Assembly (NCBI GenBank): GCA_963838925.1
Contig: CAWISW010000003.1
Span: 384,001 to 448,000 of the forward strand
From: an uncultured Nitrososphaerota archaeon
GTDB taxonomy: Archaea > Thermoproteota > Nitrososphaeria > Nitrososphaerales > Gagatemarchaeaceae
Length of the DNA: 64,000 bases
Direction of reading: 5' to 3'
The notes under the pieces were generated by a model, which was not told where the DNA came from, ran no database searches, and saw nothing but the letters and a program-made list of their open reading frames with translations. Positions within the stretch are counted from its first letter, which is position 1. Every line of letters begins with the position of its first letter. The position numbers and the translations under genes are program-made. Below are positions 1 through 64,000 of the stretch, piece by piece.

Positions 1-42
1 TATCTGGCGGTATCGGATGCCGGGACCCAACTGTTTCTTGCC

Positions 43-294
43 ATGGAGAACACAGGGAATGTGCCGATAGGAGGCTATGAGGTGATGATTGACAATCAAT
101 TCGCCGGCACTCTCAACCAGACGTCCACGCCGCACCAGATTGTAAGCGGAACGATTCAGGTTGCAAGCGGCATCACAGTCGTCGTCGGAAACACCTACGC
201 CGTTAACGTGATCCCGATGGTTCATTCGGGAATCTCCTTCGGAGACCTCATCAATATGACAGCCATCGATGCATCAGAGACACCAAGCGCCTGA
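43..294 (+). CDS. Small exported/pilin-like protein, probably N-terminally truncated by the window edge
   Basis: Beta-rich Thr/Val/Gly ORF; the frame appears open toward the window start. Confidence 0.35.
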   Translation: MENTGNVPIGGYEVMIDNQFAGTLNQTSTPHQIVSGTIQVASGITVVVGNTYAVNVIPMVHSGISFGDLINMTAIDASETPSA

Positions 295-354
295 CGAACA
301 TCGTGCGCCCCAAAGACGTCCTCTTGTGGGCTCTCGCAGTCGAACTCATCTAAG

Positions 355-792
355 ATGAGGAACAGTTTTATCCGCGAAACGAGACGAAAGTATCGTTTCT
401 TGTCAAGCCCCGATAGCGAGAAGCAGGCGGGAAGCGAGGCTGCCGGCTTGGCTCCCTCCGTGGAGATAATCGAGGCCCACGGCTCGTTCGTGCAGCACAT
501 CGAGGACGGACAGGCGAGGATGAAGGTTCTCTCGGTGATAACGATAGTAGTCGCATTTCTCCTATTAGCCTCCTACTTCTATCAAGTCCTGACGCCATTC
601 ACGACCGGGACGACGGTGGTCACAGTGAACCTTCTCGACCCGACGCTCCTTGCGCTCGAGGCCATCCTCATCGTCGTGACGTTCGCGTGGCTCTACGTGG
701 GAGTCGTGAACTATCTCTTCGCCTCGCGCCTCGGAAGGCAGATCAAGGAGGCGCGCGCAAAGGAGAGGGACATCGAGAGGAAGCTCACGTAG
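355..792 (+). CDS. Hypothetical membrane protein (2 TM)
   Basis: Two hydrophobic segments, host-like codon usage; true start probably downstream. Confidence 0.6.
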   Translation: MRNSFIRETRRKYRFLSSPDSEKQAGSEAAGLAPSVEIIEAHGSFVQHIEDGQARMKVLSVITIVVAFLLLASYFYQVLTPFTTGTTVVTVNLLDPTLLALEAILIVVTFAWLYVGVVNYLFASRLGRQIKEARAKERDIERKLT

Positions 793-829
793 GGATTTAT
801 TAGCTCCCGCGTCATGTCAGGATGTGAAG

Positions 830-979
830 ATGCCCTCTCGCGAGGAAGACGAGTTCCAGAGAGAACTGAAGGAGGTTCTCGCCAAGCCCGAAAGGTGGTA
901 CCTGGAGAGAGTCGACCGGGCGGTGAAGGGCGCGCGTAATGTCAGAGCAAGACGTGTGCGAGTTTCTCAAAAGAGTTGA
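830..979 (+). CDS. Micro-protein A1 (49 aa), first gene of a bicistronic micro-cassette
   Basis: MPSREEDEFQRELKEVLAKPERWYLERVDRAVKGARNVRARRVRVSQKS; TATA-like TTTATTA at ~796; below ORF-track cutoff. Confidence 0.5.
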   Translation: MPSREEDEFQRELKEVLAKPERWYLERVDRAVKGARNVRARRVRVSQKS

Positions 980-1097
980 GGCAGCCTACACGAAGCGCCT
1001 CGTCAAGGGTTGGGAACGTGACCCAGAGTCCTTTGACGAATATGTCAGGCAGCTCGAGAACGTGATCGACCTCCGCGGAAAAATCTGCAAAGCCTAA
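939..1097 (+). CDS. Micro-protein A2 (52 aa, helical)
   Basis: MSEQDVCEFLKRVEAAYTKRLVKGWERDPESFDEYVRQLENVIDLRGKICKA; resembles ORFs 9920-10096 and 29744-29917. Confidence 0.55.
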   Translation: MSEQDVCEFLKRVEAAYTKRLVKGWERDPESFDEYVRQLENVIDLRGKICKA

Positions 1098-1149
1098 TGG
1101 CCGTAGCACAGCCTTATCTGCAAGCTCGCCGAAACCCAACCGGCACCGC

Positions 1150-2430
1150 ATGAGCTACCTCATCGGGATTGACGACACAGATTCCCGCTTCGGCCACTGC
1201 ACGACTCACCTCGGGTACCTCATCGTCTGCGAGCTAGAGAGAATCGGTTGCACCTTCACGACGTATCCTCGCCTGGTCAGGCTGAACCCCAACATCCCAT
1301 TCAAGACGAGGGGCAACGCGGCCGTCTGCATCGAGTTCGAAGCCGATTCCGACCGCCTTCGTGATGAGGCTTTCAGGGCCGCGGAGAGGCTCCTAGAGGC
1401 AGAAGCCGACGTCGCGAACGGGGCGAACTCAGCGCTAGTGATGGTGTCGAAGGACGCGGCCGACGGCCTCGCATTCTGCAGGCAGGTCTACCAAAGAGCG
1501 GTCAACGGCGTCGTGAGCTACAGGAGCGTGTCTGCAGCGGTCTCCAACATGGGCATCCACCATAGGCTGCTCGGAAACGGGATGGGGATCGTCGGGGCGG
1601 TCGCGAGCCTGGGGTTCTCGTGCGCCATGGACGACCACACCTACGAGCTGATCTCGTACCGCTTGCCTGAGAACTGCGGGACGCGAAGGGCAGTCGCGCC
1701 CGAGTCTGTCAAGGGGATGGAGGCCGAGACCTTCCCGCACACGTTCAACAGCTACGACCACGAGTCAGGTCGGGTTCTCATCGCCCCGACCGGGCCAGAC
1801 CCCGTGCTCGCGGGGGTAAGAGGAGACTCTCCCCAAGCCGTCCTCGAGGCATTCGGCAAGGTCCGGATGGGCGAGGAGGCGCTGGGCCACGTCATCTACG
1901 CCACGAACCAGTGCACGGACGCCCACCTGACGCGCCAGTTGTCGATCCCCCTCACTTCATATTCTGCGGGTTGGCTTGAAGGGAGGATCGTCACTTCGCA
2001 GCCCTTCCAAGGCGGCCACCTAATGCTCGAAGTCAGCGTCGGCGACTCGGAGGTGGGATGCATGGTCTACGAGCCTTCAGGAGACCTCATGCGGGTCGCC
2101 CGTCTCTTGTCGCCTGGGAATACCGTCAGAATCTCGGGCGGAGTCAGAAGGGCCTCGTCCAAGAACCCGGTAGTAATCAATGTGGAAAGGATTGACGTCG
2201 TCAACACTTCGCACCAAGCTCGAAGAAGGGAGGCGTTTCGGGCAGCTGCATCCCGAGTCCACCCCGGCGCGTACCTTCCTTCCCCCAGAGCTCAGAGGCA
2301 TCTGACAAAGCAGCTAGTCCGCTATGGGAACGAGATGACTGGCGAGCATGCCCTAATCAAAGGCTGGGTCAAGGCGCCGATATTACGAGCAAAGCTGCCG
2401 CTGCGGGCTGTGACCAGTAGCGGTCGCTGA
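1150..2430 (+). CDS. tiaS: tRNA(Ile2) agmatidine synthetase (lacks the Zn-ribbon cysteines)
   Basis: IGIDDTDS, RLNPNIPFKTRGN, GPDPVLAGVRG, TNQCTDAHL, RHLTK motifs. Confidence 0.93.
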   Translation: MSYLIGIDDTDSRFGHCTTHLGYLIVCELERIGCTFTTYPRLVRLNPNIPFKTRGNAAVCIEFEADSDRLRDEAFRAAERLLEAEADVANGANSALVMVSKDAADGLAFCRQVYQRAVNGVVSYRSVSAAVSNMGIHHRLLGNGMGIVGAVASLGFSCAMDDHTYELISYRLPENCGTRRAVAPESVKGMEAETFPHTFNSYDHESGRVLIAPTGPDPVLAGVRGDSPQAVLEAFGKVRMGEEALGHVIYATNQCTDAHLTRQLSIPLTSYSAGWLEGRIVTSQPFQGGHLMLEVSVGDSEVGCMVYEPSGDLMRVARLLSPGNTVRISGGVRRASSKNPVVINVERIDVVNTSHQARRREAFRAAASRVHPGAYLPSPRAQRHLTKQLVRYGNEMTGEHALIKGWVKAPILRAKLPLRAVTSSGR

Positions 2431-2437
2431 TTGTCAG

Positions 2438-3568
2438 TCAAGGGCTGAATGTGAACGTCTGCGTCTCGTTGTCGGTGAAACTCAACGTCAGCGGACCGCG
2501 CGGTAATGGGGAGGAGTTGGTCACGCTGATGAGCGAGCACTCGTTTGGATAGAAGAGTGCGGGGTAACTCAGAGTCCCGTTGGGCGCGTAGTATTGCCAA
2601 CTCTGCACTTGGATTCCATCGGGAGAGAACTGGTAAGGCGAGTTGCCGTAATGGAAGGATGATGAGTCAAACGATAGAAGCGTGAGGGTTGAGTTTCCTG
2701 TGTTCGAGAGCGCTAGCACGACCGTCCTGTTGCTCCCCAGATTTTGGTAGTAGCTTTGGAGCTTGAGAGGACCGGCGCTTGATGTGCCATTTGTGAAGCT
2801 CACAAACGAGGAATTCGATGCGATTGTGGCGCAGTCGAGAGGGTTCGCGTTCTTGAGCACCTTGAAATGCAGAATCGCCATCTGCCCAAATGCGTCCTCG
2901 CCTACCATAGTGTAGTTGCCTGGAGAAAACGACCGAAAGGTGATGTTCGGCGATGAGCCGACCGGAATGAACGGGATCGTACCGGTCCAATATCCAAAAT
3001 ATTTCTCCGTCGCGGTCGCCGCCTGAGTGTACACATCGGTGAGGTTGGGTTGCGGGCTGACTAGGGTGAAGACATCACTTGAAGGCGCGAATGAGAAATA
3101 AGCAATTTGGAAAGCTTCTGGGCAGCTGGTTGGGCCAGGATAACTGAGTCCCAAGGGGTCACCCTCAGACATGTTTTCAACACCATAGTTGCCCTGGTAA
3201 ATCCCGACTCCTACGGGAAGCTGACCGCATGGACCGATACGAAGATGGACTCCGGTCGTCAGAGTCAAGTTGCTCCTATCGGTGAGCGTATTCTCAAGCG
3301 TCACATTCATCGACACACCGTCGTTTTGAGGTACCTGAGCTTGTCCGATGCTTAATGTAAGCCGAATGCCCAAAGACGAGTTGTAATCACTAGCCGTGAG
3401 CTGGGTGCTGTTTGTCAGGATGGCTGTCGTCGCCGTGGTAGCGCTTGATGAAATCGTGGAGGTCGTGCCGGAATGAGGCAGAATCACGATCACAGAGACG
3501 AGAATCACTCCCGCTATCATCGCGGCAGCAGCCATAGGGAGCCAGCGACGGGGCGCTTGATTGCTCAA
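2438..3568 (-). CDS. Membrane-anchored secreted Ser/Thr-rich protein
   Basis: N-terminal TM, S/T linker; paralogous to 54755-55510 (PG.Y..V.ED..GQ...HF.V). Confidence 0.75.
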   Translation of the reverse strand: MSNQAPRRWLPMAAAAMIAGVILVSVIVILPHSGTTSTISSSATTATTAILTNSTQLTASDYNSSLGIRLTLSIGQAQVPQNDGVSMNVTLENTLTDRSNLTLTTGVHLRIGPCGQLPVGVGIYQGNYGVENMSEGDPLGLSYPGPTSCPEAFQIAYFSFAPSSDVFTLVSPQPNLTDVYTQAATATEKYFGYWTGTIPFIPVGSSPNITFRSFSPGNYTMVGEDAFGQMAILHFKVLKNANPLDCATIASNSSFVSFTNGTSSAGPLKLQSYYQNLGSNRTVVLALSNTGNSTLTLLSFDSSSFHYGNSPYQFSPDGIQVQSWQYYAPNGTLSYPALFYPNECSLISVTNSSPLPRGPLTLSFTDNETQTFTFSP

Positions 3569-3711
3569 CAGACCAGTTTCTTGAGGTCGGATTTCGCTAA
3601 ATAGTTTTGTCCGACCGCGCGAATGCTTCTTTCAAAGGGACTTTGGTCTAGACTTGTCGAACCCCGCCGTGTCTCGAAAAGCTTAAGATTGAATTTGCGC
3701 CGAACAGCGTC

Positions 3712-3767
3712 GGCGGTGGAGCTCGCCATAACCGCTCGCAACCTGTTGTGGGCCAATAGCTCCTACC
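3712..3767 (+). promoter_or_regulatory. Fluoride (crcB) riboswitch
   Basis: GGCGGTGGAGCTCGCCATAACCGC...GCCAATAGCTCCTACC matches the crcB motif, with GGAGC/GCTCC pseudoknot; directly upstream of crcB. Confidence 0.9.
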
Positions 3768-3800
3768 AAACAAAACAAAAGCGAGCGGGAATGATACACG

Positions 3801-4181
3801 ATGAAGTATGACCTGGTCTATCTGGCAGCGGGCGCTCTTCTCGGGGCCTTCATGCGCTACAAGGTCACAGGCGACAACCTCTTCGCCGGAGGACTCCCGA
3901 TCTCTGTCTTGCTCGTGAACATCATCGGAAGTTTGATTTTGGGGGCGAGCTCGACCGCAGTTTCGAGCCTCGGCCTCGACGAGCGCTACACCCTGCTAAT
4001 CGGGATAGGATTCTGCGGCTCCCTTACCACGATGTCCTCCTTCGCCTTTGAGACCGTGAACCTGATAAGCGTCGGAGAGATTGCGACCGCGGGACTGGAC
4101 TTAGTACTCAATGTCGGCGCCTCGCTCGGCGCAATAATATTAGGCAGGGCGGTCATGACGCTCCTGCTAGGACTAGGTTAG
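3801..4181 (+). CDS. crcB: Fluoride efflux channel Fluc/CrcB
   Basis: GA.lRY, VNIIGS, GFCGSLTTMSSFAFE motifs; 4 TM. Confidence 0.95.
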   Translation: MKYDLVYLAAGALLGAFMRYKVTGDNLFAGGLPISVLLVNIIGSLILGASSTAVSSLGLDERYTLLIGIGFCGSLTTMSSFAFETVNLISVGEIATAGLDLVLNVGASLGAIILGRAVMTLLLGLG

Positions 4182-4189
4182 ACTCCAAG

Positions 4190-4525
4190 ATGGTCGCAGA
4201 CTCAGGCCTGCCGGCTCCCAAGAAGATGCTAAGGCTCACCGTCATTGTCAAGGCCCGTGACTCCTACCAGGGGAAGCCGGTCGTAGACGTGCTGCTCTCG
4301 CTATACAAGAAGGTCGGCATCTCGGGCGCCACTGTGACTCACGCGGCAAGGGGCTACGGGGTCCGTGGCGTCGCTCGAGCAGACGTCCTGGGCCTCTCGG
4401 TCAACCTTCCCACGATAATCGAGACTGTGGCCGACAATGAGAAGGTCGACAAGGTCCTTCCGGAGATCCACCGGATGGTCGGGAATAACGGTCTGATTAC
4501 GACTTCAGAAGTGAACGTATACTGA
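4190..4525 (+). CDS. DUF190 PII-like protein (crcB partner)
   Basis: GISGATV...GYG and LP.IIE.V motifs; usual crcB neighbour. Confidence 0.85.
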   Translation: MVADSGLPAPKKMLRLTVIVKARDSYQGKPVVDVLLSLYKKVGISGATVTHAARGYGVRGVARADVLGLSVNLPTIIETVADNEKVDKVLPEIHRMVGNNGLITTSEVNVY

Positions 4526-4540
4526 CTAGGATGAGAAAAG

Positions 4541-4556
4541 TAGCGAGAGGTTGAAC
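4541..4556 (-). repeat. Degenerate remnant of tRNA-iMet 3' end
   Basis: TAGCGAG-AGGTTGAAC versus TAGCGAGGGAAGGATTTGAAC at 6091. Confidence 0.4.
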
Positions 4557-4643
4557 TGAGTCTTCTTGCGCTAGGCCAAACGAAGACTAGACTCTACCCG
4601 TTGGGACAATACTATAAGAAAAGCCGCTTGACTTACCCACTCA

Positions 4644-5252
4644 ATGCAACGAACCAATACTGTCTTGGCAGTCTTCGTAGTATTGGCCATTGCGCTCGCT
4701 TCTCTCTCCGCTCTGGAATACTCGATGCTCGGAACGCAAAAGACCACAACCATGTCAGAGATCGGGACTAGCGTTCTATCTACTACAACCGTTACCTCCA
4801 CAGTTACCACCTTGAGCGAAATCACGGTAACTGCTTCCTCGCTCCCTTACGTGTTGCCTCCGGACGAACATTGTTGCTTTGTGATTCAGACCGCTGACAA
4901 TGTTACTGGAACTACTTTTGCATACACAGAGTTGAACGGATCCATCCCAGCAGCCTCTTACGCCCTCGATAACGTAACCTCGTTCACCCTCGATAACGTG
5001 AGATTCAGCATCGTGGTATCGTTGGTCGGCCAAGCCCAACATGGACTTGGTTGTTACCTATGGCCGCCCACAGAAGCCGGATACGTCCAAGCGACCTTCT
5101 CAGACGGGACCTCTGAGCGACTGAATCCCTGCCTTGTGCTTGGAGCTCCAAGCATGGCGGTCTTGCTGACCAGCCACGTCAATCCTCAGGCAGGATTCCT
5201 CATATCTGGAGCTACGGGCGGCTTCTACTTCCTTGTGAGCACAACTCCATAG
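4644..5252 (+). CDS. Secreted/membrane-anchored Thr-rich hypothetical protein
   Basis: Signal/TM, T/S-rich linker, lower GC. Confidence 0.7.
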   Translation: MQRTNTVLAVFVVLAIALASLSALEYSMLGTQKTTTMSEIGTSVLSTTTVTSTVTTLSEITVTASSLPYVLPPDEHCCFVIQTADNVTGTTFAYTELNGSIPAASYALDNVTSFTLDNVRFSIVVSLVGQAQHGLGCYLWPPTEAGYVQATFSDGTSERLNPCLVLGAPSMAVLLTSHVNPQAGFLISGATGGFYFLVSTTP

Positions 5253-5317
5253 AGATTCGAACCTACAGAAGACAGGAGTGGAACGGCAAGAGCATACGCT
5301 CATCTTTTGATAATGAA

Positions 5318-5385
5318 TAGCGAGGGGTGGAGTTTCAGAGGGATATCCCTCCTTTGAACTTACGGCCGGATTACTCCGGTCACCC
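5318..5385 (-). pseudogene. Orphan 3' part of tRNA-iMet (T-arm plus acceptor) with two 21-nt hairpin introns
   Basis: Minus strand GGTG[ACCGGAGTAATCCGGCCGTAA]GTTCAAA[GGAGGGATATCCCTCTGAAAC]TCCACCCCTCGCTA; acceptor CCTCGCTA identical to the tRNA at 6091. Confidence 0.8.
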
Positions 5386-5419
5386 TTGTCGTCTAAATAC
5401 TCCGTAGTCCTATTGAATC

Positions 5420-6109
5420 ATGGAGTTTTCGTCGCTAACTCCTGGCCGGGCGGAGCTCCTTGGAGCCATGACAGGAGACAAGCGAGTTTTCAAACAGACC
5501 CATGGCTACGGTTTCTACAAAGGATACGATTTGTCGAAATATACCCGATACATTACTTCGATTTGTCTTGGAGCCGACAAGGAATGGGGGAAAAGGCTCT
5601 CGGGCATAGCTTTCAAAGAGTTTGGAATTAGAGGATCAATCTACTGGGATCGTGACGAATGGTTCTTGTTCACCAGCTCGGCGAGATTATTCAGAGGTTT
5701 ATCCCCTTACTATTCGCCTGAATGGAATGCTAGGAAATGGAGGGTCAGCCCGGCCATACTGGCGTCTTCGTTGGAGGCGAGATGTCGCTTCGTAAAGGGC
5801 TATTTCGACGCCGACGGCTATCCGTACTTCAATAAATCTAGAAACAAGATTCTGGTGCAGGTCAATTCTGTAAACAACCGGGGACTAATGGATGTGAGAC
5901 AACTTTTGGAAAGCATGGACTTCCATCCCGGACTCTACAAGCGCTACCGAGACAAAGCGGTTTGGGAGGTCACGATTCAAAGAAAGCAAGAAATCGTGCG
6001 GTTTTCCAGGGAAATTGGTTTTAGCATCGCCAGAAAGCAGAAACGCCTATTGCGAATGATAAATCGCAAATGGCCCGGCTTAATAGTGAGTAGCGAGGGA
6101 AGGATTTGA
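5420..6109 (+). CDS. Free-standing LAGLIDADG homing endonuclease (two motifs)
   Basis: AELLGAMTGD and FVKGYFDADG motifs; IGF...RKQ C-terminal motif; stop codon lies inside the tRNA-iMet T-arm. Confidence 0.85.
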   Translation: MEFSSLTPGRAELLGAMTGDKRVFKQTHGYGFYKGYDLSKYTRYITSICLGADKEWGKRLSGIAFKEFGIRGSIYWDRDEWFLFTSSARLFRGLSPYYSPEWNARKWRVSPAILASSLEARCRFVKGYFDADGYPYFNKSRNKILVQVNSVNNRGLMDVRQLLESMDFHPGLYKRYRDKAVWEVTIQRKQEIVRFSREIGFSIARKQKRLLRMINRKWPGLIVSSEGRI

Positions 6110-6187
6110 ACCTTCGCTCTGCGGGTTATGAGCCCGCCGGGATAACAACCAACGCCTTTTGGGCGCACCTGGCTTCCCCACCTCGCT
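6091..6187 (-). tRNA. tRNA-iMet(CAT) with ~22-nt D-loop intron (~6145-6166)
   Basis: A1:U72, GCGGG-CTCATAA-CCCGC anticodon arm, GAAGGTTCAAATCCTTC T-arm. Confidence 0.92.
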
Positions 6188-6293
6188 AAGCTGAAACACC
6201 CGATTTCTGACTCTTATATCCTTCTCGGAGTCTTGAGGTCCTAAGATTCGCGCGATTCTAGGATTGATGGGGCGACCAGAGAACAAGGCGTTT

Positions 6294-6545
6294 CTAGGAA
6301 GTCACGGGAGAAGGCGGAGTGACCTTCTTGGAACCAGGTTCCGAGATTAGTATGAAACCCGCCAAAATCAACGCAAATCCCACATATTCGAAAATGGGAT
6401 TGGAGCTTGTAATGCAATCTCCGGGAGGGGAAGCGCAACCAGTTAGAGGGAAGAATCTGCTCAGAAACAAGAATCCGCCTACCAAGAGGAATATTCCCGT
6501 CGCCAACACGATCCATCCCAAACGGCGGACCTGACTCTTCCTCAT
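6294..6545 (-). CDS. Small 2-TM membrane protein
   Basis: Two hydrophobic helices flanking a Cys pair. Confidence 0.55.
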   Translation of the reverse strand: MRKSQVRRLGWIVLATGIFLLVGGFLFLSRFFPLTGCASPPGDCITSSNPIFEYVGFALILAGFILISEPGSKKVTPPSPVTS

Positions 6546-6712
6546 GTCTCTAGAATCTTCACCCTCTAAGATAAGCGTGCGCCGAGCCTAAGACGCGGGC
6601 GGCGTCGTCCAGGCATTGACAGGAAGAATGTGACGTGCATCTACGAGAGCCCAACGTATCGCCCGTTTCGTTACGTGTGACTGTAAAGAAATGAGTGTGA
6701 AAAGAGCCTAAA

Positions 6713-7252
6713 CTAACTTCTCTGGAGAACTAGGCTCTCGGCATCCACCCCAACCGCAGCGTCAACGTCTTCCTTGAGCCGCCTGAGCCTTTGCACGTCG
6801 TGCCCCTTCCTGACGAAGCGCTTGACCTCCTCCTCGAAGGGCCTCGCCGTGTCTCCTTCCAGCATCTTGTCGGCGAAGCAGACTATCTTCTCCTCGAGGG
6901 TCCTAGGGACGTATTCCCCCGCGGGGAACTTTAGCGCGACAGCCTCCTCGTGCGAGATCCCCGCGCCGACGTGCCTCTTGACTATCTCCACGACGACACC
7001 GTCCACTCCTTCCTTCTGCAACAGCTCCGCCCCGACGTACCCGTGAGCCACCGTCTGTATCTGTGTCCGCCCGATGTCGTGGAGGAGCGCTCCCGCGACC
7101 GCGGCCTCCTGGTTGACGAGGTTCCCGCGCGACGCAGCCTTCTCGGAGAGCAGCCTCGAGATGGTGGCGCACGCCTGGCAGTGGCTGACGATGCGCTCGT
7201 TGCTCCCATACTTCTTGTGGAGGGCCAAGGCCTGCTGCGCGCTGGGAATCAT
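6713..7252 (-). CDS. HD-domain protein (TIGR00295-like)
   Basis: H...LLHDIG...HG...RHVGAG...ADK motifs. Confidence 0.88.
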   Translation of the reverse strand: MIPSAQQALALHKKYGSNERIVSHCQACATISRLLSEKAASRGNLVNQEAAVAGALLHDIGRTQIQTVAHGYVGAELLQKEGVDGVVVEIVKRHVGAGISHEEAVALKFPAGEYVPRTLEEKIVCFADKMLEGDTARPFEEEVKRFVRKGHDVQRLRRLKEDVDAAVGVDAESLVLQRS

Positions 7253-7287
7253 TCAATCACGGTCTTGGCCGGCGGAGAGAGAAGAGG

Positions 7288-7803
7288 TCACTTTGCGATC
7301 GTGATGTCTTCTTCGAGCTGGTTGATCTTCCACTTCAGCGCCTCCTTCAGCTCGGTGTTGTCTATCCTGTTGAGCGGCCTCTGGCAGGTGGGGCACTTGA
7401 AGAAGGTCTCCATGGCCTCCTCGAAGGTCCTGGTGACGCACGTGGGCGTCCCGCAGAAGTAGAACTCGCGAGTCTCCTCGTGGTCGAGGCGCTGCTTGAG
7501 CCTGTTGAGTATCTTCTTCTTCTGGGTCTGGATGAACCCGTCTGTCTGGTCGCGCTGCGCCTTCCACCTGTACACGAACCACCCCCTCTTCGGGTCCCTG
7601 ACCCTGACTCCCGAGATGAGGCTCCTCCCGAAGAGGTCGTAGAGGGCCTTCCTGACCGTCTTGATCTTGAGGCCCGTGGCCGAGGCGATCTCCTCGTCCG
7701 TGGCGTTCTCGTTGTTGAGCAGAGCCCGGGCTACCCGGACGTAATCGGGGCCGCCGATGAGGCCCGCGACCTTCACAAAAGTATCCTCGTATTCTATTTT
7801 CAC
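7288..7803 (-). CDS. tfe: Transcription factor E alpha
   Basis: Winged helix (TDEEIA...VRKALY...GWFVYRW) plus Zn ribbon FKCPTC. Confidence 0.93.
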   Translation of the reverse strand: MKIEYEDTFVKVAGLIGGPDYVRVARALLNNENATDEEIASATGLKIKTVRKALYDLFGRSLISGVRVRDPKRGWFVYRWKAQRDQTDGFIQTQKKKILNRLKQRLDHEETREFYFCGTPTCVTRTFEEAMETFFKCPTCQRPLNRIDNTELKEALKWKINQLEEDITIAK

Positions 7804-8330
7804 GGTTTCTGTTCTACCTGCTTTCCGTTCGCAGAAGGAACGATCCTTAGCTTGTAATCGCCGAACACCTTCTTAAGCTCTTCCCCCTTTTGCAGGTCGT
7901 GGATCGTTATCGCGAGGGCCGCGACCTCCGAATGGGGCTGCGACGTCACCGCGATGTTGTAGTCCGCCATCTTGTAGACCTCCCCTGGGACCTTCGGGCC
8001 TCCGACGGCGATGAGGAAGCTGTCTCGCTTCCTTAGCTCGGCTATCTTGTCTTGGAGCGGGCCGCCGTACATGGTTAGGTGGACGATGGTCCTCCCCTCG
8101 GCCTTCGAGTCCTGGAAGACGCGCTTCCACTTCTCCTCGACTATCGCAAAGTCACCGCCCCACGTGCGGTTTACCTCTCCCACCGTCTCGGCGAGCTCCT
8201 TCTCCACCTCCTCGAGATAGATTGCCTCCGCCCCGAGCGCCCTCGAGACGAGGCACAGGTGGGTTAGCGTGCGGTAGTCGCGTACGTACCTGTGGCCGAC
8301 CCTGACGACCTTGACGCTCTTCAGCCCCAA
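7800..8330 (-). CDS. tRNA (cytidine56-2'-O)-methyltransferase aTrm56
   Basis: GHR..RD.R..TH, VHLTMYG, QPHSEVAAL motifs. Confidence 0.93.
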   Translation of the reverse strand: MGLKSVKVVRVGHRYVRDYRTLTHLCLVSRALGAEAIYLEEVEKELAETVGEVNRTWGGDFAIVEEKWKRVFQDSKAEGRTIVHLTMYGGPLQDKIAELRKRDSFLIAVGGPKVPGEVYKMADYNIAVTSQPHSEVAALAITIHDLQKGEELKKVFGDYKLRIVPSANGKQVEQKP

Positions 8331-8331
8331 C

Positions 8332-9429
8332 TCAAAGGGGCACCTTGCCCTCTATGCCCTCCTCCTCGGCCATCTCGCTGAGCTTCAAGTCGGCGAGCCC
8401 GAGGAGGTTCTCGACTCCCTGCCCCGTCTTAGACGAGATCTCTACCATGTCGACGGGACCGAGCGCGTGCTTCCTCTCCTCGATGAGCTCCGCTGGCGCG
8501 AGGTCGCACTTGTTGAGGACGAAAATCGCCCTCGATGGCTTCACCATCAGCTCCGTCAGCGCCTGCGCGGAGCTCTCGTAGCTCCTCAGGAACTTCTCGG
8601 CGGACTGGCTGACGTCGAGGAGGAGAAAGACCACGCTCGCGTAGGATATCTCCTCCAGGGTGGACTTGAACGACTCGATGAGGTACGGAGGGAGGTTGCT
8701 GATGAAGCCGACCGTGTCCGTGAGGAGGGTCTTCCTGTCCCCGACCATTACGGCCCTCGTCGTGGGCGCGAGCGTCGTGAAGACCCCCGCGTCGACGCTC
8801 TTCGACTCCCCCGTCAGCTTGTTGAAGAGGCTGGTCTTCCCGGCAGCCGTGTAGCCCGCGAGGGCTATAGTGGGGAACGCGAGCTTCCTCCTGTGCTCCC
8901 GGAAGAGCTCCCTCCTCTTCGCGACCCCTTCGACCTTCTTCCTCAAGACGGAGACGCGGCTCTTCATCATCCTCGTGTAGACGTCGGCCTCGTACTTGCC
9001 AAGGCCGAAGAACCCCGGCTGCTCTCCCTGCCTAGCCATCTTGACGCTCTCCCTCGCCCTTGGGAGCTCGTAGACGAGCTCAGCGAGCTGGACCTGGAGC
9101 TTCGCCTCGGCGGTCGAGGCCCTCATCGCGAATATCTCGAGTATCACCTTCTCCCTGTCCTTGACCTCCACCTTGCAGAGCTTGGCGAGCGCGTAGGCCT
9201 GCGAGGCCCTCAGCGCCTCGTCGAATAGGACGATGCCCGCTCCCTTCTCCCTCACCTCCCTCGCGAGCTCCTCGGCCTTCCCGCTGCCCACCCCGTACTT
9301 GGCGTGGTGCAGGAAGCCCTGTGTGACTACGCCGATGGGCTCGTATCCCGCGGCCTCCGCGAGAGCCTCTGCTTCCTCTATGGTGTCCCTGTCGGGGCGC
9401 GCTACCAGGAGCGCCTTTCGCGCGCTCAG
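8332..9429 (-). CDS. hflX: GTPase HflX (probable CTG start overlapping the mbf1 stop)
   Basis: GYTAAGKTS, DTVGF, NKCD motifs; conserved N-terminus continues upstream of the tracked ORF to 9429. Confidence 0.92.
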   Translation of the reverse strand: MSARKALLVARPDRDTIEEAEALAEAAGYEPIGVVTQGFLHHAKYGVGSGKAEELAREVREKGAGIVLFDEALRASQAYALAKLCKVEVKDREKVILEIFAMRASTAEAKLQVQLAELVYELPRARESVKMARQGEQPGFFGLGKYEADVYTRMMKSRVSVLRKKVEGVAKRRELFREHRRKLAFPTIALAGYTAAGKTSLFNKLTGESKSVDAGVFTTLAPTTRAVMVGDRKTLLTDTVGFISNLPPYLIESFKSTLEEISYASVVFLLLDVSQSAEKFLRSYESSAQALTELMVKPSRAIFVLNKCDLAPAELIEERKHALGPVDMVEISSKTGQGVENLLGLADLKLSEMAEEEGIEGKVPL

Positions 9430-9869
9430 ATTCCCGTCGGCCTGCCGCCCTCGAGCTCTGAGAGGGAGACTAACAGATTGATCTTCAGCTGGTGCATGAA
9501 CTTCCTCGTCAGCGTGAGGTCGGGCTTTATCTTCTTCGACTCGACCATCCTGATCACAGAGGGCTTTTCGCTGAGGAGCTGCCCCAGCTGCTCCTGAGAT
9601 AGTCCGAGCTTCTCCCTCGCCTGCCTGATCTTCAGGTTGTACTCCGGGTCCACGTCGAACTCTACCTCTATGGGCTGAATCGGCCTCGAGGACATCGTCC
9701 TCAGCGTGTTCTGCACCGGGGTGGCCCTGTGCAGCGCCGGGGCTGCCGGGCCGAGCGGCTTGCCCAGCTTCGCGCAGTTGTTACAGACGACCATGGTGGC
9801 CCCGTCTATCAAAACCCTGTTTGGAGACGCCCTGAGGGGAGAGCCGCAAACCTCGCATGCAGCTTTCAT
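9426..9869 (-). CDS. mbf1: Multiprotein bridging factor 1 (Zn ribbon plus HTH)
   Basis: CEVCG...VCNNC and IRQAREKLGLSQEQLG. Confidence 0.92.
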   Translation of the reverse strand: MKAACEVCGSPLRASPNRVLIDGATMVVCNNCAKLGKPLGPAAPALHRATPVQNTLRTMSSRPIQPIEVEFDVDPEYNLKIRQAREKLGLSQEQLGQLLSEKPSVIRMVESKKIKPDLTLTRKFMHQLKINLLVSLSELEGGRPTGI

Positions 9870-9919
9870 GAACGGCTATCCGTTTTGGACTCGCCTTAAA
9901 CACTTCGCTGGTCGGTCTT

Positions 9920-10096
9920 CTAGAGTGCGTCTTGCTTTCGCAACGAATCCCTGATCGTGAACAGGTTGGCAAGCGTCGCAATCTCTGACTCGACGTCCTC
10001 CCTGGATCTCTCCATCGCAGCCAAGACTCTCTTCTTCACCATAGGTATCATCGCCTCAGTAATTTCTCCAAGCCTATCGTCTATCTCGGCGCTCAA
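9920..10096 (-). CDS. Micro-protein B2 (58 aa)
   Basis: TTG start coupled to the upstream stop; LSAEIDDRLGEITEAMIPMVKKRVLAAMERSREDVESEIATLANLFTIRDSLRKQDAL. Confidence 0.55.
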   Translation of the reverse strand: MSAEIDDRLGEITEAMIPMVKKRVLAAMERSREDVESEIATLANLFTIRDSLRKQDAL

Positions 10097-10236
10097 CGCC
10101 TTCGTCGCATTCTGGACATGTCAAGCGTCTCGTTGACCCACTTTTCAAAGGCGACAGGGTCTGCGAGGAGCTTCTTCACGTACTCGCTCGCCCTTGCGAC
10201 GTCTTCGTCAGAAGGGGCCTTCTTGAGCCTCGACAT
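10093..10236 (-). CDS. Micro-protein B1 (47 aa, Arg-rich tail)
   Basis: MSRLKKAPSDEDVARASEYVKKLLADPVAFEKWVNETLDMSRMRRRR; TTAATAT box ~10265. Confidence 0.55.
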   Translation of the reverse strand: MSRLKKAPSDEDVARASEYVKKLLADPVAFEKWVNETLDMSRMRRRR

Positions 10237-10326
10237 GTTGTTGTTTAGAAGCCTCAGGGACATATTAAGCATACACGCGTCGTAGATTTTTAGATAGGCC
10301 TCGCGACACCGCCTTCGCATCTCCAA

Positions 10327-10806
10327 ATGAGGCTACTCGACGGCCGGAAGCAGTTCTCCATCATGCTGGACTATGAGTTCGGCGTGGGGACCAGCAGGGT
10401 CCTCCCAAAGACCGGCCTCACGTTCATCTACTCGAAGCGCTCGGACAGGCTGAAGCACGTCGTCCACGACGACAAGCTTTTCGCCACCGTCAGGCCCAAC
10501 GGCACCATTTCCCCGACGTTCTATGGTGCCTGCGTCCTAATCAAGTCCAAGGCATACGCGGAGAACTCGGTGGTCGTCGAGCAGGCGGCGGTCGAGTTCG
10601 TGAAGGAGGGCAAGTCGGTCTTCTGCAAGTTCGTCAAGAAGGTGGGCAAGCACGTCCTTCCCTCGGGGGAGGTGGCCGTGCTAGACCCCTCGGGGAATGT
10701 CATCGCCGTTGGGAGCGCGAAGATGCACGGAGACTTCATGCGCGAGTTCAAGCACGGCGTCGCCGTGAAGACGAGAGGGGCCGCCGACGTCCCCTCTGAC
10801 GAGTAG
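10327..10806 (+). CDS. PUA-domain RNA-binding protein (ArcTGT C-terminal-like)
   Basis: GKSVFCKFV...GEVAV...AVG...GVAVKTR. Confidence 0.85.
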   Translation: MRLLDGRKQFSIMLDYEFGVGTSRVLPKTGLTFIYSKRSDRLKHVVHDDKLFATVRPNGTISPTFYGACVLIKSKAYAENSVVVEQAAVEFVKEGKSVFCKFVKKVGKHVLPSGEVAVLDPSGNVIAVGSAKMHGDFMREFKHGVAVKTRGAADVPSDE

Positions 10807-10869
10807 CCGGGCCAGCACAACGATGGCTTTAAGGCTGGACTCGACAACAGCGGAGGTCAGGGAAGACGC

Positions 10870-11208
10870 ATGGGAATGAAGATCAACGACAGGAACGCGC
10901 GCCGCATGATGGAGCGCATGGGAATCAACCAGAAGGAGATTCCAGACGTCCAAGAGGTAATCATAAGGACGGCCACCAAGGACTTGGTAATCGCCGACGC
11001 ATCCGTCTCAGAGGTCGTCTTCCAGGGCAACAGGGTATTCCAGGTCGCGGGAGAGGTGGAAGAGGTCGCCAAGGAGGTCAAGAAGTTCTCCGACGACGAC
11101 ATCACCCTGGTCCAGCAGCAGGCCAATTCGACGAGAGAGAAGGCCATAGCCGCGCTCGAGCAGTCAGACGGCGAGGTGGCTAAGGCCATCATGCTCCTGA
11201 CTTCCTGA
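10870..11208 (+). CDS. nac: Nascent polypeptide-associated complex protein
   Basis: RRMMERMGI...EVIIRT and UBA-like DDDITLV..QA...AIAAL...G.VAKAI. Confidence 0.92.
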   Translation: MGMKINDRNARRMMERMGINQKEIPDVQEVIIRTATKDLVIADASVSEVVFQGNRVFQVAGEVEEVAKEVKKFSDDDITLVQQQANSTREKAIAALEQSDGEVAKAIMLLTS

Positions 11209-11291
11209 TTTTCGCAACTCCAGGGCCTTCGATTCAGGAACCTTCCTTCCGCGGTTTACAAACGGTTCTGTTCCGTTGATTAGGTGGTCGC

Positions 11292-12488
11292 TCATGGTGT
11301 TTCACTTTGGGTGGTAAGCGCCTTGGTGAGGAGGGTTAGCCACTTCTGTTCCCCTTGAACCCCGATTCCCGCCGCGTCTGCGGGGGTCTGCCCTTCCAAG
11401 GCCTCATGGGGCTTGACAAAGTTATAGTGAATCCGCTGGCCTTCGGCCAGCGTGGTCTTCATCGACTTCCATCCGCGCTGAACCTTGATTCTCTCACGAA
11501 GGGTGCCGTTCATCCTCTCGACCCGGTTGTTATTGGCGTGAGGCTTGCCGACACCCATCCTCGCCACCAACTCAGGCCTCGCGCTCTCCCCTTCCCAATA
11601 GGTCAAGGCCTGCGGGTAGGCGCTCAAGCCGTCTGCGAATATCTTCTCAGGCTCGCTCCCGTTGGCGTTCCGTCTTGCCTCGTTGAAGACCGCTACGGCC
11701 CCGTTCACATTCCTGTGCTGTGAAAGTCTGGACGCGAGAAGAAATCTCGTCTTCCTGTCCATCACATTCCAGAGGTAGGCCATGTTCTTCTGCGGCTTGC
11801 TTCTGTCCATGCCTCCCTTCGCTGTCTCTCCACCCCTCATCTTCACGAAGACCTCATCCGCCTGCCATGTCTCTGAAAGTTGGGGGGTCAGGCTGTTCAC
11901 ATACTCGGAAATCTTCGGCACGAAGGTTTCAATCCACCGATAGATTGAGGTCGCGCCCATCTCCGTCCCGAATTGGCTGTTCACGGTTCGGGCAATCTTG
12001 CGAAGGCTCATGCCTGAAAAGTAGAGGTCGAGGGTGAGACTGACAACCTCCGGCGTGTATCTCGACCCTCTGATTAGCGCCTGCTCTCTGAACCTGTGGC
12101 CGCAATCGTTGCACTTGAAGGCCTGCCTGCCGTGCGAGTTTCCAAACCGGATGACCTTGATCGACCCGCACTTTCCGCATTGAACCGCGTCGTCTGCGAA
12201 GACCTTTGGCTTGGGCTTCTGCTGAATCTCGACCCTTGCGGCAATCCACAGCTTGACCGCGAGCGCATGCTTGCAGGCCTCTATCTGGTCGGCTCTGGTC
12301 TCAAAGTCCGGACATGAACAGACCCACGATTGGCCGAGGAGTCGGACTTCATAGGCGAGGCCTTCCTTGCTTTGGGACGGGACGCTGAACGAGCCGTTCT
12401 GATTCTCGGTTATCCTGTTCTGCTCACAGATTACGAGCGCTTTCGTCATTCTTGCATCCCCCGCGTTTTGCTGAGACATGTTAGGCAC
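11292..12488 (-). CDS. DDE transposase (IS6/IS240 type) with N-terminal SWIM and Zn-ribbon domains
   Basis: CSCPD...CKH SWIM, CGKCG/CNDCG ribbon, WQADE, ADG..AY, NNNRVER. Confidence 0.9.
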   Translation of the reverse strand: MPNMSQQNAGDARMTKALVICEQNRITENQNGSFSVPSQSKEGLAYEVRLLGQSWVCSCPDFETRADQIEACKHALAVKLWIAARVEIQQKPKPKVFADDAVQCGKCGSIKVIRFGNSHGRQAFKCNDCGHRFREQALIRGSRYTPEVVSLTLDLYFSGMSLRKIARTVNSQFGTEMGATSIYRWIETFVPKISEYVNSLTPQLSETWQADEVFVKMRGGETAKGGMDRSKPQKNMAYLWNVMDRKTRFLLASRLSQHRNVNGAVAVFNEARRNANGSEPEKIFADGLSAYPQALTYWEGESARPELVARMGVGKPHANNNRVERMNGTLRERIKVQRGWKSMKTTLAEGQRIHYNFVKPHEALEGQTPADAAGIGVQGEQKWLTLLTKALTTQSETP

Positions 12489-12549
12489 CTAAGTATTAGA
12501 TACCTAACTATATCAACCTTTAGGTATCTAATCCTTATTAGGCTCCTAA
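12481..12549. promoter_or_regulatory. Four TTAGGnnCCTAA-like palindromic operators in the divergent promoter
   Basis: 12481-12492, 12496-12507, 12520-12531, 12538-12549; fifth copy at 13575-13586. Confidence 0.75.
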
Positions 12550-12566
12550 GAGAAGGCCTTGGAGTA

Positions 12567-12731
12567 ATGAGGTTGCAGAAGCAGAAGACGCGAGAGGTGA
12601 AGGGGAAGGAATACTTCCGGTGGACGGTTGTGATTCCGCCCGATGAGGTGGAGGGACTTGGATGGAAAGAAGGAGAGGAACTAAGGCCAAAGAGAGAGGG
12701 TAAGAAGTTGGTCATTGAGAAGAATCCTTGA
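12567..12731 (+). CDS. AbrB/MazE/SpoVT-type DNA-binding protein
   Basis: VVIPPDEVEGLGWKEGEEL swapped-hairpin motif. Confidence 0.8.
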   Translation: MRLQKQKTREVKGKEYFRWTVVIPPDEVEGLGWKEGEELRPKREGKKLVIEKNP

Positions 12732-13557
12732 TGTCGGTTGCCCTCTCTTCGCCTGACTGTCTCTTCCTGATTTCTTCATAGTATTTCAGGCTCATTTCCT
12801 CTCTTACCTTCTCAGCGAATTCTTCGAATGTCTTGTCGTCTTTGAAGTATCTATCTACGGCGCTCGCTTCCCATGTCTTGAACGCCACTCTCTTGAGATA
12901 GGACTCGGATAACCACTTCCAGTCGTTGAAGTGGGGGTCTAATACCGAACCCTCAGGAGTCTTCTCCATTTCCCGAAAGTCCATCTGATGAGGCTTCGAA
13001 TCTGGTTCGAGAATGATGACATCGGGAAGCCCGCCGACACTTTCATCGAGTTCCAACCTCTCCACCATGCTGATTGCGAAGAATGAACCTCTCCACATGT
13101 GCAAGATGCTGGAATCATACTCGTGGAGTAGTCTTACAAAGGGAGAGGCGTAGGGCGAGCCATGACCGACTATCGAGTAGGTCTCGACTTCCTCTGAGAA
13201 TCCCTCTTCCTCGATCAACTTGATTCTTGGAGCGCCCGAAGTGAGCTTGTCGAGGCCCATAATCAGGACTCCAAACCCGGGCCAGTTGTATCCAAATCTG
13301 GGCCTGTAGCGCTTGTAGAGTTCGCTAACGATGTCCTCAGCTTTCATCGCAAGAGAAGTGAAGTCCTTTGCCTCTATCTCCTTCATTTGCGGAAGGAAAT
13401 AGTCCAGCATGAACTTTCCGCCCGCCGCACCTATTACGGCACCATTAGGAAGGATGAACATCTTTTCCTGCTCCTCGGCCTCGTATCCACTTAGAACGCG
13501 CCTATCTGCTACCATCACCGCGCCATTCTTGGACTTCTGCGCCACGATGCAAGTCAT
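12712..13557 (-). CDS. Proteasome beta-subunit-like Ntn hydrolase (passenger gene)
   Basis: M-T1-CIVA...ADRR(D17)...EK(K33)...GAAG...IVGHGS...SVGG; no propeptide. Confidence 0.8.
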   Translation of the reverse strand: MTCIVAQKSKNGAVMVADRRVLSGYEAEEQEKMFILPNGAVIGAAGGKFMLDYFLPQMKEIEAKDFTSLAMKAEDIVSELYKRYRPRFGYNWPGFGVLIMGLDKLTSGAPRIKLIEEEGFSEEVETYSIVGHGSPYASPFVRLLHEYDSSILHMWRGSFFAISMVERLELDESVGGLPDVIILEPDSKPHQMDFREMEKTPEGSVLDPHFNDWKWLSESYLKRVAFKTWEASAVDRYFKDDKTFEEFAEKVREEMSLKYYEEIRKRQSGEERATDIKDSSQ

Positions 13558-13606
13558 CGGCTTGCGATAGAGCTTTAGGTTCCTAAAAGGCTTGCGAGGG
13601 TGCGAG

Positions 13607-13882
13607 TTGCCATACGGATACGGGGTAGTCGGAATTTCGACATTCGCGGGTTTCATCTTCGGAATATGGCTCCAATTTTCGCAACCTACCAACAGCGAGT
13701 CACTCCAATACATCGGTTATCTGCTCTTGGCGGTCGGACTGGTCAGCATGTTCGGGAATAGGAAGGCCGTTACCGGATTTCCGGGCGGTTTGTTGACGGG
13801 CGTTGGACTCGGAATCACCCTTGCCTCCGAGCCCGGATTCAGGCAATCCTTTTCCAATTTCTTCCCCTCGGCAGGACAATAG
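13607..13882 (+). CDS. Small 3-TM membrane protein (passenger gene)
   Basis: Hydrophobic Gly-rich helices; divergent from the proteasome-like gene across an operator palindrome. Confidence 0.55.
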   Translation: MPYGYGVVGISTFAGFIFGIWLQFSQPTNSESLQYIGYLLLAVGLVSMFGNRKAVTGFPGGLLTGVGLGITLASEPGFRQSFSNFFPSAGQ

Positions 13883-14099
13883 AAGAAAGAACAGGGCGAG
13901 AACGAAAAACAACAACCCGGCTTGAGGGATTCTAAGAATCAAGGTGAGGCCGCCGACTGCGAGGAAAAGCCCGAAGAGTCGTCTCGCCACCCCCTTCTGG
14001 AACGCCCGCAACCTTACGGAATCAACGGAACAGAACCTTACAAACGGTCAGATATGCATAAATACGGTTCACCAAAGCAACGGAAGCACAGAGTTTCAA

Positions 14100-14324
14100 A
14101 TGCCAGTAGTCGACCCTGAGCTTGCAATTGCCGCCGCACTCGTGATGGCAGGCGGCCTGATCGGAACCGGTATCGCCCAGCAGGGCATCGGCGCTGCTGG
14201 CATGGGAATCATCGCCGAGAAACCCGAGAAGTTCGGCCAGGTTCTCTTCTTCTTCGTCATCCCAGAGACCCTGTGGATTATCGGCTTCGTTCTCGGAGTA
14301 ATCCTACTCCTCAACATCCTCTAA
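14100..14324 (+). CDS. atpK: A/V-type ATP synthase subunit K (c), single hairpin
   Basis: AQQGIGAAGMG...EKPEKFG...IPETLW. Confidence 0.93.
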   Translation: MPVVDPELAIAAALVMAGGLIGTGIAQQGIGAAGMGIIAEKPEKFGQVLFFFVIPETLWIIGFVLGVILLLNIL

Positions 14325-14340
14325 GGGGCTGTCTATTCCC

Positions 14341-14901
14341 ATGATGGGCGTAGACGCACTCCTCAAGGAGGTCGAGGACCGCAGGAAGAAGGCCCTGGAG
14401 GCCCTAGAGGCCGAGTACAACGCGAAGCGCGAGGAGGTCAAGAAGAGGACAGCAGAGCAGGTCTCCTACCTGATGGACTCCGCCAAGAAGGAGGCGGTCA
14501 CCCTCGCCCAGAAGGAGGTCACGAAGGTGGAGGGCGCGTCGAAGCTCCAGTCCAAGAAGATGCTCTTCGACGCCACCGAGCAGCTCCTCGAGAACAACAT
14601 CTCAAGCCTGGAGCAGGCGCTGGCCGAGGTCGCCGCCTCCACCGCTTATCCAGAACTCCTCGCGAGGATGGCAAAGTACGCTAGCAAGAGGCTCGGCGGG
14701 AAGATCGTCGTGGTCTGCCGCAAGCAAGACGAGGCCGCCCTCAAGGCGGCGGGCGCGAAGGTGCTCTCAGCCAACCTGAACGCCGTCGGCGGCTTCAAGG
14801 CAGAGAACGAGGACAGGACGCTGGAGCTCGACCTCACCTTCGAAGAGATCCTCAGGGGCCGCGAGGACGACGTCCGCGCAGCCGTCCTCGGCAAGGAGTA
14901 G
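14341..14901 (+). CDS. atpE: A/V-type ATP synthase subunit E
   Basis: Coiled coil plus GGF...DLTFEE motif; operon position. Confidence 0.88.
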   Translation: MMGVDALLKEVEDRRKKALEALEAEYNAKREEVKKRTAEQVSYLMDSAKKEAVTLAQKEVTKVEGASKLQSKKMLFDATEQLLENNISSLEQALAEVAASTAYPELLARMAKYASKRLGGKIVVVCRKQDEAALKAAGAKVLSANLNAVGGFKAENEDRTLELDLTFEEILRGREDDVRAAVLGKE

Positions 14902-14912
14902 CGGGTCGACCA

Positions 14913-15977
14913 ATGAACTCCGCGCAGTTCGCCGGCCTCGGGAGGCTTCGCGCGCTCTCACTGTCGTTCCTCAACAAGGAGAAGCTCGACGAGCTCACCA
15001 GGGCGAAGGACATCGCAGAGATCGCCCAGCTGCTGGAGTCGACCTGGTACGGGCCTGAGATCGAAGCCGCGGCCTCGGTCTACAAGCCGCCGGAGCTCAT
15101 CGAGGTCGCGGCCAACCGCCACCTCGTAGGCGTCAACAAGACCGCCATGCAGACGGCGCCCCTCTTCGGGAAGGCCGCCATGACCGCTTACCTGGCGAAG
15201 TGGGACATCGAGAACATCGAGCTCATCCTCGCGGCCAAGAGCCTCGGCAGGGGACTCGAAGAGACCGAGGCCTTCCTGGTCTCCTCTCGCAACCTCCCCG
15301 TGGGCCTGTCGTTCACCGTCATACCGCTGTCGGAGCTGCAGACGCTCCTCCAGCAGCCGGACGTCGAGGCTGTGATCAACTACCTCGTGAAGTACGGGTA
15401 CGGCGCCATCCTCCTCCAGCAGCTCGGGGACTTCCGCAAGTCGGGCGACCTCGGAGTCTTCACCGCGGCCCTCCAGAACTTCTACTACTCCAAGCTCCTG
15501 TGGGAGCTGCGGTTCCTGCAGGGCGACGAGGGCGTCCTCAGGGAGTACGTAAAGTCGGACATCTCCAAGAGGAACCTGCTCAACTTCCTAAAGTCGCGCG
15601 AGTCCAAGATAGACAAGGAGACCTTCTCCAAGCACCTGATAGAGGGAGGCCTCATCCCCATCGCGAGCCTCCAGGAGGCCTACTCCTCGGCCGACGTGGG
15701 CGACGCCGTCAAGAGGTTCGAGCCGTGGTTCGACCTCAGCGCGGCCTTCGAGGCATACAAGCAGTCCGGGAACCTGACCCAGTTCGAGGTGGCCATCGAC
15801 AAGCTGATAGTCGCAAAGTTCCTCCCGAGGTTCCGCAGCCTTCCCATCTCTCTCACCGCCGTCTTCGGGTTCGTCCTTCAGGCGGAGATAGAGAGGCAGA
15901 ACATCAGGCGAATAACCTACGCAAAGCAATACGGAATGACCGAAGAATACATTAAGACGGTAATTCTGGCAGGCTAA
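14913..15977 (+). CDS. atpC: A/V-type ATP synthase subunit C
   Basis: WDIENI and E.ERQNIR motifs; operon position. Confidence 0.9.
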   Translation: MNSAQFAGLGRLRALSLSFLNKEKLDELTRAKDIAEIAQLLESTWYGPEIEAAASVYKPPELIEVAANRHLVGVNKTAMQTAPLFGKAAMTAYLAKWDIENIELILAAKSLGRGLEETEAFLVSSRNLPVGLSFTVIPLSELQTLLQQPDVEAVINYLVKYGYGAILLQQLGDFRKSGDLGVFTAALQNFYYSKLLWELRFLQGDEGVLREYVKSDISKRNLLNFLKSRESKIDKETFSKHLIEGGLIPIASLQEAYSSADVGDAVKRFEPWFDLSAAFEAYKQSGNLTQFEVAIDKLIVAKFLPRFRSLPISLTAVFGFVLQAEIERQNIRRITYAKQYGMTEEYIKTVILAG

Positions 15978-15981
15978 CAAA

Positions 15982-16323
15982 ATGAGTTCGAGAACCGCAG
16001 CCCAGACCGGCAAGATTGCCGTCGTTGGGGAGAACGAACTCGTCCTCGGCTACCGGCTCATCGGGGTAGAGGACGCGGTGATGGCGAAGAATGAAGACGC
16101 GCAAAAGGCTGTTTTAGAGCTCTTCAACTCTGGCAAGTATGGCCTCATAATCGTGGGGAGCGAGGCGAGGAAGGGGATCTCCCCGGCGACCATGGAGAAG
16201 CTAGAGTCCTCAATCGTGCCGCTGGTGGTCTTCATGCCCTCGACGCAGGCGACCGTCTCGGAGGAGTCGCTCTCGAGGCTGGCGAAGCGGGTCCTCGGCG
16301 TGGACCTGAAGGTTGGCAGTTAA
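15982..16323 (+). CDS. atpF: A/V-type ATP synthase subunit F
   Basis: KIAVVG...GYRLIGV...KRVLGVD. Confidence 0.9.
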   Translation: MSSRTAAQTGKIAVVGENELVLGYRLIGVEDAVMAKNEDAQKAVLELFNSGKYGLIIVGSEARKGISPATMEKLESSIVPLVVFMPSTQATVSEESLSRLAKRVLGVDLKVGS

Positions 16324-16324
16324 G

Positions 16325-18091
16325 ATGACTAGCGGAGTAGTATACAGGGTCAGCGGTCCAGTCGTCGCGGCGCGCGGCCTGGAAGATGCGAAGATGTTCG
16401 ACGTCGTCCGCGTGGGCGAGCTGGGCCTCGTAGGCGAGGTCATCAGGCTCCAGGGCCCGACGGCGACCCTCCAGATCTACGAGGACACGACCGGCTTGAG
16501 GCCGGGCGACAAGATCATCAACACGGGCCAGGCGCTCTCCGTGGAGCTCGGCCCCGGGCTGCTGAAGTCGATCTACGACGGCATCCAGAGGCCGCTGGAC
16601 GTGCTAAAGGCGCAGAGCGGCGACTTCATCAGCAGAGGACTGGTCATCCCGGCGCTCGACGAGAAGAAGAAGTGGGACTTCAAGCCCGTGAAGAAGAACG
16701 GGGACAAGGTCGTCGAGGGAGAGGTGATCGGAGAGGTTCAGGAGACGCCCCTCGTCTCTCACAAGATCATGGTTCCGCCCGGAGTGAGCGGCGAGCTCAA
16801 GGACATCAAGGCAGGTAGCTACACCATCAGGGAGAAGGTCGGCGCCATCAAGACCCTGGAGGGCGACGTCGACGTCTTCCTCGCCACCAAGTGGAGGGTC
16901 AAGACCCCAAGGCCAATCGCGAAGAAGCTCCCGCCCGACACGCCACTCCTAACCGGGCAGAGGGTCTTCGACACCTTCTTCCCGCTTGCAAAGGGCGGCA
17001 CCGCGGCCATCCCCGGACCCTTCGGCTCAGGGAAGACCGTCTCCCAGCAGCAGCTCGCCAAGTGGAGCGACAGCAGGATCATCGTCTACGTGGGGTGCGG
17101 CGAGAGGGGCAACGAGATGACCGAGGTCCTCGCAACCTTCCCAGAGCTCGAGGACCCGCGCTCGAAGAGGCCTCTCATGGAGAGGACCATCCTAGTCGCG
17201 AACACCTCCAACATGCCCGTCGCCGCGAGGGAAGCGAGCATCTACACAGGCATCACGATAGCAGAGTACTATAGGGACATGGGGTACGACGTCGCGCTCA
17301 TGGCCGACAGCACCTCCAGGTGGGCCGAGGCCCTGAGGGAGATCTCGGGCAGGCTCGAGGAGATGCCCGGCGAAGAGGGCTATCCCGCGTACCTCGGCCG
17401 CAGGCTGGCCGAGTTCTACGAGAGGGCAGGGAAGGCCACGGTGCTGGGCCCGGAGGGGAAGATGGGGTCCGTCACCGTGGTGGGAGCGGTCTCGCCTCCG
17501 GGAGGGGACTTCTCAGAGCCGGTCTCGCAGAACACGCTCCGCGTCACCAGGGTCTTCTGGGCGCTCGACGCGAGCCTCGCGGCGCGAAGGCACTTCCCGT
17601 CCATCAACTGGCTCAACAGCTACTCGCTCTACACCGACGACCTCCGCGCGTGGTACCAGGCCAACGTCGCCAAGGACTGGCCTGACTTCCGCAGCGAGGC
17701 GCTCGAGATACTCCAGAAGGAGGCCGAGCTCCAAGACATCGTCCAGCTCGTGGGCTACGACGCGCTCCCAGAGTCGGAGAAGGGAGTCATGGACGTCGCC
17801 AAGATGATCAGGGAGGACTACCTCCAGCAGAGCGCCTACGACCCGGTGGACACCTACTCCTCGATCAGGAAGCAGTACCTGATGATGAGGACGATTCTCA
17901 CCTTCGGGCACAAGGAGGCGGAGGTCCTGAAGACGGGCGCGCAGGCCGCCCAGGTGGCCGTGATGCCGGTCAAGTCAAAGATATCGAAGATAAAGTGGAC
18001 CCCCGAGGACCAGACGGAGGCCTTCATCAAGGAGATAGAGGGAGACATGGAGATGCAGTTCGGGTCGCTCGCGCAGGAGATCAAGGTGTAA
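16325..18091 (+). CDS. atpA: A/V-type ATP synthase subunit A
   Basis: GPFGSGKT Walker A, GCGERGNEM, PPGGDFSEPV; no intein. Confidence 0.97.
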   Translation: MTSGVVYRVSGPVVAARGLEDAKMFDVVRVGELGLVGEVIRLQGPTATLQIYEDTTGLRPGDKIINTGQALSVELGPGLLKSIYDGIQRPLDVLKAQSGDFISRGLVIPALDEKKKWDFKPVKKNGDKVVEGEVIGEVQETPLVSHKIMVPPGVSGELKDIKAGSYTIREKVGAIKTLEGDVDVFLATKWRVKTPRPIAKKLPPDTPLLTGQRVFDTFFPLAKGGTAAIPGPFGSGKTVSQQQLAKWSDSRIIVYVGCGERGNEMTEVLATFPELEDPRSKRPLMERTILVANTSNMPVAAREASIYTGITIAEYYRDMGYDVALMADSTSRWAEALREISGRLEEMPGEEGYPAYLGRRLAEFYERAGKATVLGPEGKMGSVTVVGAVSPPGGDFSEPVSQNTLRVTRVFWALDASLAARRHFPSINWLNSYSLYTDDLRAWYQANVAKDWPDFRSEALEILQKEAELQDIVQLVGYDALPESEKGVMDVAKMIREDYLQQSAYDPVDTYSSIRKQYLMMRTILTFGHKEAEVLKTGAQAAQVAVMPVKSKISKIKWTPEDQTEAFIKEIEGDMEMQFGSLAQEIKV

Positions 18092-18095
18092 GATC

Positions 18096-19487
<1,392 letters not shown>

Positions 19488-19502
19488 GCGGCGAAAGACA
19501 CC

Positions 19503-20138
19503 TTGCCAGTCGCTAGCAACGTTCGGCCGACGCGGATGGAATACCTCAGGACCATCCGCCGCATAGCGATATCCCGCAAGGGCCTGAAGCTCCTCAAGCT
19601 CAAGAGGTCCGCCCTCATCTTCGAGTTCTTCGCGGTGAGCAAGAAGGTCGCGAGCCTAAGGAGCGGCCTCCAGTCGAAGCTCATCAGCGGCTACGAGGGC
19701 ATCCACAACACGGAGATGTTCGTCGGGACGCTGCGGCTCGAGTACGAGTCGATGCGCATCCCCAAGATGCACGAGCTCACGCTCAAGAGCAAGAACATCA
19801 TGGGCGTGAAGATCCCCGAGCTCAGCTCCCAGAGCCGAGGGAGCGCGGGCCAGGAGTACCTCCTCGAGGTCCCCACGTCCGTCAACCAGGCGATAAAGTC
19901 CTTCGAGGCGGTCCACCAGATGGTGCTGGACGTCGCGGAGAAGGAGACCGCGCTCCGCAAGCTCCTCGTTGAGATAGAGAAGACGAAGAGGAGGTCCAAC
20001 GCGATCGAGAACGTCCTCATCCCCAGGCTGCAGGCGAACGCGCGCTTCATCAAGTTCAGGTTCGACGAGATGGAGAGGGAGAGCTTCACCAAGCTGAAGA
20101 CGGTCAAGAGGAAGATGGCCCAGAGGGAGGCGCCCTAG
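19503..20138 (+). CDS. atpD: A/V-type ATP synthase subunit D
   Basis: RPTRME...LLKLKR...KTKRRSNAIE..IP. Confidence 0.93.
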   Translation: MPVASNVRPTRMEYLRTIRRIAISRKGLKLLKLKRSALIFEFFAVSKKVASLRSGLQSKLISGYEGIHNTEMFVGTLRLEYESMRIPKMHELTLKSKNIMGVKIPELSSQSRGSAGQEYLLEVPTSVNQAIKSFEAVHQMVLDVAEKETALRKLLVEIEKTKRRSNAIENVLIPRLQANARFIKFRFDEMERESFTKLKTVKRKMAQREAP

Positions 20139-20360
20139 ATGTCAGACGGAGAGAAGCAAGAGGAGAAGAAGGAAGAGAAGAGGCGCGCCGGCGTCCCCAA
20201 GTTCTACTACTGGGGCAAGAGCCCTCCCAAGGTCAAGCAGGTCCAGAGGGGCTTCGTGAACGGCTCGCAGAAAAAGTACTACCTCGTCCAGCTCGCGTTC
20301 AGGACCGCCAAGGTCACAGCCATCGTGATGGTCTTCCTACTGTTCTTCGCGAGGATTTGA
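20139..20360 (+). CDS. Small membrane-anchored protein within the ATPase operon
   Basis: Basic N-terminus with C-terminal TM; coupled to atpD. Confidence 0.65.
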   Translation: MSDGEKQEEKKEEKRRAGVPKFYYWGKSPPKVKQVQRGFVNGSQKKYYLVQLAFRTAKVTAIVMVFLLFFARI

Positions 20361-20366
20361 GCTAAA

Positions 20367-20693
20367 ATGTCCACAGACTACACCGAGACGCTGAAGAAGA
20401 TCAAGGAGACCGAGGAGGCCACCAGCAGGGAGATCCTGGAGCGAAGGAAGGCGCTCGAGGAGGAGCTCCGCCGGATGGAGGGAGACTCGGCGAACTCGAT
20501 AGCCCAGGCGAAATCCCAGGCCGAGGCGTACACCGCCGCGGAGGTGGAGAAGGCCCGCAAGTCCTCCCAGGTCAAGGCCGACGCGCTCCTTGCGACGACA
20601 AACAAGGAGGCGAGGGAGGTGGCCTCGAGCAAGCTCGACAAGAAGGACCTGAAGAAGATAATCGACAACACTCTATTCTCGGAGTTCAAGTGA
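20367..20693 (+). CDS. atpH: A/V-type ATP synthase subunit H (G)
   Basis: LKKIKETEE coiled coil upstream of atpI. Confidence 0.8.
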   Translation: MSTDYTETLKKIKETEEATSREILERRKALEEELRRMEGDSANSIAQAKSQAEAYTAAEVEKARKSSQVKADALLATTNKEAREVASSKLDKKDLKKIIDNTLFSEFK

Positions 20694-20702
20694 GACCTGC
20701 GA

Positions 20703-22730
20703 ATGCTGAAGCCTGCCCGCATGCAGAAGGTAGCCGTACTTGGGCTGAAGGATGAGCGGCAGAGGGCCGTCTCGGTCCTCTACGACCTAGGGGCAGTGCA
20801 GGTCGAGCCGCTCTCGAAGGACGCCGTGCCGTATCTGACGGGCGACTCGGACTCCGGCGGGGTCAGGGAGATCTCCGAGGAGCTCCTCAGGATAAGGGCG
20901 CTGAAGGCTGCTCTCCCGGCAGTCCCGGTCAACGAGAAGAGGCGTTTCGGGTCCTTCTCAGAGGCGCTGACCATCTCCAGGTCGATAACCGTCGACCAGG
21001 AGGTCTCCGGCCTGAAGGAGCGGCAGGAGAGGCTGACTTCGCAGCTCGAGGACCTAAAGGGCAGGATAGAGCTCGTCCAGAGCCTGCAGTTCGTCAGGGA
21101 GGACCTGAGCATCTTCGACCTGGAGAGCGCAGTCTCCTTCTTCGGGTCCGTGTCCGCGGCCACGCACGCAGCGCTCCTGCAGAGCCTCGCCTCGACCGAG
21201 GCGGTCGTCTCCTACTCGTCCGGCACAGACCCAGTCAAGATAATCGTGACCGTCCCCAAGGCGGCGCTCGAGAAGTTCGGCTCCATCATCCAGAAGGCCG
21301 ACGTCAGGCTTCAGCGAATCCCCCAGCTCAAGGGCAAGCCCGCGGACGTCCTGGCGAGGCTCCAGGAAGACGACCGCTCCAGGCAGGCCGAGCTCGCGGA
21401 CATCGCGAAGCAGCTGCAGTCGATCTCTGAGAAGAGCTACGGCCTGATATCCCAGGTGGAGGAGCAGCTCTCGATAGAGGCCAGGAAGCAGGAGGTCACC
21501 AACAGCTTCGGGTTCACAGAGAGCGCGTTCGTCCTCGAGGGATGGGTCCCCTCGAAGAGGCTCCAGACGCTCAAGGAGACGCTGACCAGGAGCGTCCCCT
21601 CAACCAAGGTCTTCGAGGTCGAGAGCGAAGAGCACGACCGCCCGACGCTCCTCGAGAACCCTGCCAGGTTCAAGTTCTTCGAGTCCTTCATCAGGTTCTA
21701 CACCATTCCGCTATCAATGGAGTTCGACCCGAGCTTGCTGTTCGCGGTCGCCTTCCCCATCTTCTTCGGGTTCATGCTCGGGGACGTGGGATACGCCGTG
21801 CTCATCCTGCTCATCTCCGTCTGGATAATCCGGAGGGTCAACCACCCAGAAGGGAAGACGCTGATCCCAGGCGCGCTCCGTTCCTTTGCCGCAAGGATCC
21901 TCAAGCCCGCCCAGTTCAAGAAGCTCGCGAAGGCGATGATACTCGGGTCGATCGTGGGCATGGTGATGGGCTTCATCCTGAACGCCTACTTCGGGTTCGG
22001 GGTGAACCAGTACCTCTTCGACTACCTCAACAAGAGCTTCAACGCAGGCCTTCCAGCGGACGGCGTCTTCCTCAACCCGATATCGACCAGGGGGCTCAAG
22101 GAGCTCTTGCTCTACTCTGGGTACATCGGCCTGTTCATGGTCTCATTCGGGCTGGTGCTGGGCATGCTCAACGCGTACTGGATGCACGAGAGGAAGCACA
22201 TCGTCGCCAAGATCGGCTGGCTCTCGGTCGCCTGGGGGCTCTCGCTCTTCGGACTGACGCTCCTGCACCATGGAAACGTGAACCCCGCAGGCAATCCGCT
22301 TGCAGGCGGCTACCTCGGGATGGTGGTGGTCGGCGTCGGGCTCATCATCTTCGGAGAGGGGACGCTGGCGGTCATAGAGCTGCCTTCCATCGTCAGCCAC
22401 ATCATATCCTACACGAGGCTGCTGGGGATACTCCTGGCCTCGTTCGTGCTAGCTTTCGTGATCGACAGCCAAGCGGTGGGCACGTCTGCCGCCCCCGGGC
22501 TGATGTACGGCGGCATCGGGTTCGCCATAGCAGGGATCGCACTGCTGGTCGTGGGGCACGTCTTCAACCTCGTGCTGGGCATGCTCGAGCCAGGCATACA
22601 GGGAGCAAGGCTTCTCTACGTGGAGACCTTCTCAAAGTTCCTCCACGGGGGCGGAAAGCAGTTCTCGCCCTTCAAAGGCCCGAGGACCTACACGGTCAGC
22701 GAGACCGAAGTCGCAGAGCCGAAGGCCTAG
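20703..22730 (+). CDS. atpI: A/V-type ATP synthase subunit I (a)
   Basis: FFGFMLGDVGY, ISYTRL, RLLYVETFSKF. Confidence 0.95.
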   Translation: MLKPARMQKVAVLGLKDERQRAVSVLYDLGAVQVEPLSKDAVPYLTGDSDSGGVREISEELLRIRALKAALPAVPVNEKRRFGSFSEALTISRSITVDQEVSGLKERQERLTSQLEDLKGRIELVQSLQFVREDLSIFDLESAVSFFGSVSAATHAALLQSLASTEAVVSYSSGTDPVKIIVTVPKAALEKFGSIIQKADVRLQRIPQLKGKPADVLARLQEDDRSRQAELADIAKQLQSISEKSYGLISQVEEQLSIEARKQEVTNSFGFTESAFVLEGWVPSKRLQTLKETLTRSVPSTKVFEVESEEHDRPTLLENPARFKFFESFIRFYTIPLSMEFDPSLLFAVAFPIFFGFMLGDVGYAVLILLISVWIIRRVNHPEGKTLIPGALRSFAARILKPAQFKKLAKAMILGSIVGMVMGFILNAYFGFGVNQYLFDYLNKSFNAGLPADGVFLNPISTRGLKELLLYSGYIGLFMVSFGLVLGMLNAYWMHERKHIVAKIGWLSVAWGLSLFGLTLLHHGNVNPAGNPLAGGYLGMVVVGVGLIIFGEGTLAVIELPSIVSHIISYTRLLGILLASFVLAFVIDSQAVGTSAAPGLMYGGIGFAIAGIALLVVGHVFNLVLGMLEPGIQGARLLYVETFSKFLHGGGKQFSPFKGPRTYTVSETEVAEPKA

Positions 22731-22738
22731 CCTCCCCC

Positions 22739-22996
22739 CTACTCCTTCATCGCTTTCTCTTGCAAGAGGTCTATCTGCTTCTGCCTGATCTCTGTGAACA
22801 GGTTGCACCAGTCGCGACCCGAGACTATGAGGTCGAAGGCCTTGAGCTTGGGGTGGATGCACTTTCCCCGCTCCAGGATGTCCGCGTTGAGCGGGTCGTT
22901 TGGAGAGAACCAGACGCACGAGAGGCAGTTCTCGTATTGCCACGTCAGCCTCTTCAGGCTCTTCTGAGGTTCGGGCTCGTCCTTGCCGACGCTCAT
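22739..22996 (-). CDS. Small Cys-rich (metal-binding) protein
   Basis: CLSC...GKC...DWC pattern. Confidence 0.65.
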   Translation of the reverse strand: MSVGKDEPEPQKSLKRLTWQYENCLSCVWFSPNDPLNADILERGKCIHPKLKAFDLIVSGRDWCNLFTEIRQKQIDLLQEKAMKE

Positions 22997-23022
22997 GGAT
23001 AAAGAAGAGAGGGCCCGATTAC

Positions 23023-23463
23023 TTAAGCCTGATTCTGCTGCCCTGGAACCTTCTGCTCGGCGCCCGTGAGCCTCTCGAGCGCGTGCCGCGTCCCGCTCCT
23101 AAAGTGCCCTCCGGTCCAGCTCGAGGTCAGCTTGAAGAGGCCCGTGAAGCTCACGTCCCAGTTGACCTCTATCGCGTTCCCGACGATCTTGACGACCTGG
23201 GCTCCCTTGAACGGGCCTGAGGTGTAGTCGGAGGTGAGCGTCATCGTCGCCTTGTCGGCGGTTATCTCAACGTCCCCCGAGCCGCCGAAGGCGAACTTGG
23301 CCTTCGCCCTTGCCCTTTCCTTCCCCCTTCCCAAGGATTCCCTCTCGATGATCTCTAGAGACCTCGTCCCGTGCCAGAACTCCGGGATCTTCTCGATGTC
23401 CGACAGCCTCGCCCACACGCTCGCCGGGTCTTCCTTGAACTCCAACCTCTCCTGAATGAGCAT
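23023..23463 (-). CDS. SRPBCC/START-like protein
   Basis: VWARLSDIEKIPEFW...GPFKG. Confidence 0.75.
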   Translation of the reverse strand: MLIQERLEFKEDPASVWARLSDIEKIPEFWHGTRSLEIIERESLGRGKERARAKAKFAFGGSGDVEITADKATMTLTSDYTSGPFKGAQVVKIVGNAIEVNWDVSFTGLFKLTSSWTGGHFRSGTRHALERLTGAEQKVPGQQNQA

Positions 23464-23530
23464 CGTGAGGCGTACCAGCGCACGCCCGTATAACAGTTAT
23501 TAGCGCAGACGCGTCTCATGGAGCTCCAGC

Positions 23531-24016
23531 ATGCCGCAGGTCCCTGTTCGGTACTCGTTCAAGCAGAAGTTCTCCGTCCCAGTGGAGGAGGCGTTCAGGT
23601 GGTCCATCGACTACGACCCGAACGACTTCTCTCTGATGGGCCAGGAAGGCACGAGGAAGATCAACAAGCTAACGGAGGACACCGTCATCCTCGAGGACGC
23701 GAGAAAGACCCCGGATGGCACAATCGAGAGGACGCGTCTCATCAGGATCAATCCGGACAAGCACGCGTTCACCAACACGCACATCACAGGCCCGACCCTT
23801 CACTCCCAGTTCTGGTATGAGTTCTTCCCAGAAGGGAAGCGGGCATCGAGGCTCGAGTTCACAGGACTGCTCCTATACCCGAGCGACAGGAAGCTGACCA
23901 AGAAGGAGGTCGCCCAGATCGCGGCCAACGAGCTGAAGGGGGACTCTCTGATCTGGAAGAACCTGGCGAAGGCAATGGAAGCCGACCTGAAGAAGACCCG
24001 CAGGACCAGGCGTTAG
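23531..24016 (+). CDS. SRPBCC-like hypothetical protein (tandem paralog 1)
   Basis: AFRW..DYD..D..LMG; similar to 24020-24487. Confidence 0.7.
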   Translation: MPQVPVRYSFKQKFSVPVEEAFRWSIDYDPNDFSLMGQEGTRKINKLTEDTVILEDARKTPDGTIERTRLIRINPDKHAFTNTHITGPTLHSQFWYEFFPEGKRASRLEFTGLLLYPSDRKLTKKEVAQIAANELKGDSLIWKNLAKAMEADLKKTRRTRR

Positions 24017-24019
24017 CCC

Positions 24020-24487
24020 TTGGTCGTCGTCTCGACAAGGTACGAGTTCTCCCAGCACTTCGACGTCCCAGCGGCCCAGGCATTCCGCTGGTGCACGGAC
24101 TATGACGCCAAGGACCACAATCTCATGGGACTCAAGGGCTTCAGGAAGGTGACTCGAGTGGCGGACGACACGGTAATCCTCGAGGACACGCTGTATCCAG
24201 AGGGCAAGGCCGTGACCAAGAAGAAGCTGATCAAGATCGACAAGGAAAGGATGACCTACTTCAACTTCCACGTCACCGGCGCGAACAAGAATTCGCTGTA
24301 CTTCTACCGGATAATCCCTGAAGGAGACGGCAAGTCCAGGCTCGAATACACCGGCTACGAGCTGACCTACCCAAAGAGGGCCCCGACAAAGAAGCAGCTG
24401 GCGGCCACCGCCGTAGCTGATGCGGCGACGAGGACGAAGGAGTGGGCACGGCTCGCAAAAGCGATGGAGAGGGAGCTGCGCGGTTAG
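24020..24487 (+). CDS. SRPBCC-like hypothetical protein (tandem paralog 2)
   Basis: Shares DTVILED, SRLE.TG, W..LAKAME with the upstream gene. Confidence 0.7.
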   Translation: MVVVSTRYEFSQHFDVPAAQAFRWCTDYDAKDHNLMGLKGFRKVTRVADDTVILEDTLYPEGKAVTKKKLIKIDKERMTYFNFHVTGANKNSLYFYRIIPEGDGKSRLEYTGYELTYPKRAPTKKQLAATAVADAATRTKEWARLAKAMERELRG

Positions 24488-24508
24488 CGCACCTAGCCTC
24501 CTCGTTGC

Positions 24509-25078
24509 GTGGTCGTTAAGTATCCAAAGACCCTGCAATCGTGTTTGGCTTCTCGCAGAGTCTGCAACAGATGTAAGAGGGAACTACCCACTACTGCCTT
24601 CTACACTCAACCGATAGGAATCCGCCGAATTTGCAAGAGGTGTGACAACGAATACTCGAAAAACTATCACAAGTCTCATCTCGAAGGCGCCAGAAGATTA
24701 GATAGGAAACGCGCGCTCAGAAACCCGAAGAGAAGATGGGCGACGGCTTGTTTGTCAGGTCATCGAAGAAGGGGGTATGCTATTGAGATGACCTCTGAAG
24801 AGCTCTATCAAGTGGCGTTGCATACTGAGCTTTGCTTCATCTGCGGTTCTCAGATAGACTGGGAGCTGGGAAACAAGGGTCACATGCATAACAGGAGTCC
24901 AACGCTAGACAGAGTGGACAACGAAGATGTAATCAGGATTGACAACATCCTCATTCTCTGCTACAAATGCAACGCAACCAAGCGCGACCGCACCCTGAAA
25001 GAGTTCCTAGACTATTGCAGGGCCGTCGTCGCTAGGTTCTACTCACACTTCGAGTATCCGCAGCTCGTGCATTTATAA
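24509..25078 (+). CDS. Free-standing HNH-type (Zn-finger) endonuclease
   Basis: CxxC pairs, CFICG...PTLDRVDN...NILILCYKCNATK; lower GC; overlaps the nrdJ 3' end by 40 bp. Confidence 0.8.
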   Translation: MVVKYPKTLQSCLASRRVCNRCKRELPTTAFYTQPIGIRRICKRCDNEYSKNYHKSHLEGARRLDRKRALRNPKRRWATACLSGHRRRGYAIEMTSEELYQVALHTELCFICGSQIDWELGNKGHMHNRSPTLDRVDNEDVIRIDNILILCYKCNATKRDRTLKEFLDYCRAVVARFYSHFEYPQLVHL

Positions 25079-27363
25079 CAACCCGCCTCGAATATTATCG
25101 CGTTCTCGTGACAGTCGGGGCACGTGCCTCCGCGCATCAGCGGGACCGACGACTCCTTGTTCACCTTGCCCGAGGTGAGGACCTCGAGCGCCTTGGCGAC
25201 GGCGTCTGGTATCGAGAGCAGCTGGATTCCCTCCTCCCACGAGACGTACTTGCCGCGGATGCCCTTCAGCATCTTCACGACGCTCTGGATGTCCCCGCCG
25301 TGCTGGAGGTAGAGGCTGATCAGCCTGCCGATCGCCTCGGCGTCGGCCTTCTCGTCCCCGCCCAGCTTGCCCAGAGTCACGAAGACCTCCTTCAGGTCGC
25401 CGGCCTCGTCGGAGTTGGCGGTGACGTACAGCCCTCCCTGGGGCAGCTTGAGCTTCAGAGTCCTCCCGGTGAGCACCTTCGGCCTCTCGAATGTCGTGGG
25501 CGCCTCCTGCTTGGGCTCCGTCCTCACGCCGCCGGCCTCCTTCTTGTCCACGTTCGCCGTCTCGAGGATGCCCTCCCTGCTTCCTTCCCTGTAGACCGTG
25601 ATGCCCTTGCACCCGAGCTTCCACGCGAGGAAGTAGATCTTCTCGACCTCTTCCGTGGAGATGTCCTGGGGTAGGTTGACCGTGCTCGAGATGGCCGTGT
25701 CGATGTGCTTCTGGATGGCGGCCTGCATCCTGACCCTCATCTCGGGCTTGATCTGGTGAGCCGTCACGAAGTACGCGGGCAGGGAGGTCTCGTCGGTGAT
25801 GCGGAAGACCCTCATGTATTCCTTGACGAGCGGGTGCCAGACCTTGAACTCGCCCTCGCTGAGGGACTTGCTCCTCCGGGTGTAGTAGAGGGCGAAGACC
25901 GGCTCGACGCCGCTCGAGGAGCCCACGAATATGGAGCCTGACCCCACCGGCGGGACGGTCGTGAGGGCTGAGTTCCTTATCCCCTGGGTCCTGATCTTCT
26001 CGCGCACGTTCGCGTCCAGCCTCTTGATGAAGGGCTGGGCCAGGTGCTTCTCCGCGTCGAAGGCGGGCGCCGGGCCCTTCTCCTTCGCGAGGTCGGTCGA
26101 GTAGTCGTAGATGACGTTCGTCATCCTCTCGAAGAGCTTGTCGACGAACTCTACGGTGGCCTCGTCGTCATACTTCATGCCGAGCTTGATGAGCATGTCT
26201 CCCAGCCCGGTCGTCCCTACTCCCACTCTCCTCGACCACAGAGAGGCGGTCTTCTGCTGCGGGAGGGGGTGCTTGTCCGCGTTGTAGTCGAGGACGTTGT
26301 CCAGGAACCTAGTGGCGTACTGCGCCGCCTTTGCGAGGCCGGGCCAGTCGATGCTCGCCCGGTCGGTGAAGGCGTCCTTCACGAAGGAGCTCAGGTTGAC
26401 CGAGCCCAGGCAGCAGCAGCCGTAGTTCTCGAGGGTCTGCTCGCTGCACGGGTTGACCCCCTCGACCGCCATGCCGTTGTACTCGGTGGTGGAGTCCCTC
26501 TTGATCGTGTCCCAGAATATGAGGCCCGGCTCGTCGCTCTGCCACGCCGCCTTGACCAGCTGGTTCCAGACCTCCCTCGCGCGGACGCTCCTCTCGAACT
26601 TCACCTTCTCGTTCTGGAACCTGAGAGTGAACTGGGAGTCCTTCTCGACCGCGTTCATGAACTCGTCGGTTATCTTGACCGAGATGTTCGCATAGTTCAC
26701 CTTCTTCAGGTCCTTCTTGACGTTGATGAAGTCGAATATGTCGGGGTGGTCAACGCGTATCGTGATCATCAGGGCCCCCCTTCGCCCGGCCTGCCCGATC
26801 GTCCCCGTGGTCGTCGAGAGGAGCTCCATGAAGGAGACCGAGCCGGAGCTGAAGATGGCCGAGTTGTTCACGGGCGTGCCGCGCGGCCTCAGCAGCGAGA
26901 TGTCGGTGCCCACGCCCCCTCCGAAGCTGTAGGTCCTCGCCGCCTCCTTGCACCAGTCGAAGATGCCCTCGATCGAGTCCTCCCTGATCTTGAAGAAGTA
27001 ACAGTTGAGTAGCGTCGACCTTCTGGACTGACCTGCGCCGAACAATATCCTGCCGCCAGGCACAAACTTGAAGTCGTCTAGGAGCCAGTAGAACTTCTCT
27101 GTCCACTCGGCCCTCTTGACGTCGTTGACCTCCACGGAGGCCAGCTCTCGGGCGACCCTCTCCCAGAGCTGCTTCGGGAGCCTCTCGACCTGCTTCCCGG
27201 TCTCGTCCCTGAGCGCGTACTTCTCGTAGAAGACCCGCGCCCTGAGCTCGTCGCCGCCGAAGGCCTCGAGCGTCTCTTTTGGAAGAATTACCTCCGGCTT
27301 TTGGAGCTGCTGCTCCATCATCTCGCCCTCCTTCTTCGTTGATTCCTCAATCTCAGCTGTCAA
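25039..27363 (-). CDS. nrdJ: Adenosylcobalamin-dependent (class II) ribonucleotide reductase
   Basis: TLLNC, GRRGA, NPCSEQ, SSGVEP, ISSTVN, KGITVYR, C-terminal TSCPD/Zn domain. Confidence 0.95.
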   Translation of the reverse strand: MTAEIEESTKKEGEMMEQQLQKPEVILPKETLEAFGGDELRARVFYEKYALRDETGKQVERLPKQLWERVARELASVEVNDVKRAEWTEKFYWLLDDFKFVPGGRILFGAGQSRRSTLLNCYFFKIREDSIEGIFDWCKEAARTYSFGGGVGTDISLLRPRGTPVNNSAIFSSGSVSFMELLSTTTGTIGQAGRRGALMITIRVDHPDIFDFINVKKDLKKVNYANISVKITDEFMNAVEKDSQFTLRFQNEKVKFERSVRAREVWNQLVKAAWQSDEPGLIFWDTIKRDSTTEYNGMAVEGVNPCSEQTLENYGCCCLGSVNLSSFVKDAFTDRASIDWPGLAKAAQYATRFLDNVLDYNADKHPLPQQKTASLWSRRVGVGTTGLGDMLIKLGMKYDDEATVEFVDKLFERMTNVIYDYSTDLAKEKGPAPAFDAEKHLAQPFIKRLDANVREKIRTQGIRNSALTTVPPVGSGSIFVGSSSGVEPVFALYYTRRSKSLSEGEFKVWHPLVKEYMRVFRITDETSLPAYFVTAHQIKPEMRVRMQAAIQKHIDTAISSTVNLPQDISTEEVEKIYFLAWKLGCKGITVYREGSREGILETANVDKKEAGGVRTEPKQEAPTTFERPKVLTGRTLKLKLPQGGLYVTANSDEAGDLKEVFVTLGKLGGDEKADAEAIGRLISLYLQHGGDIQSVVKMLKGIRGKYVSWEEGIQLLSIPDAVAKALEVLTSGKVNKESSVPLMRGGTCPDCHENAIIFEAGCYKCTSCGYSKCE

Positions 27364-27478
27364 ATATCAAATCGCGCATTCTGACCAACGGACGCCCTTT
27401 ATCTTCCTCTTGGTGGAGTATTTGTTCACCCATCCCCTGCTCTAAAGGGTTCCGAGGGAGTCAATGAGACGCTCCTAG

Positions 27479-27505
27479 GTCAACTAGAGTTGACAGGAAG
27501 TCAAC
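27479..27505. promoter_or_regulatory. Overlapping GTCAAC/GTTGAC palindromes upstream of nrdJ (candidate operator)
   Basis: GTCAACTAGAGTTGACAGGAAGTCAAC; related GCAACTAAGATTGA at 29691-29704. Confidence 0.55.
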
Positions 27506-27519
27506 CGTTTTTGCCTAAA

Positions 27520-29652
27520 TCACTCGGTCGTCGAATATTGAGCCGTGGCCGTCGACCTGCATTTTGTGCATCTTTCCGTCTTTGCAGGAAGTTTCGAGCC
27601 GCAGTTGCGGCAGAAGGACACCGTCCTCTCGATCCCGAAGAAGTCGAGCTTCGGAGTCGCGTTCAAGGCGAGGTTGTATATCCCGCGGAGGTCTAGCGAC
27701 GACGCGTCCAGGTAGACCGAGAAGCCGCCGGCCGCGGCCTGGCTGACCTTGCTCATGTAGTTCATGGTCTCCGCGTTGTTGAGGTCCTCCCCCGTCAGCC
27801 TCGCCGCCTGGGAGTACCCGCGCTTCTCGAGGCTCTGCAGGTTCGCCCTGCCGTATCTCTCCGAGTCCAGCGAGGCGAGCCTCGCCGCCCCTCCCTCCTC
27901 GATGAGCGCGATCGCGAGCCGCTCGCTCTTCCCCGACTTCTCCGAGGCCGACTGCGACGCGGTCCCCAGTATCTTCGCGGCGAGGTCCGCCCTGGCGGAG
28001 GGCGCGGCCTCCTTGCTCAGGCCGAAGAGCGCTTCGTCGAGCCCTACCAGGTTCATCACCAGCGGCATCGTCGTGGAGCTCACGTTGTCGGAGCCGAAGC
28101 TCAGCGCAGGAAGGAGCCCCTTGTTCATCACCCTCTCGAGGAGGCGCCTGCGGGTGATCAGCGCGTCGGATGCGACGCCCATGAGCATGGAGAGCTTTGC
28201 CCTGAAGTACGTCTCGTCCTGGTTGGACTCGTAGGAGAGCCTCGGGAGGTTGATCCCCAGGTTGTGCAGGACGCTGACGTTGTCGCTCTGGTTGTCGGCG
28301 GGGAGGACGTCCAGGTTGATCCCCAGGGAGCTCCTCTTCTGCCCCGAAGGGAAGAACCCGACCTTGCCTCCGTGGAATATTATGGCGGCCGCCTCCTTCA
28401 GGTACGACGTCTCCTCCGACTTGTGTGGCTTCGCGAGCAGAATCCGGAGCTGCGGCCTCGGGACCTGCTCGACGTAGTCCCTGTAGGCGTCGAGGGTTGC
28501 GCCGAGCGTCTTCTCCATGAGGTCGCGCCCCGCGTCGTCCTTGACGTAGAGGTCCAGGTGCAGGGTGACCGACGGCCGCTGCAAAGGCTGGAGCACCGAC
28601 GAGACCTGGTCGAAGAGCTTGACGAGCGCGTCGGCCACGTCCTTCTTGGTCCGGGACCGCGTGAACTGCGCGAGGTACTGTAGGAAGTTGCTGAAGACTA
28701 TCTCCTGGTTGGCCTCCTTCTTGATGAGGGGCGTGATGTTCGCGATGACGTTGATCGCCTCCTCGAGGTTCGCAGGGCTCTGGAGCATCGGGACCCCCGG
28801 GAGCCTCCCCTTGGGGTTGAACCCCGAGGCGCGGACGGAAAGGAGGTCGAGGAAGATCGTGTCAGGGATGAGCGCCCAGGTGCCGGCCTCCGAGATGTTG
28901 ATGTCCCCGTTGAGGTGAGCGTCGGAGACGTCCCTCGGGAGCTGCTCGAGCAGGAGGTACTCAGAGAAGACCGACTTGCCCGTCTGGTGGAGGAGGGACT
29001 CCGCGTCGCCGTCGTCCGCACCCGCCTTTGTGAGGAGCTGGGTTACGTCGTAGACGGGCAGGCCTAGGCGCGTGAGCTTGTGCCTGTACTCCTCCAGGTT
29101 CTGCTCGACGAGGAGCGCGTTGACCATCTCCCTGATCAGGGGCGCCGTCAGGTACTGGGTCTGGAACTTGTAGAGCCGCGATTCGGTCTCGCTCGTGATC
29201 TTCTGCGCGAGCTCGACGGGCATCCCCGCCTCCTTGACGAGCGACTGGAGTATCTTGTCCGCGTTGAACTCCTCCATCGCCTGGCGGGTCGTCCTGACGT
29301 AGAGCTTGCCGCTCTCGATCAGCGACTGCTCCTCGATCTGTCGGGTGAGGTTGAGCACGAGCCTCCCAAGGTTGGTGACCGTGTACTTCCTCTCCTGCCT
29401 GTTCAGCTGGATCAGCAGCTGGCGGACTAGCTTCCTCAGGTGGTATGCGAACTTTCCCGACTCCTTCTTGGACTTGAAGCCCGCCAGCGACTTGAGCGCG
29501 CTGTAGGTGAGAGGTCCCTTGACGTTGAGGATCTTCAGGATCTCGAGCCTCTGCGGGGAGGCGATGACGCTGTAAATTGTCCTGACTCTGCGAGGAGCGG
29601 CTTGCATCTCTACCACAGTCACCGAGTCGAAACTATATAATGATGACATCAC
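27520..29652 (-). CDS. wHTH + ATP-cone + degenerate NrdD-like protein (probable RNR regulator)
   Basis: ArsR-like N-terminus, ATP-cone (EEFNADKILQSL..EAG...TAPLIRE.V), NrdD-like body (DAHLNGDI, INLPRL); only C-terminal Zn-ribbon Cys; no RxxGY motif. Confidence 0.85.
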   Translation of the reverse strand: MMSSLYSFDSVTVVEMQAAPRRVRTIYSVIASPQRLEILKILNVKGPLTYSALKSLAGFKSKKESGKFAYHLRKLVRQLLIQLNRQERKYTVTNLGRLVLNLTRQIEEQSLIESGKLYVRTTRQAMEEFNADKILQSLVKEAGMPVELAQKITSETESRLYKFQTQYLTAPLIREMVNALLVEQNLEEYRHKLTRLGLPVYDVTQLLTKAGADDGDAESLLHQTGKSVFSEYLLLEQLPRDVSDAHLNGDINISEAGTWALIPDTIFLDLLSVRASGFNPKGRLPGVPMLQSPANLEEAINVIANITPLIKKEANQEIVFSNFLQYLAQFTRSRTKKDVADALVKLFDQVSSVLQPLQRPSVTLHLDLYVKDDAGRDLMEKTLGATLDAYRDYVEQVPRPQLRILLAKPHKSEETSYLKEAAAIIFHGGKVGFFPSGQKRSSLGINLDVLPADNQSDNVSVLHNLGINLPRLSYESNQDETYFRAKLSMLMGVASDALITRRRLLERVMNKGLLPALSFGSDNVSSTTMPLVMNLVGLDEALFGLSKEAAPSARADLAAKILGTASQSASEKSGKSERLAIALIEEGGAARLASLDSERYGRANLQSLEKRGYSQAARLTGEDLNNAETMNYMSKVSQAAAGGFSVYLDASSLDLRGIYNLALNATPKLDFFGIERTVSFCRNCGSKLPAKTERCTKCRSTATAQYSTTE

Positions 29653-29743
29653 TCAGAGTCAAATAAAATCCACCGTTCCTGAGGAGTATTGCAACTAAGA
29701 TTGAAGACTGCGTGAAAGTGTAAATTTCGCGCTGTTCTGCGCT

Positions 29744-29917
29744 CTACGCGCCGAAGTTCTTCCTCAGTTCTCCGAAGGCCCGCAACCTATCGACAAGCTC
29801 CCAGAACTCTTCGTAGCTCGTTCCCCTCCGATAAACCTCTAGCAGTTGCTTGACTAGGTCACTTTCGATTTCTGCGAGTTCTGTCCCCAGCGCTCTTCTT
29901 TCTTCTCGACTTGCCAA
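29744..29917 (-). CDS. Micro-protein C2 (57 aa)
   Basis: TTG start; MASREERRALGTELAEIESDLVKQLLEVYRRGTSYEEFWELVDRLRAFGELRKNFGA. Confidence 0.5.
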   Translation of the reverse strand: MASREERRALGTELAEIESDLVKQLLEVYRRGTSYEEFWELVDRLRAFGELRKNFGA

Positions 29918-29999
29918 TTATCGCTTCTACCGCTTTCTCCGCCAACTTCTTTCTTTCTGACGGGGGCAAATTGGAGATCTTTTCATCTTCGCTCAGCAC
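29859..29999 (-). CDS. Micro-protein C1 (46 aa, basic tail)
   Basis: MLSEDEKISNLPPSERKKLAEKAVEAIIGKSRRKKSAGDRTRRNRK; TTAAATAT box ~30040. Confidence 0.4.
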   Translation of the reverse strand: MLSEDEKISNLPPSERKKLAEKAVEAIIGKSRRKKSAGDRTRRNRK

Positions 30000-30074
30000 C
30001 CAGATTTCCCTCGCTCATGGCCTTCTGATGCACCCAGATATTTAAGCGGCTTGCAAAATCTTGGCAGGGAGAAT

Positions 30075-30100
30075 TGGTGGGGTCGCCCGGATTTGAACCG
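30075..30100 (-). repeat. Duplicated tRNA-Pro 3' end (att-like direct repeat)
   Basis: TGGTGGGGTCGCCCGGATTTGAACCGG identical to the sequence starting at 31542. Confidence 0.9.
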
Positions 30101-30165
30101 GACACGTCGGGCCCTTCCGGGTAACCTATTTACGACAGCGAGCCGACTTTCACTCGGCGTCCAGG

Positions 30166-31530
30166 TTGACTAGTCGCAGCTCTATGGCGTTTGCTGCCGC
30201 TACGATTTGCACACTGGCCTTCTATCTTCTAGTCTCCAGCTATCTCTCTCCGAATTCGGTTACGACGTCCACGAGTTCGACTGAGATCAGCACCACCCCT
30301 TCACCTTACGGCGCTCTGCTCAGGGGGTCGACGATCTACTCGCAGCTAGGCTATCCGTTGGTGAGCTACAACGGCAATTCGCAATACTCCCCAAGCAAAC
30401 CAAATTTCACCCTTTCTTACCGAAGCACTCATCTTGGTTTGGACGACGTGGGCTTTGCAGTAGCGACGCCAGTCATGAGTCTCACTCAAGCAGTTCGACT
30501 CGTTGAATCTCCGGAAGGCCCGAGTAAGGCAAACTACAGCTTGGTGGCAGCGGAATTCGACCCGGGCATAATCGTAAACAACACTGTCTGGCAATCGGCC
30601 ACTTGGCTGCTTTGGTTCGCCCAGGTCTACGACGGGTTCTGGCTCTTCGGACAAGGTAACGATGCAAGCTCATTCCTCTTCAGCGTGAACGCCGCTTCGG
30701 GCACGGTCTCGCAACCTACCAGCTTCCCTACCTACCAACCTTTGCCTGGGAACTATGCGCTAACCGTGACGGGCTCCCAGGCGATGAAAGTTGTGCGGGG
30801 ACTTGGAATCTTTTCAAGTGTCCCGTTTGAGCTGACACAAGGCGGGAACCTCACTAGTATCAGCCCTAGAATCATCAGGTTTGATTCAGGATCGAGTCTT
30901 GACATCCAGCACCCATTGAACTCTGCCCTTGATGGGACCTCGAGGCTATGCTGGATGATCTCGCTGACCTATTCCGCGTCAGCGAGCAGGCAAGGGTGGG
31001 AGGGAGAGTTCGCTGTGGACGCGCAGTCAGGCGAGCTCGACTCCGTATCCGTCGGCCCAATTTTCCCGGAGAGCTTTTTCGCAACGGTCAATTCAAATCT
31101 GGTCCAGTCGTCTGCGCGCAACCTCACAATCTCTCAGGAAACATTCCAAATGAGCGTGAATGCGACTGGACTTCCAAGCTCAATTGCCATCGCAGTTCCT
31201 GGCGTTCTTGTGGTCCGGCCAGGATCGACCGCTTCAATCGAAGTGAACTTCACGTCGAACTCTAACTACATCGCAAACCTTACCCTCTCGAATCCTCTCT
31301 CCGGCCTCCAAGGCCTTTCGGCAAACGGGCTTCCTCAAGGCGTGTCTGCAAGGTTCAGCAACACCACGCTCGCGCTTCAGGGAGGTACAAGCACCACGCG
31401 GACAATCATGCTTACGATTGAAGCGGATGCGCCTGCAGGAACATACCTGATGTACGTTGACAATCTGCCATTCTTCCTGACAGTCTGGAATGGCGCTGGT
31501 CAGTGGCCTCCGCCGCCCTCGGTTGGGTAG
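30166..31530 (+). CDS. Membrane-anchored secreted protein (PepSY-like and Ig-like segments)
   Basis: N-terminal TM, S/T linker, VNA.SG/VDA.SG repeats; bracketed by tRNA-Pro 3' repeats. Confidence 0.75.
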   Translation: MTSRSSMAFAAATICTLAFYLLVSSYLSPNSVTTSTSSTEISTTPSPYGALLRGSTIYSQLGYPLVSYNGNSQYSPSKPNFTLSYRSTHLGLDDVGFAVATPVMSLTQAVRLVESPEGPSKANYSLVAAEFDPGIIVNNTVWQSATWLLWFAQVYDGFWLFGQGNDASSFLFSVNAASGTVSQPTSFPTYQPLPGNYALTVTGSQAMKVVRGLGIFSSVPFELTQGGNLTSISPRIIRFDSGSSLDIQHPLNSALDGTSRLCWMISLTYSASASRQGWEGEFAVDAQSGELDSVSVGPIFPESFFATVNSNLVQSSARNLTISQETFQMSVNATGLPSSIAIAVPGVLVVRPGSTASIEVNFTSNSNYIANLTLSNPLSGLQGLSANGLPQGVSARFSNTTLALQGGTSTTRTIMLTIEADAPAGTYLMYVDNLPFFLTVWNGAGQWPPPPSVG

Positions 31531-31541
31531 GGGGGCAAATT

Positions 31542-31664
31542 TGGTGGGGTCGCCCGGATTTGAACCGGGGGTCTCAAGCGCCCAAGGCGACTTCTCATGC
31601 TGATTTGAAGCCTAGACCAGACTCGCCCTGCAGCTCTGAAAGCTACAGCCTAGCCGACGACCCC
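31542..31664 (-). tRNA. tRNA-Pro(TGG) with two non-canonical introns (~28 nt in D-loop, ~16 nt in anticodon stem)
   Basis: GGGGTCG/CGACCCC acceptor, encoded CCA, CAA[intron]GC-CTTGGGC-GCTTG anticodon arm, CCCGGTTCAAATCCGGG. Confidence 0.9.
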
Positions 31665-32413
31665 TTGTCCAAGGTTCTATTGCGTCTCATATTATACTCT
31701 ATCTCCGCAAATTTGGTGAAGCTGATGACTTCTCTTTTGACGGCCTTCTTGAAGTCTTGCACTTTGGGCTTGATGCGATCCCAACTTAATTCCGCCGATT
31801 CCAAGACGAGTTTCATCTTCGCAATTTTCTCCGGATGTCTTGATATCGGCAACAGCCTTTCTGCGAGCGTTCTCACTTCACTCCTTCGGCGCACCTCAAG
31901 CCTTGCCTTGGCGTCAACATCGATTCTGGAGTTTCCCTGTGCTCCATAGAGCAAGGGGTGGAAACCATCTCGGCCCAGCGCCGCTGCAGATTCTCTTAGG
32001 ATTCTTCTATCCTTTGATTCGATTACAAATGCAACTGCGGCGCTTCCTTTGTCATTGTAGAGGCACCAAGAACCTTCAGAATCGGAGTAGCCTCCGAAGA
32101 ACGGATAGAATAAGGTAGAAGTGATAGGAATCGCCTCCGGCTTCTTCACGAAGAATGCAAAGCTCGGATCAAGATAGACGGAAAGTTTCCAACAATAGCG
32201 TCCGGGCAAGTAGGCCTTGTCGGGAGTCATCTTGCATTGGCCATATTTCCTGAATGTCAAGAAGAAAAGTTCGGCCATCGCCGGATGAGTTGTGCTAAGA
32301 CGTGCCCATACTGTGTAGCGAGAATTCCAACACCCATTCAAGTCTCCGGCCCTTAGTCCGCTGAGATAGGCCCTCTCGCTACAGTCTCCGGCGAATGGAT
32401 TTCGAGAGATCAC
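31643..32413 (-). CDS. Free-standing LAGLIDADG homing endonuclease (two motifs)
   Basis: AYLSGLRAGD and FFGGYSDSEG motifs; stop codon inside the tRNA-Pro D-loop intron. Confidence 0.85.
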   Translation of the reverse strand: MISRNPFAGDCSERAYLSGLRAGDLNGCWNSRYTVWARLSTTHPAMAELFFLTFRKYGQCKMTPDKAYLPGRYCWKLSVYLDPSFAFFVKKPEAIPITSTLFYPFFGGYSDSEGSWCLYNDKGSAAVAFVIESKDRRILRESAAALGRDGFHPLLYGAQGNSRIDVDAKARLEVRRRSEVRTLAERLLPISRHPEKIAKMKLVLESAELSWDRIKPKVQDFKKAVKREVISFTKFAEIEYNMRRNRTLDKGSSARL

Positions 32414-32438
32414 ACCCCCTAATCATGATGATGCATTA

Positions 32439-32485
32439 AAGCGCCCAGTCTGCTTGAAGCCTAGACCAGCCTAGCCGACGACCCC
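32439..32485 (-). pseudogene. Orphan intron-less 5' half of tRNA-Pro
   Basis: GGGGTCGTCGGCTAGGCTGGTCTAGGCTTCAAGC-AGAC-TGGGCGCTT equals the spliced 5' part of the tRNA at 31664 with an altered loop. Confidence 0.85.
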
Positions 32486-32515
32486 TACGACCACCCTCTC
32501 CACCCCAATCGTTAG

Positions 32516-33136
32516 TTATGCATTCCTCTTGGACACGAACGGATTCCCCTGGACGAAGAACCGCCACTGCCGCTCCCGTGCCCTGCTGATGCCAATCCTT
32601 TCCGAGACCTCGGCCTTTACGGGCTCTTCGCTGCCCAGGACGTAGAGCCTCTTCGACGTCACCACGTCCTCGCCGTTGAACTCCTTGCCGATTGCCAGCG
32701 CCTTCGTCAGCTTCCCGGGCCCGTTCGTGAGCCTCGAGAGCTCTTCGACGCCGCGGTTCCTCTTCATCTGGGCCGTCCCCTCCACGGGCTCCAGGGCCCT
32801 GACCAGGACCGCGCCCGGCTGCCCCTCCCCTTCAGTTGTGAAGTTCAGGCACCAGTGATTTCCATAGGAGAGAAAGACATAGACCCTTCCCGCTTCCCCG
32901 AACATGAGCGAGTTCCTCTTCGTGACCCCGCGGAAAGAGTGGCTGGCCGGGTCGTCGCTTCCACGGTAGGCCTCGACCTCCACTATCTTCCCAGAGATGA
33001 CATTCTTCCCGGCTTTCCTCACGAGGAGGCACCCGAGAAGGTCTCGCGCGACGTCGGGGGTGTATCGGGAGAAGAACGAGCGGCCCAGGCGATTCACGGA
33101 CACTCCGGAGCAAGACCGGTTTATCAGGCATGCCAA
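32516..33136 (-). CDS. mpg: 3-methyladenine DNA glycosylase (MPG family)
   Basis: IVEVEAY...DPASH, YG.HWCLN, AVLVRALEP, NGPGKLT. Confidence 0.93.
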   Translation of the reverse strand: MACLINRSCSGVSVNRLGRSFFSRYTPDVARDLLGCLLVRKAGKNVISGKIVEVEAYRGSDDPASHSFRGVTKRNSLMFGEAGRVYVFLSYGNHWCLNFTTEGEGQPGAVLVRALEPVEGTAQMKRNRGVEELSRLTNGPGKLTKALAIGKEFNGEDVVTSKRLYVLGSEEPVKAEVSERIGISRARERQWRFFVQGNPFVSKRNA

Positions 33137-33169
33137 AAGCTTAGGAACAGATTCTGCGGCTACGCAGAG

Positions 33170-33682
33170 CTACTCGCGGAGCGGGTGGACTCCCCACACA
33201 AAGCGCATCGAGACTGCATAGGTGACGGGATAGGTGACGACCGCCCCGACGACGCTGCCGAAGACGGGCGAAAGCGAGACGGTCGCCAGAAGGGCGAGCT
33301 GAACCGCGACGATCAGGACGTTTCCGAGGAGAGAGGCGAGCTGGTACTTGCCCCACCTTACGACCCATGCGGTCGGGCCCCTCTTGTCCACCTCGGGCTT
33401 TCCCTTGACGGTGACGCGCTCGTTGATGACGAACGCCGCGGTCGCTCCGACGCCAAAGGCCAGCGCGTCCAGTCCGAGGAGGGCGGGCGACGAGAAGGCG
33501 ACGCTGGGCACCGTGGTGGAGTTGTAGAAGTAGACGACGCCGAGAACGAGGATCGCCTCCGCGATCAGAAAGCCGACGCCGGTGGCCACCGCGAACTTGG
33601 CAATCCGAAGGATCCCAAATCGGCTTCTTGGCTGAGCGGGAGAGCTCTGTCGCAATGGAAGGGTGGCTGAAACTCGGCCCAT
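33170..33682 (-). CDS. GtrA-family membrane protein
   Basis: KFAV...F.INER.T...Y..SMRFVW; 4 TM. Confidence 0.75.
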   Translation of the reverse strand: MGRVSATLPLRQSSPAQPRSRFGILRIAKFAVATGVGFLIAEAILVLGVVYFYNSTTVPSVAFSSPALLGLDALAFGVGATAAFVINERVTVKGKPEVDKRGPTAWVVRWGKYQLASLLGNVLIVAVQLALLATVSLSPVFGSVVGAVVTYPVTYAVSMRFVWGVHPLRE

Positions 33683-33724
33683 TAAGCTATTGGTGGGGCG
33701 TTGTGACGTGGCACGGGAAGCGGA

Positions 33725-34429
33725 TCAACGCTCTGTTATCATGTAGCCTTGAAACTGATAGCTCGTGAAGTTCCACGTCTCGCTTTGGATGGACCAGCCC
33801 TGACTCCCCGACGAGCCAGCGTGGTAGACCCACAGTTGCTCCAGATTCACCGTCACGATGAACGGATTGTAGTATCCCTCCTCTCCCGGAAAGGCGAGCC
33901 CGAAGGTGGCGTCGGCGGCGTTCGGTCCTGTCGCCACGACTCTTGCCGTTTCGAGATTTGTGATCGGCCTCACGCTCCAGGCCGCGGCGGACGCCTTGGA
34001 GCTCTGGAAGAGCTGCAGGTAGGCTATGCCGATGTCTGGCTTGCCAATGTAGTTCCCCGCGAGAGAGGAAACTGCCCCGTCGTAAGTCAGGGCAATCGGG
34101 TTTCCAGTCCACGACGACACAGGCGAATCTGCGTAGAGGCCCAGCAAGCCGGACGCGTTCTCCTTCCCCAGGTACGCTACGAACCTCTCGACCTGCGCCC
34201 TCACCGCCGTCTCGTTGGAGGCGGAAAGTGCCGAGTTCGCCTGCGTCGGGCTCGTCGGCGAGGCCGAAGCGGCGGCGGTGGTAGACGTGCCAGAGGTCGA
34301 AGTTGAGCTGGTGGGGACCGAGACTCCGCCCCGTGGAGAATAGCTGACGATTAGGAGCATTGCAAGGATCCCGGCGGCGGCCAGAGCGGTGCCCGAATCA
34401 ATGCCGCCGAATGCCAAGCTCCTGACCAA
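33725..34429 (-). CDS. Secreted SnoaL/NTF2-like protein
   Basis: TM plus S/T linker; GW.I..E.W.F motif shared with 62759-63373. Confidence 0.65.
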   Translation of the reverse strand: MVRSLAFGGIDSGTALAAAGILAMLLIVSYSPRGGVSVPTSSTSTSGTSTTAAASASPTSPTQANSALSASNETAVRAQVERFVAYLGKENASGLLGLYADSPVSSWTGNPIALTYDGAVSSLAGNYIGKPDIGIAYLQLFQSSKASAAAWSVRPITNLETARVVATGPNAADATFGLAFPGEEGYYNPFIVTVNLEQLWVYHAGSSGSQGWSIQSETWNFTSYQFQGYMITER

Positions 34430-34574
34430 GCTACTCCCAGAAGATGAGGCCTCCGGAGATATTTACGCCGTATGGAAGATTCTCCCTACTGCAGCCCCCG
34501 CGCACCGTCGGCCTCCAGACTGAGGGGAGCGCGAGGGCGCCGCCTTCGCACATCGGATGCAAGCAGGTAGAAGA

Positions 34575-34714
34575 TGGTGGGGACGGCCGGACTTGAACCG
34601 ACGGATCACAGGTATCGCCGCTCCGATGGGAAATCATCCACGCAAGCGTGTCATCAAACCTTTTGTCGTTTGACCACTGGAGCCTGTTGCCATGCCTGTC
34701 TAGGCTACGTCCCC
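34575..34714 (-). tRNA. tRNA-Trp(CCA) with a 63-nt canonical 37/38 intron (34614-34676)
   Basis: GGGGACG/CGTCCCC, ACAGG-CTCCAG|A-CCTGT, GTCGGTTCAAGTCCGGC, encoded CCA; intron contains TGATGA. Confidence 0.92.
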
Positions 34715-34779
34715 CCATCGAGACGGCCGAGACACAACGGGGATTAAAGCACAGCGCAAGAGCCGTTCTGGTCGGGGGG

Positions 34780-34932
34780 TCAGACCAGCCTGGAGCCGCA
34801 CTGCGGGCACGCCCCACCGAACTTGGCCTTGCACCCGGGGCAGAAGTGTAGCCCGCAGCCCGTGCACGTGGAGAAGCCGATCCCCAGCTTGTGGCACCCG
34901 GCGCACCCCGCCGGGACGTTGACCATCCCCAT
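34780..34932 (-). CDS. 50-aa protein with four CxxC motifs
   Basis: MGMVNVPAGCAGCHKLGIGFSTCTGCGLHFCPGCKAKFGGACPQCGSRLV; below ORF-track cutoff. Confidence 0.7.
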   Translation of the reverse strand: MGMVNVPAGCAGCHKLGIGFSTCTGCGLHFCPGCKAKFGGACPQCGSRLV

Positions 34933-34994
34933 GAGCGAGTGGTAGGCGAGCCCGGCTTGAAAACGCTTCCAGCGCCTCGCCGCGCCGCCGGCCG

Positions 34995-36176
34995 TTAGAA
35001 CGTGACGGACGCAGTCGTGGTCGTGGACGAGACTGAGCCCGTGGGCGGCGAGAGGAACGAGGGCGCAAGGGAGGGCGAGATTACGACTATGGCGTTCGTC
35101 GCCTCCGCGGCCACATACATGTTCCCGTTGGCAGGGTCGAACGCGAGCCCGGCGGGCGCCGAGTTGCCCCCCGTGGAGACGGTGGTGAGCGGCTCGTTGC
35201 TGGTCGCGTTGATCACGTCGGCCCCGCTCTTGTAGTCGTTGCTGACCATCACATCGCCGTTCGCCGTGTCCACCGCGACAAGGAAGGGCACCGTCCGCAC
35301 CGCCGCGCTCACGTTGATCGTCGCGACAACGGTGTTTGTGGCCCCGGATATCACGGAGACCGTCCCGTCGTCGTAGTTCGTGACGTAGAGGTTGCCGTTC
35401 GCAGCGTCGAACGTGATGCCCTCAGGGACTATCCCGACCCTGATCTGCTGTGTCAGGGTGTTGTTCGCGGGGTTGATTACCAGGACGCTCGATCCCCCGC
35501 TGGTGACGTAGACGTTTCCGTTCGAAGAGTCGTACGCCACTCCGGTGGGCTGGAAGATCGCGTTGATCTCGCGCAGGTGGGTGTCGCTCGTCGCGTTGAT
35601 CACGGAGATCGTGTTGCCCCCCACGCCGTTGCCGTGCTCGGCGACGTACATGCAGTTGTTGACGGGGTCGAAAGCGATGCCGTCGGGGTGTATCCCGCCC
35701 AAAGTTATCGTGTTGATGACGATGTTGAAGTGGCCGTCGATGACCGAGACCGTATCAGAATCGTTGTTGGTGACAAACAGGTAGCCGTTCGCCGGGTCCA
35801 GGGCAACCTGCGCGGGGGCCTGGCCCACCGGCACCGACTTGACCAGCGTCCCGTTGGCCAGGTTGATGACGGAGACCGTGTTCGTCGAGTTGTTCGTGAC
35901 GTAGAGGTATCCGTTCAACGAGTCGTAGGTCACTCCTAGCGGGTGGGAGAGGGCAAACCCCACAGGTACCGCCGTCGTGGTAGTGGTGGTCGTCGCGCTC
36001 GTGCTGGAGCGGCTCGTCGTGGTGGACGTGCTCGAGGTCGTGGACTTGGTCGACGTCGTCGAGCTCTGCTTGGAGCTCGAGAGCAACACCGCGAATACGC
36101 CAGCGATGACAATGACGACTACAATCACTACGACGCCAAGTGTGGCCGTGCGCGATAGCCCGCTCCGGCGTTTCAA
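34995..36176 (-). CDS. Membrane-anchored YVTN/YncE beta-propeller protein
   Basis: Repeated P.GI.FDP.NG.LYVTN...TVSVI units after TM and Thr linker. Confidence 0.88.
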   Translation of the reverse strand: MKRRSGLSRTATLGVVVIVVVIVIAGVFAVLLSSSKQSSTTSTKSTTSSTSTTTSRSSTSATTTTTTTAVPVGFALSHPLGVTYDSLNGYLYVTNNSTNTVSVINLANGTLVKSVPVGQAPAQVALDPANGYLFVTNNDSDTVSVIDGHFNIVINTITLGGIHPDGIAFDPVNNCMYVAEHGNGVGGNTISVINATSDTHLREINAIFQPTGVAYDSSNGNVYVTSGGSSVLVINPANNTLTQQIRVGIVPEGITFDAANGNLYVTNYDDGTVSVISGATNTVVATINVSAAVRTVPFLVAVDTANGDVMVSNDYKSGADVINATSNEPLTTVSTGGNSAPAGLAFDPANGNMYVAAEATNAIVVISPSLAPSFLSPPTGSVSSTTTTASVTF

Positions 36177-36231
36177 CGTGTCCCAATCTCCGGTTTCGGG
36201 TATAAAAGATGTTTTCCGAGACCGCGTCGGC

Positions 36232-36801
36232 TCAGTGCGCTTCCGCGGAGAGCATGTCGATCTTCGTGACGATGCCCTCCACCTTGTCGCCCGTCGCGAC
36301 GAGGACTGCGGGCACGAACTTGAAGAGTGAGAAGAGGGCCTCGATGGGGGTGTCCAAGCTCACGATGGGAAAGGTGGGCTGCATGATGCTCGAGACGGGC
36401 TTCGAGAGGAGGGCGCGAGGATCCTCTGTCCCGCTCAGGAGCGTCACGATCTGGTTCTCCGTGAGCGAGCCCGCCAGCTTGCTCCCGGAGTAGACGGGAA
36501 TCTGCGAGATGTTGTTCTTACGCATCAGGTCGATGCTCTCAGAGATCGAGACAGTCACCTGCACGGAGGCCACCGGTGACGACATCACGTCCGACGCCTT
36601 CTTGCCCTCCATGCGGATGTGGGACCTGAGCGCCTCGGAGATGGACTTCATCGTGCTGAACGACGGGTCGACGAGCCCGGACTCGAGCTTGGCTATCAGC
36701 GACTGGCTGACTCCCGCCGCCTTGGCGAGCTCCGACTGCGTTATCCCGAGCTGGACTCTTATCTTCTTGAGCTGCTTGGGGTCAATTGTGGAGACGGACA
36801 C
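36232..36801 (-). CDS. XRE-HTH plus CBS-domain transcriptional regulator
   Basis: GITQSELAKAAGVSQSLIAKLESG; two CBS domains. Confidence 0.9.
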   Translation of the reverse strand: MSVSTIDPKQLKKIRVQLGITQSELAKAAGVSQSLIAKLESGLVDPSFSTMKSISEALRSHIRMEGKKASDVMSSPVASVQVTVSISESIDLMRKNNISQIPVYSGSKLAGSLTENQIVTLLSGTEDPRALLSKPVSSIMQPTFPIVSLDTPIEALFSLFKFVPAVLVATGDKVEGIVTKIDMLSAEAH

Positions 36802-36849
36802 GAAGGACCCACGTTTGATATTCGTATATGAATTTTTGGGAGGCGCAGT

Positions 36850-37125
36850 TTAGGACAGGTTTGCCGGCTTGACCGACGCCACGGCGTCCTTAGGCATGCG
36901 CTCCTTCCACTTCGCGAGGAACTCGTCGTCCTCCCTCCTGCTCCTCAGGTCGTCGGGGAGCATCACAGGGATCTCGTCGATGATCGGGTAGAACCTGTGG
37001 CACGCCTCGCATATGAGAGCCCCGTCGACTACGACGTCTGGGTCCTTCGTAGAGAACTCCAGAAGGGTGAGGGGATAGTGCTTGTCGATTGGGCAGGCGA
37101 GTATGTCGAGGAGCTTCCGGCGCAT
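36850..37125 (-). CDS. trm112: Trm112-family methyltransferase activator
   Basis: LLDILACPIDK...C..C.RFYPIIDEIPVMLPD. Confidence 0.92.
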   Translation of the reverse strand: MRRKLLDILACPIDKHYPLTLLEFSTKDPDVVVDGALICEACHRFYPIIDEIPVMLPDDLRSRREDDEFLAKWKERMPKDAVASVKPANLS

Positions 37126-37179
37126 CGGCCCCTCGTGGCTAGGAGTTTGTTATAATGATTTTCCGAGGCCTTTTGGGTC

Positions 37180-37620
37180 TCAGGTATTCGGAAGCCGGTA
37201 TGGAGGGAAACAGGACCAATTAGAGGTCAGGCTGGAATTGCCCGCTTGCTGATTCACGAGGATAGTCACAGTGCTGCAGGTTCCGGAGGGGCTGCCGTTG
37301 GGTGGTTGAAAATCGATGAGCACCAAATAGGAGTAGTCGTTCGGAACCTTAACGCTGTACTGCCCATTTACCACCTTCGATTGATACATGGACTCGTTCC
37401 TACTCTGCTGCAAGAAGGCAACTCCAATAGCAGTCCCATAGATCCCCGCGGTCGCGGAACCTGAGACGATGACGCTTGAAGGAGGGCCGCCTTGCGTGAT
37501 TCCTCGTAGAAGGAATATCGACGGAAGGGCGACCACGAGTACGACGATGACGATTAACACGATTTTCTTGTTTGGCCCGGGCTTCTTACCGATAGGTGCC
37601 AACGCCATGCCGTGCTGCAT
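37180..37620 (-). CDS. Membrane-anchored hypothetical protein
   Basis: N-terminal TM and Ig-like extracellular part. Confidence 0.6.
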   Translation of the reverse strand: MQHGMALAPIGKKPGPNKKIVLIVIVVLVVALPSIFLLRGITQGGPPSSVIVSGSATAGIYGTAIGVAFLQQSRNESMYQSKVVNGQYSVKVPNDYSYLVLIDFQPPNGSPSGTCSTVTILVNQQAGNSSLTSNWSCFPPYRLPNT

Positions 37621-37690
37621 TACGTTGCCCGTGTTATGAGAACCCTTCCATCAAAAGGGTTAAATTCCCTCGAGGGGGAGCGAGAGTTCA

Positions 37691-37805
37691 GCCGGCCATA
37701 GCGTGTGGGTCCGACCTGGACTCTTTCCGAACCCAGAAGTCAAACCACATGTCGTCTAGGTGTTAGTGAGGTCCGAAAGGTCTCGTGAAGCCTAGATGTC
37801 GGCAC
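37691..37805 (+). rRNA. rrf: 5S rRNA (unlinked from 16S/23S)
   Basis: GGCCATAGC...CCGAACCCAGAAGTCAAACC; terminal helix GCCGGC/GTCGGC; TTAAAT box at ~37660. Confidence 0.9.
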
Positions 37806-37814
37806 CTTTCCATC

Positions 37815-38468
37815 CTATCCCGGTCTGTTTTCTTCAAAAATTCTCTTCTTGTATTCGTGCAATCCGATGTCCGTGGCCTTCTCGGGGAAGGGACCGGTCC
37901 TCAATACTACCTCCGCTTGGAACGCCTTCTGGCCGACAAGGTATGGGCTTACCAACCGGAGAATTACGAAGGCTCGATAGCCTTGTGCATTGGTCTCCCA
38001 ATAGGGAACCAATGTGCCGTCTTTGGCCTCTCGAAAGTGCCGCCTGAATCCCACGCACATGAGTTCTGCCACTTGACGAACGGGTAGCGGGTCGTACATG
38101 ATCACCTCAAGAACGAGGGTGTGCCGTTTCCTTCGTCCGTTCTTCTTGTAACGATAGCCAAAACTAAACTCGTCTACAATTGCCCTTGCCAAGAGCTTTC
38201 GGTCTCCAACGTCTCGAAGACTAGTTTCTAGTTCTCGATCTATTCGCGCTCGCTTCGCAATCTTGGGAGGCTCTTCAATCATTGCTCGCAGCCGAATCTT
38301 CATCGATTCTTCTTGCAGAATACTCTCGAGACCGAAGCTACGAATCCACTTTCTGGCGGTTGTAAACGATACCTTGTAGTGACCGGCGACAGCGGTAATG
38401 CTCACATAGGTACGAAGCGCATCCTCGAGTTCGCCGCGTTTTGGTTTCTTGAGGAGCCATCGGGGCAC
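37815..38468 (-). CDS. HTH plus single-motif LAGLIDADG-like protein
   Basis: LLARAIVDEFSFG...LEVIMYD...PYLVGQKAFQAE...GPF; homologous to 51858-52505; low GC. Confidence 0.65.
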   Translation of the reverse strand: MPRWLLKKPKRGELEDALRTYVSITAVAGHYKVSFTTARKWIRSFGLESILQEESMKIRLRAMIEEPPKIAKRARIDRELETSLRDVGDRKLLARAIVDEFSFGYRYKKNGRRKRHTLVLEVIMYDPLPVRQVAELMCVGFRRHFREAKDGTLVPYWETNAQGYRAFVILRLVSPYLVGQKAFQAEVVLRTGPFPEKATDIGLHEYKKRIFEENRPG

Positions 38469-38605
38469 ACTGCATTACTTGCCATTCCTATTTCAGCCCA
38501 CATGAGGCACCTTTTCCAACCAACCTAGGCCGCGTTTCTTTTTTCAACGAAGTAAGATTCGGTAAAACGTTTAAGTCCACCCTCAAAAGGCACATTCCAT
38601 AGTCA

Positions 38606-39724
38606 ATGCCCCTATTCCCGAGTATGACGCTCCAATTTGGGACCGACGTGAGCAGTCTCCTCAACATAGTTTGGCTGCTGTCGTTCTTCGTCTTCATAGT
38701 GTACGGGCAAAGAATCCAGGTTTACATCGTTGGAAACGACATTTCCAGGGCGCTCAACAGATTGAAGCTCATGAAGGACAAGTCGAGGAAGGAGGCGGTC
38801 GACTACTTCAACGCGACCGGGAAGGTCAGCGGCGACCCGTCGCAGAGGATCGACCAGTTCCTCGAATACGTTACGATAATGCCCGTCGACCTCGACCCGC
38901 AGGGGATTGTCGGCAAGATCGAGCACATCACCGAGACGAGGGACGAGAGGGTGAGGGGCGAGGTGAAGAAGATGCTCCCAAGCGCGGAGCCGATCAAGGT
39001 ATCCGTCGCCGAGAACATCCTTGAGATAGCCAGCTCCCTCAACATGATCCACAAGATCGTCAGGCACTATTACCTGCTCGGAAAGAAGACCAACTCGTAC
39101 ATCCTGCTCGTGCAGCTCCAGATGATAATGCCACAGGTCCTTATGGAGGCCGACGCGCTCATCAACGCGGTCGACACCTTCAAGCTAGGGCAGCCTGTGG
39201 GCGACGGAATCGGGCCCATCATCGCCTCCAAGTACATGCAGAACCTCCCGAAGCAGGTCGTCGCGAAGGACACCGTGATGACTGTCATGGAGTACAAGGG
39301 AAGGACCCTCTACGTCCTGAAGGCCGAGGGCCCGATGGGATACGTGGGAGAGCCCGGGCTTGCGATCCAGAGGGTCATCGAAGAGATGAACGTGCCGCTC
39401 AACGCGATAATCATGGTCGACGCGGCCCTGAAGCTCGAGGGCGAGAAGACGGGCGACGTGGCGGAGGGGATCGGCGCGGCCATCGGCGGGATTGGGACGG
39501 ACAAGTTCCGGATCGAGGAGGTCTCGTCCAAGCACAAGGTCCCCGTCTACGCGATACTGGTCAAGCAGAGCATCCTTGAGGCAATCACCGTCATGCGGAA
39601 GGAGATCACGGACGCGAGCGACAAGGTGCACAACCTCATCGGGAACCTCATCGAGGAGAAGACGAAGGAAGGGGACAAGGTCCTCCTCGCAGGCATAGGA
39701 AACTCCCTCGGAGTCGGGCAGTAG
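38606..39724 (+). CDS. DUF1512 family protein
   Basis: PVGDGIGP, VDAALKLEGE.TG.VAEG.GAAIGG, GIGNS.GVGQ. Confidence 0.88.
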   Translation: MPLFPSMTLQFGTDVSSLLNIVWLLSFFVFIVYGQRIQVYIVGNDISRALNRLKLMKDKSRKEAVDYFNATGKVSGDPSQRIDQFLEYVTIMPVDLDPQGIVGKIEHITETRDERVRGEVKKMLPSAEPIKVSVAENILEIASSLNMIHKIVRHYYLLGKKTNSYILLVQLQMIMPQVLMEADALINAVDTFKLGQPVGDGIGPIIASKYMQNLPKQVVAKDTVMTVMEYKGRTLYVLKAEGPMGYVGEPGLAIQRVIEEMNVPLNAIIMVDAALKLEGEKTGDVAEGIGAAIGGIGTDKFRIEEVSSKHKVPVYAILVKQSILEAITVMRKEITDASDKVHNLIGNLIEEKTKEGDKVLLAGIGNSLGVGQ

Positions 39725-39725
39725 C

Positions 39726-39947
39726 ATGAGCGCCCCCCCAGCGGTCCAGTCCCCCTCGCAGACCCAGCAGGGAAAGTCGAAGTTCACGGTCTACACCATC
39801 GAGGAGTGCCCGGCGTGCGGCCAGAAGACGAAGCGGGCTTTCCAGGTGGGCGACTACATCACGAAGGACGGGGCGAACTGCTCAAAGTGCGGCAACGCCA
39901 CCAAGATCACGCTGATCTACGCCGAGGCAGCGGTCAAGTCTAAGTAA
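39726..39947 (+). CDS. Small Zn-ribbon protein
   Basis: CPAC..KTKR.F..GDY...CSKC...IYAE. Confidence 0.8.
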   Translation: MSAPPAVQSPSQTQQGKSKFTVYTIEECPACGQKTKRAFQVGDYITKDGANCSKCGNATKITLIYAEAAVKSK

Positions 39948-40830
39948 GGATAACCAGCGAGTTCCCTTCCAGCTTCATCGTGTGCTCGAACTGCGCGACG
40001 GGCGCGTTCGACGCCTCCACTAGGGTCGGGTAGCCGCGGACCATCCTCCTCCTCTCGAGTTCGGACAGCAGCTTGTGCAGCCTCTCGCGCCCGAACTCCT
40101 TCGTGAACCACCTCGGCGTGAAGGGCAGGCTCTTCCTCGCGTTCCAGATGTGGTCGACTAGGCCGTCCAGCTCCTCGACCCCGGTCCTCTTCCGCATGAT
40201 GAGCGAGTAGATCGTCACCCTGGGGTCGTCAACGACGTAACCCGCCGCGGTCCCCGGGGTGAGGAAGGGCTCGATGGCGAAGACCTCGTCGCGCTTCAGC
40301 ACAGGCTGGTTCGGCGCGTAGACGTTGGGGATGCTCTTGCCGGCATGGACCGTGTACTGCTCGAGCGTGTGGCCGCTGAGGTTCCTTATCGTCTTGAAGC
40401 CCTCCTGCCGCGCGGTCGCCTCTATCGCCTTCCCGATCTCCCCCGTCCTGGGGTCCCTCCTTACCACGCTGATGGCGGCCTCGAGGGCCCTCTTCGTAGT
40501 CTCCAACATGAGCTGGTACCGGGGGTTCTCGCTCACGGTCACCGCGGTGTCAGCGATGTAGCCGTCGAAGTGAACCCCGTAGTCTATCTTCACCACGTCG
40601 TCGTCGCTGATCCTCGTCTGGTCGTCCTCCTGGGGGGCATAGTGGGCGGTGACGCCGTTGATCCCTATCCCCGTCGGGAACGCGGGCTGGCCTCCCCTCC
40701 TAGCTATCTCCTCCTCCACACTGGTTGCGATCTCGAGGCAGGTCTGGGGGACCTCCACGTTCTCGAGGATCCACTCCCTCATCTCCCTCGCGAGCCTCCC
40801 GGCTCTCACGTATTGCTCCGGAACTCCCAT
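39940..40830 (-). CDS. map: Methionine aminopeptidase type II
   Basis: AFPTG...AHY, KID.GVH.DGYIAD, LSGH, AIEPF, AQFEHT. Confidence 0.95.
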   Translation of the reverse strand: MGVPEQYVRAGRLAREMREWILENVEVPQTCLEIATSVEEEIARRGGQPAFPTGIGINGVTAHYAPQEDDQTRISDDDVVKIDYGVHFDGYIADTAVTVSENPRYQLMLETTKRALEAAISVVRRDPRTGEIGKAIEATARQEGFKTIRNLSGHTLEQYTVHAGKSIPNVYAPNQPVLKRDEVFAIEPFLTPGTAAGYVVDDPRVTIYSLIMRKRTGVEELDGLVDHIWNARKSLPFTPRWFTKEFGRERLHKLLSELERRRMVRGYPTLVEASNAPVAQFEHTMKLEGNSLVILT

Positions 40831-40891
40831 CTAGGAACGGTCCTCCACAGAGCCTCGACCGGAGCGATTATTATCTGCGACCCGTCCCGGA

Positions 40892-41389
40892 TTGGAAAGT
40901 GTGACCGACAGAAAGTACTCGATGGTCGCGACGGGCGGGACCTTCGACCCGCTCCACGCCGGGCACAGGCGCCTCCTCGAGAGGAGCTTCGAGCTCGGGG
41001 ACGCGGTCGTCATCGGGCTGACCTCAGACGAGTTCGCGCGCAAGGAGGGCAAGGTCCCCGACCGCCCCTACAAGGAGAGGGAGGCCGAGCTCGACGCCTA
41101 CATCAGGAAGAGCTTCCCAGGGAGGCGCTACAGCATAGCGAGGCTCGACGACTTCTTCGGTCCGGGGATAGAGAGCAGGGACGTGGAGGCGCTCGTCGCG
41201 AGCCCGGAGACGGGGAAGAGGGTCTCGCTCGCGAACAGCCTCCGCGCGAAGCGGGGCTTCCCTCCCCTCGAGCTCGTGGTCGTCGACTGGGTGGTGGCGG
41301 AGGACGGCGCACCCATCTCTTCGACGCGGATAAGGAAGGGAGAGATCGACCGGGAGGGCAGGCTCGCAAGCGGCAGAAGGAGACCGTGA
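40892..41389 (+). CDS. coaD: Phosphopantetheine adenylyltransferase
   Basis: GGTFDPLHAGH, SPET, ISSTRIRKGEID. Confidence 0.92.
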   Translation: MESVTDRKYSMVATGGTFDPLHAGHRRLLERSFELGDAVVIGLTSDEFARKEGKVPDRPYKEREAELDAYIRKSFPGRRYSIARLDDFFGPGIESRDVEALVASPETGKRVSLANSLRAKRGFPPLELVVVDWVVAEDGAPISSTRIRKGEIDREGRLASGRRRP

Positions 41390-41634
41390 CGTTGGACCGA
41401 GATACTCTCTCGCTTTACGTGATCAAGACGTCGATGGGGCTCGGAGGAGGGTTCCTTGCCGCGATATTCGCGAGCGAGGCATACGTCCACGGCGGCTTCC
41501 TCGTCCTCTTCGCGATCGGGGTCTTCGTCATGGTCGGCCTCGCAGCTCGACTCTTCGGGCAGGTCAGGATATGGGCCTACTGCTTGACCACGCTCTGCCT
41601 GACGGCGCTTCTCGTCATCGTCGGTATCCCGTGA
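41386..41634 (+). CDS. Small membrane protein
   Basis: GTG start overlapping the coaD stop; 3 hydrophobic segments. Confidence 0.55.
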   Translation: MTLDRDTLSLYVIKTSMGLGGGFLAAIFASEAYVHGGFLVLFAIGVFVMVGLAARLFGQVRIWAYCLTTLCLTALLVIVGIP

Positions 41635-41707
41635 CCTGTCTCCGGGGCCGGTGGCCCTGTCTCCGGAGAGTGGAATTTATAATCCGACCCGGCGAGTCAC
41701 TACAATC

Positions 41708-42838
41708 GTGGAGAAAGACAGGCTCGATCCTTGGGGGGAGACTTTCATCGGGAACTACGAGCGCCTCCACAAGGAGTTCGGGATCGAGCGGATGGAGTCC
41801 ATGGTACCCAGGTTCAAGAAGCCCAGCCTGCACATCAGGCGAGGAATCGACTTCGGTCACCGAGACCTCGGGAGGATCCTCGATGCCGTCGACAACGACA
41901 AGCCCTACGCGGTGATGAGCGGGATCAAGCCCACCGGCAACTTCCACCTGGGGACGAAGATGACCGCCGACGACATGATTTACTTCCAGTCGCTGTCTAA
42001 GAGGTCGACCGTCTTCTACTGCATCGCGGACGTGGAGGCCTACAACGACAACGGGCTCTCGTTCGCTGAGAGCTCGAAGATAGCAGTCCAGAACGTGGCC
42101 GACATCCTCGCCCTCGGGCTCGACCCCGAGAGGGCGATAGTCTACAAGCAGAGCGAGGAGGTCAGGGTCATGAGGCTCTCGACCATATTCTCGAGCGGGG
42201 TGACGAACAACATGCTCAGGGCCATCTACGGCGAGAGGCAGATCACCCTCTACCTTTCTGCGCTCATCCAGGTCGGCGACATACTCATGCCGCAGCTGAA
42301 GGAGTTCGGCGGGCCGAAGCCCGTGCTCGTCCCCGTCGGGGCCGACCAGGACCCGCACCTCAGGCTCACGCGGGACATCGCGAACGCCTACCACCAGGAC
42401 TTCGGCTTCATCCCTCCCTCGTCGATCTACCACAAGCTGCTCAAGAGCCTGGACGGGAGTACGAAGATGTCGAAGAGGAGCGCTGCCTCGTCCTTCACGC
42501 TCGACGAGCAGCCGGCCGCCGCCGCGAAGAAGGTGATGTCCGGATTCACGGGAGGGAGGGCGAGCGTCGAGGAGCAGCGCAAGCTCGGCGGCGAGGCGGA
42601 CAAGTGCCCGGTCTACGACCTCTACCTCTACCACTTCGCGATGGAGGACGAGTACGCGAAGAGGGTGTACGACGAGTGCTACAAGGGGATCAGGATGTGC
42701 GGGGAGTGCAAGCAGGAGCTCGCCGCCATCGTCAAGCGTTATCTAGAGGAGCACAGGCGCAAGCGCGACTCCCTGATGAAGGACGCCGAGGAGCTTTTGA
42801 GTAAGAGCAAGAAGAAGCTTGCCACCCTCGCGAGTTAG
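41708..42838 (+). CDS. trpS: Tryptophanyl-tRNA synthetase
   Basis: PTGNFHLG (HIGH), GADQDPH, KMSKR, FTGGR. Confidence 0.95.
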   Translation: MEKDRLDPWGETFIGNYERLHKEFGIERMESMVPRFKKPSLHIRRGIDFGHRDLGRILDAVDNDKPYAVMSGIKPTGNFHLGTKMTADDMIYFQSLSKRSTVFYCIADVEAYNDNGLSFAESSKIAVQNVADILALGLDPERAIVYKQSEEVRVMRLSTIFSSGVTNNMLRAIYGERQITLYLSALIQVGDILMPQLKEFGGPKPVLVPVGADQDPHLRLTRDIANAYHQDFGFIPPSSIYHKLLKSLDGSTKMSKRSAASSFTLDEQPAAAAKKVMSGFTGGRASVEEQRKLGGEADKCPVYDLYLYHFAMEDEYAKRVYDECYKGIRMCGECKQELAAIVKRYLEEHRRKRDSLMKDAEELLSKSKKKLATLAS

Positions 42839-42843
42839 TTGCC

Positions 42844-44343
42844 ATGGAGAAGACCCCTCTTCACCCGATCGAGCGCAAGGTCCTCGCGTCCCTGACCGAC
42901 GCCCCGAAGGTATTCGACGCGCTCGTATCGTCGTCTGGCCTCCTCCCCGACCAGGTGCGGCGGTCCCTCTCGTGGCTCTCCTCGAAGGGCCTGGTCGTCA
43001 CGACGGAGGTCACAAGCGCTGAGCTCAAGCTCACGAGCCCCCCTCCCGAGCTGGTCTTCCTCGAGAGCCTGCGGGAGGGCGGTGGGGAGTCGTCGGTCGC
43101 GCGCCTCAGGAACTCCCTCGGCGAGGACCGGGGCTTCTCGGCCGCGATGGGGCGCGCCATCTCCGCGGGATGGGTGGAGGTGAAGGAGGGGATGATGGGC
43201 CAGATCGTCGTGCTGAAGGACAAGGAGGCGGGCAGGGAGCTGGAGGGCATCGTCGCGCTCCTCAAGAAGGGGACGAACGAGACGAGCGTGCCCGACGCTC
43301 AGAAGGGGACGTTGTCCGACCTCGTCAAGAGGGGCCTTGTCGAGAGGAAGGAGACCAAGACGGTGAGCATCACGATAACACCCGACGGCGCCGAGGCGCT
43401 AAAGTCCGCCGAGGACCAGGGCTTCGACAAGCTGACCCCCGAGATACTCTCCTCCATCAGGGCGACGGGGCTTGACGTGAAGCTCAGGCCCATCGACGTG
43501 AGCGCGAGCGCGCCCGAGTTCCACCCCGGCCGCAGGCACCCGGTCAAGGAGCTCATCGCGGAGGTCAGGGAGGTCTACCTCTCCATGGGGTTCTCCGAGA
43601 TCGTCGGCGAGGCGGCCCAGCCTGCCTTCTGGAACTTCGACGCGCTATTCACGCCCCAGGACCACCCCGCGCGCGAGCTGCAGGACACCTTCTACGTCAA
43701 GGGGATGCGCGACGAGAGGATTACAAGGACCGGGGTCGTCGCGAACGTGGCGGCTGCGCACGAGTCGGGCTGGGAGACCGGGAGCAAGGGGTGGCGATAC
43801 AAGTGGAACGTCGAGGAGGCGCGCCGCCTCGTGCTGAGGACGCACAACACCGCGGTCACGATCCAGGCGACGCGGGACTCGGGTGGCGCGGAGACGAGGG
43901 TCTTCAGCGTGGCCAGGGTATACAGGAACGAGAGCCTCGACTACAAGCACCTCGCCGAGCTGCACCAGATGGAGGGGATCGTGATCGGCGAGGGCCTGAA
44001 CCTCCGCCACCTCATGGGCGTCCTCACAAAGTTCTACGGGAAGCTGGGCATGAGCGGGGTCAAGCTGTGGCCATCCTTCTTCCCCTACACGGAGCCCTCG
44101 ATGCAGGTGATGGTCTACTACGACAAGGTGGGCAAGTGGCTCGAGATGGGCGGCTCCGGGATCTTCAGGCCGGAGGTCACGCTCCCCCTCGGAGTCAAGA
44201 AGCCGGTCATCGCGTGGGGGTGCGGCCTCGAGCGGCTCCTGATGCTCAGGCTCGGGATGGAGGACATCAGGGAGCTTTACAACAACGACCTCGGTTGGCT
44301 GAGGGAGAGAAGAGAGATTGCCGGTCCTCAAGATATACTTTAG
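42844..44343 (+). CDS. pheS: Phenylalanyl-tRNA synthetase alpha subunit
   Basis: FWNFDALF.PQDHPAR, YRNE, FPYTEPS, WG.GLER. Confidence 0.95.
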   Translation: MEKTPLHPIERKVLASLTDAPKVFDALVSSSGLLPDQVRRSLSWLSSKGLVVTTEVTSAELKLTSPPPELVFLESLREGGGESSVARLRNSLGEDRGFSAAMGRAISAGWVEVKEGMMGQIVVLKDKEAGRELEGIVALLKKGTNETSVPDAQKGTLSDLVKRGLVERKETKTVSITITPDGAEALKSAEDQGFDKLTPEILSSIRATGLDVKLRPIDVSASAPEFHPGRRHPVKELIAEVREVYLSMGFSEIVGEAAQPAFWNFDALFTPQDHPARELQDTFYVKGMRDERITRTGVVANVAAAHESGWETGSKGWRYKWNVEEARRLVLRTHNTAVTIQATRDSGGAETRVFSVARVYRNESLDYKHLAELHQMEGIVIGEGLNLRHLMGVLTKFYGKLGMSGVKLWPSFFPYTEPSMQVMVYYDKVGKWLEMGGSGIFRPEVTLPLGVKKPVIAWGCGLERLLMLRLGMEDIRELYNNDLGWLRERREIAGPQDIL

Positions 44344-45955
44344 CCGCTTCGAGCGGCTCTCGGGCCTCTCGAAGGAGAAGATCCTCGACAGGCTCCCATA
44401 CCTGGGCCTCGACATCGAGGGGACCGACAAGGAGTCGGTGAGGATAGAGTACAACCCCAACAGGCCGGACTTCTCCACGGACTATGGGATCGCGAGGGCC
44501 CTCAGGGGGCTCGTCGGGAAGGAAACCGGGGTAAGGCCCTACCGGACGGTTCCCGGGAAGGTGACCGTCTTCGCCGACAAGGGCCTCCCCAAGGTCCGAC
44601 CCTTCATCGCGTGCGCCGTCGCGAGGAACCTCAAGCTCGACGACGAGACGGTTAGGCAGCTCATCTCGATGCAGGAGGACCTCCACAACGGCCTCGGCAG
44701 GAAGAGGAGGAAGGTCGCCATCGGCCTCCACAACCTCGAGGCGATAGCGTTCCCGGCGTACTACAGCGGCAAGCCCGCGAGCTTCGCGTTCGCCCCCCTC
44801 GGCTCCTCCGAGGAGATGACCGTCGAGGAGATCCTCAAGGACACGGAGACGGGGCAGACATACGGGCACATACTCGAGGGGGCCCCCGCCTACCCGATGC
44901 TCTACGACTCGGAGGGCACCGTCCTCTCGTTCCCTCCGATAATCAACGGCCAGAAGACCAAGGTCGAGACGACCACCCGCGGCCTCTTCGTGGACGTCAC
45001 CTCGACGGACGCGAGGCTCGGGAACGAGGCGCTCGCGATAATCTGCTGCGCCCTCGCGGACGCCGGCGCCACCATCGAGACGGTGACGGTGAAGTACGCC
45101 AAGGCGAAGAGCGTCACGCCCGACCTCGCGCCATCAAAGATGAGGTTCGACGGGAAGCTCGCCCAGGCGGCGACAGGCCTCGCCCTCTCGAAGAAGGAGA
45201 TGAAGGACTCCCTCCGGAGGAGCCGCCTAGACGTCGACGGAAAGGGGCTCGCGGTCATCCCGTGCTACAGGGTCGACATCCTCCACCAGGTGGACCTCGC
45301 GGAGGAGGTCGTCATCGGCTACGGCCTAGACAAGATGACCCCCCAGTACCCGCCGAGCAGCGACGCGGGAAGGTTCGACCAGAAGATCACGTTCGTGGAA
45401 GGGATGTGCCTGACCTTGGCCGAGGCTGGGTTCGACGAGACGATGAGCTTCGACCTCATGGACGAGCCCACGCTCTACGGCAGGTTCGGGAGGAGTTCGG
45501 ACTCGAAGATTGAGGTCGAGAACCCAAGGAGCGCGGAGCACTACCTCCTTCGCGACTCCCTGCTTCCCTCGCTCATGGGGTTGCTGAGCCGCAACACGAA
45601 GAACGAGTACCCCCAGCGCGTCTTCGAGGCCGGGAAGATCTTCCTTCGTGCAGGCTCAGGCCTCAAGGAGGGCTCGTCAATCGCCGCGCTCTCCGCCCAC
45701 TCTTCTTCCTCCTTCACGGAGGCGAAGATGCACATGGAGGCCCTCGTCAAGAGGCACTTCGGAGAGGCAGCAGAGACGCGCCCCGCGTCGCACTGGGCTT
45801 TCGCAGACGGCAGGTGCGCCGAGGCCCTGGTCAGGGGAGTCTCCCTGGGGTACCTAGGGGAGGTCAAGCCCAGCGCCCTCGCAGCCTTCGGCGTCGACGT
45901 GCCCGTCTGCGGGTTCGAGCTCGACCTCACGCAGAGAAGCAGACCGCGGGCATAG
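44318..45955 (+). CDS. pheT: Phenylalanyl-tRNA synthetase beta subunit
   Basis: PNRPD, QE.LH...R.R, SFPPIIN, R.DILH.VD..EE. Confidence 0.95.
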   Translation: MPVLKIYFSRFERLSGLSKEKILDRLPYLGLDIEGTDKESVRIEYNPNRPDFSTDYGIARALRGLVGKETGVRPYRTVPGKVTVFADKGLPKVRPFIACAVARNLKLDDETVRQLISMQEDLHNGLGRKRRKVAIGLHNLEAIAFPAYYSGKPASFAFAPLGSSEEMTVEEILKDTETGQTYGHILEGAPAYPMLYDSEGTVLSFPPIINGQKTKVETTTRGLFVDVTSTDARLGNEALAIICCALADAGATIETVTVKYAKAKSVTPDLAPSKMRFDGKLAQAATGLALSKKEMKDSLRRSRLDVDGKGLAVIPCYRVDILHQVDLAEEVVIGYGLDKMTPQYPPSSDAGRFDQKITFVEGMCLTLAEAGFDETMSFDLMDEPTLYGRFGRSSDSKIEVENPRSAEHYLLRDSLLPSLMGLLSRNTKNEYPQRVFEAGKIFLRAGSGLKEGSSIAALSAHSSSSFTEAKMHMEALVKRHFGEAAETRPASHWAFADGRCAEALVRGVSLGYLGEVKPSALAAFGVDVPVCGFELDLTQRSRPRA

Positions 45956-45986
45956 GCTTTAAGGAGCCGCGGCGAAAGCGGACTCT

Positions 45987-46091
45987 GGCTTCCGTCCTAC
46001 TGCACGCAATAAACGGCCACCCGCGAAGGCGACTAAAAATTGCTATGATGAACGGATGGTTTACCCAGTCGTGCTACAGACGGAAGCCACT
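45987..46091 (+). ncRNA. Structured sRNA candidate (long closing stem, internal TGATGA K-turn-like motif)
   Basis: GGCTTCCGTC..GCACG pairs with CGTGC..GACGGAAGCC; TTTAAG box at ~45958. Confidence 0.5.
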
Positions 46092-46118
46092 TAAATGGGG
46101 AGAGCCGCTCGGCAGCTC

Positions 46119-46191
46119 GGCCCGCATAAAGAGGCTCGGCAACGGCGGCGAGAGCCGCGGGATGAGTCGGGCTGTTCAGAGGCGGGCCACA
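46119..46191 (+). ncRNA. H/ACA pseudouridylation guide sRNA
   Basis: Lower stem GGCCCGC/GCGGGCC, pocket, upper stem GGCTCGGC/GTCGGGCT, GA-tandem K-turn-like motif, 3' ACA; TTAAAT at 46091. Confidence 0.65.
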
Positions 46192-46215
46192 TAATAGTTA
46201 CAAGCACGGGGCGTC

Positions 46216-46662
46216 TTGCCGGACCTCGTGTCCCCCGCCGACATCCAGAGGGAGGAAAGGAGGTTCAGGGAGTTCGCCACCTTCCTCGGGGACTTTGTGA
46301 AGGAGCTCAACGACCTCTCCTCGGAGGGGGGCGCGGTCCTCGTGGAAGGCAAGAGGGACGTGGAGGCCCTCGTGGGCCTAGGCTACTCCGGCCCGCTATT
46401 CACCGTCTCGATCCTCACCGCCAACGCCGCGTCCAGGGAGAGGCTAAGGAAGGGCGTGAGCAAGATGGTGATTCTCACCGACATGGACGCGGAGGGGCGA
46501 CGGCTCGCGTCGAGGTACGTGAAGTTCCTCGCGAAGGAGGGCGTGCCCGTCTCTCTCGCGCAGAGGCGCAGGCTCTCGAAGGCGTCGAGGGGCGTCTTCC
46601 TGCACGTCGAGAACCTCAGGAGGTTCTCGCTCGGCGGGGAACGCTTGGCAGACTTGGGATAA
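46216..46662 (+). CDS. Small Toprim-domain protein
   Basis: VLVEGKRD, ILTDMD.EG. Confidence 0.88.
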   Translation: MPDLVSPADIQREERRFREFATFLGDFVKELNDLSSEGGAVLVEGKRDVEALVGLGYSGPLFTVSILTANAASRERLRKGVSKMVILTDMDAEGRRLASRYVKFLAKEGVPVSLAQRRRLSKASRGVFLHVENLRRFSLGGERLADLG

Positions 46663-46746
46663 GGGTTTAAATAAAGGGCAACGGGCGCTTGCCCTAAGTT
46701 ACGCTCAGATACGTTAACAAGCTAACAACGAGTTGAATGAAAGCAG

Positions 46747-48024
46747 TTGCCTGATTCGGCGATAGTAAAGTACCTCGTCAAACTGAGGTTCGACGTAGAC
46801 GGTGTGGTCGAGAAGGCGGACTTGATTGGCGCAATCTTCGGCCAGACCGAGGGGCTCTTCGGCCCTGAGATGAACCTAAACGAACTCCAGAAGACGTGGA
46901 AAGTCGGACGAATAGAGATCAATCTAGAGTCCAAGATGGACAAGACATACGGCTCCATCCTGATCCCGATGTCGACGGACGTCAGCACCGCGGCTCTCAT
47001 CGCCGCGGCTGTCGAGAGCGTCGAAAAGGTCGGTCCTTGCTCCGCGAGGGTGATCCTCGAGGGGATAGAGGACGTCAGGGCGTCCAAGAGGGCACAGATC
47101 GCGGACCGCGCGAAGGACATCATGAAGGAGTGGAGCTCGCGCACCTCGAGCGAGGGCGAGAACCTGCTCAAGGACGTCCAAGAGTCCACAAAGAGGGCGC
47201 GCGTCGTCAACTTCGGCGTGGAGAACCTCCCCGCAGGGCCTGGAGTTTACACGGCGGACGGAGTATACATCGTGGAAGGCAGGGCGGACGTCGTCCTCTT
47301 CCTGAGGGCTGGCATCGAGAACGTGGTGGCCATCGAAGGAACGAGCATACCGCACTCGGTGATCGACCTGAGCAGGAAGAAGAGGATTATCGCGGTCCTC
47401 GACGGCGACAGGGGCGGCGACCTCATCGAGAAGGAGCTGGCCCAGGTCATGAAGGTAGAGAAGGTGATCAGGGCGCCCGACGGCAAGGAGGTCGAGGACC
47501 TCACCCCGATCGAGGTGCACCAGATGCTCAGGGGCGAGCTCGAGGGGCGAAACCCGCGAGCGGCCAGGCAGGAGAGGTCTGAGCGCTACGAGAGGCGCGA
47601 GAGGCCCGAGAGGGCAGAGCGATATGAGAGACGGGAGAGACCCGAGAGGGCCCCCCGGTACGAGAGATACGAGAGGGCGCCTAGGGCGGAGGAGCAGCCA
47701 GCCGGGCCCGCGGTCCCTCCAGTCCCGGCGCCGATGGTAGAGAAGGTCAAGGAGGTCTTCCCATCGATAAACGGGACGCTCGAGGCGATGCTGCTCGACG
47801 AGAACCTCAACGAGAAGGGGCGCCTTCCGATAAGCGAGCTCGTAGCGAAGCTCGACAACGCGGGCGCGACCTATCTGGTCTTCGACGGCATAGTGACACA
47901 GAGGCTGATAGACGCAGCCGGAAAGGCGAGCGTCAAAGGGATAATCGGGCACAGGGTCGGGGAGATCAAGAACATGCCCGAGGGCTTGAGCGTAGGCACA
48001 TTCAGAGACCTACAGCTCGAGTGA
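46747..48024 (+). CDS. dnaG: Archaeal DnaG (primase/exosome-associated)
   Basis: GAIFGQTEGL, VEGRADV, DGDRGG, FDGIVTQRL. Confidence 0.95.
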   Translation: MPDSAIVKYLVKLRFDVDGVVEKADLIGAIFGQTEGLFGPEMNLNELQKTWKVGRIEINLESKMDKTYGSILIPMSTDVSTAALIAAAVESVEKVGPCSARVILEGIEDVRASKRAQIADRAKDIMKEWSSRTSSEGENLLKDVQESTKRARVVNFGVENLPAGPGVYTADGVYIVEGRADVVLFLRAGIENVVAIEGTSIPHSVIDLSRKKRIIAVLDGDRGGDLIEKELAQVMKVEKVIRAPDGKEVEDLTPIEVHQMLRGELEGRNPRAARQERSERYERRERPERAERYERRERPERAPRYERYERAPRAEEQPAGPAVPPVPAPMVEKVKEVFPSINGTLEAMLLDENLNEKGRLPISELVAKLDNAGATYLVFDGIVTQRLIDAAGKASVKGIIGHRVGEIKNMPEGLSVGTFRDLQLE

Positions 48025-48028
48025 GCGC

Positions 48029-49108
48029 TTGATAGTAAGCGAGTTCATCCCAAAGCAAGGCATCTGCAGGCTCACAGTGGAGTCTCCGGACGACCTCTGG
48101 ACCCTGCGCAGGCTCCTCGCCATCGGCGACACCGTCGTCACGAAGAGCTCCCGCGTCTCCAAGAGGGAGGGCGACTACACGAGGCCCGACAAGGGAGAGC
48201 GGATCAAGGTCACCATCGCCCTCAAGATCGAGGGGATCACCCTGGACAGCAGCGTCGGCAGGCTCCGGATCAGGGGCAAGATAGTCGAGGCGAGCGACGA
48301 CAGCGTCACCAAGGCCGGCTCCCACTCGCTCCTCCTCTCTCCGGGCCAGGAGCTGACGATCAGGAAGGAGGACTGGGGGCCCTCCGACACGAGGGTCCTC
48401 AACTCCTCGACAGAGTCCGAGCGCAGGTTCCTCCTGGTCGCGATAGACCGGAGGGAGGCGGGCGTAGGCCTGCTCACCGGCTCCCACCTCACCATCGTCT
48501 CCACCCTGGAGTCGGGCGCGTCTGGGAAGGGGGGCTCGAACCAGAAGGAGGTCGACATGCAGCCCTACTTCAGCAAGGTCCTCCAGCTCCTGAAGGCCAC
48601 CTGGCGCGAGGGCGACGTCGTCGTGGTGGCGGGGCCCGGGAACACGAAGCTCACGATGGAGAACCTCCTCAGGAAGGACCCCGACCTGAGGAAGAACGAG
48701 GTCCTCGTGGAGGGCTTCGACCTCTCCGGGGCGGACGGCGTGAGGGCGCTGGTAAAGTCCGAGGGGTTCAGGAAGGTGGCGAGCGACAGCGTCCTGGTCG
48801 AGGTCCAGGAGGCGGTCGAGGAGGCCATCAGGCGGATATCGCGGGGGGAGAAGAGGATCGCCTACACGCTCGCGCGGGTCTCCGAGGCCGGCAAGGCCGG
48901 GGCGGTGGAGAAGTGCATCGTCTCGGACGACGTCTTCGCCAACAACCTCGACGAGAACGAGCTCGTCAGGACGCTCAACGGGATCGAGGAGAAGGGAGGC
49001 AAGGTCTTCCTTTGCGACTCCTCGCTGGAGACCGGAAAGCAGGTCTCCGCGCTTGGGGGGATAGTCGCCCTTCTGCGGTACGACATCTCGACCATGCCTC
49101 AGCGCTAG
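48029..49108 (+). CDS. pelA: Pelota (Dom34) ribosome rescue factor
   Basis: DDLW.L...GD, RLRIRG, AGPG..K, LGGIVALLRY. Confidence 0.93.
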   Translation: MIVSEFIPKQGICRLTVESPDDLWTLRRLLAIGDTVVTKSSRVSKREGDYTRPDKGERIKVTIALKIEGITLDSSVGRLRIRGKIVEASDDSVTKAGSHSLLLSPGQELTIRKEDWGPSDTRVLNSSTESERRFLLVAIDRREAGVGLLTGSHLTIVSTLESGASGKGGSNQKEVDMQPYFSKVLQLLKATWREGDVVVVAGPGNTKLTMENLLRKDPDLRKNEVLVEGFDLSGADGVRALVKSEGFRKVASDSVLVEVQEAVEEAIRRISRGEKRIAYTLARVSEAGKAGAVEKCIVSDDVFANNLDENELVRTLNGIEEKGGKVFLCDSSLETGKQVSALGGIVALLRYDISTMPQR

Positions 49109-49434
49109 CCGATAAGACCGCCGACAACGGGAATTATGAATTCGGTGATGATGACAAGCAGGACTCCCCCTATGATGAGATCCTTGCCCAGCCTTCGGCC
49201 GAGGTGCGTATAGTAGAGGAGGACTCCGACCAACAGACACGTGACATAGGCGACTCGGACAATGTCAACCACGGCTGTGTTTATGGCAATGAGGGTTGCG
49301 GTCGTTTCAGACGCGAACTGGCTCGCGTATTGTTGGATTCCCGCCTCGATTCCGGTCGGTTGGGCCGCGTCCAAAATAGCTAGTCCCATGGCGGACGCGA
49401 CTGCTGGCAGAACCAGCAAGAGCGACGGGGTCAT
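49105..49434 (-). CDS. Small membrane protein
   Basis: Signal plus 2 TM separated by RRLGKD. Confidence 0.6.
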   Translation of the reverse strand: MTPSLLLVLPAVASAMGLAILDAAQPTGIEAGIQQYASQFASETTATLIAINTAVVDIVRVAYVTCLLVGVLLYYTHLGRRLGKDLIIGGVLLVIITEFIIPVVGGLIG

Positions 49435-49474
49435 CCCCCTGATAGTCTAATCCGCTATTTAACCGGCAACGCGG

Positions 49475-50782
49475 TCAGGTCGGCTGGAACGCGCCGGCGA
49501 TGTAGGGCCCCGCGATGACCGCGAAGAGCGCGAAGAAGATCGCGAGGGTCACGCCCGTCGTGACCCGCCTCGCGAGCTCCTCGCTAATCCTCCCCCTCCC
49601 CGCGCCCGTCAGCGCGACCTGGAAGGCCTGCCCTCCGTCCATGGGGTAGATGGGGAGGCTGTTGAATATCGCGAGGTTGAAGTTGACGAAGAACATCCAG
49701 AAGAGGGCCGAGGTGACCAGGGGGGTCATGCCCCCGAGGGGCGAGGTGTAGAACGGGGAGAGCACGTCGGAGAACGGCACCCTGTACTCGGACGTCGCGA
49801 ACGTCGGGATGTCCACGAGGTACGCGAGCGGGGAGACCTTGTACGCGGTCAGGTAGCTGCTTGCAGTCGACTGCAGAGAGCCGTAGCTCTCCTGGTCCAC
49901 CCCGAGGAAGGGGTAGGTGGCCGTGGAGCTCACGCCGCTGGTCTCGTTGATCGTCGTCACGGTGTAGTTGCTCAGGACCACGTTGTCGATGGTCCTGGTC
50001 TGCCCAGCGCGCCATATGGTGACGTTCACCTTCTCGCCCACGAAGTAAGTCCCGTTGTGCAAGATGCTCAGGTCGGTCACGGGCGCGTTGTTGAGGGCTA
50101 CCACGAAGTCGCCGGGCTTGATCCCCGCCACGTACGCGGGGGAGTGCAGAGACGGGGAGTCGGGCACCACGCCCACGATGCCCGCGCCCTTGACCGCGGG
50201 CACCATCGTCGAGACCGTCAGTATGAGCAGAAGTATGCAGGCGATGCCGACGATGAAGTTGATCCCCGAGCCGGCGCCGAGCACCCTGAGCGAGTCCCTG
50301 CTCCGCGACTGCTTCATCTGCTTGTCGTCCACCTCCACGAACGCCCCGATGGGGAGGAAGGCCAGGAGGAGGACGCCTGCGGCCTTGACCCTCAGGCCGA
50401 GGTTGCGCGCGACGATCCCGTGGGACGCCTCGTGGATGACGACGGCGACGATCACGGCTAGCCAGACACTGAGGGGGAGGTAGGGGTTGATCCCCGGGAG
50501 CAGGAAGTTGGCCAAGGGGGAGATCGTCCGGACGCTCGAGGCGATCGCCGCGCCCTCGGGGGAGAAGTAGAGTGCGGAGACCTCGATTGCGATGACGTAG
50601 ATTGCGATCGCCGCCTCGACCGGGACGAGGGCGACCATAAGCCAGCCCAGCGGCTTGCTGACTCTCCAATTCCCGAGTTTGTCCATCAAACCGAGGCCCC
50701 TCTTCGTCCTGAGCATGAAGAAGAGGAACCAGCGCGAGACGGGCTTGTACTCCTGCGCCTCGTCTTCGGGATTGTCGGACAT
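49475..50782 (-). CDS. Site-2 protease (M50) with PDZ domain
   Basis: HEASH, GAFVE, FNSLPIYPMDGG, GIKPGD. Confidence 0.92.
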   Translation of the reverse strand: MSDNPEDEAQEYKPVSRWFLFFMLRTKRGLGLMDKLGNWRVSKPLGWLMVALVPVEAAIAIYVIAIEVSALYFSPEGAAIASSVRTISPLANFLLPGINPYLPLSVWLAVIVAVVIHEASHGIVARNLGLRVKAAGVLLLAFLPIGAFVEVDDKQMKQSRSRDSLRVLGAGSGINFIVGIACILLLILTVSTMVPAVKGAGIVGVVPDSPSLHSPAYVAGIKPGDFVVALNNAPVTDLSILHNGTYFVGEKVNVTIWRAGQTRTIDNVVLSNYTVTTINETSGVSSTATYPFLGVDQESYGSLQSTASSYLTAYKVSPLAYLVDIPTFATSEYRVPFSDVLSPFYTSPLGGMTPLVTSALFWMFFVNFNLAIFNSLPIYPMDGGQAFQVALTGAGRGRISEELARRVTTGVTLAIFFALFAVIAGPYIAGAFQPT

Positions 50783-50861
50783 ACCTGTCAGATCAAGTTT
50801 GCTCGCCCGACGAGAACCCTTTAAGGTTTGCACCGGCGCGACCACCTCAGGGCGCGATTTC

Positions 50862-51812
50862 TTGGTGGACTGCTCTAGGTGCGGGCTGAGGCCTTCCTAC
50901 TACACCAGGAGGTATTCGGGGGAGAGTCTCTGCGCGGACTGCTTCCAGGAGACCACCGTCGAGAAGGTGAGGCGTACCATCTCGAAGTACGGCATGCTGC
51001 GCCACGGCGAGAAGGTCGGGGTGGCGGTCTCCGGCGGGAAGGACAGCCTCTCCCTCCTGAGAATGCTCCATGGCCTGAGCGCCGGCGAGGGCTCCGGGGC
51101 GAAGTACGAGCTGGTCGCCCTGACGGTGGACGAGGGGGTCGCCGGATACCGCGACGAGGCCATCGAGCACGCGCGTGCGCTGTGCGGAGAGCTCGGCGTC
51201 GAGCTCGTGCTGGTCTCCTACAGCGAACTATTCGGGTTCAGCCTCGACCAGGCCCTCGACTGGAAGGACGAGCGCGAGCTCTCCTCGTGCAGCATGTGCG
51301 GCGTGTTCCGGAGGCGCGCCATCGACGAGGCGGCGCTCAGGGCGAAGGTGAACGTCGTGGCGACCGCGCACAACCTCGACGACTACGTCCAGACGTTCAT
51401 GATGAACCTCCTCCACGGCGACGTCGAGCGGATTGGCTGGCTCGACCCGTCCGCCTACGACGACAACTTCCCCGTCCGCAGGGTAAAGCCCCTCACGGAG
51501 GTCTACGAGGAGGAGGTCGCCCTCTACGCGTACCTCTCGAAGATACCCTTCCAGAGCGCGAGCTGCCCGTACATGCACGAGGGCCTCAGGAGCGAGGTCC
51601 GCGACTACCTCAACGAGCTCGAGTCAAGGCATCCGGGAATGAAGAACACGCTCTTGAAATCTTCTCTTTCGCTGACTTCCAGGCTGAAACAACCCAAGTC
51701 TAAGGAAAAAATGCTTTGTTCCAAGTGCGGCGCAATTTCTTCCAGTGAGGTATGCGGCGTATGCAGAATGAAAGAGATTATAGCTGAACACACAGGTATC
51801 GGTGCGAAATAA
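50862..51812 (+). CDS. tRNA 2-thiolation protein TtuA/Ncs6 (TIGR00269)
   Basis: SGGKDS, CSMCGVFRR, TAHNLDD, CPY, terminal CxxC pairs. Confidence 0.9.
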   Translation: MVDCSRCGLRPSYYTRRYSGESLCADCFQETTVEKVRRTISKYGMLRHGEKVGVAVSGGKDSLSLLRMLHGLSAGEGSGAKYELVALTVDEGVAGYRDEAIEHARALCGELGVELVLVSYSELFGFSLDQALDWKDERELSSCSMCGVFRRRAIDEAALRAKVNVVATAHNLDDYVQTFMMNLLHGDVERIGWLDPSAYDDNFPVRRVKPLTEVYEEEVALYAYLSKIPFQSASCPYMHEGLRSEVRDYLNELESRHPGMKNTLLKSSLSLTSRLKQPKSKEKMLCSKCGAISSSEVCGVCRMKEIIAEHTGIGAK

Positions 51813-51857
51813 CCAGCGGTATGTATGTGATTAAATACAACTTCGTCGAATCTCGGT

Positions 51858-52505
51858 GTGGATTCGCAAGCCGGAGAACTCGCAGGCATAGTCAAATCTG
51901 CGACCGATTCCCAATTACGGGTTCTCCGGGAGGAGGAGAGAGTCACATATCATTCCGGGAACAAACGGTTGGATAGTTTCGCCGTTAGGCAGGAAGACCT
52001 TACCAAATTGCGAGAACGAATAAACCGCATCAAGTCGCTACGAAGCGTTGACAAACAGTTTGTTGCAACTATGCTGGACACTGAAGTTGCAATTGGTTAT
52101 TTTAGGAAGAAGGAGTTCTATGTTAGGACAGGCTTCGTAATCGGCAGATGGAAAGCCTACGTTTCCGTTAAGATGACATACAAAGGTGACATAGCTCGCC
52201 TAGCAACTTTTCTAGGTCTACAGGTACCGAGCAAGACCAAACTGCATTACAATACCTTGAAGGCAACCAAAGAGGGAGTCTGGTGTCTTCAAACAACTGG
52301 AATCATCCCTTATGTGGCAATAAAGACGGTTGCGCCCTTTCTCTATAATGAGAAGACAAAGATTGAAGCCGAGTCAATAATCAAACACGGCCCGTTTGTC
52401 CCCGGCGAATTCCGTCACCCATTCGAGGATGACGGTGGAGTGAGAGTCAAGAGAGGGGTGTGGATTTGGCCCGGCCTAGAGAAGGCGAACCTGCAAACCA
52501 TTTAA
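51858..52505 (+). CDS. Single-motif LAGLIDADG-like protein
   Basis: FVATMLDTEVAIG...VSVKMT...PFLYNEKTK.EAE...GPF; low GC; stop TAA lies in the SRP TATA box. Confidence 0.65.
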   Translation: MDSQAGELAGIVKSATDSQLRVLREEERVTYHSGNKRLDSFAVRQEDLTKLRERINRIKSLRSVDKQFVATMLDTEVAIGYFRKKEFYVRTGFVIGRWKAYVSVKMTYKGDIARLATFLGLQVPSKTKLHYNTLKATKEGVWCLQTTGIIPYVAIKTVAPFLYNEKTKIEAESIIKHGPFVPGEFRHPFEDDGGVRVKRGVWIWPGLEKANLQTI

Positions 52506-52528
52506 GCGGGTCACAATGCGGTTGAGAC

Positions 52529-52843
52529 TGGTGGCGGGTAGGGCTGGGAGGCTAGCCGTCTTCTCCACTCCAACCGGCTATAGGAGTGCCAGTAACCGTC
52601 GGGTAAAGCCATCCCTCCTCTTTCCTGCGCGCCTGGGCGAGATGATCTCACGCCGGAGCGGGCGGTCGCGAGGTGCGGGCTCCTCGAAGGAGGGGTTCTG
52701 ACTCTTGATTGCCGAAACGGGTGAGGTCCGGGAGGGAGCAACCCTAAGGTGACACGGCCACGCTGCTCCGTCTACGTGTGGGATCGCCCGGTGTGCGCGA
52801 TTGGGAGGGGACGGGGTGGTGAACTCCGGCGGGTCTGCCACCA
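52529..52843 (+). ncRNA. ffs: SRP (7S) RNA
   Basis: Terminal helix TGGTGGCGGG/TCTGCCACCA, helix-8 motif GGGTGAGGTCCGGGAGGGAGCAACCC, ~315 nt, TTTAAG at 52501. Confidence 0.9.
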
Positions 52844-52904
52844 TTTTGTGGCGAACACCGCGGTCCGTTAAATGCGAACGCGCCTTCATAGTAGGTGCCA
52901 TGAG

Positions 52905-54206
52905 ATGAGACAGACGTTCGAGCGCTCCCCATACAGGCACCTCCTCGAGGACCCGGTGGTCCTCGGCTGGGTAACGGAGGGACAGAGGGGGAGCCCGGCC
53001 CTCGCGGGAGGGAGGTTCAGGCGCCTGGGGAACGCGTGCGCCGCATTGAAGACGACCCCGGCAGAGCTCGCTAAGATGGACGAGAGGCAGGCCGTGGGCT
53101 TCCTGCGGCAGCTCGTGGGCGTGTGCGAGGCGAGGGGGATCACGGGCGTGACGACCAAGGGCTACGTCACGGCGGTCAAGAGCTGGTGGCGCTTCAACGA
53201 CCTCGAGGTGAGGAAGAGGGTGACGATCAGGCAGGGGGCGGGGATCTACGACAACGAGCGCATCCCGACGAGGGAGGAGCTCCAGAGGATCCTCGACGTC
53301 TCGCCCATGAGGGAGAAGGTCGCCGCCTCGCTCATCGCCTTCTGCGGATTCAGGCCGCAGGTCTTCGGCGACTTTTTGGGGACGGACGGGCTCGTGCTCG
53401 GGGACGTCCCCGAGATGGAGGTGGCGGGGAGGGAGGTGCGGTTCTCGAAGGTGCCGGCCCTCGTCAGGGTGAGGAAGACGATAAGCAAGAAGCGGAACGC
53501 GTACTTCGCGTTCGCGCCGCAGCAGGCCTGCGACTACCTGAAGAACTACCTCGAGCGGCGGATCGGCCGCGGCGAGGGGCTCTCCCCGGAGTCGCCGCTG
53601 CTCACCTCGGTCTGGGACTACGACCCGCGCCAGGCCGCGCGCATCCGTACGGCCAACATCCAGAAGACCATCGGGAAGTCGATGAGGAAGGCCGGGTTCG
53701 GGTGGCGCCCGTACGTGCTCCGCAGGTACTTCGACGTGCGGATGATGGAGGCGGAGGCCGACGGCCTGATCATCCCCGACTGGCGCGCGTTCTGGATGGG
53801 GCACGCCGGGAGCATGGAGGCGACGTACACGGTGAACAAGGCGCTCCCGGAGGCGACCATCGAGAAGATGCGCGAGGCCTATGGGAGGGCGTGCGAGAAG
53901 CACCTCACCACCGGGAAGGCGGAGGGGGTCACCAGGGAGACGATGCTCGCGACGTTCAACAGGCGCTTCCTCAAGCTCTCTGGGTGGGCGGACGGGGAGG
54001 TCGAGGCCCTCGGCGACCTCAGCGCGATCGGGGAGGAGAGGCTGCAGGAGCTGCTCGAGCAGAAGAGCATGCGGAAGCTGGGCCTCAACGGGAACAGGCA
54101 GAAGGTGGTGCAGATCGGCGATGTCAAGAGGTTCATCGAGGAGGGGTGGGAGTACCTGTCGACGCTCCCCTCGGGGGAGGCAATCGTCAGGCTTCCGGGC
54201 GGCTAG
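52905..54206 (+). CDS. Tyrosine recombinase/integrase
   Basis: GFRP (R), ISK (K), YVLRRYF, WMGH, ATY (Y); high GC. Confidence 0.88.
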   Translation: MRQTFERSPYRHLLEDPVVLGWVTEGQRGSPALAGGRFRRLGNACAALKTTPAELAKMDERQAVGFLRQLVGVCEARGITGVTTKGYVTAVKSWWRFNDLEVRKRVTIRQGAGIYDNERIPTREELQRILDVSPMREKVAASLIAFCGFRPQVFGDFLGTDGLVLGDVPEMEVAGREVRFSKVPALVRVRKTISKKRNAYFAFAPQQACDYLKNYLERRIGRGEGLSPESPLLTSVWDYDPRQAARIRTANIQKTIGKSMRKAGFGWRPYVLRRYFDVRMMEAEADGLIIPDWRAFWMGHAGSMEATYTVNKALPEATIEKMREAYGRACEKHLTTGKAEGVTRETMLATFNRRFLKLSGWADGEVEALGDLSAIGEERLQELLEQKSMRKLGLNGNRQKVVQIGDVKRFIEEGWEYLSTLPSGEAIVRLPGG

Positions 54207-54279
54207 CTGGACACTTGGAGTCGCGTTTTGCCTTTGTGCAGTTGTGGAAGCGAGAGTCACGCGCTTTCCTTCGCTCGAG

Positions 54280-54480
54280 TCATGAACTGGAGCGGTTCAG
54301 CTCGCGGTAGAGCAACCTTGAGTAGAGCTTGAGCTTGATCAGCAACTCGTCCTCTGGGACGTGGTCGGGCTCCGAGAGGATAAGGTCCCTGAGGGCGCTC
54401 GAAGAAGGGAGCGTGGTTCTCGCAAGGTTCTTCAGGTCGACGATGCTCACGAGGGCCTGGGCGCGGTCGGGAGACTGCAT
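54280..54480 (-). CDS. Small mobile-element-associated protein
   Basis: LP..S.LRDLILSEPD helical protein convergent with the integrase. Confidence 0.5.
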   Translation of the reverse strand: MQSPDRAQALVSIVDLKNLARTTLPSSSALRDLILSEPDHVPEDELLIKLKLYSRLLYRELNRSSS

Positions 54481-54754
54481 GCTTCCACTGACGGTAGCCT
54501 GCTGCCGCATTTAACAGGGCATGGCCTCTGAACCGACATGGCTGGGAGTCCATTCCTCACGGTGAGGGTGCATCAACAGTTGACTTCTTGGCCATCCGCT
54601 CAGGCGCGAGGAGAAGGGCCTGCGATACCCACACGCCTTCGATTCGCACGACCTGGTCAAAATCCCCTCTCCAGTAATGGCCCCTACTTGCCCGGGCCCG
54701 GCGGGTTGCTCTTGAAAAATTAAGCGCGAGTCGTTGCGAATGGATTTGAGAACG

Positions 54755-55510
54755 TCAGCCGTTGACCACCGTGAAATGCATGACCGACACTTGACCCCAC
54801 TCGTCCTCCACCGCCACACTGTAGGTTCCAGGAGTGAAGGGTGTTGTTGGCGGAGGTCCTCCATTGCCGCCCCCGATTATGGGATTCTGTGAACCCGAGA
54901 AGTTTGCGAGGTTCCAATAACCACTCGTGGTAAAGTTGTATGACATGACATAGGGCCCGAATTCTTGGACGACTCCCGGCCCCGGTCCAGTCCAAGTGAC
55001 GTTTGCCATGTCGCTGTCAGGCTGGAACGTGATGGTTTTCGCAATCAGGGCGCTATAGCAAGTATATCCGAAGGTGGCGTTGACAGCAGTTGGCAACTGC
55101 TGGACAGAGTAGTTTCCGCTGACAATTTCTACTTCGAGAGGGTAGTTCAAATGACAGGCGCCCCAAGGAGTGACTGGAACACCTTCGAACGACCAGTCAG
55201 TGGACGGAAGGACCGTTGCAACAGTTGGTAGGATGTTCGTTACCCAAATAGAAAGACTCAGATTCTGACCCACTACCAGGTTAGCAGAATTGAGGGATGT
55301 TGTCAACCTAAGGATAGTTGATGCGTTTGATTGGATGAATGAGGATGAAGTCGTCTGTGATGTTCCGGTTGCCGTGATGCCCGACTCCGAACTTCTCGAG
55401 CCGGACCCTTTCTTAGGATAGAGGAGGGCCAAAGTTAAGGCTCCGACTAGAATTATGACAATCAGTCCTATGACAAGTGGAACCTTATGACTATGCCGAC
55501 TTAGATTCAT
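54755..55510 (-). CDS. Membrane-anchored secreted protein (paralog of 2438-3568)
   Basis: TM, S/T linker, PFTPGTYSVAVEDEWGQ. Confidence 0.75.
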   Translation of the reverse strand: MNLSRHSHKVPLVIGLIVIILVGALTLALLYPKKGSGSRSSESGITATGTSQTTSSSFIQSNASTILRLTTSLNSANLVVGQNLSLSIWVTNILPTVATVLPSTDWSFEGVPVTPWGACHLNYPLEVEIVSGNYSVQQLPTAVNATFGYTCYSALIAKTITFQPDSDMANVTWTGPGPGVVQEFGPYVMSYNFTTSGYWNLANFSGSQNPIIGGGNGGPPPTTPFTPGTYSVAVEDEWGQVSVMHFTVVNG

Positions 55511-55613
55511 GACTCAATGCCTTCAAGCAAGGCATGCCTCGTTTTGAACTCTTTGCCCAACAGAATCAAGCCGGGTATCCATTTGCAAGCCGCGTAGATG
55601 CGAAAAAGGTGAA

Positions 55614-56576
55614 TCAAGTTCCGCAGCTATTCTGGTAAGTCCACGTAAAGTCACCAGTGATGCTGTTGGGGGTGGATAGAGCCAGGTTATATGGCGATCC
55701 ACAATTATCCATCACGTAGGTATTGTCGTTGCCATTGTGGAAGGGCGTGTAGTAAAATTGGCAGCTCGTCGTGGAATCGCATATCGCAGGATAGATGGCG
55801 GTCACTGAGCTGAAAGTTGGTAGGGCAGCTGTTCCGCCGCTCAATGTCGGGATTTCAGCAATAGTCTGAGACCAGTAGGCCGTGCCTGACTGGCTCAGCA
55901 CACCGCTCGCGCAACCCCAGCCTGCTCCATTATTGGCAGTGTAATCATTCACGAAGGCTTCGTATTGGCTTGAGCTACCACCCCAATATGGCCCCCACTC
56001 TTCGAGCGCTAGCATATAGTCGCCAGTGCTTACAGGATACGAACTTGTTGAGCATGTTCCCAACGTCGAACCGCCCGAGTAAAGCCAGTCCCACCAAGCG
56101 TCATAAGTCGCTGACCCGCATGAGCCTCCAGAGGTGCAGGTGATGGTTCCAGCGGTGCCCGACTGTACCAGGAAACCTCCTCCGCCTGCATTCTGAGACA
56201 TTCCAGTCCAAATGCCTAAATCGCAAGTGTACGGAGATGATGCGTAACACTGACTATTGGAACTGACAGACGGCTGGTAGAAGTACGAGTCCGTGTCGTA
56301 CACCGCCTGTGCACTCCCACCGGAAATATATTGCACCCCATATCCCGACCATTGGCAGCATGGTGCGTAAACCGTCGTGGTAACGTTAATCCCAAGCACC
56401 CGGCTCATAGCGGGATTCTCCCAGACCTGAACCGTTTCAGGGACATTGTAACTCCCAACCTTGGTAACTATTCCTGGAACACTGAAAAGTACTGCGAGTT
56501 CTCCGAGGGCATCGACGCTGCAAGATTGAGAATGGAGACTAAAGTCCCCGGAAACAACTTTGCCAGAGTGTCTCAT
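55614..56576 (-). CDS. G1-family glutamic endopeptidase-like protein
   Basis: WSGY, W.G, LVQSGT (Gln), WW.W, AEIP (Glu), LP.F motifs; start uncertain. Confidence 0.7.
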   Translation of the reverse strand: MRHSGKVVSGDFSLHSQSCSVDALGELAVLFSVPGIVTKVGSYNVPETVQVWENPAMSRVLGINVTTTVYAPCCQWSGYGVQYISGGSAQAVYDTDSYFYQPSVSSNSQCYASSPYTCDLGIWTGMSQNAGGGGFLVQSGTAGTITCTSGGSCGSATYDAWWDWLYSGGSTLGTCSTSSYPVSTGDYMLALEEWGPYWGGSSSQYEAFVNDYTANNGAGWGCASGVLSQSGTAYWSQTIAEIPTLSGGTAALPTFSSVTAIYPAICDSTTSCQFYYTPFHNGNDNTYVMDNCGSPYNLALSTPNSITGDFTWTYQNSCGT

Positions 56577-56796
56577 TCAGCTCCTCAACGTACACCGCGA
56601 AAGACTACTACTCAGGTCATGGTTGGAGCGGGTTCAACACCGCCCCGTCTGGATACGCCTGGAGTGCCGTCGGCGACTGGATTTATCAAGGCACCTCTGA
56701 CATTACCACTGCTATTGTAAGCGGCAGTACAACCCAGTTCACTGAGACGTACGTCTCTAGTCAACAAATATAGGGACGCTCCATCCAATATGCTGA

Positions 56797-57282
56797 ATGA
56801 GCATGAAGACCGCTGTCACAATGGCTTTAGTCCTCCTCTCCGTTGCGTTTGGCACAATTGTCTCTTTCGAGGCAATCTCACTTCGTGAGAGTAACGTGGG
56901 CGCTCAGTCATCTACCATCGAAAATATCGGGACACTTGAAGTCACAACGTCTTCTTCCTTGTGCCCCGGATTGCAGGATAACATGATTGCCCTGAACAAA
57001 ACAATCGCCGCGATTCAACAGAACGCCACCTTTGTTCTTCTTGAGAAAGGAATGGGCTACAACTATTCTTCAGATGAGGTGTCTTACATACACTATGACA
57101 ACGGAACGAATGTTTGCGAGAATGCGATCTTGCAGTTCACCCCTGAAATTCCTAATTGCGGTCCGACCATTGTTGCTATGGTGACTGCGGGTGGTAGCAT
57201 TGTTGCAGTCTACTCTGCTTCTGCTCTGAGTAACCATGGTTACACTCAGTCTTACTCAACCAATTCAACCAGCGGGTGCTGA
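56797..57282 (+). CDS. Secreted hypothetical protein
   Basis: Signal peptide, low GC. Confidence 0.6.
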   Translation: MSMKTAVTMALVLLSVAFGTIVSFEAISLRESNVGAQSSTIENIGTLEVTTSSSLCPGLQDNMIALNKTIAAIQQNATFVLLEKGMGYNYSSDEVSYIHYDNGTNVCENAILQFTPEIPNCGPTIVAMVTAGGSIVAVYSASALSNHGYTQSYSTNSTSGC

Positions 57283-57345
57283 AGTCAAAGTCTGTCGAGT
57301 TTGAGAGCAATTTGCCCCAGTTCAGTTTCTGTCCGAATCGGAGGC

Positions 57346-57600
57346 GACATCCACTACCTCACCCCAGACCTCCGCATCATTCCCTTCTGCTCGTTCAACG
57401 TGATTGCCGAGTGGTATCGCGACAAGATCCAGCAAAAGTACGGCCTGCCAATCGAGGCGTGGGAAGCCAAGAACGGCAAGAAGCTCGAAGACGGGCTCTA
57501 CAGAGGAACCCTAAGGCGCGGCGGCCACCACGCAGGCTGCGGATGCGCGGTCGGAGAGCGGGGCGAGGAAGTCCACATCCAGCCTATCACGGGAACTTAG
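57346..57600 (+). pseudogene. 3' fragment of a radical SAM gene, tetraether lipid synthase (Tes)-like
   Basis: DIHYLTPDLRIIPFCSFNVIAEWYRDKIQ...LEDGLYRG with host codon usage but no N-terminal domain. Confidence 0.65.
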
Positions 57601-58090
57601 CTCACATGACCGGCCCGACTATGCGAAGGGCCGAGCAGCAGCGGGCGCAGCGGGGTCTGCGGGAGCCTGTTAAGCTGGGAACGCAGGCTTGAAGAGCAGG
57701 CCTGCCCTCCACGACCTTCAGATTGACTCCTCGGCCCGAGGAACCAAAGGAGTACGCGATGACGGTGGTCAATCTTGATCTGCCTCTTGGAGGACGTTGC
57801 ACCGGAGCAGGAGCCTACTCTCGACATCAGTGAGATTCCTCTCCAGAAGCCCACCGACGGCTCCTCTACTGCCGCACACCCTCTTGCGAGGTTAGCGCAG
57901 CAGCTTCACATGATGCCGTTTCGGCCACCGTTCTTGATGGCCAACCCTCCTGTCTTGTCGACAGGAGAGCACCCGTTGCTCAACCCAGCGGTCGAGTCGG
58001 GATCTTCAGGGGGAAAATTGAATCTCTCCACGTGGGAGGAAAAGGGCCCAGAGCCCGCGTCCCCATGTCTGCGAAGGAAACTTCCGTCCG

Positions 58091-58417
58091 TCACTTCGTC
58101 ACTGTTGCAAGCTCGCCGAGGATTTTCTTGCCCGGGTCGGTAAGGAAGTAGCTCGAGTACGAAGCCTTGCCCTTCCTGTCGTAGGTGAAGCTCACTAGCC
58201 TCATCGCCTTCAACACGCCGAGATGGTATGCAACAAGCGCCTTGTCCTCCTTGAACCTCTTTGCTATGTCGTTGAACGCTATCCCGGGGTTCTCAGCTAT
58301 CAGCAGGAAGGCGTCCAGCCGTATCCGATTTTGCAGAGCGCCATACAGCATCAGCTTGCGCTGTGCCTCCTTGCGGCTGATTCCCTGTAGCTTGCTGCTT
58401 TGCATGCTGCGAGTCAT
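58091..58417 (-). CDS. ArsR-family wHTH regulator
   Basis: ALQN.IRL...AYHLGVL...YFLT. Confidence 0.8.
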   Translation of the reverse strand: MTRSMQSSKLQGISRKEAQRKLMLYGALQNRIRLDAFLLIAENPGIAFNDIAKRFKEDKALVAYHLGVLKAMRLVSFTYDRKGKASYSSYFLTDPGKKILGELATVTK

Positions 58418-58666
58418 TCTCTCACTCCCTCGCTCTTGGATATAAGGCTTTTTAATAGTTAAATGCAGTTTGAACTTCTAAGAACCCAAAAAATGTCTCA
58501 CGCTAAACGAGGTGCCGAAATTGTCCAAAAGTAAACCAACAACTGTCCGTTCCCTTTCCCAAACCCTCCGAGGAACCATGATTTTCAGGAATCACTGAAC
58601 TGGAAGCCTAGAGGGCAAGTTTCGCTAGCTCGTTAGTAGCCAGCCACATTCTCGCCATCGAAGGCG

Positions 58667-58999
58667 TTAAGGTATACCAGGGACGTGCTCCTGGAGCTCC
58701 TTGAGTTCCTGCTTCCCCCGATCTGTCAGGAAATAGCTCGACGACACCGCCTTCCCTTTCCTTTCGGTGGTGAAGCGAACCAGACCGCCTGCGTGAAGGA
58801 TCGCGAGCTCAACTGCGACGTGCGCCTTTTCGACTTTCAACTCCCGGCAAATCTGTCTGAAGCTTACTCCCTGGTTCTTCGCAATCATGAAGAAAGCCCT
58901 CAACCGCATGCGATTGCCGAGCGCCGTGTAGACCGAGAGCTTCGCGTAAGCTTTCTTGAGTTCTGGACCTTCCAACTTGCTCTTCGTGTCCATCGCCAT
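58667..58999 (-). CDS. ArsR-family wHTH regulator (paralog of 58091-58417)
   Basis: ALGNRMRL...RKGKA.SSSYFLT. Confidence 0.8.
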   Translation of the reverse strand: MAMDTKSKLEGPELKKAYAKLSVYTALGNRMRLRAFFMIAKNQGVSFRQICRELKVEKAHVAVELAILHAGGLVRFTTERKGKAVSSSYFLTDRGKQELKELQEHVPGIP

Positions 59000-59170
59000 C
59001 CATGCCTGAGAAAGGGAGGTAGAAATAGATGACCCGTTCTACATGAGAGTTCATATTTTGTAGCCTGTTAGAGGGCCTCCCTCTCCATTTCCGAAAAGGC
59101 CCCTATACTCTTCACAAAGCCCTCAAGGTTTGCCAGGAACCCTTCGTGGTACAGAATTTCTAACCGGAAT

Positions 59171-59195
59171 GGTTCGAATCCCACCGGGCCCGCCA
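59171..59195 (+). repeat. tRNA 3'-end fragment (att-like)
   Basis: GGTTCGAATCCCACCGGGCCCGCCA = T-loop, acceptor and CCA without a 5' half. Confidence 0.75.
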
Positions 59196-59958
59196 TTTCC
59201 TCAGTACCGAACCCCCCTAGCTTTTAGTCGTGGTCAAGGGTTCGAGTCGGAAGGGATTCGCGTGAACCTCCCTTTACTTTTCGAACAACCTGCCCGTCCA
59301 CTCAAGCATCTGCTCCTTGTGACTCTGGAGGAAGGGCATGTTCAGGTAGTGGTGAAGGGACGTCATCATGGTGTGCCCCTGGCTCAGGAAGATTTCGGCC
59401 GCACGCTCTGGGTTCCAGCTTCCGCACTGTCAAACTTTCGGCTGGTGGAGCAGAGCCCAACTTTGAGCCAGCCCGGAAAATATCACCTGCCGAAGAGCCC
59501 AGCAGGCTGTTCATACAGCACTTGCGATTGGTTCCATAGTCGCTTTATACGTAGCTTGCGATTCCACAGACGGAAAAGGTATGCCACCGTTCATGAGAAG
59601 GAAACGCTCGGGTGAGAAAATAGCATTGCGGTATGCGCGTACCTAATTTTTGCGCGTTGCGAGGAAAGCTTGGTGCCTTCTCCCTTTTGTTGCGTCTACG
59701 ATTCTAACGCCTGGGTTTCGCTCGTCATACCACTCGTTGGTCTGATCACTCTGATTTCACCGTGGCTTGAGCTCGAAGGTCAAAAGACGAACGTGCACAA
59801 CTGGGCTCGCGCACTCAGCTCGTGCCGAAGGATTTCGACAGAATCATAGACTCCCGGGAGCTTTAGCGCGTTACAATAGCATCAATGTGGTGACCTGTTA
59901 TGCCGCATGCGCGCTACCGCATTTGACACTGAGTTCCGAATCAGGCGATCTTCGCATT

Positions 59959-60822
59959 TCAGCCATCCAGCATCCCTGCGCCCTCCAGAACCGTAAGGGC
60001 CTTCTCTTTCACAAAGGCGTTTATCGACTTCCAATCTTCCAGGTAGCTGCGCCTAGACTCCGAGGGCAGTTTTATGGCGTTCCGCGCGTTGCGGGGGTCG
60101 GACGTTTCCTTGAACCTCTGGAAAAGCTCGGGCTTCCTGATCCTCGACCCTGTCGCTGATAGCGCGGCGATGATTTCGGAGTCGTCCACCGATATATCGC
60201 TCGAATTGAAGAGCGCGTAGATGTCGAAGATGTCCTTGTAAAGGTCCTTGACCTTCCTGTGCGGCATGATCCGGATCTTGCTAGCTATGATCAGCGCCGG
60301 CGAAAGCACCGGGACCTCCTCCTTGACGTATTCGACCCCGATGTATGATTTCGGCTTCCTCATCTCGTACTTGCCGAAGGCGAGCGTGTTCGAGATGGTC
60401 ACGTAGAACTCCGGGTCGACGTCGCCGGACTTGAAGGACTGGCTGTACCGCTTGAGGAGCGCGACCGTGCACCTCTTCAGTTCGGCGGGGACGGCCGAAT
60501 CGTACCGCTTGAACCTGCCCTCCGACTCCGCGCCGTACCCTACCTCTTTGAGGTCCCGGAAACCGCTGACCTCCCTCAGGATGTTGTGGACGTCCCCGTC
60601 GTTCGAGTAGAAATCGAGGTCTATGCTGAACCTCTGGAGCTCCTGCGGCAGGTAGGCGCGCACGCCGTGCCCCCCGCCGAGACAGAGGGGGCTCTTCGGC
60701 TTCATCAGCCCGCCGGCGCGAAGCTCCTCGATCGTGACCAGCAGCTGGTACTCCCTCTCGACGAAGGACTCCTGCAGCCCCAGCCTCTTTGCTATCTCTT
60801 GTATCTGCCTGTCGGAGACTAT
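59959..60822 (-). CDS. AbiEii-like nucleotidyltransferase toxin (type IV TA); probable ATA start
   Basis: GGG.G...RFSIDLDF, ASK, KDIFDIY; the frame continues upstream (VERE motif) to an ATA overlapping the antitoxin stop. Confidence 0.82.
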   Translation of the reverse strand: MVSDRQIQEIAKRLGLQESFVEREYQLLVTIEELRAGGLMKPKSPLCLGGGHGVRAYLPQELQRFSIDLDFYSNDGDVHNILREVSGFRDLKEVGYGAESEGRFKRYDSAVPAELKRCTVALLKRYSQSFKSGDVDPEFYVTISNTLAFGKYEMRKPKSYIGVEYVKEEVPVLSPALIIASKIRIMPHRKVKDLYKDIFDIYALFNSSDISVDDSEIIAALSATGSRIRKPELFQRFKETSDPRNARNAIKLPSESRRSYLEDWKSINAFVKEKALTVLEGAGMLDG

Positions 60823-61526
60823 GGGAACCCAGACCCCTTCGCTTCCTCCAGCTCCCGGAGAACCTCTTCAAGGACCCCCCTGCTCTTCGCATACGACCTC
60901 AGGAAGTCCGTGTCGACGCTATGGCGGGAGTTTGTGATCGCCTCGGCGACGTTCTCGACGAACACCCTGGACTGCTTCTCCGCGACGGCGTCCACCAGCA
61001 GCTTCTCCGGCCTCGACACCTGCAGCAGCCCGATCTTCTTTGCGGATGCCGTGTTGCGGTCCTCGACTATCCTGGAATTCGAAGTAAAATCCGAGTCCAT
61101 GGCCTTGGAGAGCGTTCGACTGGCAAATCTCCTGAACGCCTTCTGGTTCCCGGTCCTGATCTCGATCTCGGGATCAGGCTCGGCGTCTTTCACGGGCAAC
61201 TGCTTCTCGAGCGCGAGCTCTCCGCCCAGCGATGCATCGCTGAGGCCCTTTCTGGACAGGAACGCCATCGTCAGCTGCGCCTTCTTTGCCCTGTTGGTCT
61301 GAAGCGCTATGAGGAATGGGTAGACCGCATCCACGTCCTCGTCCCTGATCCTGAGCTTCTTCTCCCTGCCCGCCTTCTGGAAGGCCACGAACGGGAAGGA
61401 GGATGCCTTGTATAACGTGGTCGGGTACGACAGGCCAGTTGCCCTGGCCAGCTGGCTCACGCTGAGCTCCCCGTTGAGCGCCAGCTGTTCCAGAAGCCTC
61501 CCTTCAGTACCGTACACGTTTGCCAT
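60819..61526 (-). CDS. AbiEi-like antitoxin (HTH plus C-terminal domain)
   Basis: N-terminal HTH, VSRPEKLLVD, FLRSYAKSRG; upstream of the toxin. Confidence 0.75.
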   Translation of the reverse strand: MANVYGTEGRLLEQLALNGELSVSQLARATGLSYPTTLYKASSFPFVAFQKAGREKKLRIRDEDVDAVYPFLIALQTNRAKKAQLTMAFLSRKGLSDASLGGELALEKQLPVKDAEPDPEIEIRTGNQKAFRRFASRTLSKAMDSDFTSNSRIVEDRNTASAKKIGLLQVSRPEKLLVDAVAEKQSRVFVENVAEAITNSRHSVDTDFLRSYAKSRGVLEEVLRELEEAKGSGFP

Positions 61527-62613
61527 TTTCGGCTTACCTGATGTTCCTTCCAGCGGCTCTACCTATTAAGAGTTTTTAATAGGTTTCCGAACGCAAGCGC
61601 AGTCTCAATTGGCTTGCCAAATCGGCATTCAAGGATTGCCGATCACATCGTCGAGTTCTGCCTCGACAACCATGACGACAAATGCCTACGGAACGATTTC
61701 AGGGAACTCCAACGTGGCCTCGTGAGCGGGTCGCCTTGCACGTATTTTGGAAAGCGGGGCGCAAAAACTTCTAACATTTGCAAGTTGCAACATTTGAAAG
61801 TATGGCGTTCAGGCTAGCTCCGATATCAGGGAAGGGTTTCATCGGAAGGGACCACGGCGACGGACTTTTTGAAGATGGTGCAGAAGGTGCTCGCGACGCA
61901 GGTGCGGGCGCGAGACGAGTCGACCATCCTCGATCTCGATATCCGACCGCAGCGCTCCACAACATGTCCAATCATTTAGAAGGCGATTAAATGGCGGACC
62001 TGCCGAGCCCTGTTGACATAAGGGGGCTCAACAGTTGAGCCCCCGAATTCGGCGGACCAACAGTTGGTCCCCTCGTCAAAGCAGCCCCGGGTCAAAGACA
62101 GGAAGTCTACGGGAAGATCCTGGTTGCCCTTCGAAGGTGGCCAATTCGACGTGATTCACATAGCCTTGCCCGTGGTTATTTGCCCGCTTTCAGCCAGGAA
62201 TTGGCCACCCGATGTGGCCAGGCCCATGCACCAGATGCCTTCAGGTTTGATGTCTTTCGAGAACGGCTTCCTTTGAAGCCACCGGGCTGACCTCGAGAGA
62301 GGGTGTATGGTGATGGAGGGGCGATACTGACCTAGCGCGCTTGACCTGGAGAATTGCGACACATTTCGCCAAGCGCCAAATAACGACTCCGCGCTATGCT
62401 ATCGGAATTCGACTCCGCTTCCTGCAGCGAAACGCGATGTATACGCCGATTCACCTCTCAAACGCCCTGCAAGCGACGCCGCTCCAATCTATCTCTTGGT
62501 GCTTCTCAGCGTGGAGCGTAAATACCAAGCTTGACAGTAGTAAGTGAATGACCGACATACCTTACCTGGAATCTCGAAGTGTGGGGTTAAGGTCTCTCGG
62601 CGGAGAGGGCAGA

Positions 62614-62670
62614 CTAGGCTACGTCCCCCCATCGAGACCGCCTACACCAGGCGGGGATTAAAAGCTCAGC
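62614..62670 (-). pseudogene. tRNA-Trp-like 5' fragment with its upstream promoter
   Basis: CTAGGCTACGTCCCCCATCGAGAC...GGGGATTAAAGC.CAGC nearly duplicates 34700-34756. Confidence 0.7.
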
Positions 62671-62758
62671 AAATGTCAGCTGGTATTCTTCCGCTTATAG
62701 GCCACGCTCATTGGGCTGTTAACCGTCGGCTCCCTGTTCGCGAAACACCGGCGCTAGT

Positions 62759-63373
62759 TCAGCAACATCCCTGCTCAAACTGGACATTGAATGTCTCGAA
62801 ATCCCAAACTTCTTGGGAAATCAGCCAACCACCCCCATAGTATCTGTATGAGTAACTCGCCGAAATAGTTCCGTTGTAGGCTCCTAGAACATGGGCCATT
62901 CCGCTGAAAGCCAGCTCGGCATTTATGGTCGCCGTGTCGTTGGAACTTTGGGTGATGCTTGTGCTGTACGAATATATCACGAAAGAGAAGTTCGACGACT
63001 TACCGAACAACGTGTCCAGAGGAAGTGAGATTTCCTCCACCCCGTTGTAGGTTCCTCCAAGACCTTGAGAAGTGCCGTTCACAATCATTGTTGCGTTCTG
63101 CGCGTAGTCCAGAAGAGCGCCCGTTGTGTTGAGGTCATGAAGCTTCAAGACGTGAGAGAGCCATGCTCCCACAAGATCAGACGATCCAGAGAGCGTTGAA
63201 CGTGTTCCGGCCTGACCCTGGTAACTTGCGATTGAAGAACTAAGACTTCTGTTCGCACCCTGCAACCCACTCAGCTGTAAGTAAAGGGAGCCAGACACTA
63301 TCAGCACTACGACAAGGACAGCAAGTGTTACAAGAATGATGCTTCTTGATGCCGTCGTCCCCGACTGCTTCAT
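62759..63373 (-). CDS. Secreted SnoaL/NTF2-like protein (paralog of 33725-34429)
   Basis: TM; L.G.Y.G...I and GWLISQEVWDF. Confidence 0.65.
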   Translation of the reverse strand: MKQSGTTASRSIILVTLAVLVVVLIVSGSLYLQLSGLQGANRSLSSSIASYQGQAGTRSTLSGSSDLVGAWLSHVLKLHDLNTTGALLDYAQNATMIVNGTSQGLGGTYNGVEEISLPLDTLFGKSSNFSFVIYSYSTSITQSSNDTATINAELAFSGMAHVLGAYNGTISASYSYRYYGGGWLISQEVWDFETFNVQFEQGCC

Positions 63374-63461
63374 TTCCAGATTTGCTCCGTGTTAATCATT
63401 CCTTTTGGCCCTTTGGGCAAACCACTCTTTACTTGTTGAAAGTTCTCCTTAGGAAAGAGAG

Positions 63462-64000
63462 CTAGTATGTACCCAAACTGCTGTCGTAAGTCTGGGTGAA
63501 GTATCCTTCTGTGCTTCCGCAGCAGTTCTCGCTCATGCTACTCGTAGATGTGTCATCAGTGTAGATGCTGGTCGTTATGTTCTCGTTGCGCATGTAGGCA
63601 CCGAAGCCGTAGTCAGAGTTGTAGTTGGGATAAGCCCCTAATTGATGCGACGTTGAACCCAATTCGACATCATAGAAATCAAAGTTGGTGAATTTCGGCA
63701 ATGTATAATATCCCACACCTATCTGGGGGCGTTCTCCGAAAAAGTCAGCAAAGAGTTCCGTGTGGACCTCGCCTCCCGTCGCGTTGTATTCGACCTCGCA
63801 GAACTTGCCGTAGGTTACGTCCTCAAGAATGGTGTAGTATGGGTTGCCCGAGGTGCCGTTAATTTGCAATTCATTGCCGACTTCGGCGTAAATGGAGTCG
63901 CCTTGGCTCATCGAAATATAACCTGAGCAATAGGTCGGAGGAGGGGAATAGTTGTCGTCGCCAGCCCTGAGGTATTCACTGAACCCAACAACAGAAACAT
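63462..64000 (-). CDS. G1 peptidase-like protein, C-terminal part (cut by the window end)
   Basis: SQGDSI, GERP, LPKF similar to 55614-56576. Confidence 0.55.
   Translation of the reverse strand, partial: VSVVGFSEYLRAGDDNYSPPPTYCSGYISMSQGDSIYAEVGNELQINGTSGNPYYTILEDVTYGKFCEVEYNATGGEVHTELFADFFGERPQIGVGYYTLPKFTNFDFYDVELGSTSHQLGAYPNYNSDYGFGAYMRNENITTSIYTDDTSTSSMSENCCGSTEGYFTQTYDSSLGTY

Follow-up and report, generated by a model that had tools for sequence, protein, structure and literature searches.

Within a 64-kb window of DNA (the whole stretch analysed here), the chromosome of a soil archaeon of the Nitrososphaerales carries five nuclease-type ORFs whose 3′ ends lie on, or at most 27 nt from, the genes for tRNA-iMet, tRNA-Pro, 5S rRNA, SRP RNA and ribonucleotide reductase. 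We consider these to be, probably, free-standing homing-endonuclease cassettes, organised like the mobile ORFs (mORFs) of fungal mitochondria. This reading is founded on the architecture of the loci, their polymorphism among relatives, the protein families involved and the constancy with which nuclease clades keep to their targets, all of which were observed. An earlier note on this DNA had described five low-GC ORFs with their 3′ ends on conserved genes; all five were found where it had placed them, and the targets were located by Rfam, ARAGORN and Pfam. The cassettes measure 0.55-0.85 kb and hold one ORF apiece. The composition of these ORFs is foreign to the host: their GC content is 0.48-0.52 compared to 0.59 for the window, and their GC3 is 0.52-0.59 compared to 0.83-0.91 in host genes (n=3). 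A sixth cassette locus was found at tRNA-Gln (G000). Genome-wide, 9 of the 13 free-standing nuclease-like ORF ends have an RNA gene within 160 nt (chance 0.7% per end; binomial P 4e-17), and the count is 5/9 when the earlier note's four ORFs are left out. In line with the integrase-free mechanism inferred in the earlier note, no integrase was found among the 10 flanking ORFs or within the 0.55-0.85 kb inserts.

At tRNA-iMet, tRNA-Pro and 5S rRNA, the piece adjoining the 3′ end of the ORF is a replacement, and the native piece remains, displaced past the ORF start. The displaced target copies reported earlier at three RNA loci are confirmed. The functional tRNA-iMet gene occupies 6091-6187 on the minus strand (Rfam tRNA, 31.5 bits), with a 22-nt D-loop insert at 6146-6167. 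It has an A1:U72 pair and a GGG/CCC anticodon stem, which we take to be archaeal initiator marks. The Pro(tgg) identity given to it by default ARAGORN was dropped, since deleting the D-loop insert yields tRNA-Met(cat). P0001 (5420-6109, plus strand), a double-motif LAGLIDADG ORF of 229 aa identified by Pfam, runs antisense to the 3′ end of this tRNA with its final 7 codons, and its TGA stop lies within the minus-strand tRNA. The cassette-borne 3′ piece, 6091-6114 (minus strand), is insert-free. The native 3′ part, comprising the T arm with two small inserts and the acceptor strand, was displaced to 5318-5385 (minus strand), and is 94-99% identical to the functional tRNA-iMet 3′ parts of the ORF-less G012, G022 and G017. 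The T stem GAAGG/CCTTC is exclusive to the ORF-linked piece, and GGTGG/CCACC is found in the displaced piece and in 9/9 relatives' genes. By our reading of the sequence the left end of the cassette spans 5386-5419 (plus strand); the TATA-like TCTAAATACT, about 20 nt upstream of the P0001 ATG, may serve as its promoter.

The tRNA-Pro(TGG) gene (31542-31664, minus strand) is complete but interrupted twice, by 28 nt in the D-loop (about 31622-31649) and by 16 nt at position 29/30 (31589-31604). Because of these two inserts it is overlooked by Rfam and default ARAGORN; after their removal, ARAGORN calls tRNA-Pro(tgg). The D-loop insert is a hairpin kept in 9 genes. P0002 (31643-32413, minus strand), a double-motif LAGLIDADG ORF of 256 aa recognised by its family profile, runs through tRNA positions 1-22 with its last 7 codons and TAG stop. 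A displaced, insert-free 5′ part of the tRNA, positions 1 to about 42, lies at 32439-32485 (minus strand) and still adjoins the native upstream flank. It is 88% identical to the insert-free tRNA-Pro of G006 and diverges after position 31. In G020, G022 and G008 the insert-bearing gene is fused directly to the upstream flank with no ORF, and G017 and G014 retain ORF-tail remnants beside tRNA-Pro. Contigs that connect 31634 with 32467 occur in metagenomes (4 runs, 3 studies), and ORF-containing contigs are also present. Around position 42/43 the functional gene of the carrier equals the empty alleles, so that a cut there, if that is the site, would leave the carrier without immunity. The replacements altered intron content, with tRNA-iMet losing two T-arm inserts and tRNA-Pro gaining two; cassette-borne ends can thus give or take away tRNA introns.

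The 3′ end of the same tRNA-Pro gene borders a second, nuclease-free insert of 1.44 kb, bounded by a perfect 28-nt copy of that end at 30074-30101 (minus strand; 28/28 identical to 31541-31568). Its Ser/Thr-rich, surface-type ORF (30166-31530, plus strand; 454 aa, hydrophobic N-terminus) converges on the tRNA 3′ end, has zero Pfam or PDB matches, and is cargo, with no nuclease. The DNA left of tRNA-Pro was unmatched in 40 relatives.

The 5S rRNA gene (37688-37807, plus strand; Rfam, 63.4 bits) is followed by P0003 (37815-38468, minus strand; 217 aa), which has an HTH and a single LAGLIDADG-like domain and stops 7 nt beyond the 5S 3′ end. The 5S 3′ end and trailer recur as a displaced copy at 38502-38521 (plus strand), adjoining the native T-rich trailer, with longer counterparts in G009, G018 and G019. 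The 5S terminal bases are GGCACC in 4/5 occupied or remnant alleles and GGCGCC in 4/5 empty alleles; the old copies of G019, G018 and G009 read GGCGCC, as in the empty alleles. We assign the last bases of the 5S gene in the window, GGCACC, to the cassette-side copy. Empty alleles are found in G022, G006, G014 and G005, and G019 holds a decayed copy, with the ORF shortened to 119 aa.

At the SRP RNA gene (52532-52840, plus strand; Rfam Archaea_SRP, 100.5 bits), the stop codon of P0004 (51858-52505, plus strand; 215 aa, a single LAGLIDADG-like domain) falls within the TATA-like box CCATTTAAGC, 27 nt upstream of the SRP 5′ end. An older TATA-like box, GATTAAATACA, lies upstream of P0004 (51828-51845, plus strand). 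This would be the displaced SRP promoter, with CCATTTAAGC a new promoter box brought by the cassette. In the empty alleles (G022, G006 and G014), CACTAAATATAC is found about 25 nt ahead of the SRP 5′ end, within the end of the upstream gene; a P0004 ortholog is present in G019. The insert in G010 has displaced a 28-nt SRP 5′ fragment, and its ORF, which has the motif AGFFDGDGG, is followed by a new promoter box and then the full SRP gene. The SRP gap of G020 and G017 holds Ser/Thr-rich ORFs.

The fifth target is protein-coding. P0005 (24509-25078, plus strand; 189 aa, HNH or endonuclease-VII-type by PHROG) overlaps the 3′ end of the ribonucleotide reductase gene (25039-27363, minus strand; named nrdJ in the earlier note; Pfam Ribonuc_red_lgC, 5.8e-110, and TSCPD) by 40 nt, its last 13 codons running antisense to the reductase C-terminus. 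The last 11 reductase codons are recoded compared to the empty alleles (G022, G012 and G009): 6-7 differences from G022 were counted, mostly synonymous and including Ser AGC to TCG. HNH remnants persist in G017, G016 and G015.

The five ORFs had been taken for one nuclease family. Their sequences instead place them in three unrelated types: double-motif LAGLIDADG (P0001 and P0002), single-domain LAGLIDADG with HTH (P0003 and P0004) and HNH/endonuclease-VII-type (P0005). P0001 matches Pfam LAGLIDADG_3 (6.9e-11, 42.7 bits; cut-off 22.5) and, in the PDB, intein endonuclease domains (2e-4 to 5e-4). The Pfam match of P0002 itself is below threshold (15.4 bits; cut-off 22.5); its family profile matches I-AniI (1.5e-6) and I-HjeMI (1.6e-6) in the PDB, PF14528 is found in many of its 56 homologues, and G23, D24, G108 and D111 are invariant in the family. 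P0003 and P0004 (26% identity, E 1e-5) had no direct Pfam or PDB match, and comparing the profile of their C-terminal domain directly with the LAGLIDADG family gave nothing. Their motif is degenerate, E100 of P0003 is invariant, and P0004 is matched by the A1 profile (7.5e-42). They are assigned to LAGLIDADG solely through a two-step chain of profile comparisons, from the A1 C-domain to A3 (99.6%, E 1.4e-24) and from A3 to the LAGLIDADG family A2 (86.5%, E 4.6e-6). P0005 matches PHROG 1035 'endonuclease VII' (7.6e-23) and further HNH PHROGs, and Pfam HNH at 0.077 only. Against a nuclease role, the position of the HNH general-base histidine reads DR(L/V)DN in P0005 and its 5 orthologs.

Fixation of the ORFs across relatives would have counted against mobility as the earlier note conceived it. 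Empty alleles were found among same-genus genomes at 6/6 loci tested (the five window loci and tRNA-Gln), and congeners also have intact, frameshifted and remnant ones. In the window itself the five ORFs are all intact. P0001, for which no close homologue was found in the 40 relatives searched, and the tRNA-Gln copy (24 relatives searched) are confined to G000. Docking on tRNA-Pro is retained in the P0002 lineage down to 40% protein identity, and many family members end in GSSARL, GSSASLV or GVVG, which is the tRNA-Pro 5′ end translated in two reading frames. Sister clades are docked on nuoD, a ferredoxin gene, HMG-CoA reductase and tRNA-Gln. On a quickly built tree of 44 rows, with target gene names verified by Pfam in G000, the tRNA-Pro, nuoD and ferredoxin clades have support of 100, 96 and 100, respectively, and the docking target changes 6 times (minimum 5), which 0/200 label shuffles equalled. 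Vertical inheritance also produces clustering of target labels on a tree. The view of free-standing nuclease-type genes, each at a fixed spot on a conserved gene, is supported. The displaced piece, by contrast, is not specific to nuclease inserts: it is also found at the nuclease-free 1.44-kb tRNA-Pro insert and at the tRNA-iMet insert of G020, and a clear displaced copy is present in only 1/39 related loci of other genomes. The copies docked on nuoD, ferredoxin, HMG-CoA reductase and reductase genes leave their target unduplicated.

Cleavage, immunity and host-promoter use would complete the following scheme. In a cassette-less genome, the nuclease would recognise a conserved terminal sequence of an essential gene, and the break would be mended using the cassette-bearing copy as the source. 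Where the entry point is inside the gene, the cassette would bring its own terminal piece fused to the ORF 3′ end (the T arm and acceptor strand of tRNA-iMet, positions 1 to about 42 of tRNA-Pro, or the last bases of 5S), and the target gene would therefore remain whole. The native piece would be moved past the ORF start, still joined to its native flank and, at 5′ ends, to its native promoter. Near the junction, both carrier copies appear to depart from the intact empty-allele sequence through an altered T stem, small inserts or truncation, which would protect the carrier from the nuclease it encodes. The copies may later decay and be deleted, and the imported piece may persist.

Three other explanations have to be weighed. 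The duplicated tRNA, 5S and SRP pieces could be attL/attR scars of integrase-type integrative elements or plasmids that inserted at the ends of RNA genes and have since decayed, with the nuclease ORFs as leftover cargo that did not drive the insertion. This is unlikely in our judgement, and what keeps it alive is that nuclease-less inserts share the layout, namely the 1.44-kb insert with its perfect 28-nt repeat and the tRNA-iMet insert of G020 with its two ORFs, neither of them matched in Pfam; an equivalent locus in Caldiarchaeum was interpreted in this way (Sugahara et al. 2012, PMC3293823). However, the 10 flanking ORFs and the cassettes themselves lack an integrase, and, unlike identical att copies, the repeats around the nuclease ORFs differ in T-stem sequence, insert content and length. 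Moreover, the ORF stop codon lies within the replacement piece in family members down to 40% identity, and the sister clades docked on the 3′ ends of protein genes have no repeat at all.

That the ORFs are host genes that have lost their mobility, such as LAGLIDADG-plus-HTH-derived regulators or processing helpers of the adjoining RNA genes, seems to us improbable. The HTH domain, degenerate motif and missing direct nuclease-family match of P0003 and P0004 agree with it, as do docking kept across deep divergence and the intactness of all five window ORFs; empty alleles at every locus tested, frameshifted and remnant copies, a strongly atypical GC3 and the restriction of P0001 and the tRNA-Gln copy to a single genome (40 and 24 relatives searched, respectively) argue against it. 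We give very little credence to a classical intron-encoded archaeal endonuclease at tRNA-Pro, with P0002 inside a giant 865-nt tRNA intron between a 5′ exon at 32455-32485 and a 3′ exon at 31542-31589. ARAGORN does assemble exactly this gene when introns are allowed, but the other 9 of its 10 large-intron calls cover ordinary high-GC ORFs, a complete tRNA-Pro is recognised once the two small inserts are removed, G020, G022 and G008 hold the same gene without the ORF, and the distal 5′ piece is altered past position 31.

The homing-endonuclease cassettes that we favour resemble several known systems. In T-even phages, free-standing homing endonucleases (seg and mob; intronless homing), of the GIY-YIG and HNH types, are encoded between or beside conserved genes, flanking sequence is co-transferred with the nuclease gene, and HNH genes adjoin nrd genes. 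We know of no displaced target piece in those systems, and it is the duplication-free copies docked on nuoD, ferredoxin, HMG-CoA reductase and reductase genes that resemble them; here, by contrast, the nuclease genes reside on the chromosome of an archaeal cell, most of the enzymes are LAGLIDADG and RNA genes are targeted. With the LAGLIDADGs of archaeal rRNA introns the cassettes share the enzyme family and, it would seem, the shielding of the carrier by an interrupted target site. They differ in that the small inserts, of 16-28 nt, have no room for the ORF, which is located outside them and overlaps an exon.

The earlier note inferred a chromosomal selfish-element class, but the layout of the cassettes has precedents. 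In Caldiarchaeum subterraneum, tRNA-Thr(GGU) consists of a 5′ fragment (positions 1-27), an insert and a full tRNA with an extra intron at 24/25 (Sugahara et al. 2012, PMC3293823). The insert, 1.87 kb overall including a repeated 545-bp region, has an 813-bp ORF with 7 paralogues, which an SVM classifier marked as a putative recombinase, and pNOB8-type integration was proposed (PMC3293823). Compared by that published description, both cases have a same-strand ORF adjoining the tRNA and an intron that arrives with the insert. The closest organisation is that of fungal mitochondrial mORFs, which form gene hybrids in atp6 of Allomyces macrogynus and in atp6, atp9, cox2 and nad3 of Glomus, and include an endonuclease reported, on biochemical evidence, to drive mobility (PMC3630166). 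There, as here, a gene core is followed by an inserted foreign terminal piece, the endonuclease ORF and the displaced native piece, and the native piece is nearer than the inserted one to the genes of relatives (PMC3630166). The fungal cases, as described, concern organelle genomes, protein-coding genes and C-termini only, often with in-frame fusion (PMC3630166), whereas the cassettes reported here reside on an archaeal chromosome, target non-coding RNA (tRNA 5′ or 3′ ends, 5S and the SRP promoter), overlap the RNA gene on the same or the opposite strand, and swap tRNA inserts as well.

All five nuclease ORFs that the earlier note had claimed in the window are in place: P0001 (5420-6109), P0002 (31643-32413, minus strand), P0003 (37815-38468, minus strand), P0004 (51858-52505) and P0005 (24509-25078). 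The source genome, G000, in which the window spans C3:384001-448000, comprises 1.84 Mb in three contigs with a GC content of 0.61; the ORFs have a GC content of 0.48-0.52 and a GC3 of 0.52-0.59, and host genes (n = 3) a GC3 of 0.83-0.91. Additional low-GC stretches (0.48-0.53) occur at 54800-59800 and 62400-64000, and a fluoride riboswitch match at 3703-3772 (37.4 bits, over the Rfam gathering score).

The end of P0001 overlies a minus-strand tRNA at 6091-6187, which default ARAGORN calls Pro(tgg) and, after removal of a 22-nt D-loop insert, Met(cat). It has an A1:U72 pair and a GGG/CCC anticodon stem, which we take to be initiator marks, and is referred to here as tRNA-iMet. P0002 ends within a complete tRNA-Pro(TGG) carrying two small inserts (31542-31664), recognized by ARAGORN after insert removal. 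Default ARAGORN missed this gene, and Rfam gave no tRNA match on 31400-32600 because of the two inserts. P0003 ends 7 nt off the 3' end of the 5S rRNA (37688-37807, Rfam), P0004 27 nt 5' of the SRP RNA (52532-52840, Rfam) and P0005 40 nt into the ribonucleotide reductase gene.

Each locus was compared with 40 relatives, 22 of them from the same genus. The empty alleles in related MAGs that the earlier note had proposed to look for were present among the same-genus genomes at six of six loci; remnant and frameshifted copies occur as well. At tRNA-iMet, the ORF is absent in G012, G022, G017 and G008, the locus is also empty in G018 and G006, and G020 has another insert of 1.3 kb. At tRNA-Pro, an insert-free gene is found in G006, the insert-bearing gene directly abuts the upstream flank in G020, G022 and G008, an orthologous ORF is present in G002, and the ORF tail alone remains in G017 and G014. 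Metagenome contigs from four runs in three studies connect 31634 to 32467, and other contigs hold the ORF; the former have several mismatches and therefore come from related strains, not from the same strain. The 5S locus is empty in G022, G006, G014 and G005; in G019 the ortholog is shortened to 119 aa, in G020 another P0003-family member occupies the site, and in G018 and G009 remnants are left next to duplicated 5S ends. The SRP locus is empty in G022, G006 and G014, with a P0004 ortholog in G019. The reductase locus is empty in G022, G012 and G009, occupied in G018, G020, G006, G019 and G001, and partially occupied in G017, G016 and G015. The sixth locus is that of a P0002 paralogue which sits on tRNA-Gln at another place in G000; G012, G009 and G008 are empty there, and the ORF had no DNA match among 24 relatives searched.

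Three RNA loci of the window (tRNA-iMet, tRNA-Pro and 5S) and the SRP locus of G010 show an inserted terminal piece, an endonuclease ORF and a displaced native piece in this order. At tRNA-iMet, the ORF-linked piece (6091-6114) is antisense to the last ORF codons, has no inserts and forms a GAAGG/CCTTC T stem. The displaced piece (5318-5385) has two T-arm inserts of about 21 nt and shares its GGTGG/CCACC T stem with all nine relatives' tRNA-iMet genes. We read the GAAGG/CCTTC stem as not forced by the overlapping frame, because the alternative stem would read through too. The displaced piece corresponds to the tRNA-iMet 3' part of G012, G022 and G017 (94-99% identity) and of G008, and is thus nearer to the relatives' genes than the inserted piece with its unique T stem. 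The native piece is also the nearer one in three of four cases at 5S: the cassette-side end is GGCACC in four of five occupied or remnant alleles, the end is GGCGCC in four of five empty alleles, and the displaced copies of G019, G018 and G009 are GGCGCC.

At tRNA-Pro, the P0002 ORF reads across positions 1-22 of the complete insert-bearing gene. The displaced copy, still joined to the native upstream flank, lacks inserts and has a changed sequence just past position 31. L069, a locus in a MAG of another genus, has a likewise displaced 32-nt tRNA-Pro fragment that spans positions 1 to about 29 with 97% identity. In the window, the tRNA-Pro piece that matches G020, at 94%, is the ORF-linked one and not the native one; a native piece nearer to relatives would fit this only on the condition that G020 goes back to an invaded allele. 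In empty SRP alleles a TATA-like box lies within the last codons of the upstream gene; the window has an older TATA-like box before the ORF and a new one spanning the ORF stop codon. The G010 locus L122 (G010:C2:77622-79077) consists of a displaced 28-nt SRP 5' fragment, an opposite-strand 218-aa ORF (AGFFDGDGG motif, HTH at the C-terminus), and, behind a new promoter box, the full SRP gene. The displaced-piece order is absent at the reductase locus and at protein-gene-docked relatives. No duplication was found at the reductase locus, where the final 11 codons show 6-7 differences from G022, mostly synonymous and including a Ser AGC to TCG change.

The HMM searches suggested in the earlier note succeeded for P0001 and, through its family profile, P0002 (LAGLIDADG) and for P0005 (PHROG), and gave no direct Pfam or PDB match for P0003 and P0004; recognition of a LAGLIDADG domain by a profile is confined to P0001 and P0002. 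P0001 is a double-motif protein with a Pfam LAGLIDADG_3 match above cut-off (6.9e-11), and its PDB matches are intein endonuclease domains. By itself P0002 scores under the Pfam cut-off (15.4 vs 22.5 bits), and the profile of its family (56 homologues, many with PF14528) matches in PDB I-AniI (1.5e-6) and I-HjeMI and I-OnuI-type enzymes (1.5e-6 and weaker). No match to P0002 was found among 50,697 phage records. P0001 has no detectable similarity to P0002; the notion of a single family for the five ORFs has to be dropped.

P0003 and P0004 are 26% identical; their family comprises 37 homologues and has an HTH at the N-terminus. Direct Pfam and PDB searches with their C-terminal domain found no match, nor did a direct profile comparison with the P0002 family, and whole-length comparison aligned the HTH region alone. 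When 1.84 billion representatives were searched with a profile, 140 relatives of this domain came up, 44 of which were aligned and have the consensus AGLIxGEG. This alignment (A3) matches the P0003 domain profile (A1) at 99.6% and the second motif of the P0002 family (A2) at 86.5% (E 4.6e-6), and four of its 44 members match LAGLIDADG_1, LAGLIDADG_3 or Hom_end. Because of this profile chain and these Pfam matches, P0003 and P0004 are read, with moderate confidence, as putative single-domain LAGLIDADG-plus-HTH proteins. A language-model protein atlas queried with a P0003 homologue gave no more than a lead (score 0.90).

A conserved acidic residue closes each LAGLIDADG motif helix. In alignments to the catalytic positions made by eye, P0002 has an invariant D24 and an invariant D111, followed by E113, in an SDSEG motif; P0001 has TGD and DADG; and in the P0003 family E100 is invariant and D99 is present in at least 90% of sequences. 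P0005 matches PHROG 1035 'endonuclease VII' (7.6e-23) and eight other PHROGs labelled HNH endonuclease, has two CxxC pairs around its core (CFIC and CYKC), and gave 0.077 at best against Pfam HNH. The position of the expected HNH histidine, presumably a functional residue, is R in all six P0005 orthologs seen.

Docking extends beyond the window. Many P0002-family proteins have the C-termini GSSARL, GSSASLV or GVVG, which correspond to the tRNA-Pro 5' end in two frames and are kept to about 40% identity. The related loci come mostly from Nitrososphaerales/Thaumarchaeota MAGs; 4 of 47 in other species dock on tRNA-Pro, and more distant ones are convergent on the 3' ends of two protein genes. Paralogues in G000 dock on tRNA-Gln, HMG-CoA reductase, the NADH dehydrogenase 49-kDa subunit and a 4Fe-4S protein (names checked with Pfam). 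A quick tree with 44 rows needs 6 changes of docking target against a minimum of 5, with none of 200 shuffles as good; the labels in other genomes are based on sequence motifs, and kinship alone could also cluster them. G000 has 23 Pfam matches to LAGLIDADG_3, and those in open frames of 544-1245 aa (for example C1:393809, C3:721525 and C1:38732-40462) suggest several intein-bearing genes. Further free-standing copies lie beside tRNA-Cys, tRNA-Asp and a tRNA at C3:45632. G000 has at least 13 free-standing nuclease-type ORFs, and 9 of 13 have ends within 160 nt of an RNA gene.

Some of these loci have their own arrangement. At L129 (G000:C3:44950-46493) the tRNA at C3:45632-45726 lies between two LAGLIDADG_3 ORFs, one stopping 44 nt upstream of its 5' end and the other convergent, 6 nt past its 3' end. 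L130 (G000:C1:284335-285325) has a broken LAGLIDADG-type frame convergent with an intron-bearing tRNA-Cys, and L131 (C2:55311-56294) has one upstream of an intron-bearing tRNA-Asp on the same strand. L005 (G000:C3:277254-277919) is a 257-aa frame with two tandem P0003/P0004-type domains; the gene just downstream may, to judge from its start, be ribosomal protein L10e-like.

Taken together, our analysis indicates that the window elements are probably homing-endonuclease cassettes of the kind of fungal mitochondrial mobile endonuclease ORFs (mORFs) in a new setting, in which we infer cleavage and immunity. The scarcity of displaced copies elsewhere weighs against this: among 39 family loci in other genomes, one (L069) has a clear copy, 34 have none, and four have matches of 11-12 nt only (E 0.009-0.036), taken as chance. 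As to a location of the ORFs within introns, a complete tRNA adjoins the tRNA-docked ORFs and the inserts are just 16-28 nt. An 865-nt tRNA-Pro intron called by ARAGORN is contradicted by the relatives' alleles, and the other 9 of the 10 large-intron calls made by ARAGORN were judged false on GC content and ordinary ORFs. A 137-nt tRNA match at 34578-34714 (Rfam 44.7 bits) is called tRNA-Trp with a 63-nt intron by ARAGORN when introns are allowed.

As to an integrase, none of the tyrosine/serine recombinase families was found among the five ORFs and ten flanking ORFs, and the repeats around the nuclease ORFs are not identical att copies, being diverged or differing in inserts. A perfect 28-nt tRNA 3'-end repeat does flank a nuclease-free insert at tRNA-Pro (30074-31568): in 30074-31541 the copy lies 1.44 kb off the gene, and the sole content between the two is a 454-aa Ser/Thr-rich ORF of surface type, which is hydrophobic at its N-terminus, has many N-x-S/T sites and matches no family. 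With this insert and the P0002 cassette, tRNA-Pro is therefore insertion-flanked on both sides. Nor are nucleases encoded by the ORFs in the SRP gap of G020 and G017, or by the insert at tRNA-iMet in G020 (L019:200-1437), where the same new-piece/old-piece layout encloses two ORFs, of 276 and 142 aa, that match no Pfam family. Such inserts at RNA-gene ends also weigh against the cassette reading and imply that another process also places cargo there, or that cargo rides nuclease-made breaks. Immediately to the left of the displaced tRNA-iMet piece, a Thr-rich ORF (4644-5252, 202 aa) is hydrophobic at its N-terminus and matches no family; this region had no DNA match in relatives. Upstream of it, 4541-4554 was rejected as a third, degenerate tRNA-iMet 3' fragment, a 14-mer with two mismatches giving 10 matches where 7.45 were expected by chance.

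On the cassette reading, the small tRNA inserts acquire a possible role. The tRNA-iMet replacement in the window takes away two T-arm inserts, and the tRNA-Pro replacement brings two inserts. The tRNA-Pro D-loop insert, with compensatory change in 4 of 33 predicted pairs, is a hairpin conserved in nine genes. An insert at 29/30 or 37/38 is present in all seven ORF- or remnant-linked tRNA-Pro genes (G000, G002, G017, G014 and L067-L069 in other genomes), and displaced tRNA-Pro fragments end or degenerate near these sites. Since several ORF-free alleles share the insert, the pattern agrees with immunity by site breaking and is no test of it. We tentatively raise the rather doubtful idea that gene-end replacement by nuclease cassettes is a main entry and exit route for small archaeal tRNA introns at unusual positions, with mini-intron and external ORF forming one split homing unit. 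The intron would interrupt the nuclease target in the carrier tRNA, at 29/30 or 37/38 in tRNA-Pro, near the ends of displaced fragments; the ORF would have relocated to the 5' flank, riding the tRNA promoter; and its deletion between direct repeats would leave an immune intron-bearing tRNA, as in G020, G022 and G008. The cassette reading itself would offer a concrete, testable route for archaeal tRNA intron gain and loss. A 2026 preprint on Asgard tRNA introns describes the mode of intron arrival as still open.

If the cassette reading is true, free-standing homing endonucleases are abundant in a cellular archaeal chromosome, beyond phages, organelles, introns and inteins; the targets in the window are the most conserved RNA genes, and P0001-P0005 would be novel enzymes of the meganuclease type whose natural targets are conserved. 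For Nitrososphaeria, we found no description in the open-access literature of LAGLIDADG genes docked on tRNA, 5S or SRP genes. Copies without duplication resemble the free-standing endonucleases of phages. The Caldiarchaeum tRNA-Thr locus has the same parts as the window cassettes, including an intron gained with the insert, the likeness being one of layout (PMC3293823). Sugahara et al. (2012) ascribed it to a plasmid integrase (PMC3293823), and our analysis offers an alternative reading of that locus. The window cassettes share their layout, in which an imported terminal piece follows the gene core and the displaced native piece lies beyond the endonuclease ORF, with the fungal mitochondrial mORFs, for which the endonuclease is reported to have been shown to drive mobility (PMC3630166).

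Follow-up and report, generated by a model that had tools for sequence, protein, structure and literature searches.

The closest precedent for the arrangement described here is the tRNA-Thr(GGU) element of Caldiarchaeum subterraneum (Sugahara et al., 2012; PMC3293823). As described there, a complete tRNA gene stands on one side of the element and the leftover of an older version of that gene on the other, the two differing in intron content, and it is proposed that the tRNA piece borne by the element alters the intron set and that introns guard against renewed invasion. The paper describes a 1.8-kb element with a putative DNA recombinase, attP x attB recombination and a 5' fragment left behind, at one locus in one population. 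The intron-protection idea for tRNA genes is credited, in the extracts that mention it, to Randau and Soll, and is grounded mostly in viral att sites. The mechanism by which non-canonical tRNA introns are gained and lost was called still unknown in the relevant section of a 2014 review (PMC4090602). Integration of the SSV and pNOB8 type, as outlined in PMC3293823 and PMC4090602, targets the 3' part of a tRNA gene, rebuilds the gene from a piece of the element and leaves a repeat of the tRNA end at the far border. Such integration depends on an integrase, and the core must be identical at the two borders.

Homing nucleases offer a second set of models. In archaeal intron-encoded nucleases such as I-DmoI, the ORF lies within the intron and on the sense strand. 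Homing-endonuclease insertions in fungal mitochondria, as in Allomyces atp6, can bring a second copy of the 3' end of the gene they enter. The tRNA gene cluster of phage T4 contains the gene for SegB, a GIY-YIG enzyme; spread of this type relies on a nearby cut in the nuclease-free genome and co-conversion of flanking markers, and the carrier escapes through site differences. This behavior of free-standing homing endonucleases in T4-like phages is called 'intronless homing'; two papers on the subject are PMC13096335 and PMC2988022.

The window analyzed here is a stretch of 64,000 nt from an archaeal genome (G000; 1.84-Mb assembly, 87% complete). In this window, the initiator tRNA-Met (iMet) gene, a LAGLIDADG gene and a second tRNA 3' end lie side by side. 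The relevant features are the following.

6187 to 6091, minus strand: complete initiator tRNA-Met gene, 97 nt, with a mature body of 75 nt without the D-loop intron
6146 to 6167, minus strand: D-loop intron, bulge-helix-bulge-like, 22 nt, within the complete iMet gene
5386 to 6115, no strand assigned: inserted cassette of ~730 bp, with the new T-arm and 3' end, a short trailer, the antisense nuclease gene and a putative promoter region
6091 to 6115, minus strand: cassette-borne T-arm and 3' acceptor strand, GAAGG TTCAAAT CCTTC CCTCGCTA, intron-less, with a compensated stem
5420 to 6109, plus strand: free-standing ORF with two LAGLIDADG motifs, 229 aa, antisense to the tRNA
5392 to 5399, plus strand: TATA-box-like word TCTAAATA, 21-28 nt 5' of the nuclease ATG, spotted by eye
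5385 to 5318, minus strand: displaced native 3' third of iMet, GGTG[21 nt]G-TTCAAA[21 nt]T-CCACC-CCTCGCTA, with stem GGTGG/CCACC
5360 to 5380, minus strand: relic intron i1, 21 nt, at T-stem position 52/53
5332 to 5352, minus strand: relic intron i2, 21 nt, at T-loop position 59/60
4644 to 5252, plus strand: orphan ORF, 202 aa, flanked by the displaced half and by an older 3' end that has decayed
4541 to 4556, minus strand: T-loop and 3' end in a third, decayed copy, GTTCAACCTCTCGCTA, 16 nt past the stop of a 111-aa ORF

The sequence-only reading had described a complete iMet gene ending in an intron-less GAAGG-TTCAAAT-CCTTC half, a second 3' half with two 21-nt T-arm introns and a GGTGG/CCACC stem, and a LAGLIDADG gene between them, and all three were present at the positions given above. 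The complete gene has an A1:U72 pair, the anticodon arm GCGGG-CTCATAA-CCCGC and the 3' end CCTCGCT-A. The Rfam tRNA model matched it with 31.5 bits (cut-off 29) and aligned CAT as the anticodon, and the predicted fold is a cloverleaf with an additional D-loop hairpin. The cassette confuses annotation at this point: ARAGORN labels the gene wrongly as tRNA-Pro(tgg). The D-loop intron is predicted to fold as a hairpin with 3-4-nt bulges at both sides. It had not been spelled out previously, though it was implied by the prediction of a three-intron tRNA. Sequence comparison did not find this intron in the iMet genes of G012, G022 and G017, and a 96% identical soil contig (X3 record 13) carries the same cassette on a 5' part without the 22 nt, with the alignment gap at 6145. 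Within the assembly, the iMet 5' half exists in one copy only, and both T-arm introns are likewise single.

The cassette edges were set by comparison with uninterrupted alleles of relatives, and the insertion point in the tRNA is the junction of the variable loop and the T-stem. The overlap at the cassette junctions does not exceed 1 nt, and the two tRNA pieces share no exact run longer than 9 nt, which lies at the far 3' end. The G+C content around the cassette is ~49% vs 61% for the genome, in a low stretch from 4400 to 6600 that also spans the orphan ORF and the upstream flank and is no marker of the edges. Over 68 aligned columns, the displaced piece shares 98.5% identity with the end of G012's uninterrupted iMet gene (the 3' part, L010:1501-1568), so that the likeness is not due to chance, and both introns of the displaced piece are predicted to fold as hairpins. 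The possibility that the fragment is a plain att site of another tRNA, which had been raised as a counterargument, is excluded, as the genome contains no other match.

Nuclease-free relatives had been expected to hold an uninterrupted, intron-bearing gene. This is what G012, G022, G017 and G008 contain: their iMet genes lack the nuclease, and the two-intron 3' part follows straight after the variable loop. The expected total of three introns applied to G022 and G017, but not to G012, which has two, or G008, which has four. The T-stem was GGTGG/CCACC in all nine genus relatives read and GAAGG/CCTTC in none of them. The GAAGG...CCTTC 25-mer, with up to 1 mismatch allowed, was also absent from all 400 other genomes of the class, and no donor of this T-arm was identified within the class. 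Judged from these comparisons, the relic is the native piece and the proximal T-arm is foreign in origin, and the replacement of an intron-bearing half by an intron-less, recoded one, as suggested earlier, is the best reading of the locus.

An intron-less 3' half in nuclease-free relatives had been named as evidence against this replacement. Such halves do occur, in G014, in G009 and in the full gene of G020, but they have the native GGTGG stem, so that the objection applies in letter and not in substance. In G014 and G009, intron-less alleles also occur in the absence of any cassette.

The nuclease ORF belongs to the Pfam family LAGLIDADG_3 (PF14528; E = 6.9e-11, 42.7 bits vs a cut-off of 22.5). 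Its first motif is AELLGAMTGD(20)K and its second VKGYFDAD(132)G. Across 24 family members, D20 is conserved in at least 90% and D132 is invariant. An AlphaFold2 model (pLDDT 90.9, pTM 0.87) shows two alpha-beta-beta-alpha-beta-beta-alpha halves, and the top Foldseek matches were the intein nuclease domains of TliVMA and PI-PfuI, and I-DmoI (E 2e-10 to 4e-9). With an open ORF, conserved catalytic residues and a fold predicted to be intact, the nuclease looks functional, and if it is active, the family would represent a new set of LAGLIDADG enzymes. The ORF has its own ATG and sits outside any intron or intein, between the tRNA 3' end and the relic, and its final 19 bases (about 6 codons and the stop) run antisense across the tRNA 3' end. 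The word TCTAAATA may be an archaeal promoter for a leaderless nuclease mRNA.

An intron-encoded archaeal homing endonuclease was ruled out, as the introns are only 21-22 nt long and the nuclease is encoded beyond the gene body, on the other strand. A group I intron or another known RNA in the insert was likewise rejected: in an Rfam scan of positions 4800-6800 (E up to 10), only the tRNA passed the threshold.

These properties define the relationship to the homing systems mentioned at the outset. Like SegB, the nuclease gene lies outside an intron or intein and adjoins a tRNA gene. Unlike SegB, which is a phage enzyme with no target duplication and no introns involved, it encodes a LAGLIDADG protein, resides on an archaeal chromosome and comes with a replacement piece of its target gene. 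I-DmoI and I-Tsp061I, from bulge-helix-bulge introns of rRNA genes, have the same fold (TM 0.74-0.77 and 0.68, respectively), but the cassette nuclease, unlike I-DmoI, lies outside the gene and on the other strand. As in Allomyces atp6, a foreign gene end is carried in, the gene remains whole and the native end is left as a relic; there, however, the target is an organelle protein gene and the nuclease is often fused in frame, whereas here it is an archaeal tRNA gene with introns toggled. Compared with the Caldiarchaeum element, the iMet cassette has a LAGLIDADG nuclease as its sole gene, leaves the 3' third instead of a 5' fragment, lacks an att core and recurs family-wide. A literature search that covered subscription journals thinly returned, provisionally, no paper that links a homing nuclease to halves of archaeal tRNAs.

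The recurrence became apparent from 28 homologues of the nuclease (46-88% identity, with 45-88% for the family as a whole), which come from Thaumarchaeota/Nitrososphaerales MAGs and metagenomes. After removal of duplicates (L057 = L032, L054 = L055, L059 = L058), we counted 15 distinct loci, which are mutually related and not independent observations. A complete iMet gene adjoined the nuclease stop in convergent orientation in 13/13 loci with flank on that side. Past the nuclease start, a second tRNA 3' end was found in 13 of the 14 loci with flank there (11 clear, 2 decayed), L062 being the one without a recognisable copy. Cassettes with only the nuclease measured 720-840 bp, and their layout was constant down to 45% protein identity.

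The two tRNA 3' ends could be parsed at eight loci. In all eight, the T-stem intron i1 was present in one copy and not in the other; the copy linked to the nuclease carried i1 in six loci and lacked it in two. The T-stem sequence differed between linked and displaced copies in 5/8. T-arm introns across the loci were 19-24 nt long, too short to encode anything. The GAAGG/CCTTC stem was also found beside homologous nucleases in L055 and L061, and in L051 and L060 it belonged to the displaced copy, where it is presumably native. Displaced copies were decayed or truncated in L052, L053, L055 and L058, and also at 4541 in the window. In seven of the loci, the left edge of the displaced copy is near tRNA position 41-49; L061 has it within i1, and L052, L053, L055 and L058 have it at position 60. 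In view of this variation, a single fixed cut-and-insert site is inadequate, unless deletions came later.

The gene neighborhood is stable around an unstable cassette. The 5' body of iMet was near-identical across the loci compared, and the synteny of the HD gene and iMet was intact in all of them. Close hosts carry nucleases of different clades: between L053 and G000, the proteins on the flanks share 92-94% identity, but the nucleases only 60%. The interior of the cassette had no DNA match in the 40 relatives searched, and a close homologue of the nuclease was found neither in 22 genus genomes (protein search) nor in 150 sampled genomes of the order. Such a patchy distribution is as expected for a mobile gene. 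The nuclease genes of L060, L061 and L064 are broken, which fits the known cycle in which invasion gives way to decay and then to loss. In the Logan runs X1 and X4, nuclease pieces and contigs with the uninterrupted allele co-occur at the level of the run, not of the species, and in contigs none of which spans the whole stretch.

Taken together, we propose, with a probability of about 0.68, that a free-standing homing-endonuclease cassette with its own T-arm module swapped the 3' third of iMet and left the host half as a relic. We infer the cleavage, target site, immunity and repair route, and use the term homing on the basis of anatomy and distribution. The nuclease itself would be the driver of the swap. 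It would cleave nuclease-free iMet alleles within or close to the T-arm DNA, and repair of the break would copy the cassette-bearing allele, with the near-invariant tRNA 5' body as the left homology arm and the displaced native half with its flank as the right arm. The 5' two-thirds of the host and the 3' third of the cassette form a complete, foldable iMet gene, and the host 3' third with its two T-arm introns lies shifted ~770 bp downstream as a probably unused relic.

The cassette T-arm would escape cutting by a difference from the target in stem sequence, in T-stem intron state, or in both. This logic is shared with systems of the I-DmoI type, in which an intervening sequence breaks the recognition site in the carrier allele. 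We consider the T-arm module of the cassette probably immune to cleavage. The linked and displaced T-arms differ in 8/8 loci, a pattern that either immunity or survivorship would give; the difference could reflect survivorship in that identical direct repeats would recombine and delete the cassette.

The net result in this genome would be the loss of two tRNA introns, and similar cassettes in sister loci would import introns. The earlier idea of a mechanism for intron loss thus applies to this locus, but loss is not the whole process. In sister loci, introns occur in the linked copy and the displaced copy is intron-less, indicating that modules are swapped, with both loss and gain.

The iMet cassette therefore suggests a route by which archaea could lose and acquire tRNA introns. 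The loci provide a concrete system, in which a small nuclease gene is tied to exchangeable T-arm modules of differing intron content, and natural 'before' alleles exist in close relatives. The near-identical 5' body of the essential, single iMet gene could also offer a selfish gene a path across species.

A tentative extension, which we hold to be possible but rather doubtful, is that the T-arm bulge-helix-bulge introns are one half of a two-part homing element and the nuclease outside the gene is the other. The nuclease would recognise uninterrupted T-arm DNA at the intron insertion site, and repair of the cut would import an immune T-arm module, either intron-bearing or recoded. Nuclease lineages of opposite specificity, against i1-less or i1-bearing alleles, would chase each other through Nitrososphaerales populations, and this arms race would drive rapid gain, loss and reshuffling of non-canonical tRNA introns. 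Hints in this direction are the toggling of i1 in 8/8 loci and the starts of the displaced copies, either at ~41-49, just 5' of 52/53, or at position 60, the T-loop site.

The nuclease cassette is not the only insertion at this gene. The neighbors of the cassette in the window are the orphan ORF, an 82-aa membrane-like ORF and the HD-domain gene. The orphan ORF matched no Pfam family and had no homologue in the genome or in the retrieved loci. It is missing in G012 and G022, where the tRNA end directly adjoins the 111-aa ORF, and the third copy GTTCAACCTCTCGCTA lies approximately at the point where the tRNA ends in these two genomes. The orphan ORF looks like cargo of an earlier insertion into the iMet gene, and this ORF together with the decayed third 3' end points to a previous hit on the locus. 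In G020, the two-intron half is displaced by a 1.3-kb insert with two ORFs and no nuclease; these ORFs matched no Pfam family and gave a single weak PHROG match of unknown function. Insertions at iMet thus lack a nuclease in some cases, and the orphan ORF in the window is similar. LAGLIDADG_1 cassettes occupy the iMet gene in G018, G006, G001 and G005 and lie between repeats of 13-14 nt from the tRNA 3' end, which are near-exact (the first base differs in G006 and G005). Two unrelated LAGLIDADG families occupy this one gene.

Elsewhere in the genome of the window, an exact repeat of 52 nt encloses a PIN/AbrB cassette at tRNA-Ser, and the repeats at tRNA-Ser and tRNA-Gln surround toxin-antitoxin-like cargo. 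A blastn-short search at five other tRNA-adjacent LAGLIDADG_3 ORFs of this genome found no duplicates of tRNA pieces.

Insertions of this kind raise the question whether the insert at iMet is the remnant of an integrase-type element such as SSV or pNOB8, or was moved in trans by one, with the nuclease as a passenger. The attP site would then have held an intron-less tRNA 3' part, and integration would have rebuilt the gene. Integration into a tRNA 3' part, reconstitution of the gene and a leftover repeat are the classical archaeal pattern in the pertinent parts of the literature (PMC3293823, PMC4090602), and the iMet cassette resembles SSV and pNOB8 in all three. The repeats at tRNA-Ser and tRNA-Gln, the non-nuclease cargo at iMet (G020 and the orphan ORF) and the near-exact repeats of the LAGLIDADG_1 cassettes speak for the same process. 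However, no integrase or recombinase was detected in or beside the cassette, where the nuclease is the sole annotated gene, in a scan that covered all but the 81-aa ORF at 5386-5631, the other ORF of at least 60 aa starting in the insert, which overlaps the nuclease gene in another frame. The junctions also lack the common core that SSV and pNOB8 need, given an overlap of at most 1 nt and a longest exact repeat of 9 nt. A layout that stays constant at 720-840 bp down to 45% identity would hardly be expected of products of random decay, the iMet gene hosts two LAGLIDADG families that are unrelated, and the nuclease family had no relative in the viral_contigs collection. We therefore regard an integrase origin as unlikely, though it is the most serious competitor of nuclease-driven swapping.

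It is very improbable that both 3' parts are used, by a long transcript or by trans-splicing, giving two iMet isoforms. In favor of this reading, the distal piece has stayed whole, with both introns predicted to form hairpins, and split and permuted tRNA genes are known in other archaea, according to the sections of PMC4090602 that deal with them. Yet the proximal gene has all its parts and a cloverleaf as its predicted fold, no bulge-helix-bulge pairing was seen that could skip ~730 nt, and the DNA between the halves encodes an antisense protein gene. The word GACGACAAG, directly upstream of the distal piece, is unlike a variable loop, and the decay of displaced copies in four other loci and at 4541 is not what use would predict. 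The long-range or alternatively spliced tRNA once put forward as an alternative consequently finds no support. A split or permuted tRNA gene was rejected as well, as a complete gene is present and no complementary leader was seen upstream of the distal piece.

The remaining explanation is that, within this lineage, the 3' part of the tRNA was locally duplicated in tandem, one copy lost its introns and drifted in a compensatory manner, and the nuclease came separately. Replication slippage or unequal recombination can repeat a tRNA end directly, yet this explanation is the least credible of all, because GAAGG/CCTTC stands beside nucleases or in displaced stems of other lineages (L055, L061, L051, L060) and is thus a pre-existing allele and not a product of local drift, and because the three-part layout recurs in 13/14 loci with flank.

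Two further observations concern the cassette ends. Words resembling TAAATA are found at the matching cassette end in L052, L053 and L061, and the LAGLIDADG_1 cassettes have them too. A point against the proposed swap comes from L031, whose displaced copy retains ~11 nt upstream of the T-stem intron site; a target centred there might remain cleavable.

Reading of the sequence confirmed every particular of the arrangement reported by the sequence-only reading, namely a complete initiator tRNA-Met (iMet) gene, a LAGLIDADG gene and a second tRNA 3' part with two introns. A decayed third copy was found beyond these. In window positions, the features are:

6187..6091, minus strand: complete iMet gene, 97 nt (sequence reading, Rfam and predicted fold)
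6146-6167, minus strand: D-loop intron of this gene, 22 nt, missing from three relatives
5420-6109, plus strand: ORF of a 229-aa LAGLIDADG nuclease (Pfam LAGLIDADG_3, E = 6.9e-11)
5385..5318, minus strand: displaced T-arm and acceptor 3' strand, GGTG[21 nt]G-TTCAAA[21 nt]T-CCACC-CCTCGCTA
5360-5380, minus strand: i1, the T-stem intron (52/53) of the displaced piece, 21 nt
5332-5352, minus strand: i2, the T-loop intron (59/60) of the displaced piece, 21 nt
4644-5252: orphan ORF of 202 aa, between the second copy and the decayed third copy
4541-4556: decayed third copy of the T-loop and 3' end

The complete gene has A1:U72, three G-C pairs closing the anticodon stem (GCGGG-CTCATAA-CCCGC), the T-arm GAAGG-TTCAAAT-CCTTC and the 3' end CCTCGCT-A. 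The Rfam tRNA model scored it at 31.5 bits (cut-off 29) with anticodon CAT, and its predicted fold is a cloverleaf with an extra D-loop hairpin. This hairpin corresponds to the D-loop intron, which is absent from the related genomes G012, G022 and G017 and from a 96%-identical soil contig. ARAGORN called tRNA-Pro(tgg) at 6090-6187 instead of the initiator tRNA, because it mistook the D-loop intron region for the anticodon arm. Elsewhere in the source genome, several ARAGORN calls that have introns of 250-1500 nt look spurious; one (C3:750365-750724) reads as protein-coding.

The nuclease ORF is open, convergent with the iMet gene and shares the last 19 bases of the tRNA gene; the displaced piece, a full T-arm, lies beyond its start. 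Both LAGLIDADG motifs end in Asp (among 24 family members, D20 is at least 90% conserved and D132 invariant). The AlphaFold2 model (pLDDT 90.9) has two alpha-beta-beta-alpha-beta-beta-alpha halves, and its best Foldseek matches were the TliVMA and PI-PfuI intein nuclease domains and the archaeal intron enzyme I-DmoI (E 2e-10 to 4e-9). A profile search of PDB sequences recovered the same inteins. A TATA-like word, TCTAAATA, 21-28 nt upstream of the ATG hints at a leaderless mRNA.

In order to decide which 3' third is native, we compared the locus with those of relatives. A DNA search against 40 relatives gave matches to the tRNA parts alone; the interior of the insert (about 730 bp, 5386-6115) matched none of them. 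In G012, G022, G017 and G008 the two-intron piece directly follows the variable loop, giving uninterrupted genes with 2, 3, 3 and 4 introns, respectively. The prediction of an uninterrupted gene in relatives was borne out, with three introns in G022 and G017. The displaced piece is 98.5% identical to the matching G012 piece. The stem GGTGG/CCACC was present in all nine genus relatives read, and GAAGG/CCTTC only in the complete gene of the source genome; the GAAGG...CCTTC 25-mer (at most 1 mismatch) occurred in none of 400 other genomes of the class. In the source assembly, which is 87% complete, the iMet 5' half has a single copy, and the i1 and i2 sequences do not recur. The conserved neighbourhood comprises a 171-aa ORF, an HD-domain gene, iMet, a 111-aa ORF and a putative crcB-like gene. 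In G012 and G022, 10-17 nt separate the tRNA end from the end of the 111-aa ORF, and the decayed third copy of the source genome lies at about that place. The area 4400-6600 has about 49% G+C vs 61% for the genome.

Based on the relatives' alleles, stem distribution, synteny, G+C and the single-copy 5' half, we conclude that the distal piece represents the original 3' third of the host gene and that the proximal T-arm arrived with the insert. Replacement of the native two-intron 3' third by the cassette is very probable. We also conclude that the iMet locus was hit at least twice. Within the genus, the iMet intron set is highly variable (2 to 4 introns per gene; sites at two different D-loop positions, the anticodon loop and two T-arm positions), with near-invariant exons.

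A large protein search yielded 28 homologues of the nuclease with 46-88% identity, mainly from metagenomes and all with PF14528. Several end in ...SEGRI, the antisense reading of the tRNA 3' end. Loci were taken from scans of genome and metagenome contigs; the record titles of L031 and L032 name Thaumarchaeota or Nitrososphaerales MAGs, and the rest are metagenome contigs. After removal of duplicates (L057 = L032, L054 = L055, L059 = L058), 15 distinct loci at 45% identity or more remained, including that of the source genome. A complete, convergent iMet gene abuts or overlaps the nuclease stop in all 13 loci with flank there (L062 and L065 are cut off). Beyond the nuclease start, a second tRNA 3' end was found in 13 of the 14 loci with flank (L063 is cut off), clear in 11 and decayed in L052 and L053; at L062 it was not recognisable. 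Since an HD-domain gene, 50-87% identical to that of the source genome at the protein level, is linked to iMet in all these loci, the iMet locus is orthologous and the insert is its variable part. In a distant group (L066-L068, 38% identity), the nuclease is flanked by a complete iMet-like gene and by a T-arm fragment whose stem is different, and lies on the same strand. L051 contains a third copy after the nuclease start in tRNA sense, and its two displaced ends in series, one decayed (TCACC-GCTCGCTA, preceded by an intron-like hairpin) and one intact (GAAGG..CCTTC with a T-loop intron), suggest serial invasions as in the window.

The nuclease-linked and displaced copies were parsed programmatically at each locus.

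T-stem and introns of the two copies at eight loci
Locus; linked copy; displaced copy
Source genome; CCTTC, no intron; CCACC, i1 + i2
L031; CCTCC, i1; CCACC, i2
L032; CCTCC, i1; CCTCC, i2
L051; CCACC, i1 + i2; CCTTC, i2
L056; CCACC, i1; CCACC, i2
L060; CCACC, i1 + i2; CCTTC, i2
L061; CCTTC, i2; CCACC, end of i1 + i2
L064; CCTCC, i1; CCTCC, i2

At all eight loci i1 is in exactly one of the two copies (the linked one in 6, the displaced one in 2) and i2 is in the displaced copy, and the T-stem differs between the copies in 5/8, although such counts are not independent trials because the loci are mutually related. In L052, L053, L055 and L058, the displaced remnant is only the 3' exon after position 59/60. 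Because the linked and displaced states run both ways, the cassette removed introns in the source genome and added i1 elsewhere. The proposed replacement of an intron-bearing 3' half by an intron-less one is therefore supported, and widens to module exchange across the whole nuclease family: intron loss here, intron gain at other loci.

A sample of 150 genomes of the order gave only intein-type matches, and no close homologue of the nuclease was detected there or in 22 genomes of the genus. At L053 the flanking proteins are 92-94% identical to those of the source genome, the nuclease only 60%, and it is linked to a two-intron T-arm. The nuclease gene is broken in L060, L061 and L064. In a tree made by a quick method, with modest support, grouping follows the linked T-arm type. 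Sequencing runs X1 and X4 include contigs of the uninterrupted allele, in which the two-intron piece directly adjoins the variable loop, as well as other contigs with stretches of the nuclease gene that match the window exactly in X1 and show 4-7 differences from it in X4. In run X3, the cassette recurs at about 96% identity on a contig of 1556 nt, joined to a 5' part that lacks the D-loop intron. All these contigs possibly stem from different species.

Judged from sequence, the insert is probably (roughly 0.7 for the full mechanism) a free-standing homing-endonuclease cassette with its own T-arm module. The nuclease would cut in or close to the T-arm of iMet alleles without a nuclease, and break repair would copy the cassette from a carrier allele. 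Homology for this repair may come from the near-invariant tRNA 5' body on one side and from the displaced native piece and its flank on the other, and the linked T-arm would be spared through its stem or intron state. This reading is weakened by the variable left edge of the displaced copies (at about position 41-49, within i1, or at position 60) and by G020, where a 1.3-kb insert without a nuclease accompanies the same displacement. In that genome (L007 129-1614), the insert displacing the two-intron piece has ORFs of 142 and 276 aa without a Pfam family, the proximal T-arm has no introns and the native GGTGG stem, and the displaced piece retains a G014-type trailer. The consistent difference between copies could also reflect survival, with cassettes persisting that recombination between identical repeats cannot delete. 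An integrase route is argued against by the lack of a recombinase in the insert, junctions sharing at most 1 nt, and a longest exact repeat of 9 nt between the tRNA copies, in contrast to tRNA-Ser (52-nt exact repeat) and tRNA-Gln (three further 13-14-nt end repeats) in the same genome.

T4 SegB is a free-standing nuclease adjoining tRNA genes, and nuclease insertions in fungal mitochondria bring a duplicate gene end. In the part of the literature covered, no paper was found to describe a homing nuclease linked with archaeal tRNA halves. The nearest precedent, from the available part of Sugahara et al. (2012; PMC3293823), comes from Caldiarchaeum, where a 5' fragment and a complete tRNA-Thr of different intron content flank a 1.8-kb element that encodes a putative recombinase; the authors offered attP x attB recombination as explanation and suggested that introns block further invasion. 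The available part of a 2014 review (PMC4090602) states that how tRNA introns transpose is unknown, makes no use of the word "homing" and credits the protection idea to Randau and Soll. Nawrocki et al. (2018; PMC6125680) describe LAGLIDADG genes within group I introns of archaea, and in the table rows examined the hosts were rRNA genes.

An unrelated LAGLIDADG_1 nuclease (Pfam, 155-163 aa) is convergent behind iMet in 4/22 genus relatives: G018 (L011 963-1586), G006 (L014), G001 (L088) and G005 (L090), broken in the last. Each cassette of about 500 bp is followed by GTATTTA and a second 3' exon copy at +503 to +510, beginning at the T-loop-intron splice site (59/60). The trailer after this copy differs from the proximal one and is of ancestral type in G018 and G006.

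PF14528 was hit in nine small open frames of the source genome. Six of them, the iMet-associated frame among them, are no more than about 200 nt away from a tRNA gene (those for Cys, Asp and Gln, and one tRNA that has such a frame on each side). tRNA genes may generally be nuclease hot spots in this genome. No duplicated tRNA pieces were found at the five non-iMet frames (C1:284831-285100, C2:55584-55775, C2:217968-218249, C3:45283-45516 and C3:45999-46151). At C1:64476-65479, a cassette of about 870 bp lies between tRNA-Ser(GGA) and the 52-nt exact copy of the tRNA 3' part; its two ORFs were judged by eye from the translation to be PIN-like (154 aa) and AbrB-like (82 aa). At C1:252161-254504, the repeats of the tRNA-Gln(CTG) end are spaced 440-1300 bp, as if several small inserts had piled up; one of these contains a further PIN-like/AbrB-like pair.

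Follow-up and report, generated by a model that had tools for sequence, protein, structure and literature searches.

Background

WPH, ACC and PHI are uncharacterised proteasome homologues described by Fuchs, Alva and Lupas in 2021 (PMC8665760), and the phage-borne homologues PPH and AAH are included in the same study. The catalytic set is named there as Thr1, Asp17, Lys33 and Gly47, and Connectase is distinguished by lacking the first helix pair (H1/H2) and by carrying a two-helix S3/S4 insert (PMC8665760). The main text of that paper contains no occurrence of transposases, AbrB or Thaumarchaeota.

Insertion sequences of the IS6 family are known for an 8-bp target duplication and for short inverted ends that start with GG (PMC7986276, PMC6807381). 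The sole IS6 member cited as having a passenger gene is ISDsp3 (PMC7986276). Here we describe an IS6-like element in which the transposase gene is accompanied by genes for an AbrB-type protein and for a hydrolase of the proteasome family. The full-text literature, as distinct from ISfinder, yielded no prior description of this element family, and AbrB was not found in the accessible portion of a paper on the Thaumarchaeota mobilome, where 'proteas' occurs 7 times.

The element and its insertion site

The element is located in a 64,000-nucleotide stretch of DNA (the window) from a Nitrososphaerota archaeon. It spans 2774 bp (positions 11264-14037) and carries three genes. Next to the transposase gene, the element ends in the inverted repeat GGTTCTGTTCCGTTGATT (11264..11281, plus strand), which is complementary at 18 of 18 positions to the repeat beside the hydrolase gene (14020..14037, minus strand). 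When the ends are extended inward, 20 of 22 bases pair. Outside these repeats are two identical 8-bp copies of TTACAAAC, read from the sequence at 11256..11263 and 14038..14045. Thus, the perfect 18-bp repeats and 8-bp target-site duplication reported in an earlier note on this DNA are both present. Simple counting leads us to infer that only about 1e-4 perfect 18-bp inverted pairs would be expected by chance within 3.7 kb, and that an 8-bp duplication would adjoin such ends with a chance of 1 in 65,536.

The insertion point lies between the NAC gene and the V-ATPase operon. Two congeners (G012 and G014) have an empty site at this position, with a single TTACAAT in G012, and do not carry the hydrolase at the same locus without inverted repeats. 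The proposal that the element is intact, IS6-like and recently inserted is borne out. Both junctions are spanned, with 0 differences, by independent soil-metagenome short-read contigs from runs that may include the sample of origin. Everything between the two inverted ends entered the NAC/V-ATPase spacer in a single transposition, and the element is almost certainly a real mobile element.

A genome-wide search for the 18-bp ends recovered just the two copies bounding the element in its own 1.84-Mb genome. The same ends bound a second copy (G018:C2) of 2370 bp that has its own 8-bp duplication, CGCCTCCG, and likewise encloses hydrolase, AbrB and transposase genes. The same trio is enclosed in an unrelated member (the G183 element) by perfect ends of 25 bp and the duplication GTAAAAGA. 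With a simple end-finder, ends plus a duplication were located in 3 of 13 elements and ends alone in one, and the other 9 gave no convincing ends. When the inverted ends of one element were sought in its transposase-only sisters, nothing usable was recovered because the ends diverge too fast.

An extra segment peculiar to the window copy (13600..14019) holds a hydrophobic ORF running from 14011 to 13700, which had been interpreted as a small membrane protein. We find no support for this interpretation. The ORF has no family match in Pfam, NCBIfam, PADLOC or PHROGs, and its codon score is -0.125 bits per codon, versus 0.21-0.28 for the hydrolase and transposase genes. Moreover, the DNA of the segment is missing in G018:C2 and has no match in 40 relatives.

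The transposase

The transposase ORF (11292..12488, minus strand) encodes 398 amino acids from a GTG codon at 12488. A likelier start is the ATG at 12479 (395 amino acids), which directly abuts a copy of the palindrome discussed below. The protein has SWIM, Zn-ribbon, HTH and DDE regions, and its earlier assignment as a SWIM-Zn-DDE transposase is upheld. Its match to Pfam DDE_Tnp_IS240 (PF13610) scores 54 bits against a cut-off of 27. The best NCBIfam match is to IS6 (NF033587), at 98.9 bits and below the curated cut-off of 125. The SWIM match is weak (15.1 bits, below 19.6), and its CxC...CxH residues (C57, C59, C72 and H74) are invariant in 10 relatives, as are the Zn-ribbon cysteines and the residues D211, D286 and E324. 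The protein also matches IS1 (56.7 bits) and the IS1/IS1595 Zn-domain models. ISMhu11 represents a subgroup of IS1 with long members, and a literature search for this name found no paper.

The hydrolase

The hydrolase gene (12712..13557, minus strand) encodes a propeptide-less, 281-amino-acid member of the proteasome family that begins with Met-Thr. Matches to Pfam Proteasome (PF00227, cut-off 22.4 bits) score 30.3 bits for the window protein, 26.5 for that of G018:C2 and 39.7 for that of G027. The predicted structure (pLDDT 88.7) has the Ntn alpha-beta-beta-alpha fold, as expected from the earlier note, and superimposes on the 20S beta subunit of T. acidophilum (6bdf_1) with Z 24.5 and an rmsd of 1.9 A over 189 residues. 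In this superposition, residue 2 of the model falls on residue 1 of the beta subunit chain. Foldseek matches of the model have E values of about 1e-13. The model includes helices at residues 48-60 and 66-88, has no S3/S4 insert, and ends in a helical tail from approximately residue 213. The position of the beta-subunit GSG is occupied by 'VGHGSPY' in the window protein and by GHG or variable residues across the hydrolases. The missing propeptide, the GHG and the helical C-terminal extension are all as first noticed.

Conservation is concentrated in the catalytic residues. An alignment of 25 hydrolases with a mean identity of 20% has just five invariant columns, T2, D18, K32, G46 and G131, the first four of which correspond to Thr1, Asp17, Lys33 and Gly47. 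These four columns are nearly invariant in 56 hydrolases. Of 24 relatives, 21 have ATG, TTG or GTG as the codon ahead of the Thr. Because the catalytic residues alone have stayed constant, the hydrolase is probably an active protease. Fusions to NHL-propeller or TPR domains, seen in some members of the family, suggest that the substrates are proteins. In four members (L058, L059, L064 and L065), H1/H2 is followed by a long insert of helical structure.

A word-index search of 5.8 billion clusters returned just two close relatives of the hydrolase, with 60% and 48% identity. A full HMMER scan gave 153 clusters at E<=1e-3, and JGI metagenome contigs had no match to the single hydrolase or to a three-sequence alignment. 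We rejected a possible propeptide upstream of Met53 in the longer ORF (start 13713), since its conserved 'PFRxLK' is the palindrome read as protein; the codon score of this region is 0.059. A match of the C-terminal tail to interferon-gamma was also dismissed as a low-complexity helical coincidence (14 bits per stretch).

The AbrB protein and the shared palindrome

The third gene (12567..12731, plus strand) encodes a 54-amino-acid protein of the AbrB/SpoVT DNA-binding type that is a putative repressor. The window protein scores 17.8 bits against PF04014, below the cut-off of 24.7, and the G018:C2 protein reaches 26.4 bits. PF04014 is matched at E<=0.01 by 18 of 20 orthologues, which favours the proposed AbrB-like identity of the ORF. 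The AbrB and hydrolase genes are convergent with 3' ends that overlap by 20 bp, and they do not form an operon. The C-terminal tail is the sole part of AbrB that varies with hydrolase type, and the DNA encoding it is joined to the 3' end of the hydrolase gene.

A 12-bp palindrome, TTAGNNNNCTAA, is present in the window in five copies, all of them inside the element, whereas 0.27 would be expected by chance in 64 kb. Four copies (at 12481, 12496, 12520 and 12538) make up a divergent control region between the AbrB and transposase genes (12481..12549), at the centre of which is a TATA-like CTATATC. The fifth, TTAGGTTCCTAA (13575..13586), is 29 bp ahead of the hydrolase start codon. Thus, the same palindrome is located at all three putative promoters of the element. 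Its offset from the hydrolase start codon is exactly -29 in the window and in six listed relatives, and more distant elements carry variants of the palindrome at the same place before the hydrolase.

At least one palindrome is found upstream of the transposase in 16 of 20 hydrolase-bearing elements, compared with 2 of 67 transposase-only elements. These two exceptions are the only elements that have AbrB but no hydrolase, and so the palindrome tracks AbrB in the relatives. No palindrome was found upstream of four solitary hydrolase genes.

Recurrence and exchange of the module

The hydrolase-AbrB-transposase trio is present in at least 20 related elements, three of which have their own inverted ends and 8-bp duplications. 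A different class of the phylum contributes two more trios. Eighteen loci encoding a hydrolase of this family were compared. Of these, 11 keep the order hydrolase-> <-AbrB transposase->, 2 have the hydrolase convergent with the transposase, and the remaining 5 have no transposase on the available DNA, one being a 1.7-kb contig. Five hydrolase genes are without transposase or palindrome, so the enzyme can function independently of the element. Hydrolase-bearing genomes are sporadic, amounting to about 15 of the 301 in the class.

When the best 79 transposase relatives were examined on one-genome-per-species contigs, 13 adjoined a hydrolase gene, 63 had no hydrolase match, and 3 more were only near host proteasome genes. 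Because of these 63, we consider the module dispensable for transposition. Loci L087, L092 and L121 were rejected as hydrolase loci, as they encode host alpha or beta subunits with a propeptide or alpha N-terminal motifs, and L024 (60.8 bits) was set apart as a doubtful case. AbrB is present in 12 of 13 hydrolase-bearing loci and occurs alone in just 2; with these two exceptions, transposase-only relatives have neither AbrB nor the palindrome. The AbrB gene is part of the hydrolase module and not of the transposase.

The module is also exchanged among the elements in which it recurs. Between the window element and G018:C2, identity is 96% for the transposase and 84% for AbrB, versus 28% for the hydrolase. 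Three elements whose transposases are at least 90% identical have hydrolases that are 28-34% identical, and the pair L080 and L084 shares 67% of transposase and 60% of hydrolase residues. Over all pairs, transposase and hydrolase identities correlate with a Spearman coefficient of 0.14. The hydrolase trait requires 16 changes on the transposase tree, at least 12 of them forced, which is no improvement on shuffled labels (mean 18.2; 61 of 500 shuffles were as low).

Possible roles of the module

That these genes constitute a conserved, co-regulated module is very likely. The best reading of the data, to which we give a probability of about 0.6, is that a shuffled repressor-protease module under common regulation controls or assists the element. 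Given its co-occurrence with the palindrome, an AbrB dimer would bind TTAGNNNNCTAA. The sites ahead of the hydrolase and transposase extend from about -29 to -17 relative to the start, which would be the position of the TATA box in a leaderless archaeal gene, and AbrB bound there might repress the hydrolase gene, its own gene and the transposase gene together. Alternatively, the palindrome may be a promoter element common to these genes. None of the RNA runs searched contains the element, and the promoters, leaderless starts and repression are predictions.

The hydrolase would most likely act inside the element's own circuit. ImmR and ImmA of ICEBs1 are a repressor and an anti-repressor metalloprotease of a mobile element. 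The hydrolase might similarly remove AbrB, as ImmA does with ImmR, to create an on/off switch for transposition, or it might turn over the transposase. The chance that either AbrB or the transposase is the substrate falls somewhat short of even. The more specific proposal, in which AbrB silences both protease and transposase until the protease destroys it via the variable C-terminal tail, is unlikely. Such a toggle would let each element fire in bursts, and swapped protease and tail alleles would prevent cross-regulation of co-resident elements. Between the window element and G018:C2, AbrB remains 84% identical and the hydrolase only 28%, which is not the simplest expectation for a tight protease-substrate pair. 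The dispensability of the module, the convergent arrangement of AbrB and hydrolase, and the hydrolase genes that have no transposase or palindrome also weigh against a module that controls or assists the element. A complex prediction with the hydrolase and two AbrB copies, run without controls, returned a score of 0.00 and is evidence neither way.

It is possible, but rather doubtful, that the protease is a payload acting on host, viral or rival-element proteins in defence, in counter-defence or by disturbing the 20S proteasome of the host or the unfoldases that serve it, with AbrB merely keeping protease and transposase quiet. The divergence and allele swapping of hydrolases among elements with near-identical transposases resemble an arms race, and the sporadic distribution, the solitary copies and the NHL or TPR fusions suit such a role. 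Residues 1-93 of the hydrolase also weakly match the PHROG 'HslV family peptidase', indicating that phages carry such genes, and PPH and AAH are phage-borne homologues (PMC8665760). However, the hydrolase and transposase promoters carry one and the same palindrome at an equal offset, which ties expression of the hydrolase to transposition control; in addition, PADLOC has no match for any of the four proteins examined and there are no defence genes inside the element. Another proposal is that the pair stabilises the element as an addiction module, with the hydrolase as toxin and the AbrB/MazE-fold protein as antitoxin and auto-repressor. In 2020, Lima-Mendez et al. reportedly found that toxin-antitoxin pairs stabilise Tn3-family transposons. 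The name of the Pfam model matched by AbrB (MazE_antitoxin), the near-constant pairing of the two genes and the variation of the AbrB tail with hydrolase type agree with this proposal. We nevertheless regard it as quite improbable, since two convergent genes that overlap at their 3' ends differ from the two-gene operon of a type II toxin-antitoxin system, and since solitary hydrolase genes without AbrB would not be tolerable for a lethal toxin. To our knowledge, there is no toxin with a proteasome fold.

The earlier note called the hydrolase cargo, a term that falls short in implying a chance passenger. The idea that an ordinary insertion sequence once acquired a neighbouring proteasome-like gene in this way is scarcely credible. 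Insertion sequences with passengers exist, as the IS6 case ISDsp3 illustrates (PMC7986276), and hydrolase-bearing elements are dispersed over the transposase tree. Yet gene order, the AbrB partner and the palindrome offset are common to elements with transposases just 30-35% identical, so the trios are not near-copies of one recent element; moreover, the ends and duplications of three elements enclose the trio, and the catalytic residues of the hydrolase are invariant. The recurrence of a three-gene design with a fixed AbrB/palindrome module in at least 20 elements argues that the protease is integral to the element.

Implications

Families of proteasome homologues without functions number 22 in PMC8665760, and the hydrolase family described here gains a testable context: its three-gene setting supplies a possible regulator and possible substrates, together with a defined site on the DNA. 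The combination of near-identical transposases with hydrolases of 28-34% identity, in which the catalytic residues alone are fixed, offers a natural experiment in specificity change within the proteasome fold. The elements also show that a lineage of insertion sequences can carry, beyond the transposase alone, a conserved module of accessory regulatory genes, which is relevant to how archaea keep transposition in check. They reshape the genomes of their hosts, which are Nitrososphaerota of soils and sediments and include lineages of ammonia oxidisers. The toggle, if true, would for the first time provide a function for one of the 'orphan' proteasome homologue families, and no earlier archaeal transposon switch would be gated by a protease.

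Comparison with known systems

The element resembles IS6 members (IS26, IS257 and the archaeal 'IS6' group) in its IS240/IS6-type DDE domain, 8-bp target duplication and inverted ends that begin with GG and are about 18 bp long, as for archaeal members. An E..N...R.R motif in its transposase is similar to the archaeal E--F---K-R signature. It differs in length (2774 bp versus 700-900 bp, or 700-750 bp for archaeal members), in a transposase of 395-398 amino acids with extra SWIM and IS1-like Zn-ribbon domains, and in carrying three genes rather than a single transposase gene, the two accessory genes being accompanied by a putative repressor-operator circuit.

The best structural matches of the hydrolase are archaeal 20S beta subunits (Z 24.0-24.5) and bacterial Anbu (Z 23.4 over 206-216 aligned residues, among them the C-terminal helix), a tie at 23.4 versus 24.5. 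The neighbours of the hydrolase here, as context for the Anbu comparison, are AbrB and the transposase. Weak matches to TIGR03634 were obtained for 44 of 56 family members (best E 3.6e-13). The scores are far under family cut-offs, and the window protein matches just TIGR03690 (18.7 bits versus 191.9). Unlike a 20S beta subunit, the hydrolase has no propeptide or paired alpha subunit, carries GHG or variable residues in place of GSG, and is encoded in a mobile element; the hosts, as seen in relatives, carry canonical proteasome subunits of their own. The HslV model is matched by only 2 of 56 hydrolases (best E 0.001), which does not place the family in HslV. The hydrolase model also departs from the Connectase arrangement, as it keeps H1/H2 and has no S3/S4 insert. 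Compared by description, WPH, ACC and PHI (PMC8665760) share with the hydrolase the absence of a propeptide, the Thr1/Asp17/Lys33/Gly47 set, a resemblance to both alpha and beta subunits, long C-terminal helices, a long helical insert after H1/H2 in some members, and occurrence in archaea.

The likeness to ImmR/ImmA is one of logic only. In both systems a protease is encoded beside a small protein that represses, or in the case of AbrB would repress, the gene for the element's recombinase, whereas ImmA is a metalloprotease of unrelated fold and the ImmR fold is unrelated to AbrB.

Boundaries and insertion site

The element (11264-14037) is bounded at both ends by a perfect 18-bp terminal inverted repeat, GGTTCTGTTCCGTTGATT, and is flanked by two identical copies of an 8-bp target duplication, TTACAAAC (11256-11263 and 14038-14045). 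A genome-wide search places the repeat at two sites in the 1.84-Mb genome, both of which are the ends of the element. On one side is a NAC-domain gene (10870-11208; Pfam NAC, 51.6 bits), with the element beginning beyond its stop codon, and on the other is the first gene of a V-type ATPase cluster, with its ATG at 14100. The congeners G012 and G014 have no element here, their NAC gene being followed directly by the ATPase gene, and G012 carries TTACAAT once where the window has duplicated TTACAAAC. In addition, both junctions are spanned with no differences by short-read contigs from two soil metagenomes, whose sequencing runs may cover the original sample, and loose ends in the same contigs resemble relatives with an empty site. 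The ends and duplication, the empty site in the congeners and the junction-crossing contigs establish the element as a real and fairly recent insertion. The inverted ends, the duplication and the recent arrival described in the earlier note all hold.

A TATA-like sequence, CATAAATA, is located in the region 14038-14110, about 15 bp downstream of the element and ahead of the first V-ATPase gene. The core promoter of this cluster seems to have been spared, while all DNA upstream of it was shifted 2.8 kb away by the element.

Genes of the element

The transposase gene (12488 to 11292, minus strand) codes for a protein that combines a DDE domain and an HTH region with a SWIM motif (CxC...CxH) and an IS1/IS1595-like CxxC...CxxC ribbon. 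The protein scores 54 bits against Pfam DDE_Tnp_IS240, 56.7 bits against IS1 and 98.9 bits against NCBIfam IS6, the last of which falls short of the curated threshold (125). Among ten transposase relatives, D211, D286 and E324 never vary, and neither do the cysteines of the SWIM motif and the ribbon. Three distant paralogues from the same superfamily, 34-35% identical, are present in the window's genome (G000:C2:509201-510286, C3:179356-180492 and C2:411384-412202); two of them were examined for a neighbouring hydrolase, and neither showed one. Two further copies, 57% identical to the window's transposase, reside on a contig (L099) whose bin carries the label 'bacterium', and reflect either a transfer or the mis-binning of an archaeal contig. 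The divergent gene (12567-12731, plus strand) codes for a 54-aa protein of the SpoVT/AbrB type, and 18 of 20 orthologues of this protein match PF04014.

The hydrolase (13557 to 12712, minus strand) has 281 residues counted from the ATG directly before the catalytic Thr. Its predicted model (mean pLDDT 88.7 from a 56-row alignment) includes helices beyond about residue 213, and matches archaeal 20S beta subunits with a Z of 24.5 and an rmsd of 1.9 Å over 189 residues, wherein model residue 2 corresponds to chain residue 1. This match, together with a Pfam Proteasome score of 30.3 bits (threshold 22.4), confirms the proteasome fold proposed previously. Matches to Rhodococcus beta and Anbu (Z 23.4-23.9) tie with that to archaeal 20S beta, and among PDB entries the family profile finds alpha and beta subunits alike (E 5e-21 to 1e-13). 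An alignment of 25 hydrolases averaging 20% identity (20 element-borne and 5 solitary) has just five invariant columns, Thr1, Asp17, Lys33, Gly47 and Gly131, which encompass the catalytic set named in PMC8665760. The start codon directly precedes the Thr in 21 of 24 relatives. These invariant catalytic residues and the placement of the start codon argue that the hydrolase is kept active while the remainder of the protein changes fast. Three family members (P0050, P0059 and P0091) carry TPR or NHL beta-propeller repeats as C-terminal fusions, and these fusions suggest protein substrates or partners.

The small membrane protein listed in the earlier note is not supported. The corresponding hydrophobic ORF (14011 to 13700) is not counted as a gene because it has no family match and no coding signal, and because it sits in a 345-420-bp segment that is missing from a sister copy (G018:C2) and was not found in 40 relatives. 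The sole part of this segment present in contigs of two further metagenome samples (X3 and X4) is 13703-13986, with no differences, and the segment may occur in other contexts.

Recurrence of the three genes

The sister copy G018:C2, from a genome of the same genus, has the same ends, its own 8-bp duplication (CGCCTCCG), a length of 2370 bp and a transposase that is 96% identical. Its hydrolase, missed by tblastn, occupies the same position as the window's, scores 26.5 bits against Pfam Proteasome and begins with Met-Thr-Thr. A third copy (L022, G018:C7, 4074-6800) appears to be a decaying element, since its transposase is split by a frameshift and its end repeat is degenerate with a one-base insertion; it keeps an intact AbrB gene and yet another hydrolase allele of its own. 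In the genome G183, 25-bp perfect ends and an 8-bp duplication (GTAAAAGA) surround all three genes of another trio element, and two more trios are found in another class of the phylum. A simple end-finder located ends for only 4 of 13 elements.

Family-type hydrolases, distinct from lower-scoring canonical subunits, were identified by profile search in about 15 of the class's 301 searched genomes. At 11 of the 18 family-type loci examined, the genes run hydrolase-> <-AbrB transposase->, whereas the hydrolase is convergent with the transposase at two, and the transposase is missing from the DNA examined at five. One-genome-per-species contigs yielded 323 transposase relatives, with the window's kin assigned to Nitrososphaerota by record titles. 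At the best 79 of these 323 loci, a hydrolase is alongside in 13 cases and AbrB in 14 (both at 12 loci, hydrolase without AbrB at one, AbrB without hydrolase at two). Because the ends of G018:C2 and of the G183 element enclose the trio and the gene order recurs, the earlier view of the hydrolase as cargo falls short, and these comparisons indicate that it is not a chance passenger.

Additional DNA of 750-950 bp is present in some trio elements, either downstream of the transposase or separating it from AbrB (L056 8608-9360 and L060 7021-7968). Solitary hydrolase genes in Nitrosopumilaceae genomes (L064, L065 and L162), which encode a helical insert (~60 residues) behind the first pair of helices, are without AbrB, transposase or palindrome and may be domesticated copies.

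A shared palindrome

The palindrome TTAGNNNNCTAA has five copies in the 64-kb window, all within the element, where 0.27 are expected and at most two were seen in 100 shuffles. The spacer separating AbrB from the divergent transposase gene contains four of them, two of which are at -28 to -17 and -13 to -2 relative to the transposase ATG (12479); the fifth begins 29 bp before the hydrolase ATG. Of 20 hydrolase-bearing elements, 16 have the palindrome ahead of the transposase, versus 2 of 67 transposase-only elements, and these two exceptions are exactly the loci having AbrB without hydrolase. Upstream of the hydrolase gene, the palindrome begins precisely at -29 in six relatives, and at -32 in one, and distant elements carry the variants TAGGTACCGA, TAGGCGCCTA and TAGGCACCTA at the same place. 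It is absent before four solitary hydrolase genes. The inner bases co-vary per element, with TTAGGCGCCTAA throughout L081 and TTAGATATCTAA in L097. We infer that the palindrome is the AbrB operator, positioned at the expected TATA box of a leaderless gene, in which case AbrB would co-repress all three genes.

Gain, loss and apparent exchange of the module

In a FastTree tree of 87 transposases without bootstraps, the 20 hydrolase-bearing rows are scattered, with none among the Bathyarchaeia, Thermoplasmatota and Methanotrichaceae rows. The trait requires 16 changes, at least 12 of which are forced by well-supported branches; shuffled labels require 18.2 on average, and 16 or fewer sufficed in 61 of 500 shuffles. 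Judged by this scatter, the module is gained or lost often, and some elements carry it where their sisters do not.

Hydrolase and transposase similarity are uncoupled (Spearman 0.14). Between the window and G018:C2, identities are 96% for transposase, 84% for AbrB and 28% for hydrolase; the corresponding values are 92%, 73% and 34% between G018:C2 and G018:C7, and 67%, 85% and 60% between L080 and L084. Homology between the window and G018:C2 breaks at two points, one within the 3' end of AbrB and the other shortly past the end repeat on the opposite side, which looks like cassette exchange.

Possible function of the protease

The conserved trio moves as one unit, its genes share a palindrome and its hydrolase has conserved catalytic residues. 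With AbrB presumably repressing all three promoters, and with protein substrates made plausible by the NHL-propeller or TPR fusions of some family members, the most likely protease targets would be the element's own proteins. Removal of the repressor would create a double-negative switch that permits bursts of transposition, and removal of the transposase would limit transposition. We assign a probability of roughly 0.4 to a target within the element's own circuit.

A protease directed at the host, a virus or a rival element would accommodate the same fusions and is a less probable but still serious contender. A toxin-antitoxin-like addiction pair is doubtful. Chance cargo might be entertained for a gene so often gained or lost, and deserves very little weight given the recurrent gene order.

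Comparison with known systems

The element resembles the IS6 family in its transposase domain, 8-bp duplication and GG-starting ends, but differs in scoring below the NCBI IS6 cut-off, in being three times longer and in having the extra SWIM and ribbon domains. According to PMC6807381, archaeal 'IS6' elements form a group of their own in any case, and PMC7986276 names one passenger-gene carrier among the IS6 members. The hydrolase is a member of the proteasome superfamily and, when tested as a 20S beta subunit, HslV or Connectase, proved to be none of these. Its closest likeness, by description, is to the uncharacterised WPH, ACC and PHI groups of PMC8665760, the main text of which makes no mention of transposases or AbrB. 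A survey of the thaumarchaeal mobilome (PMC6563490) reports 244 insertion sequences in 13 families, and a repressor-protease module of this kind was not found in its accessible text. On the basis of these IS6, proteasome-homologue and mobilome comparisons, the element is best described as an insertion sequence that carries a conserved module of repressor and protease.
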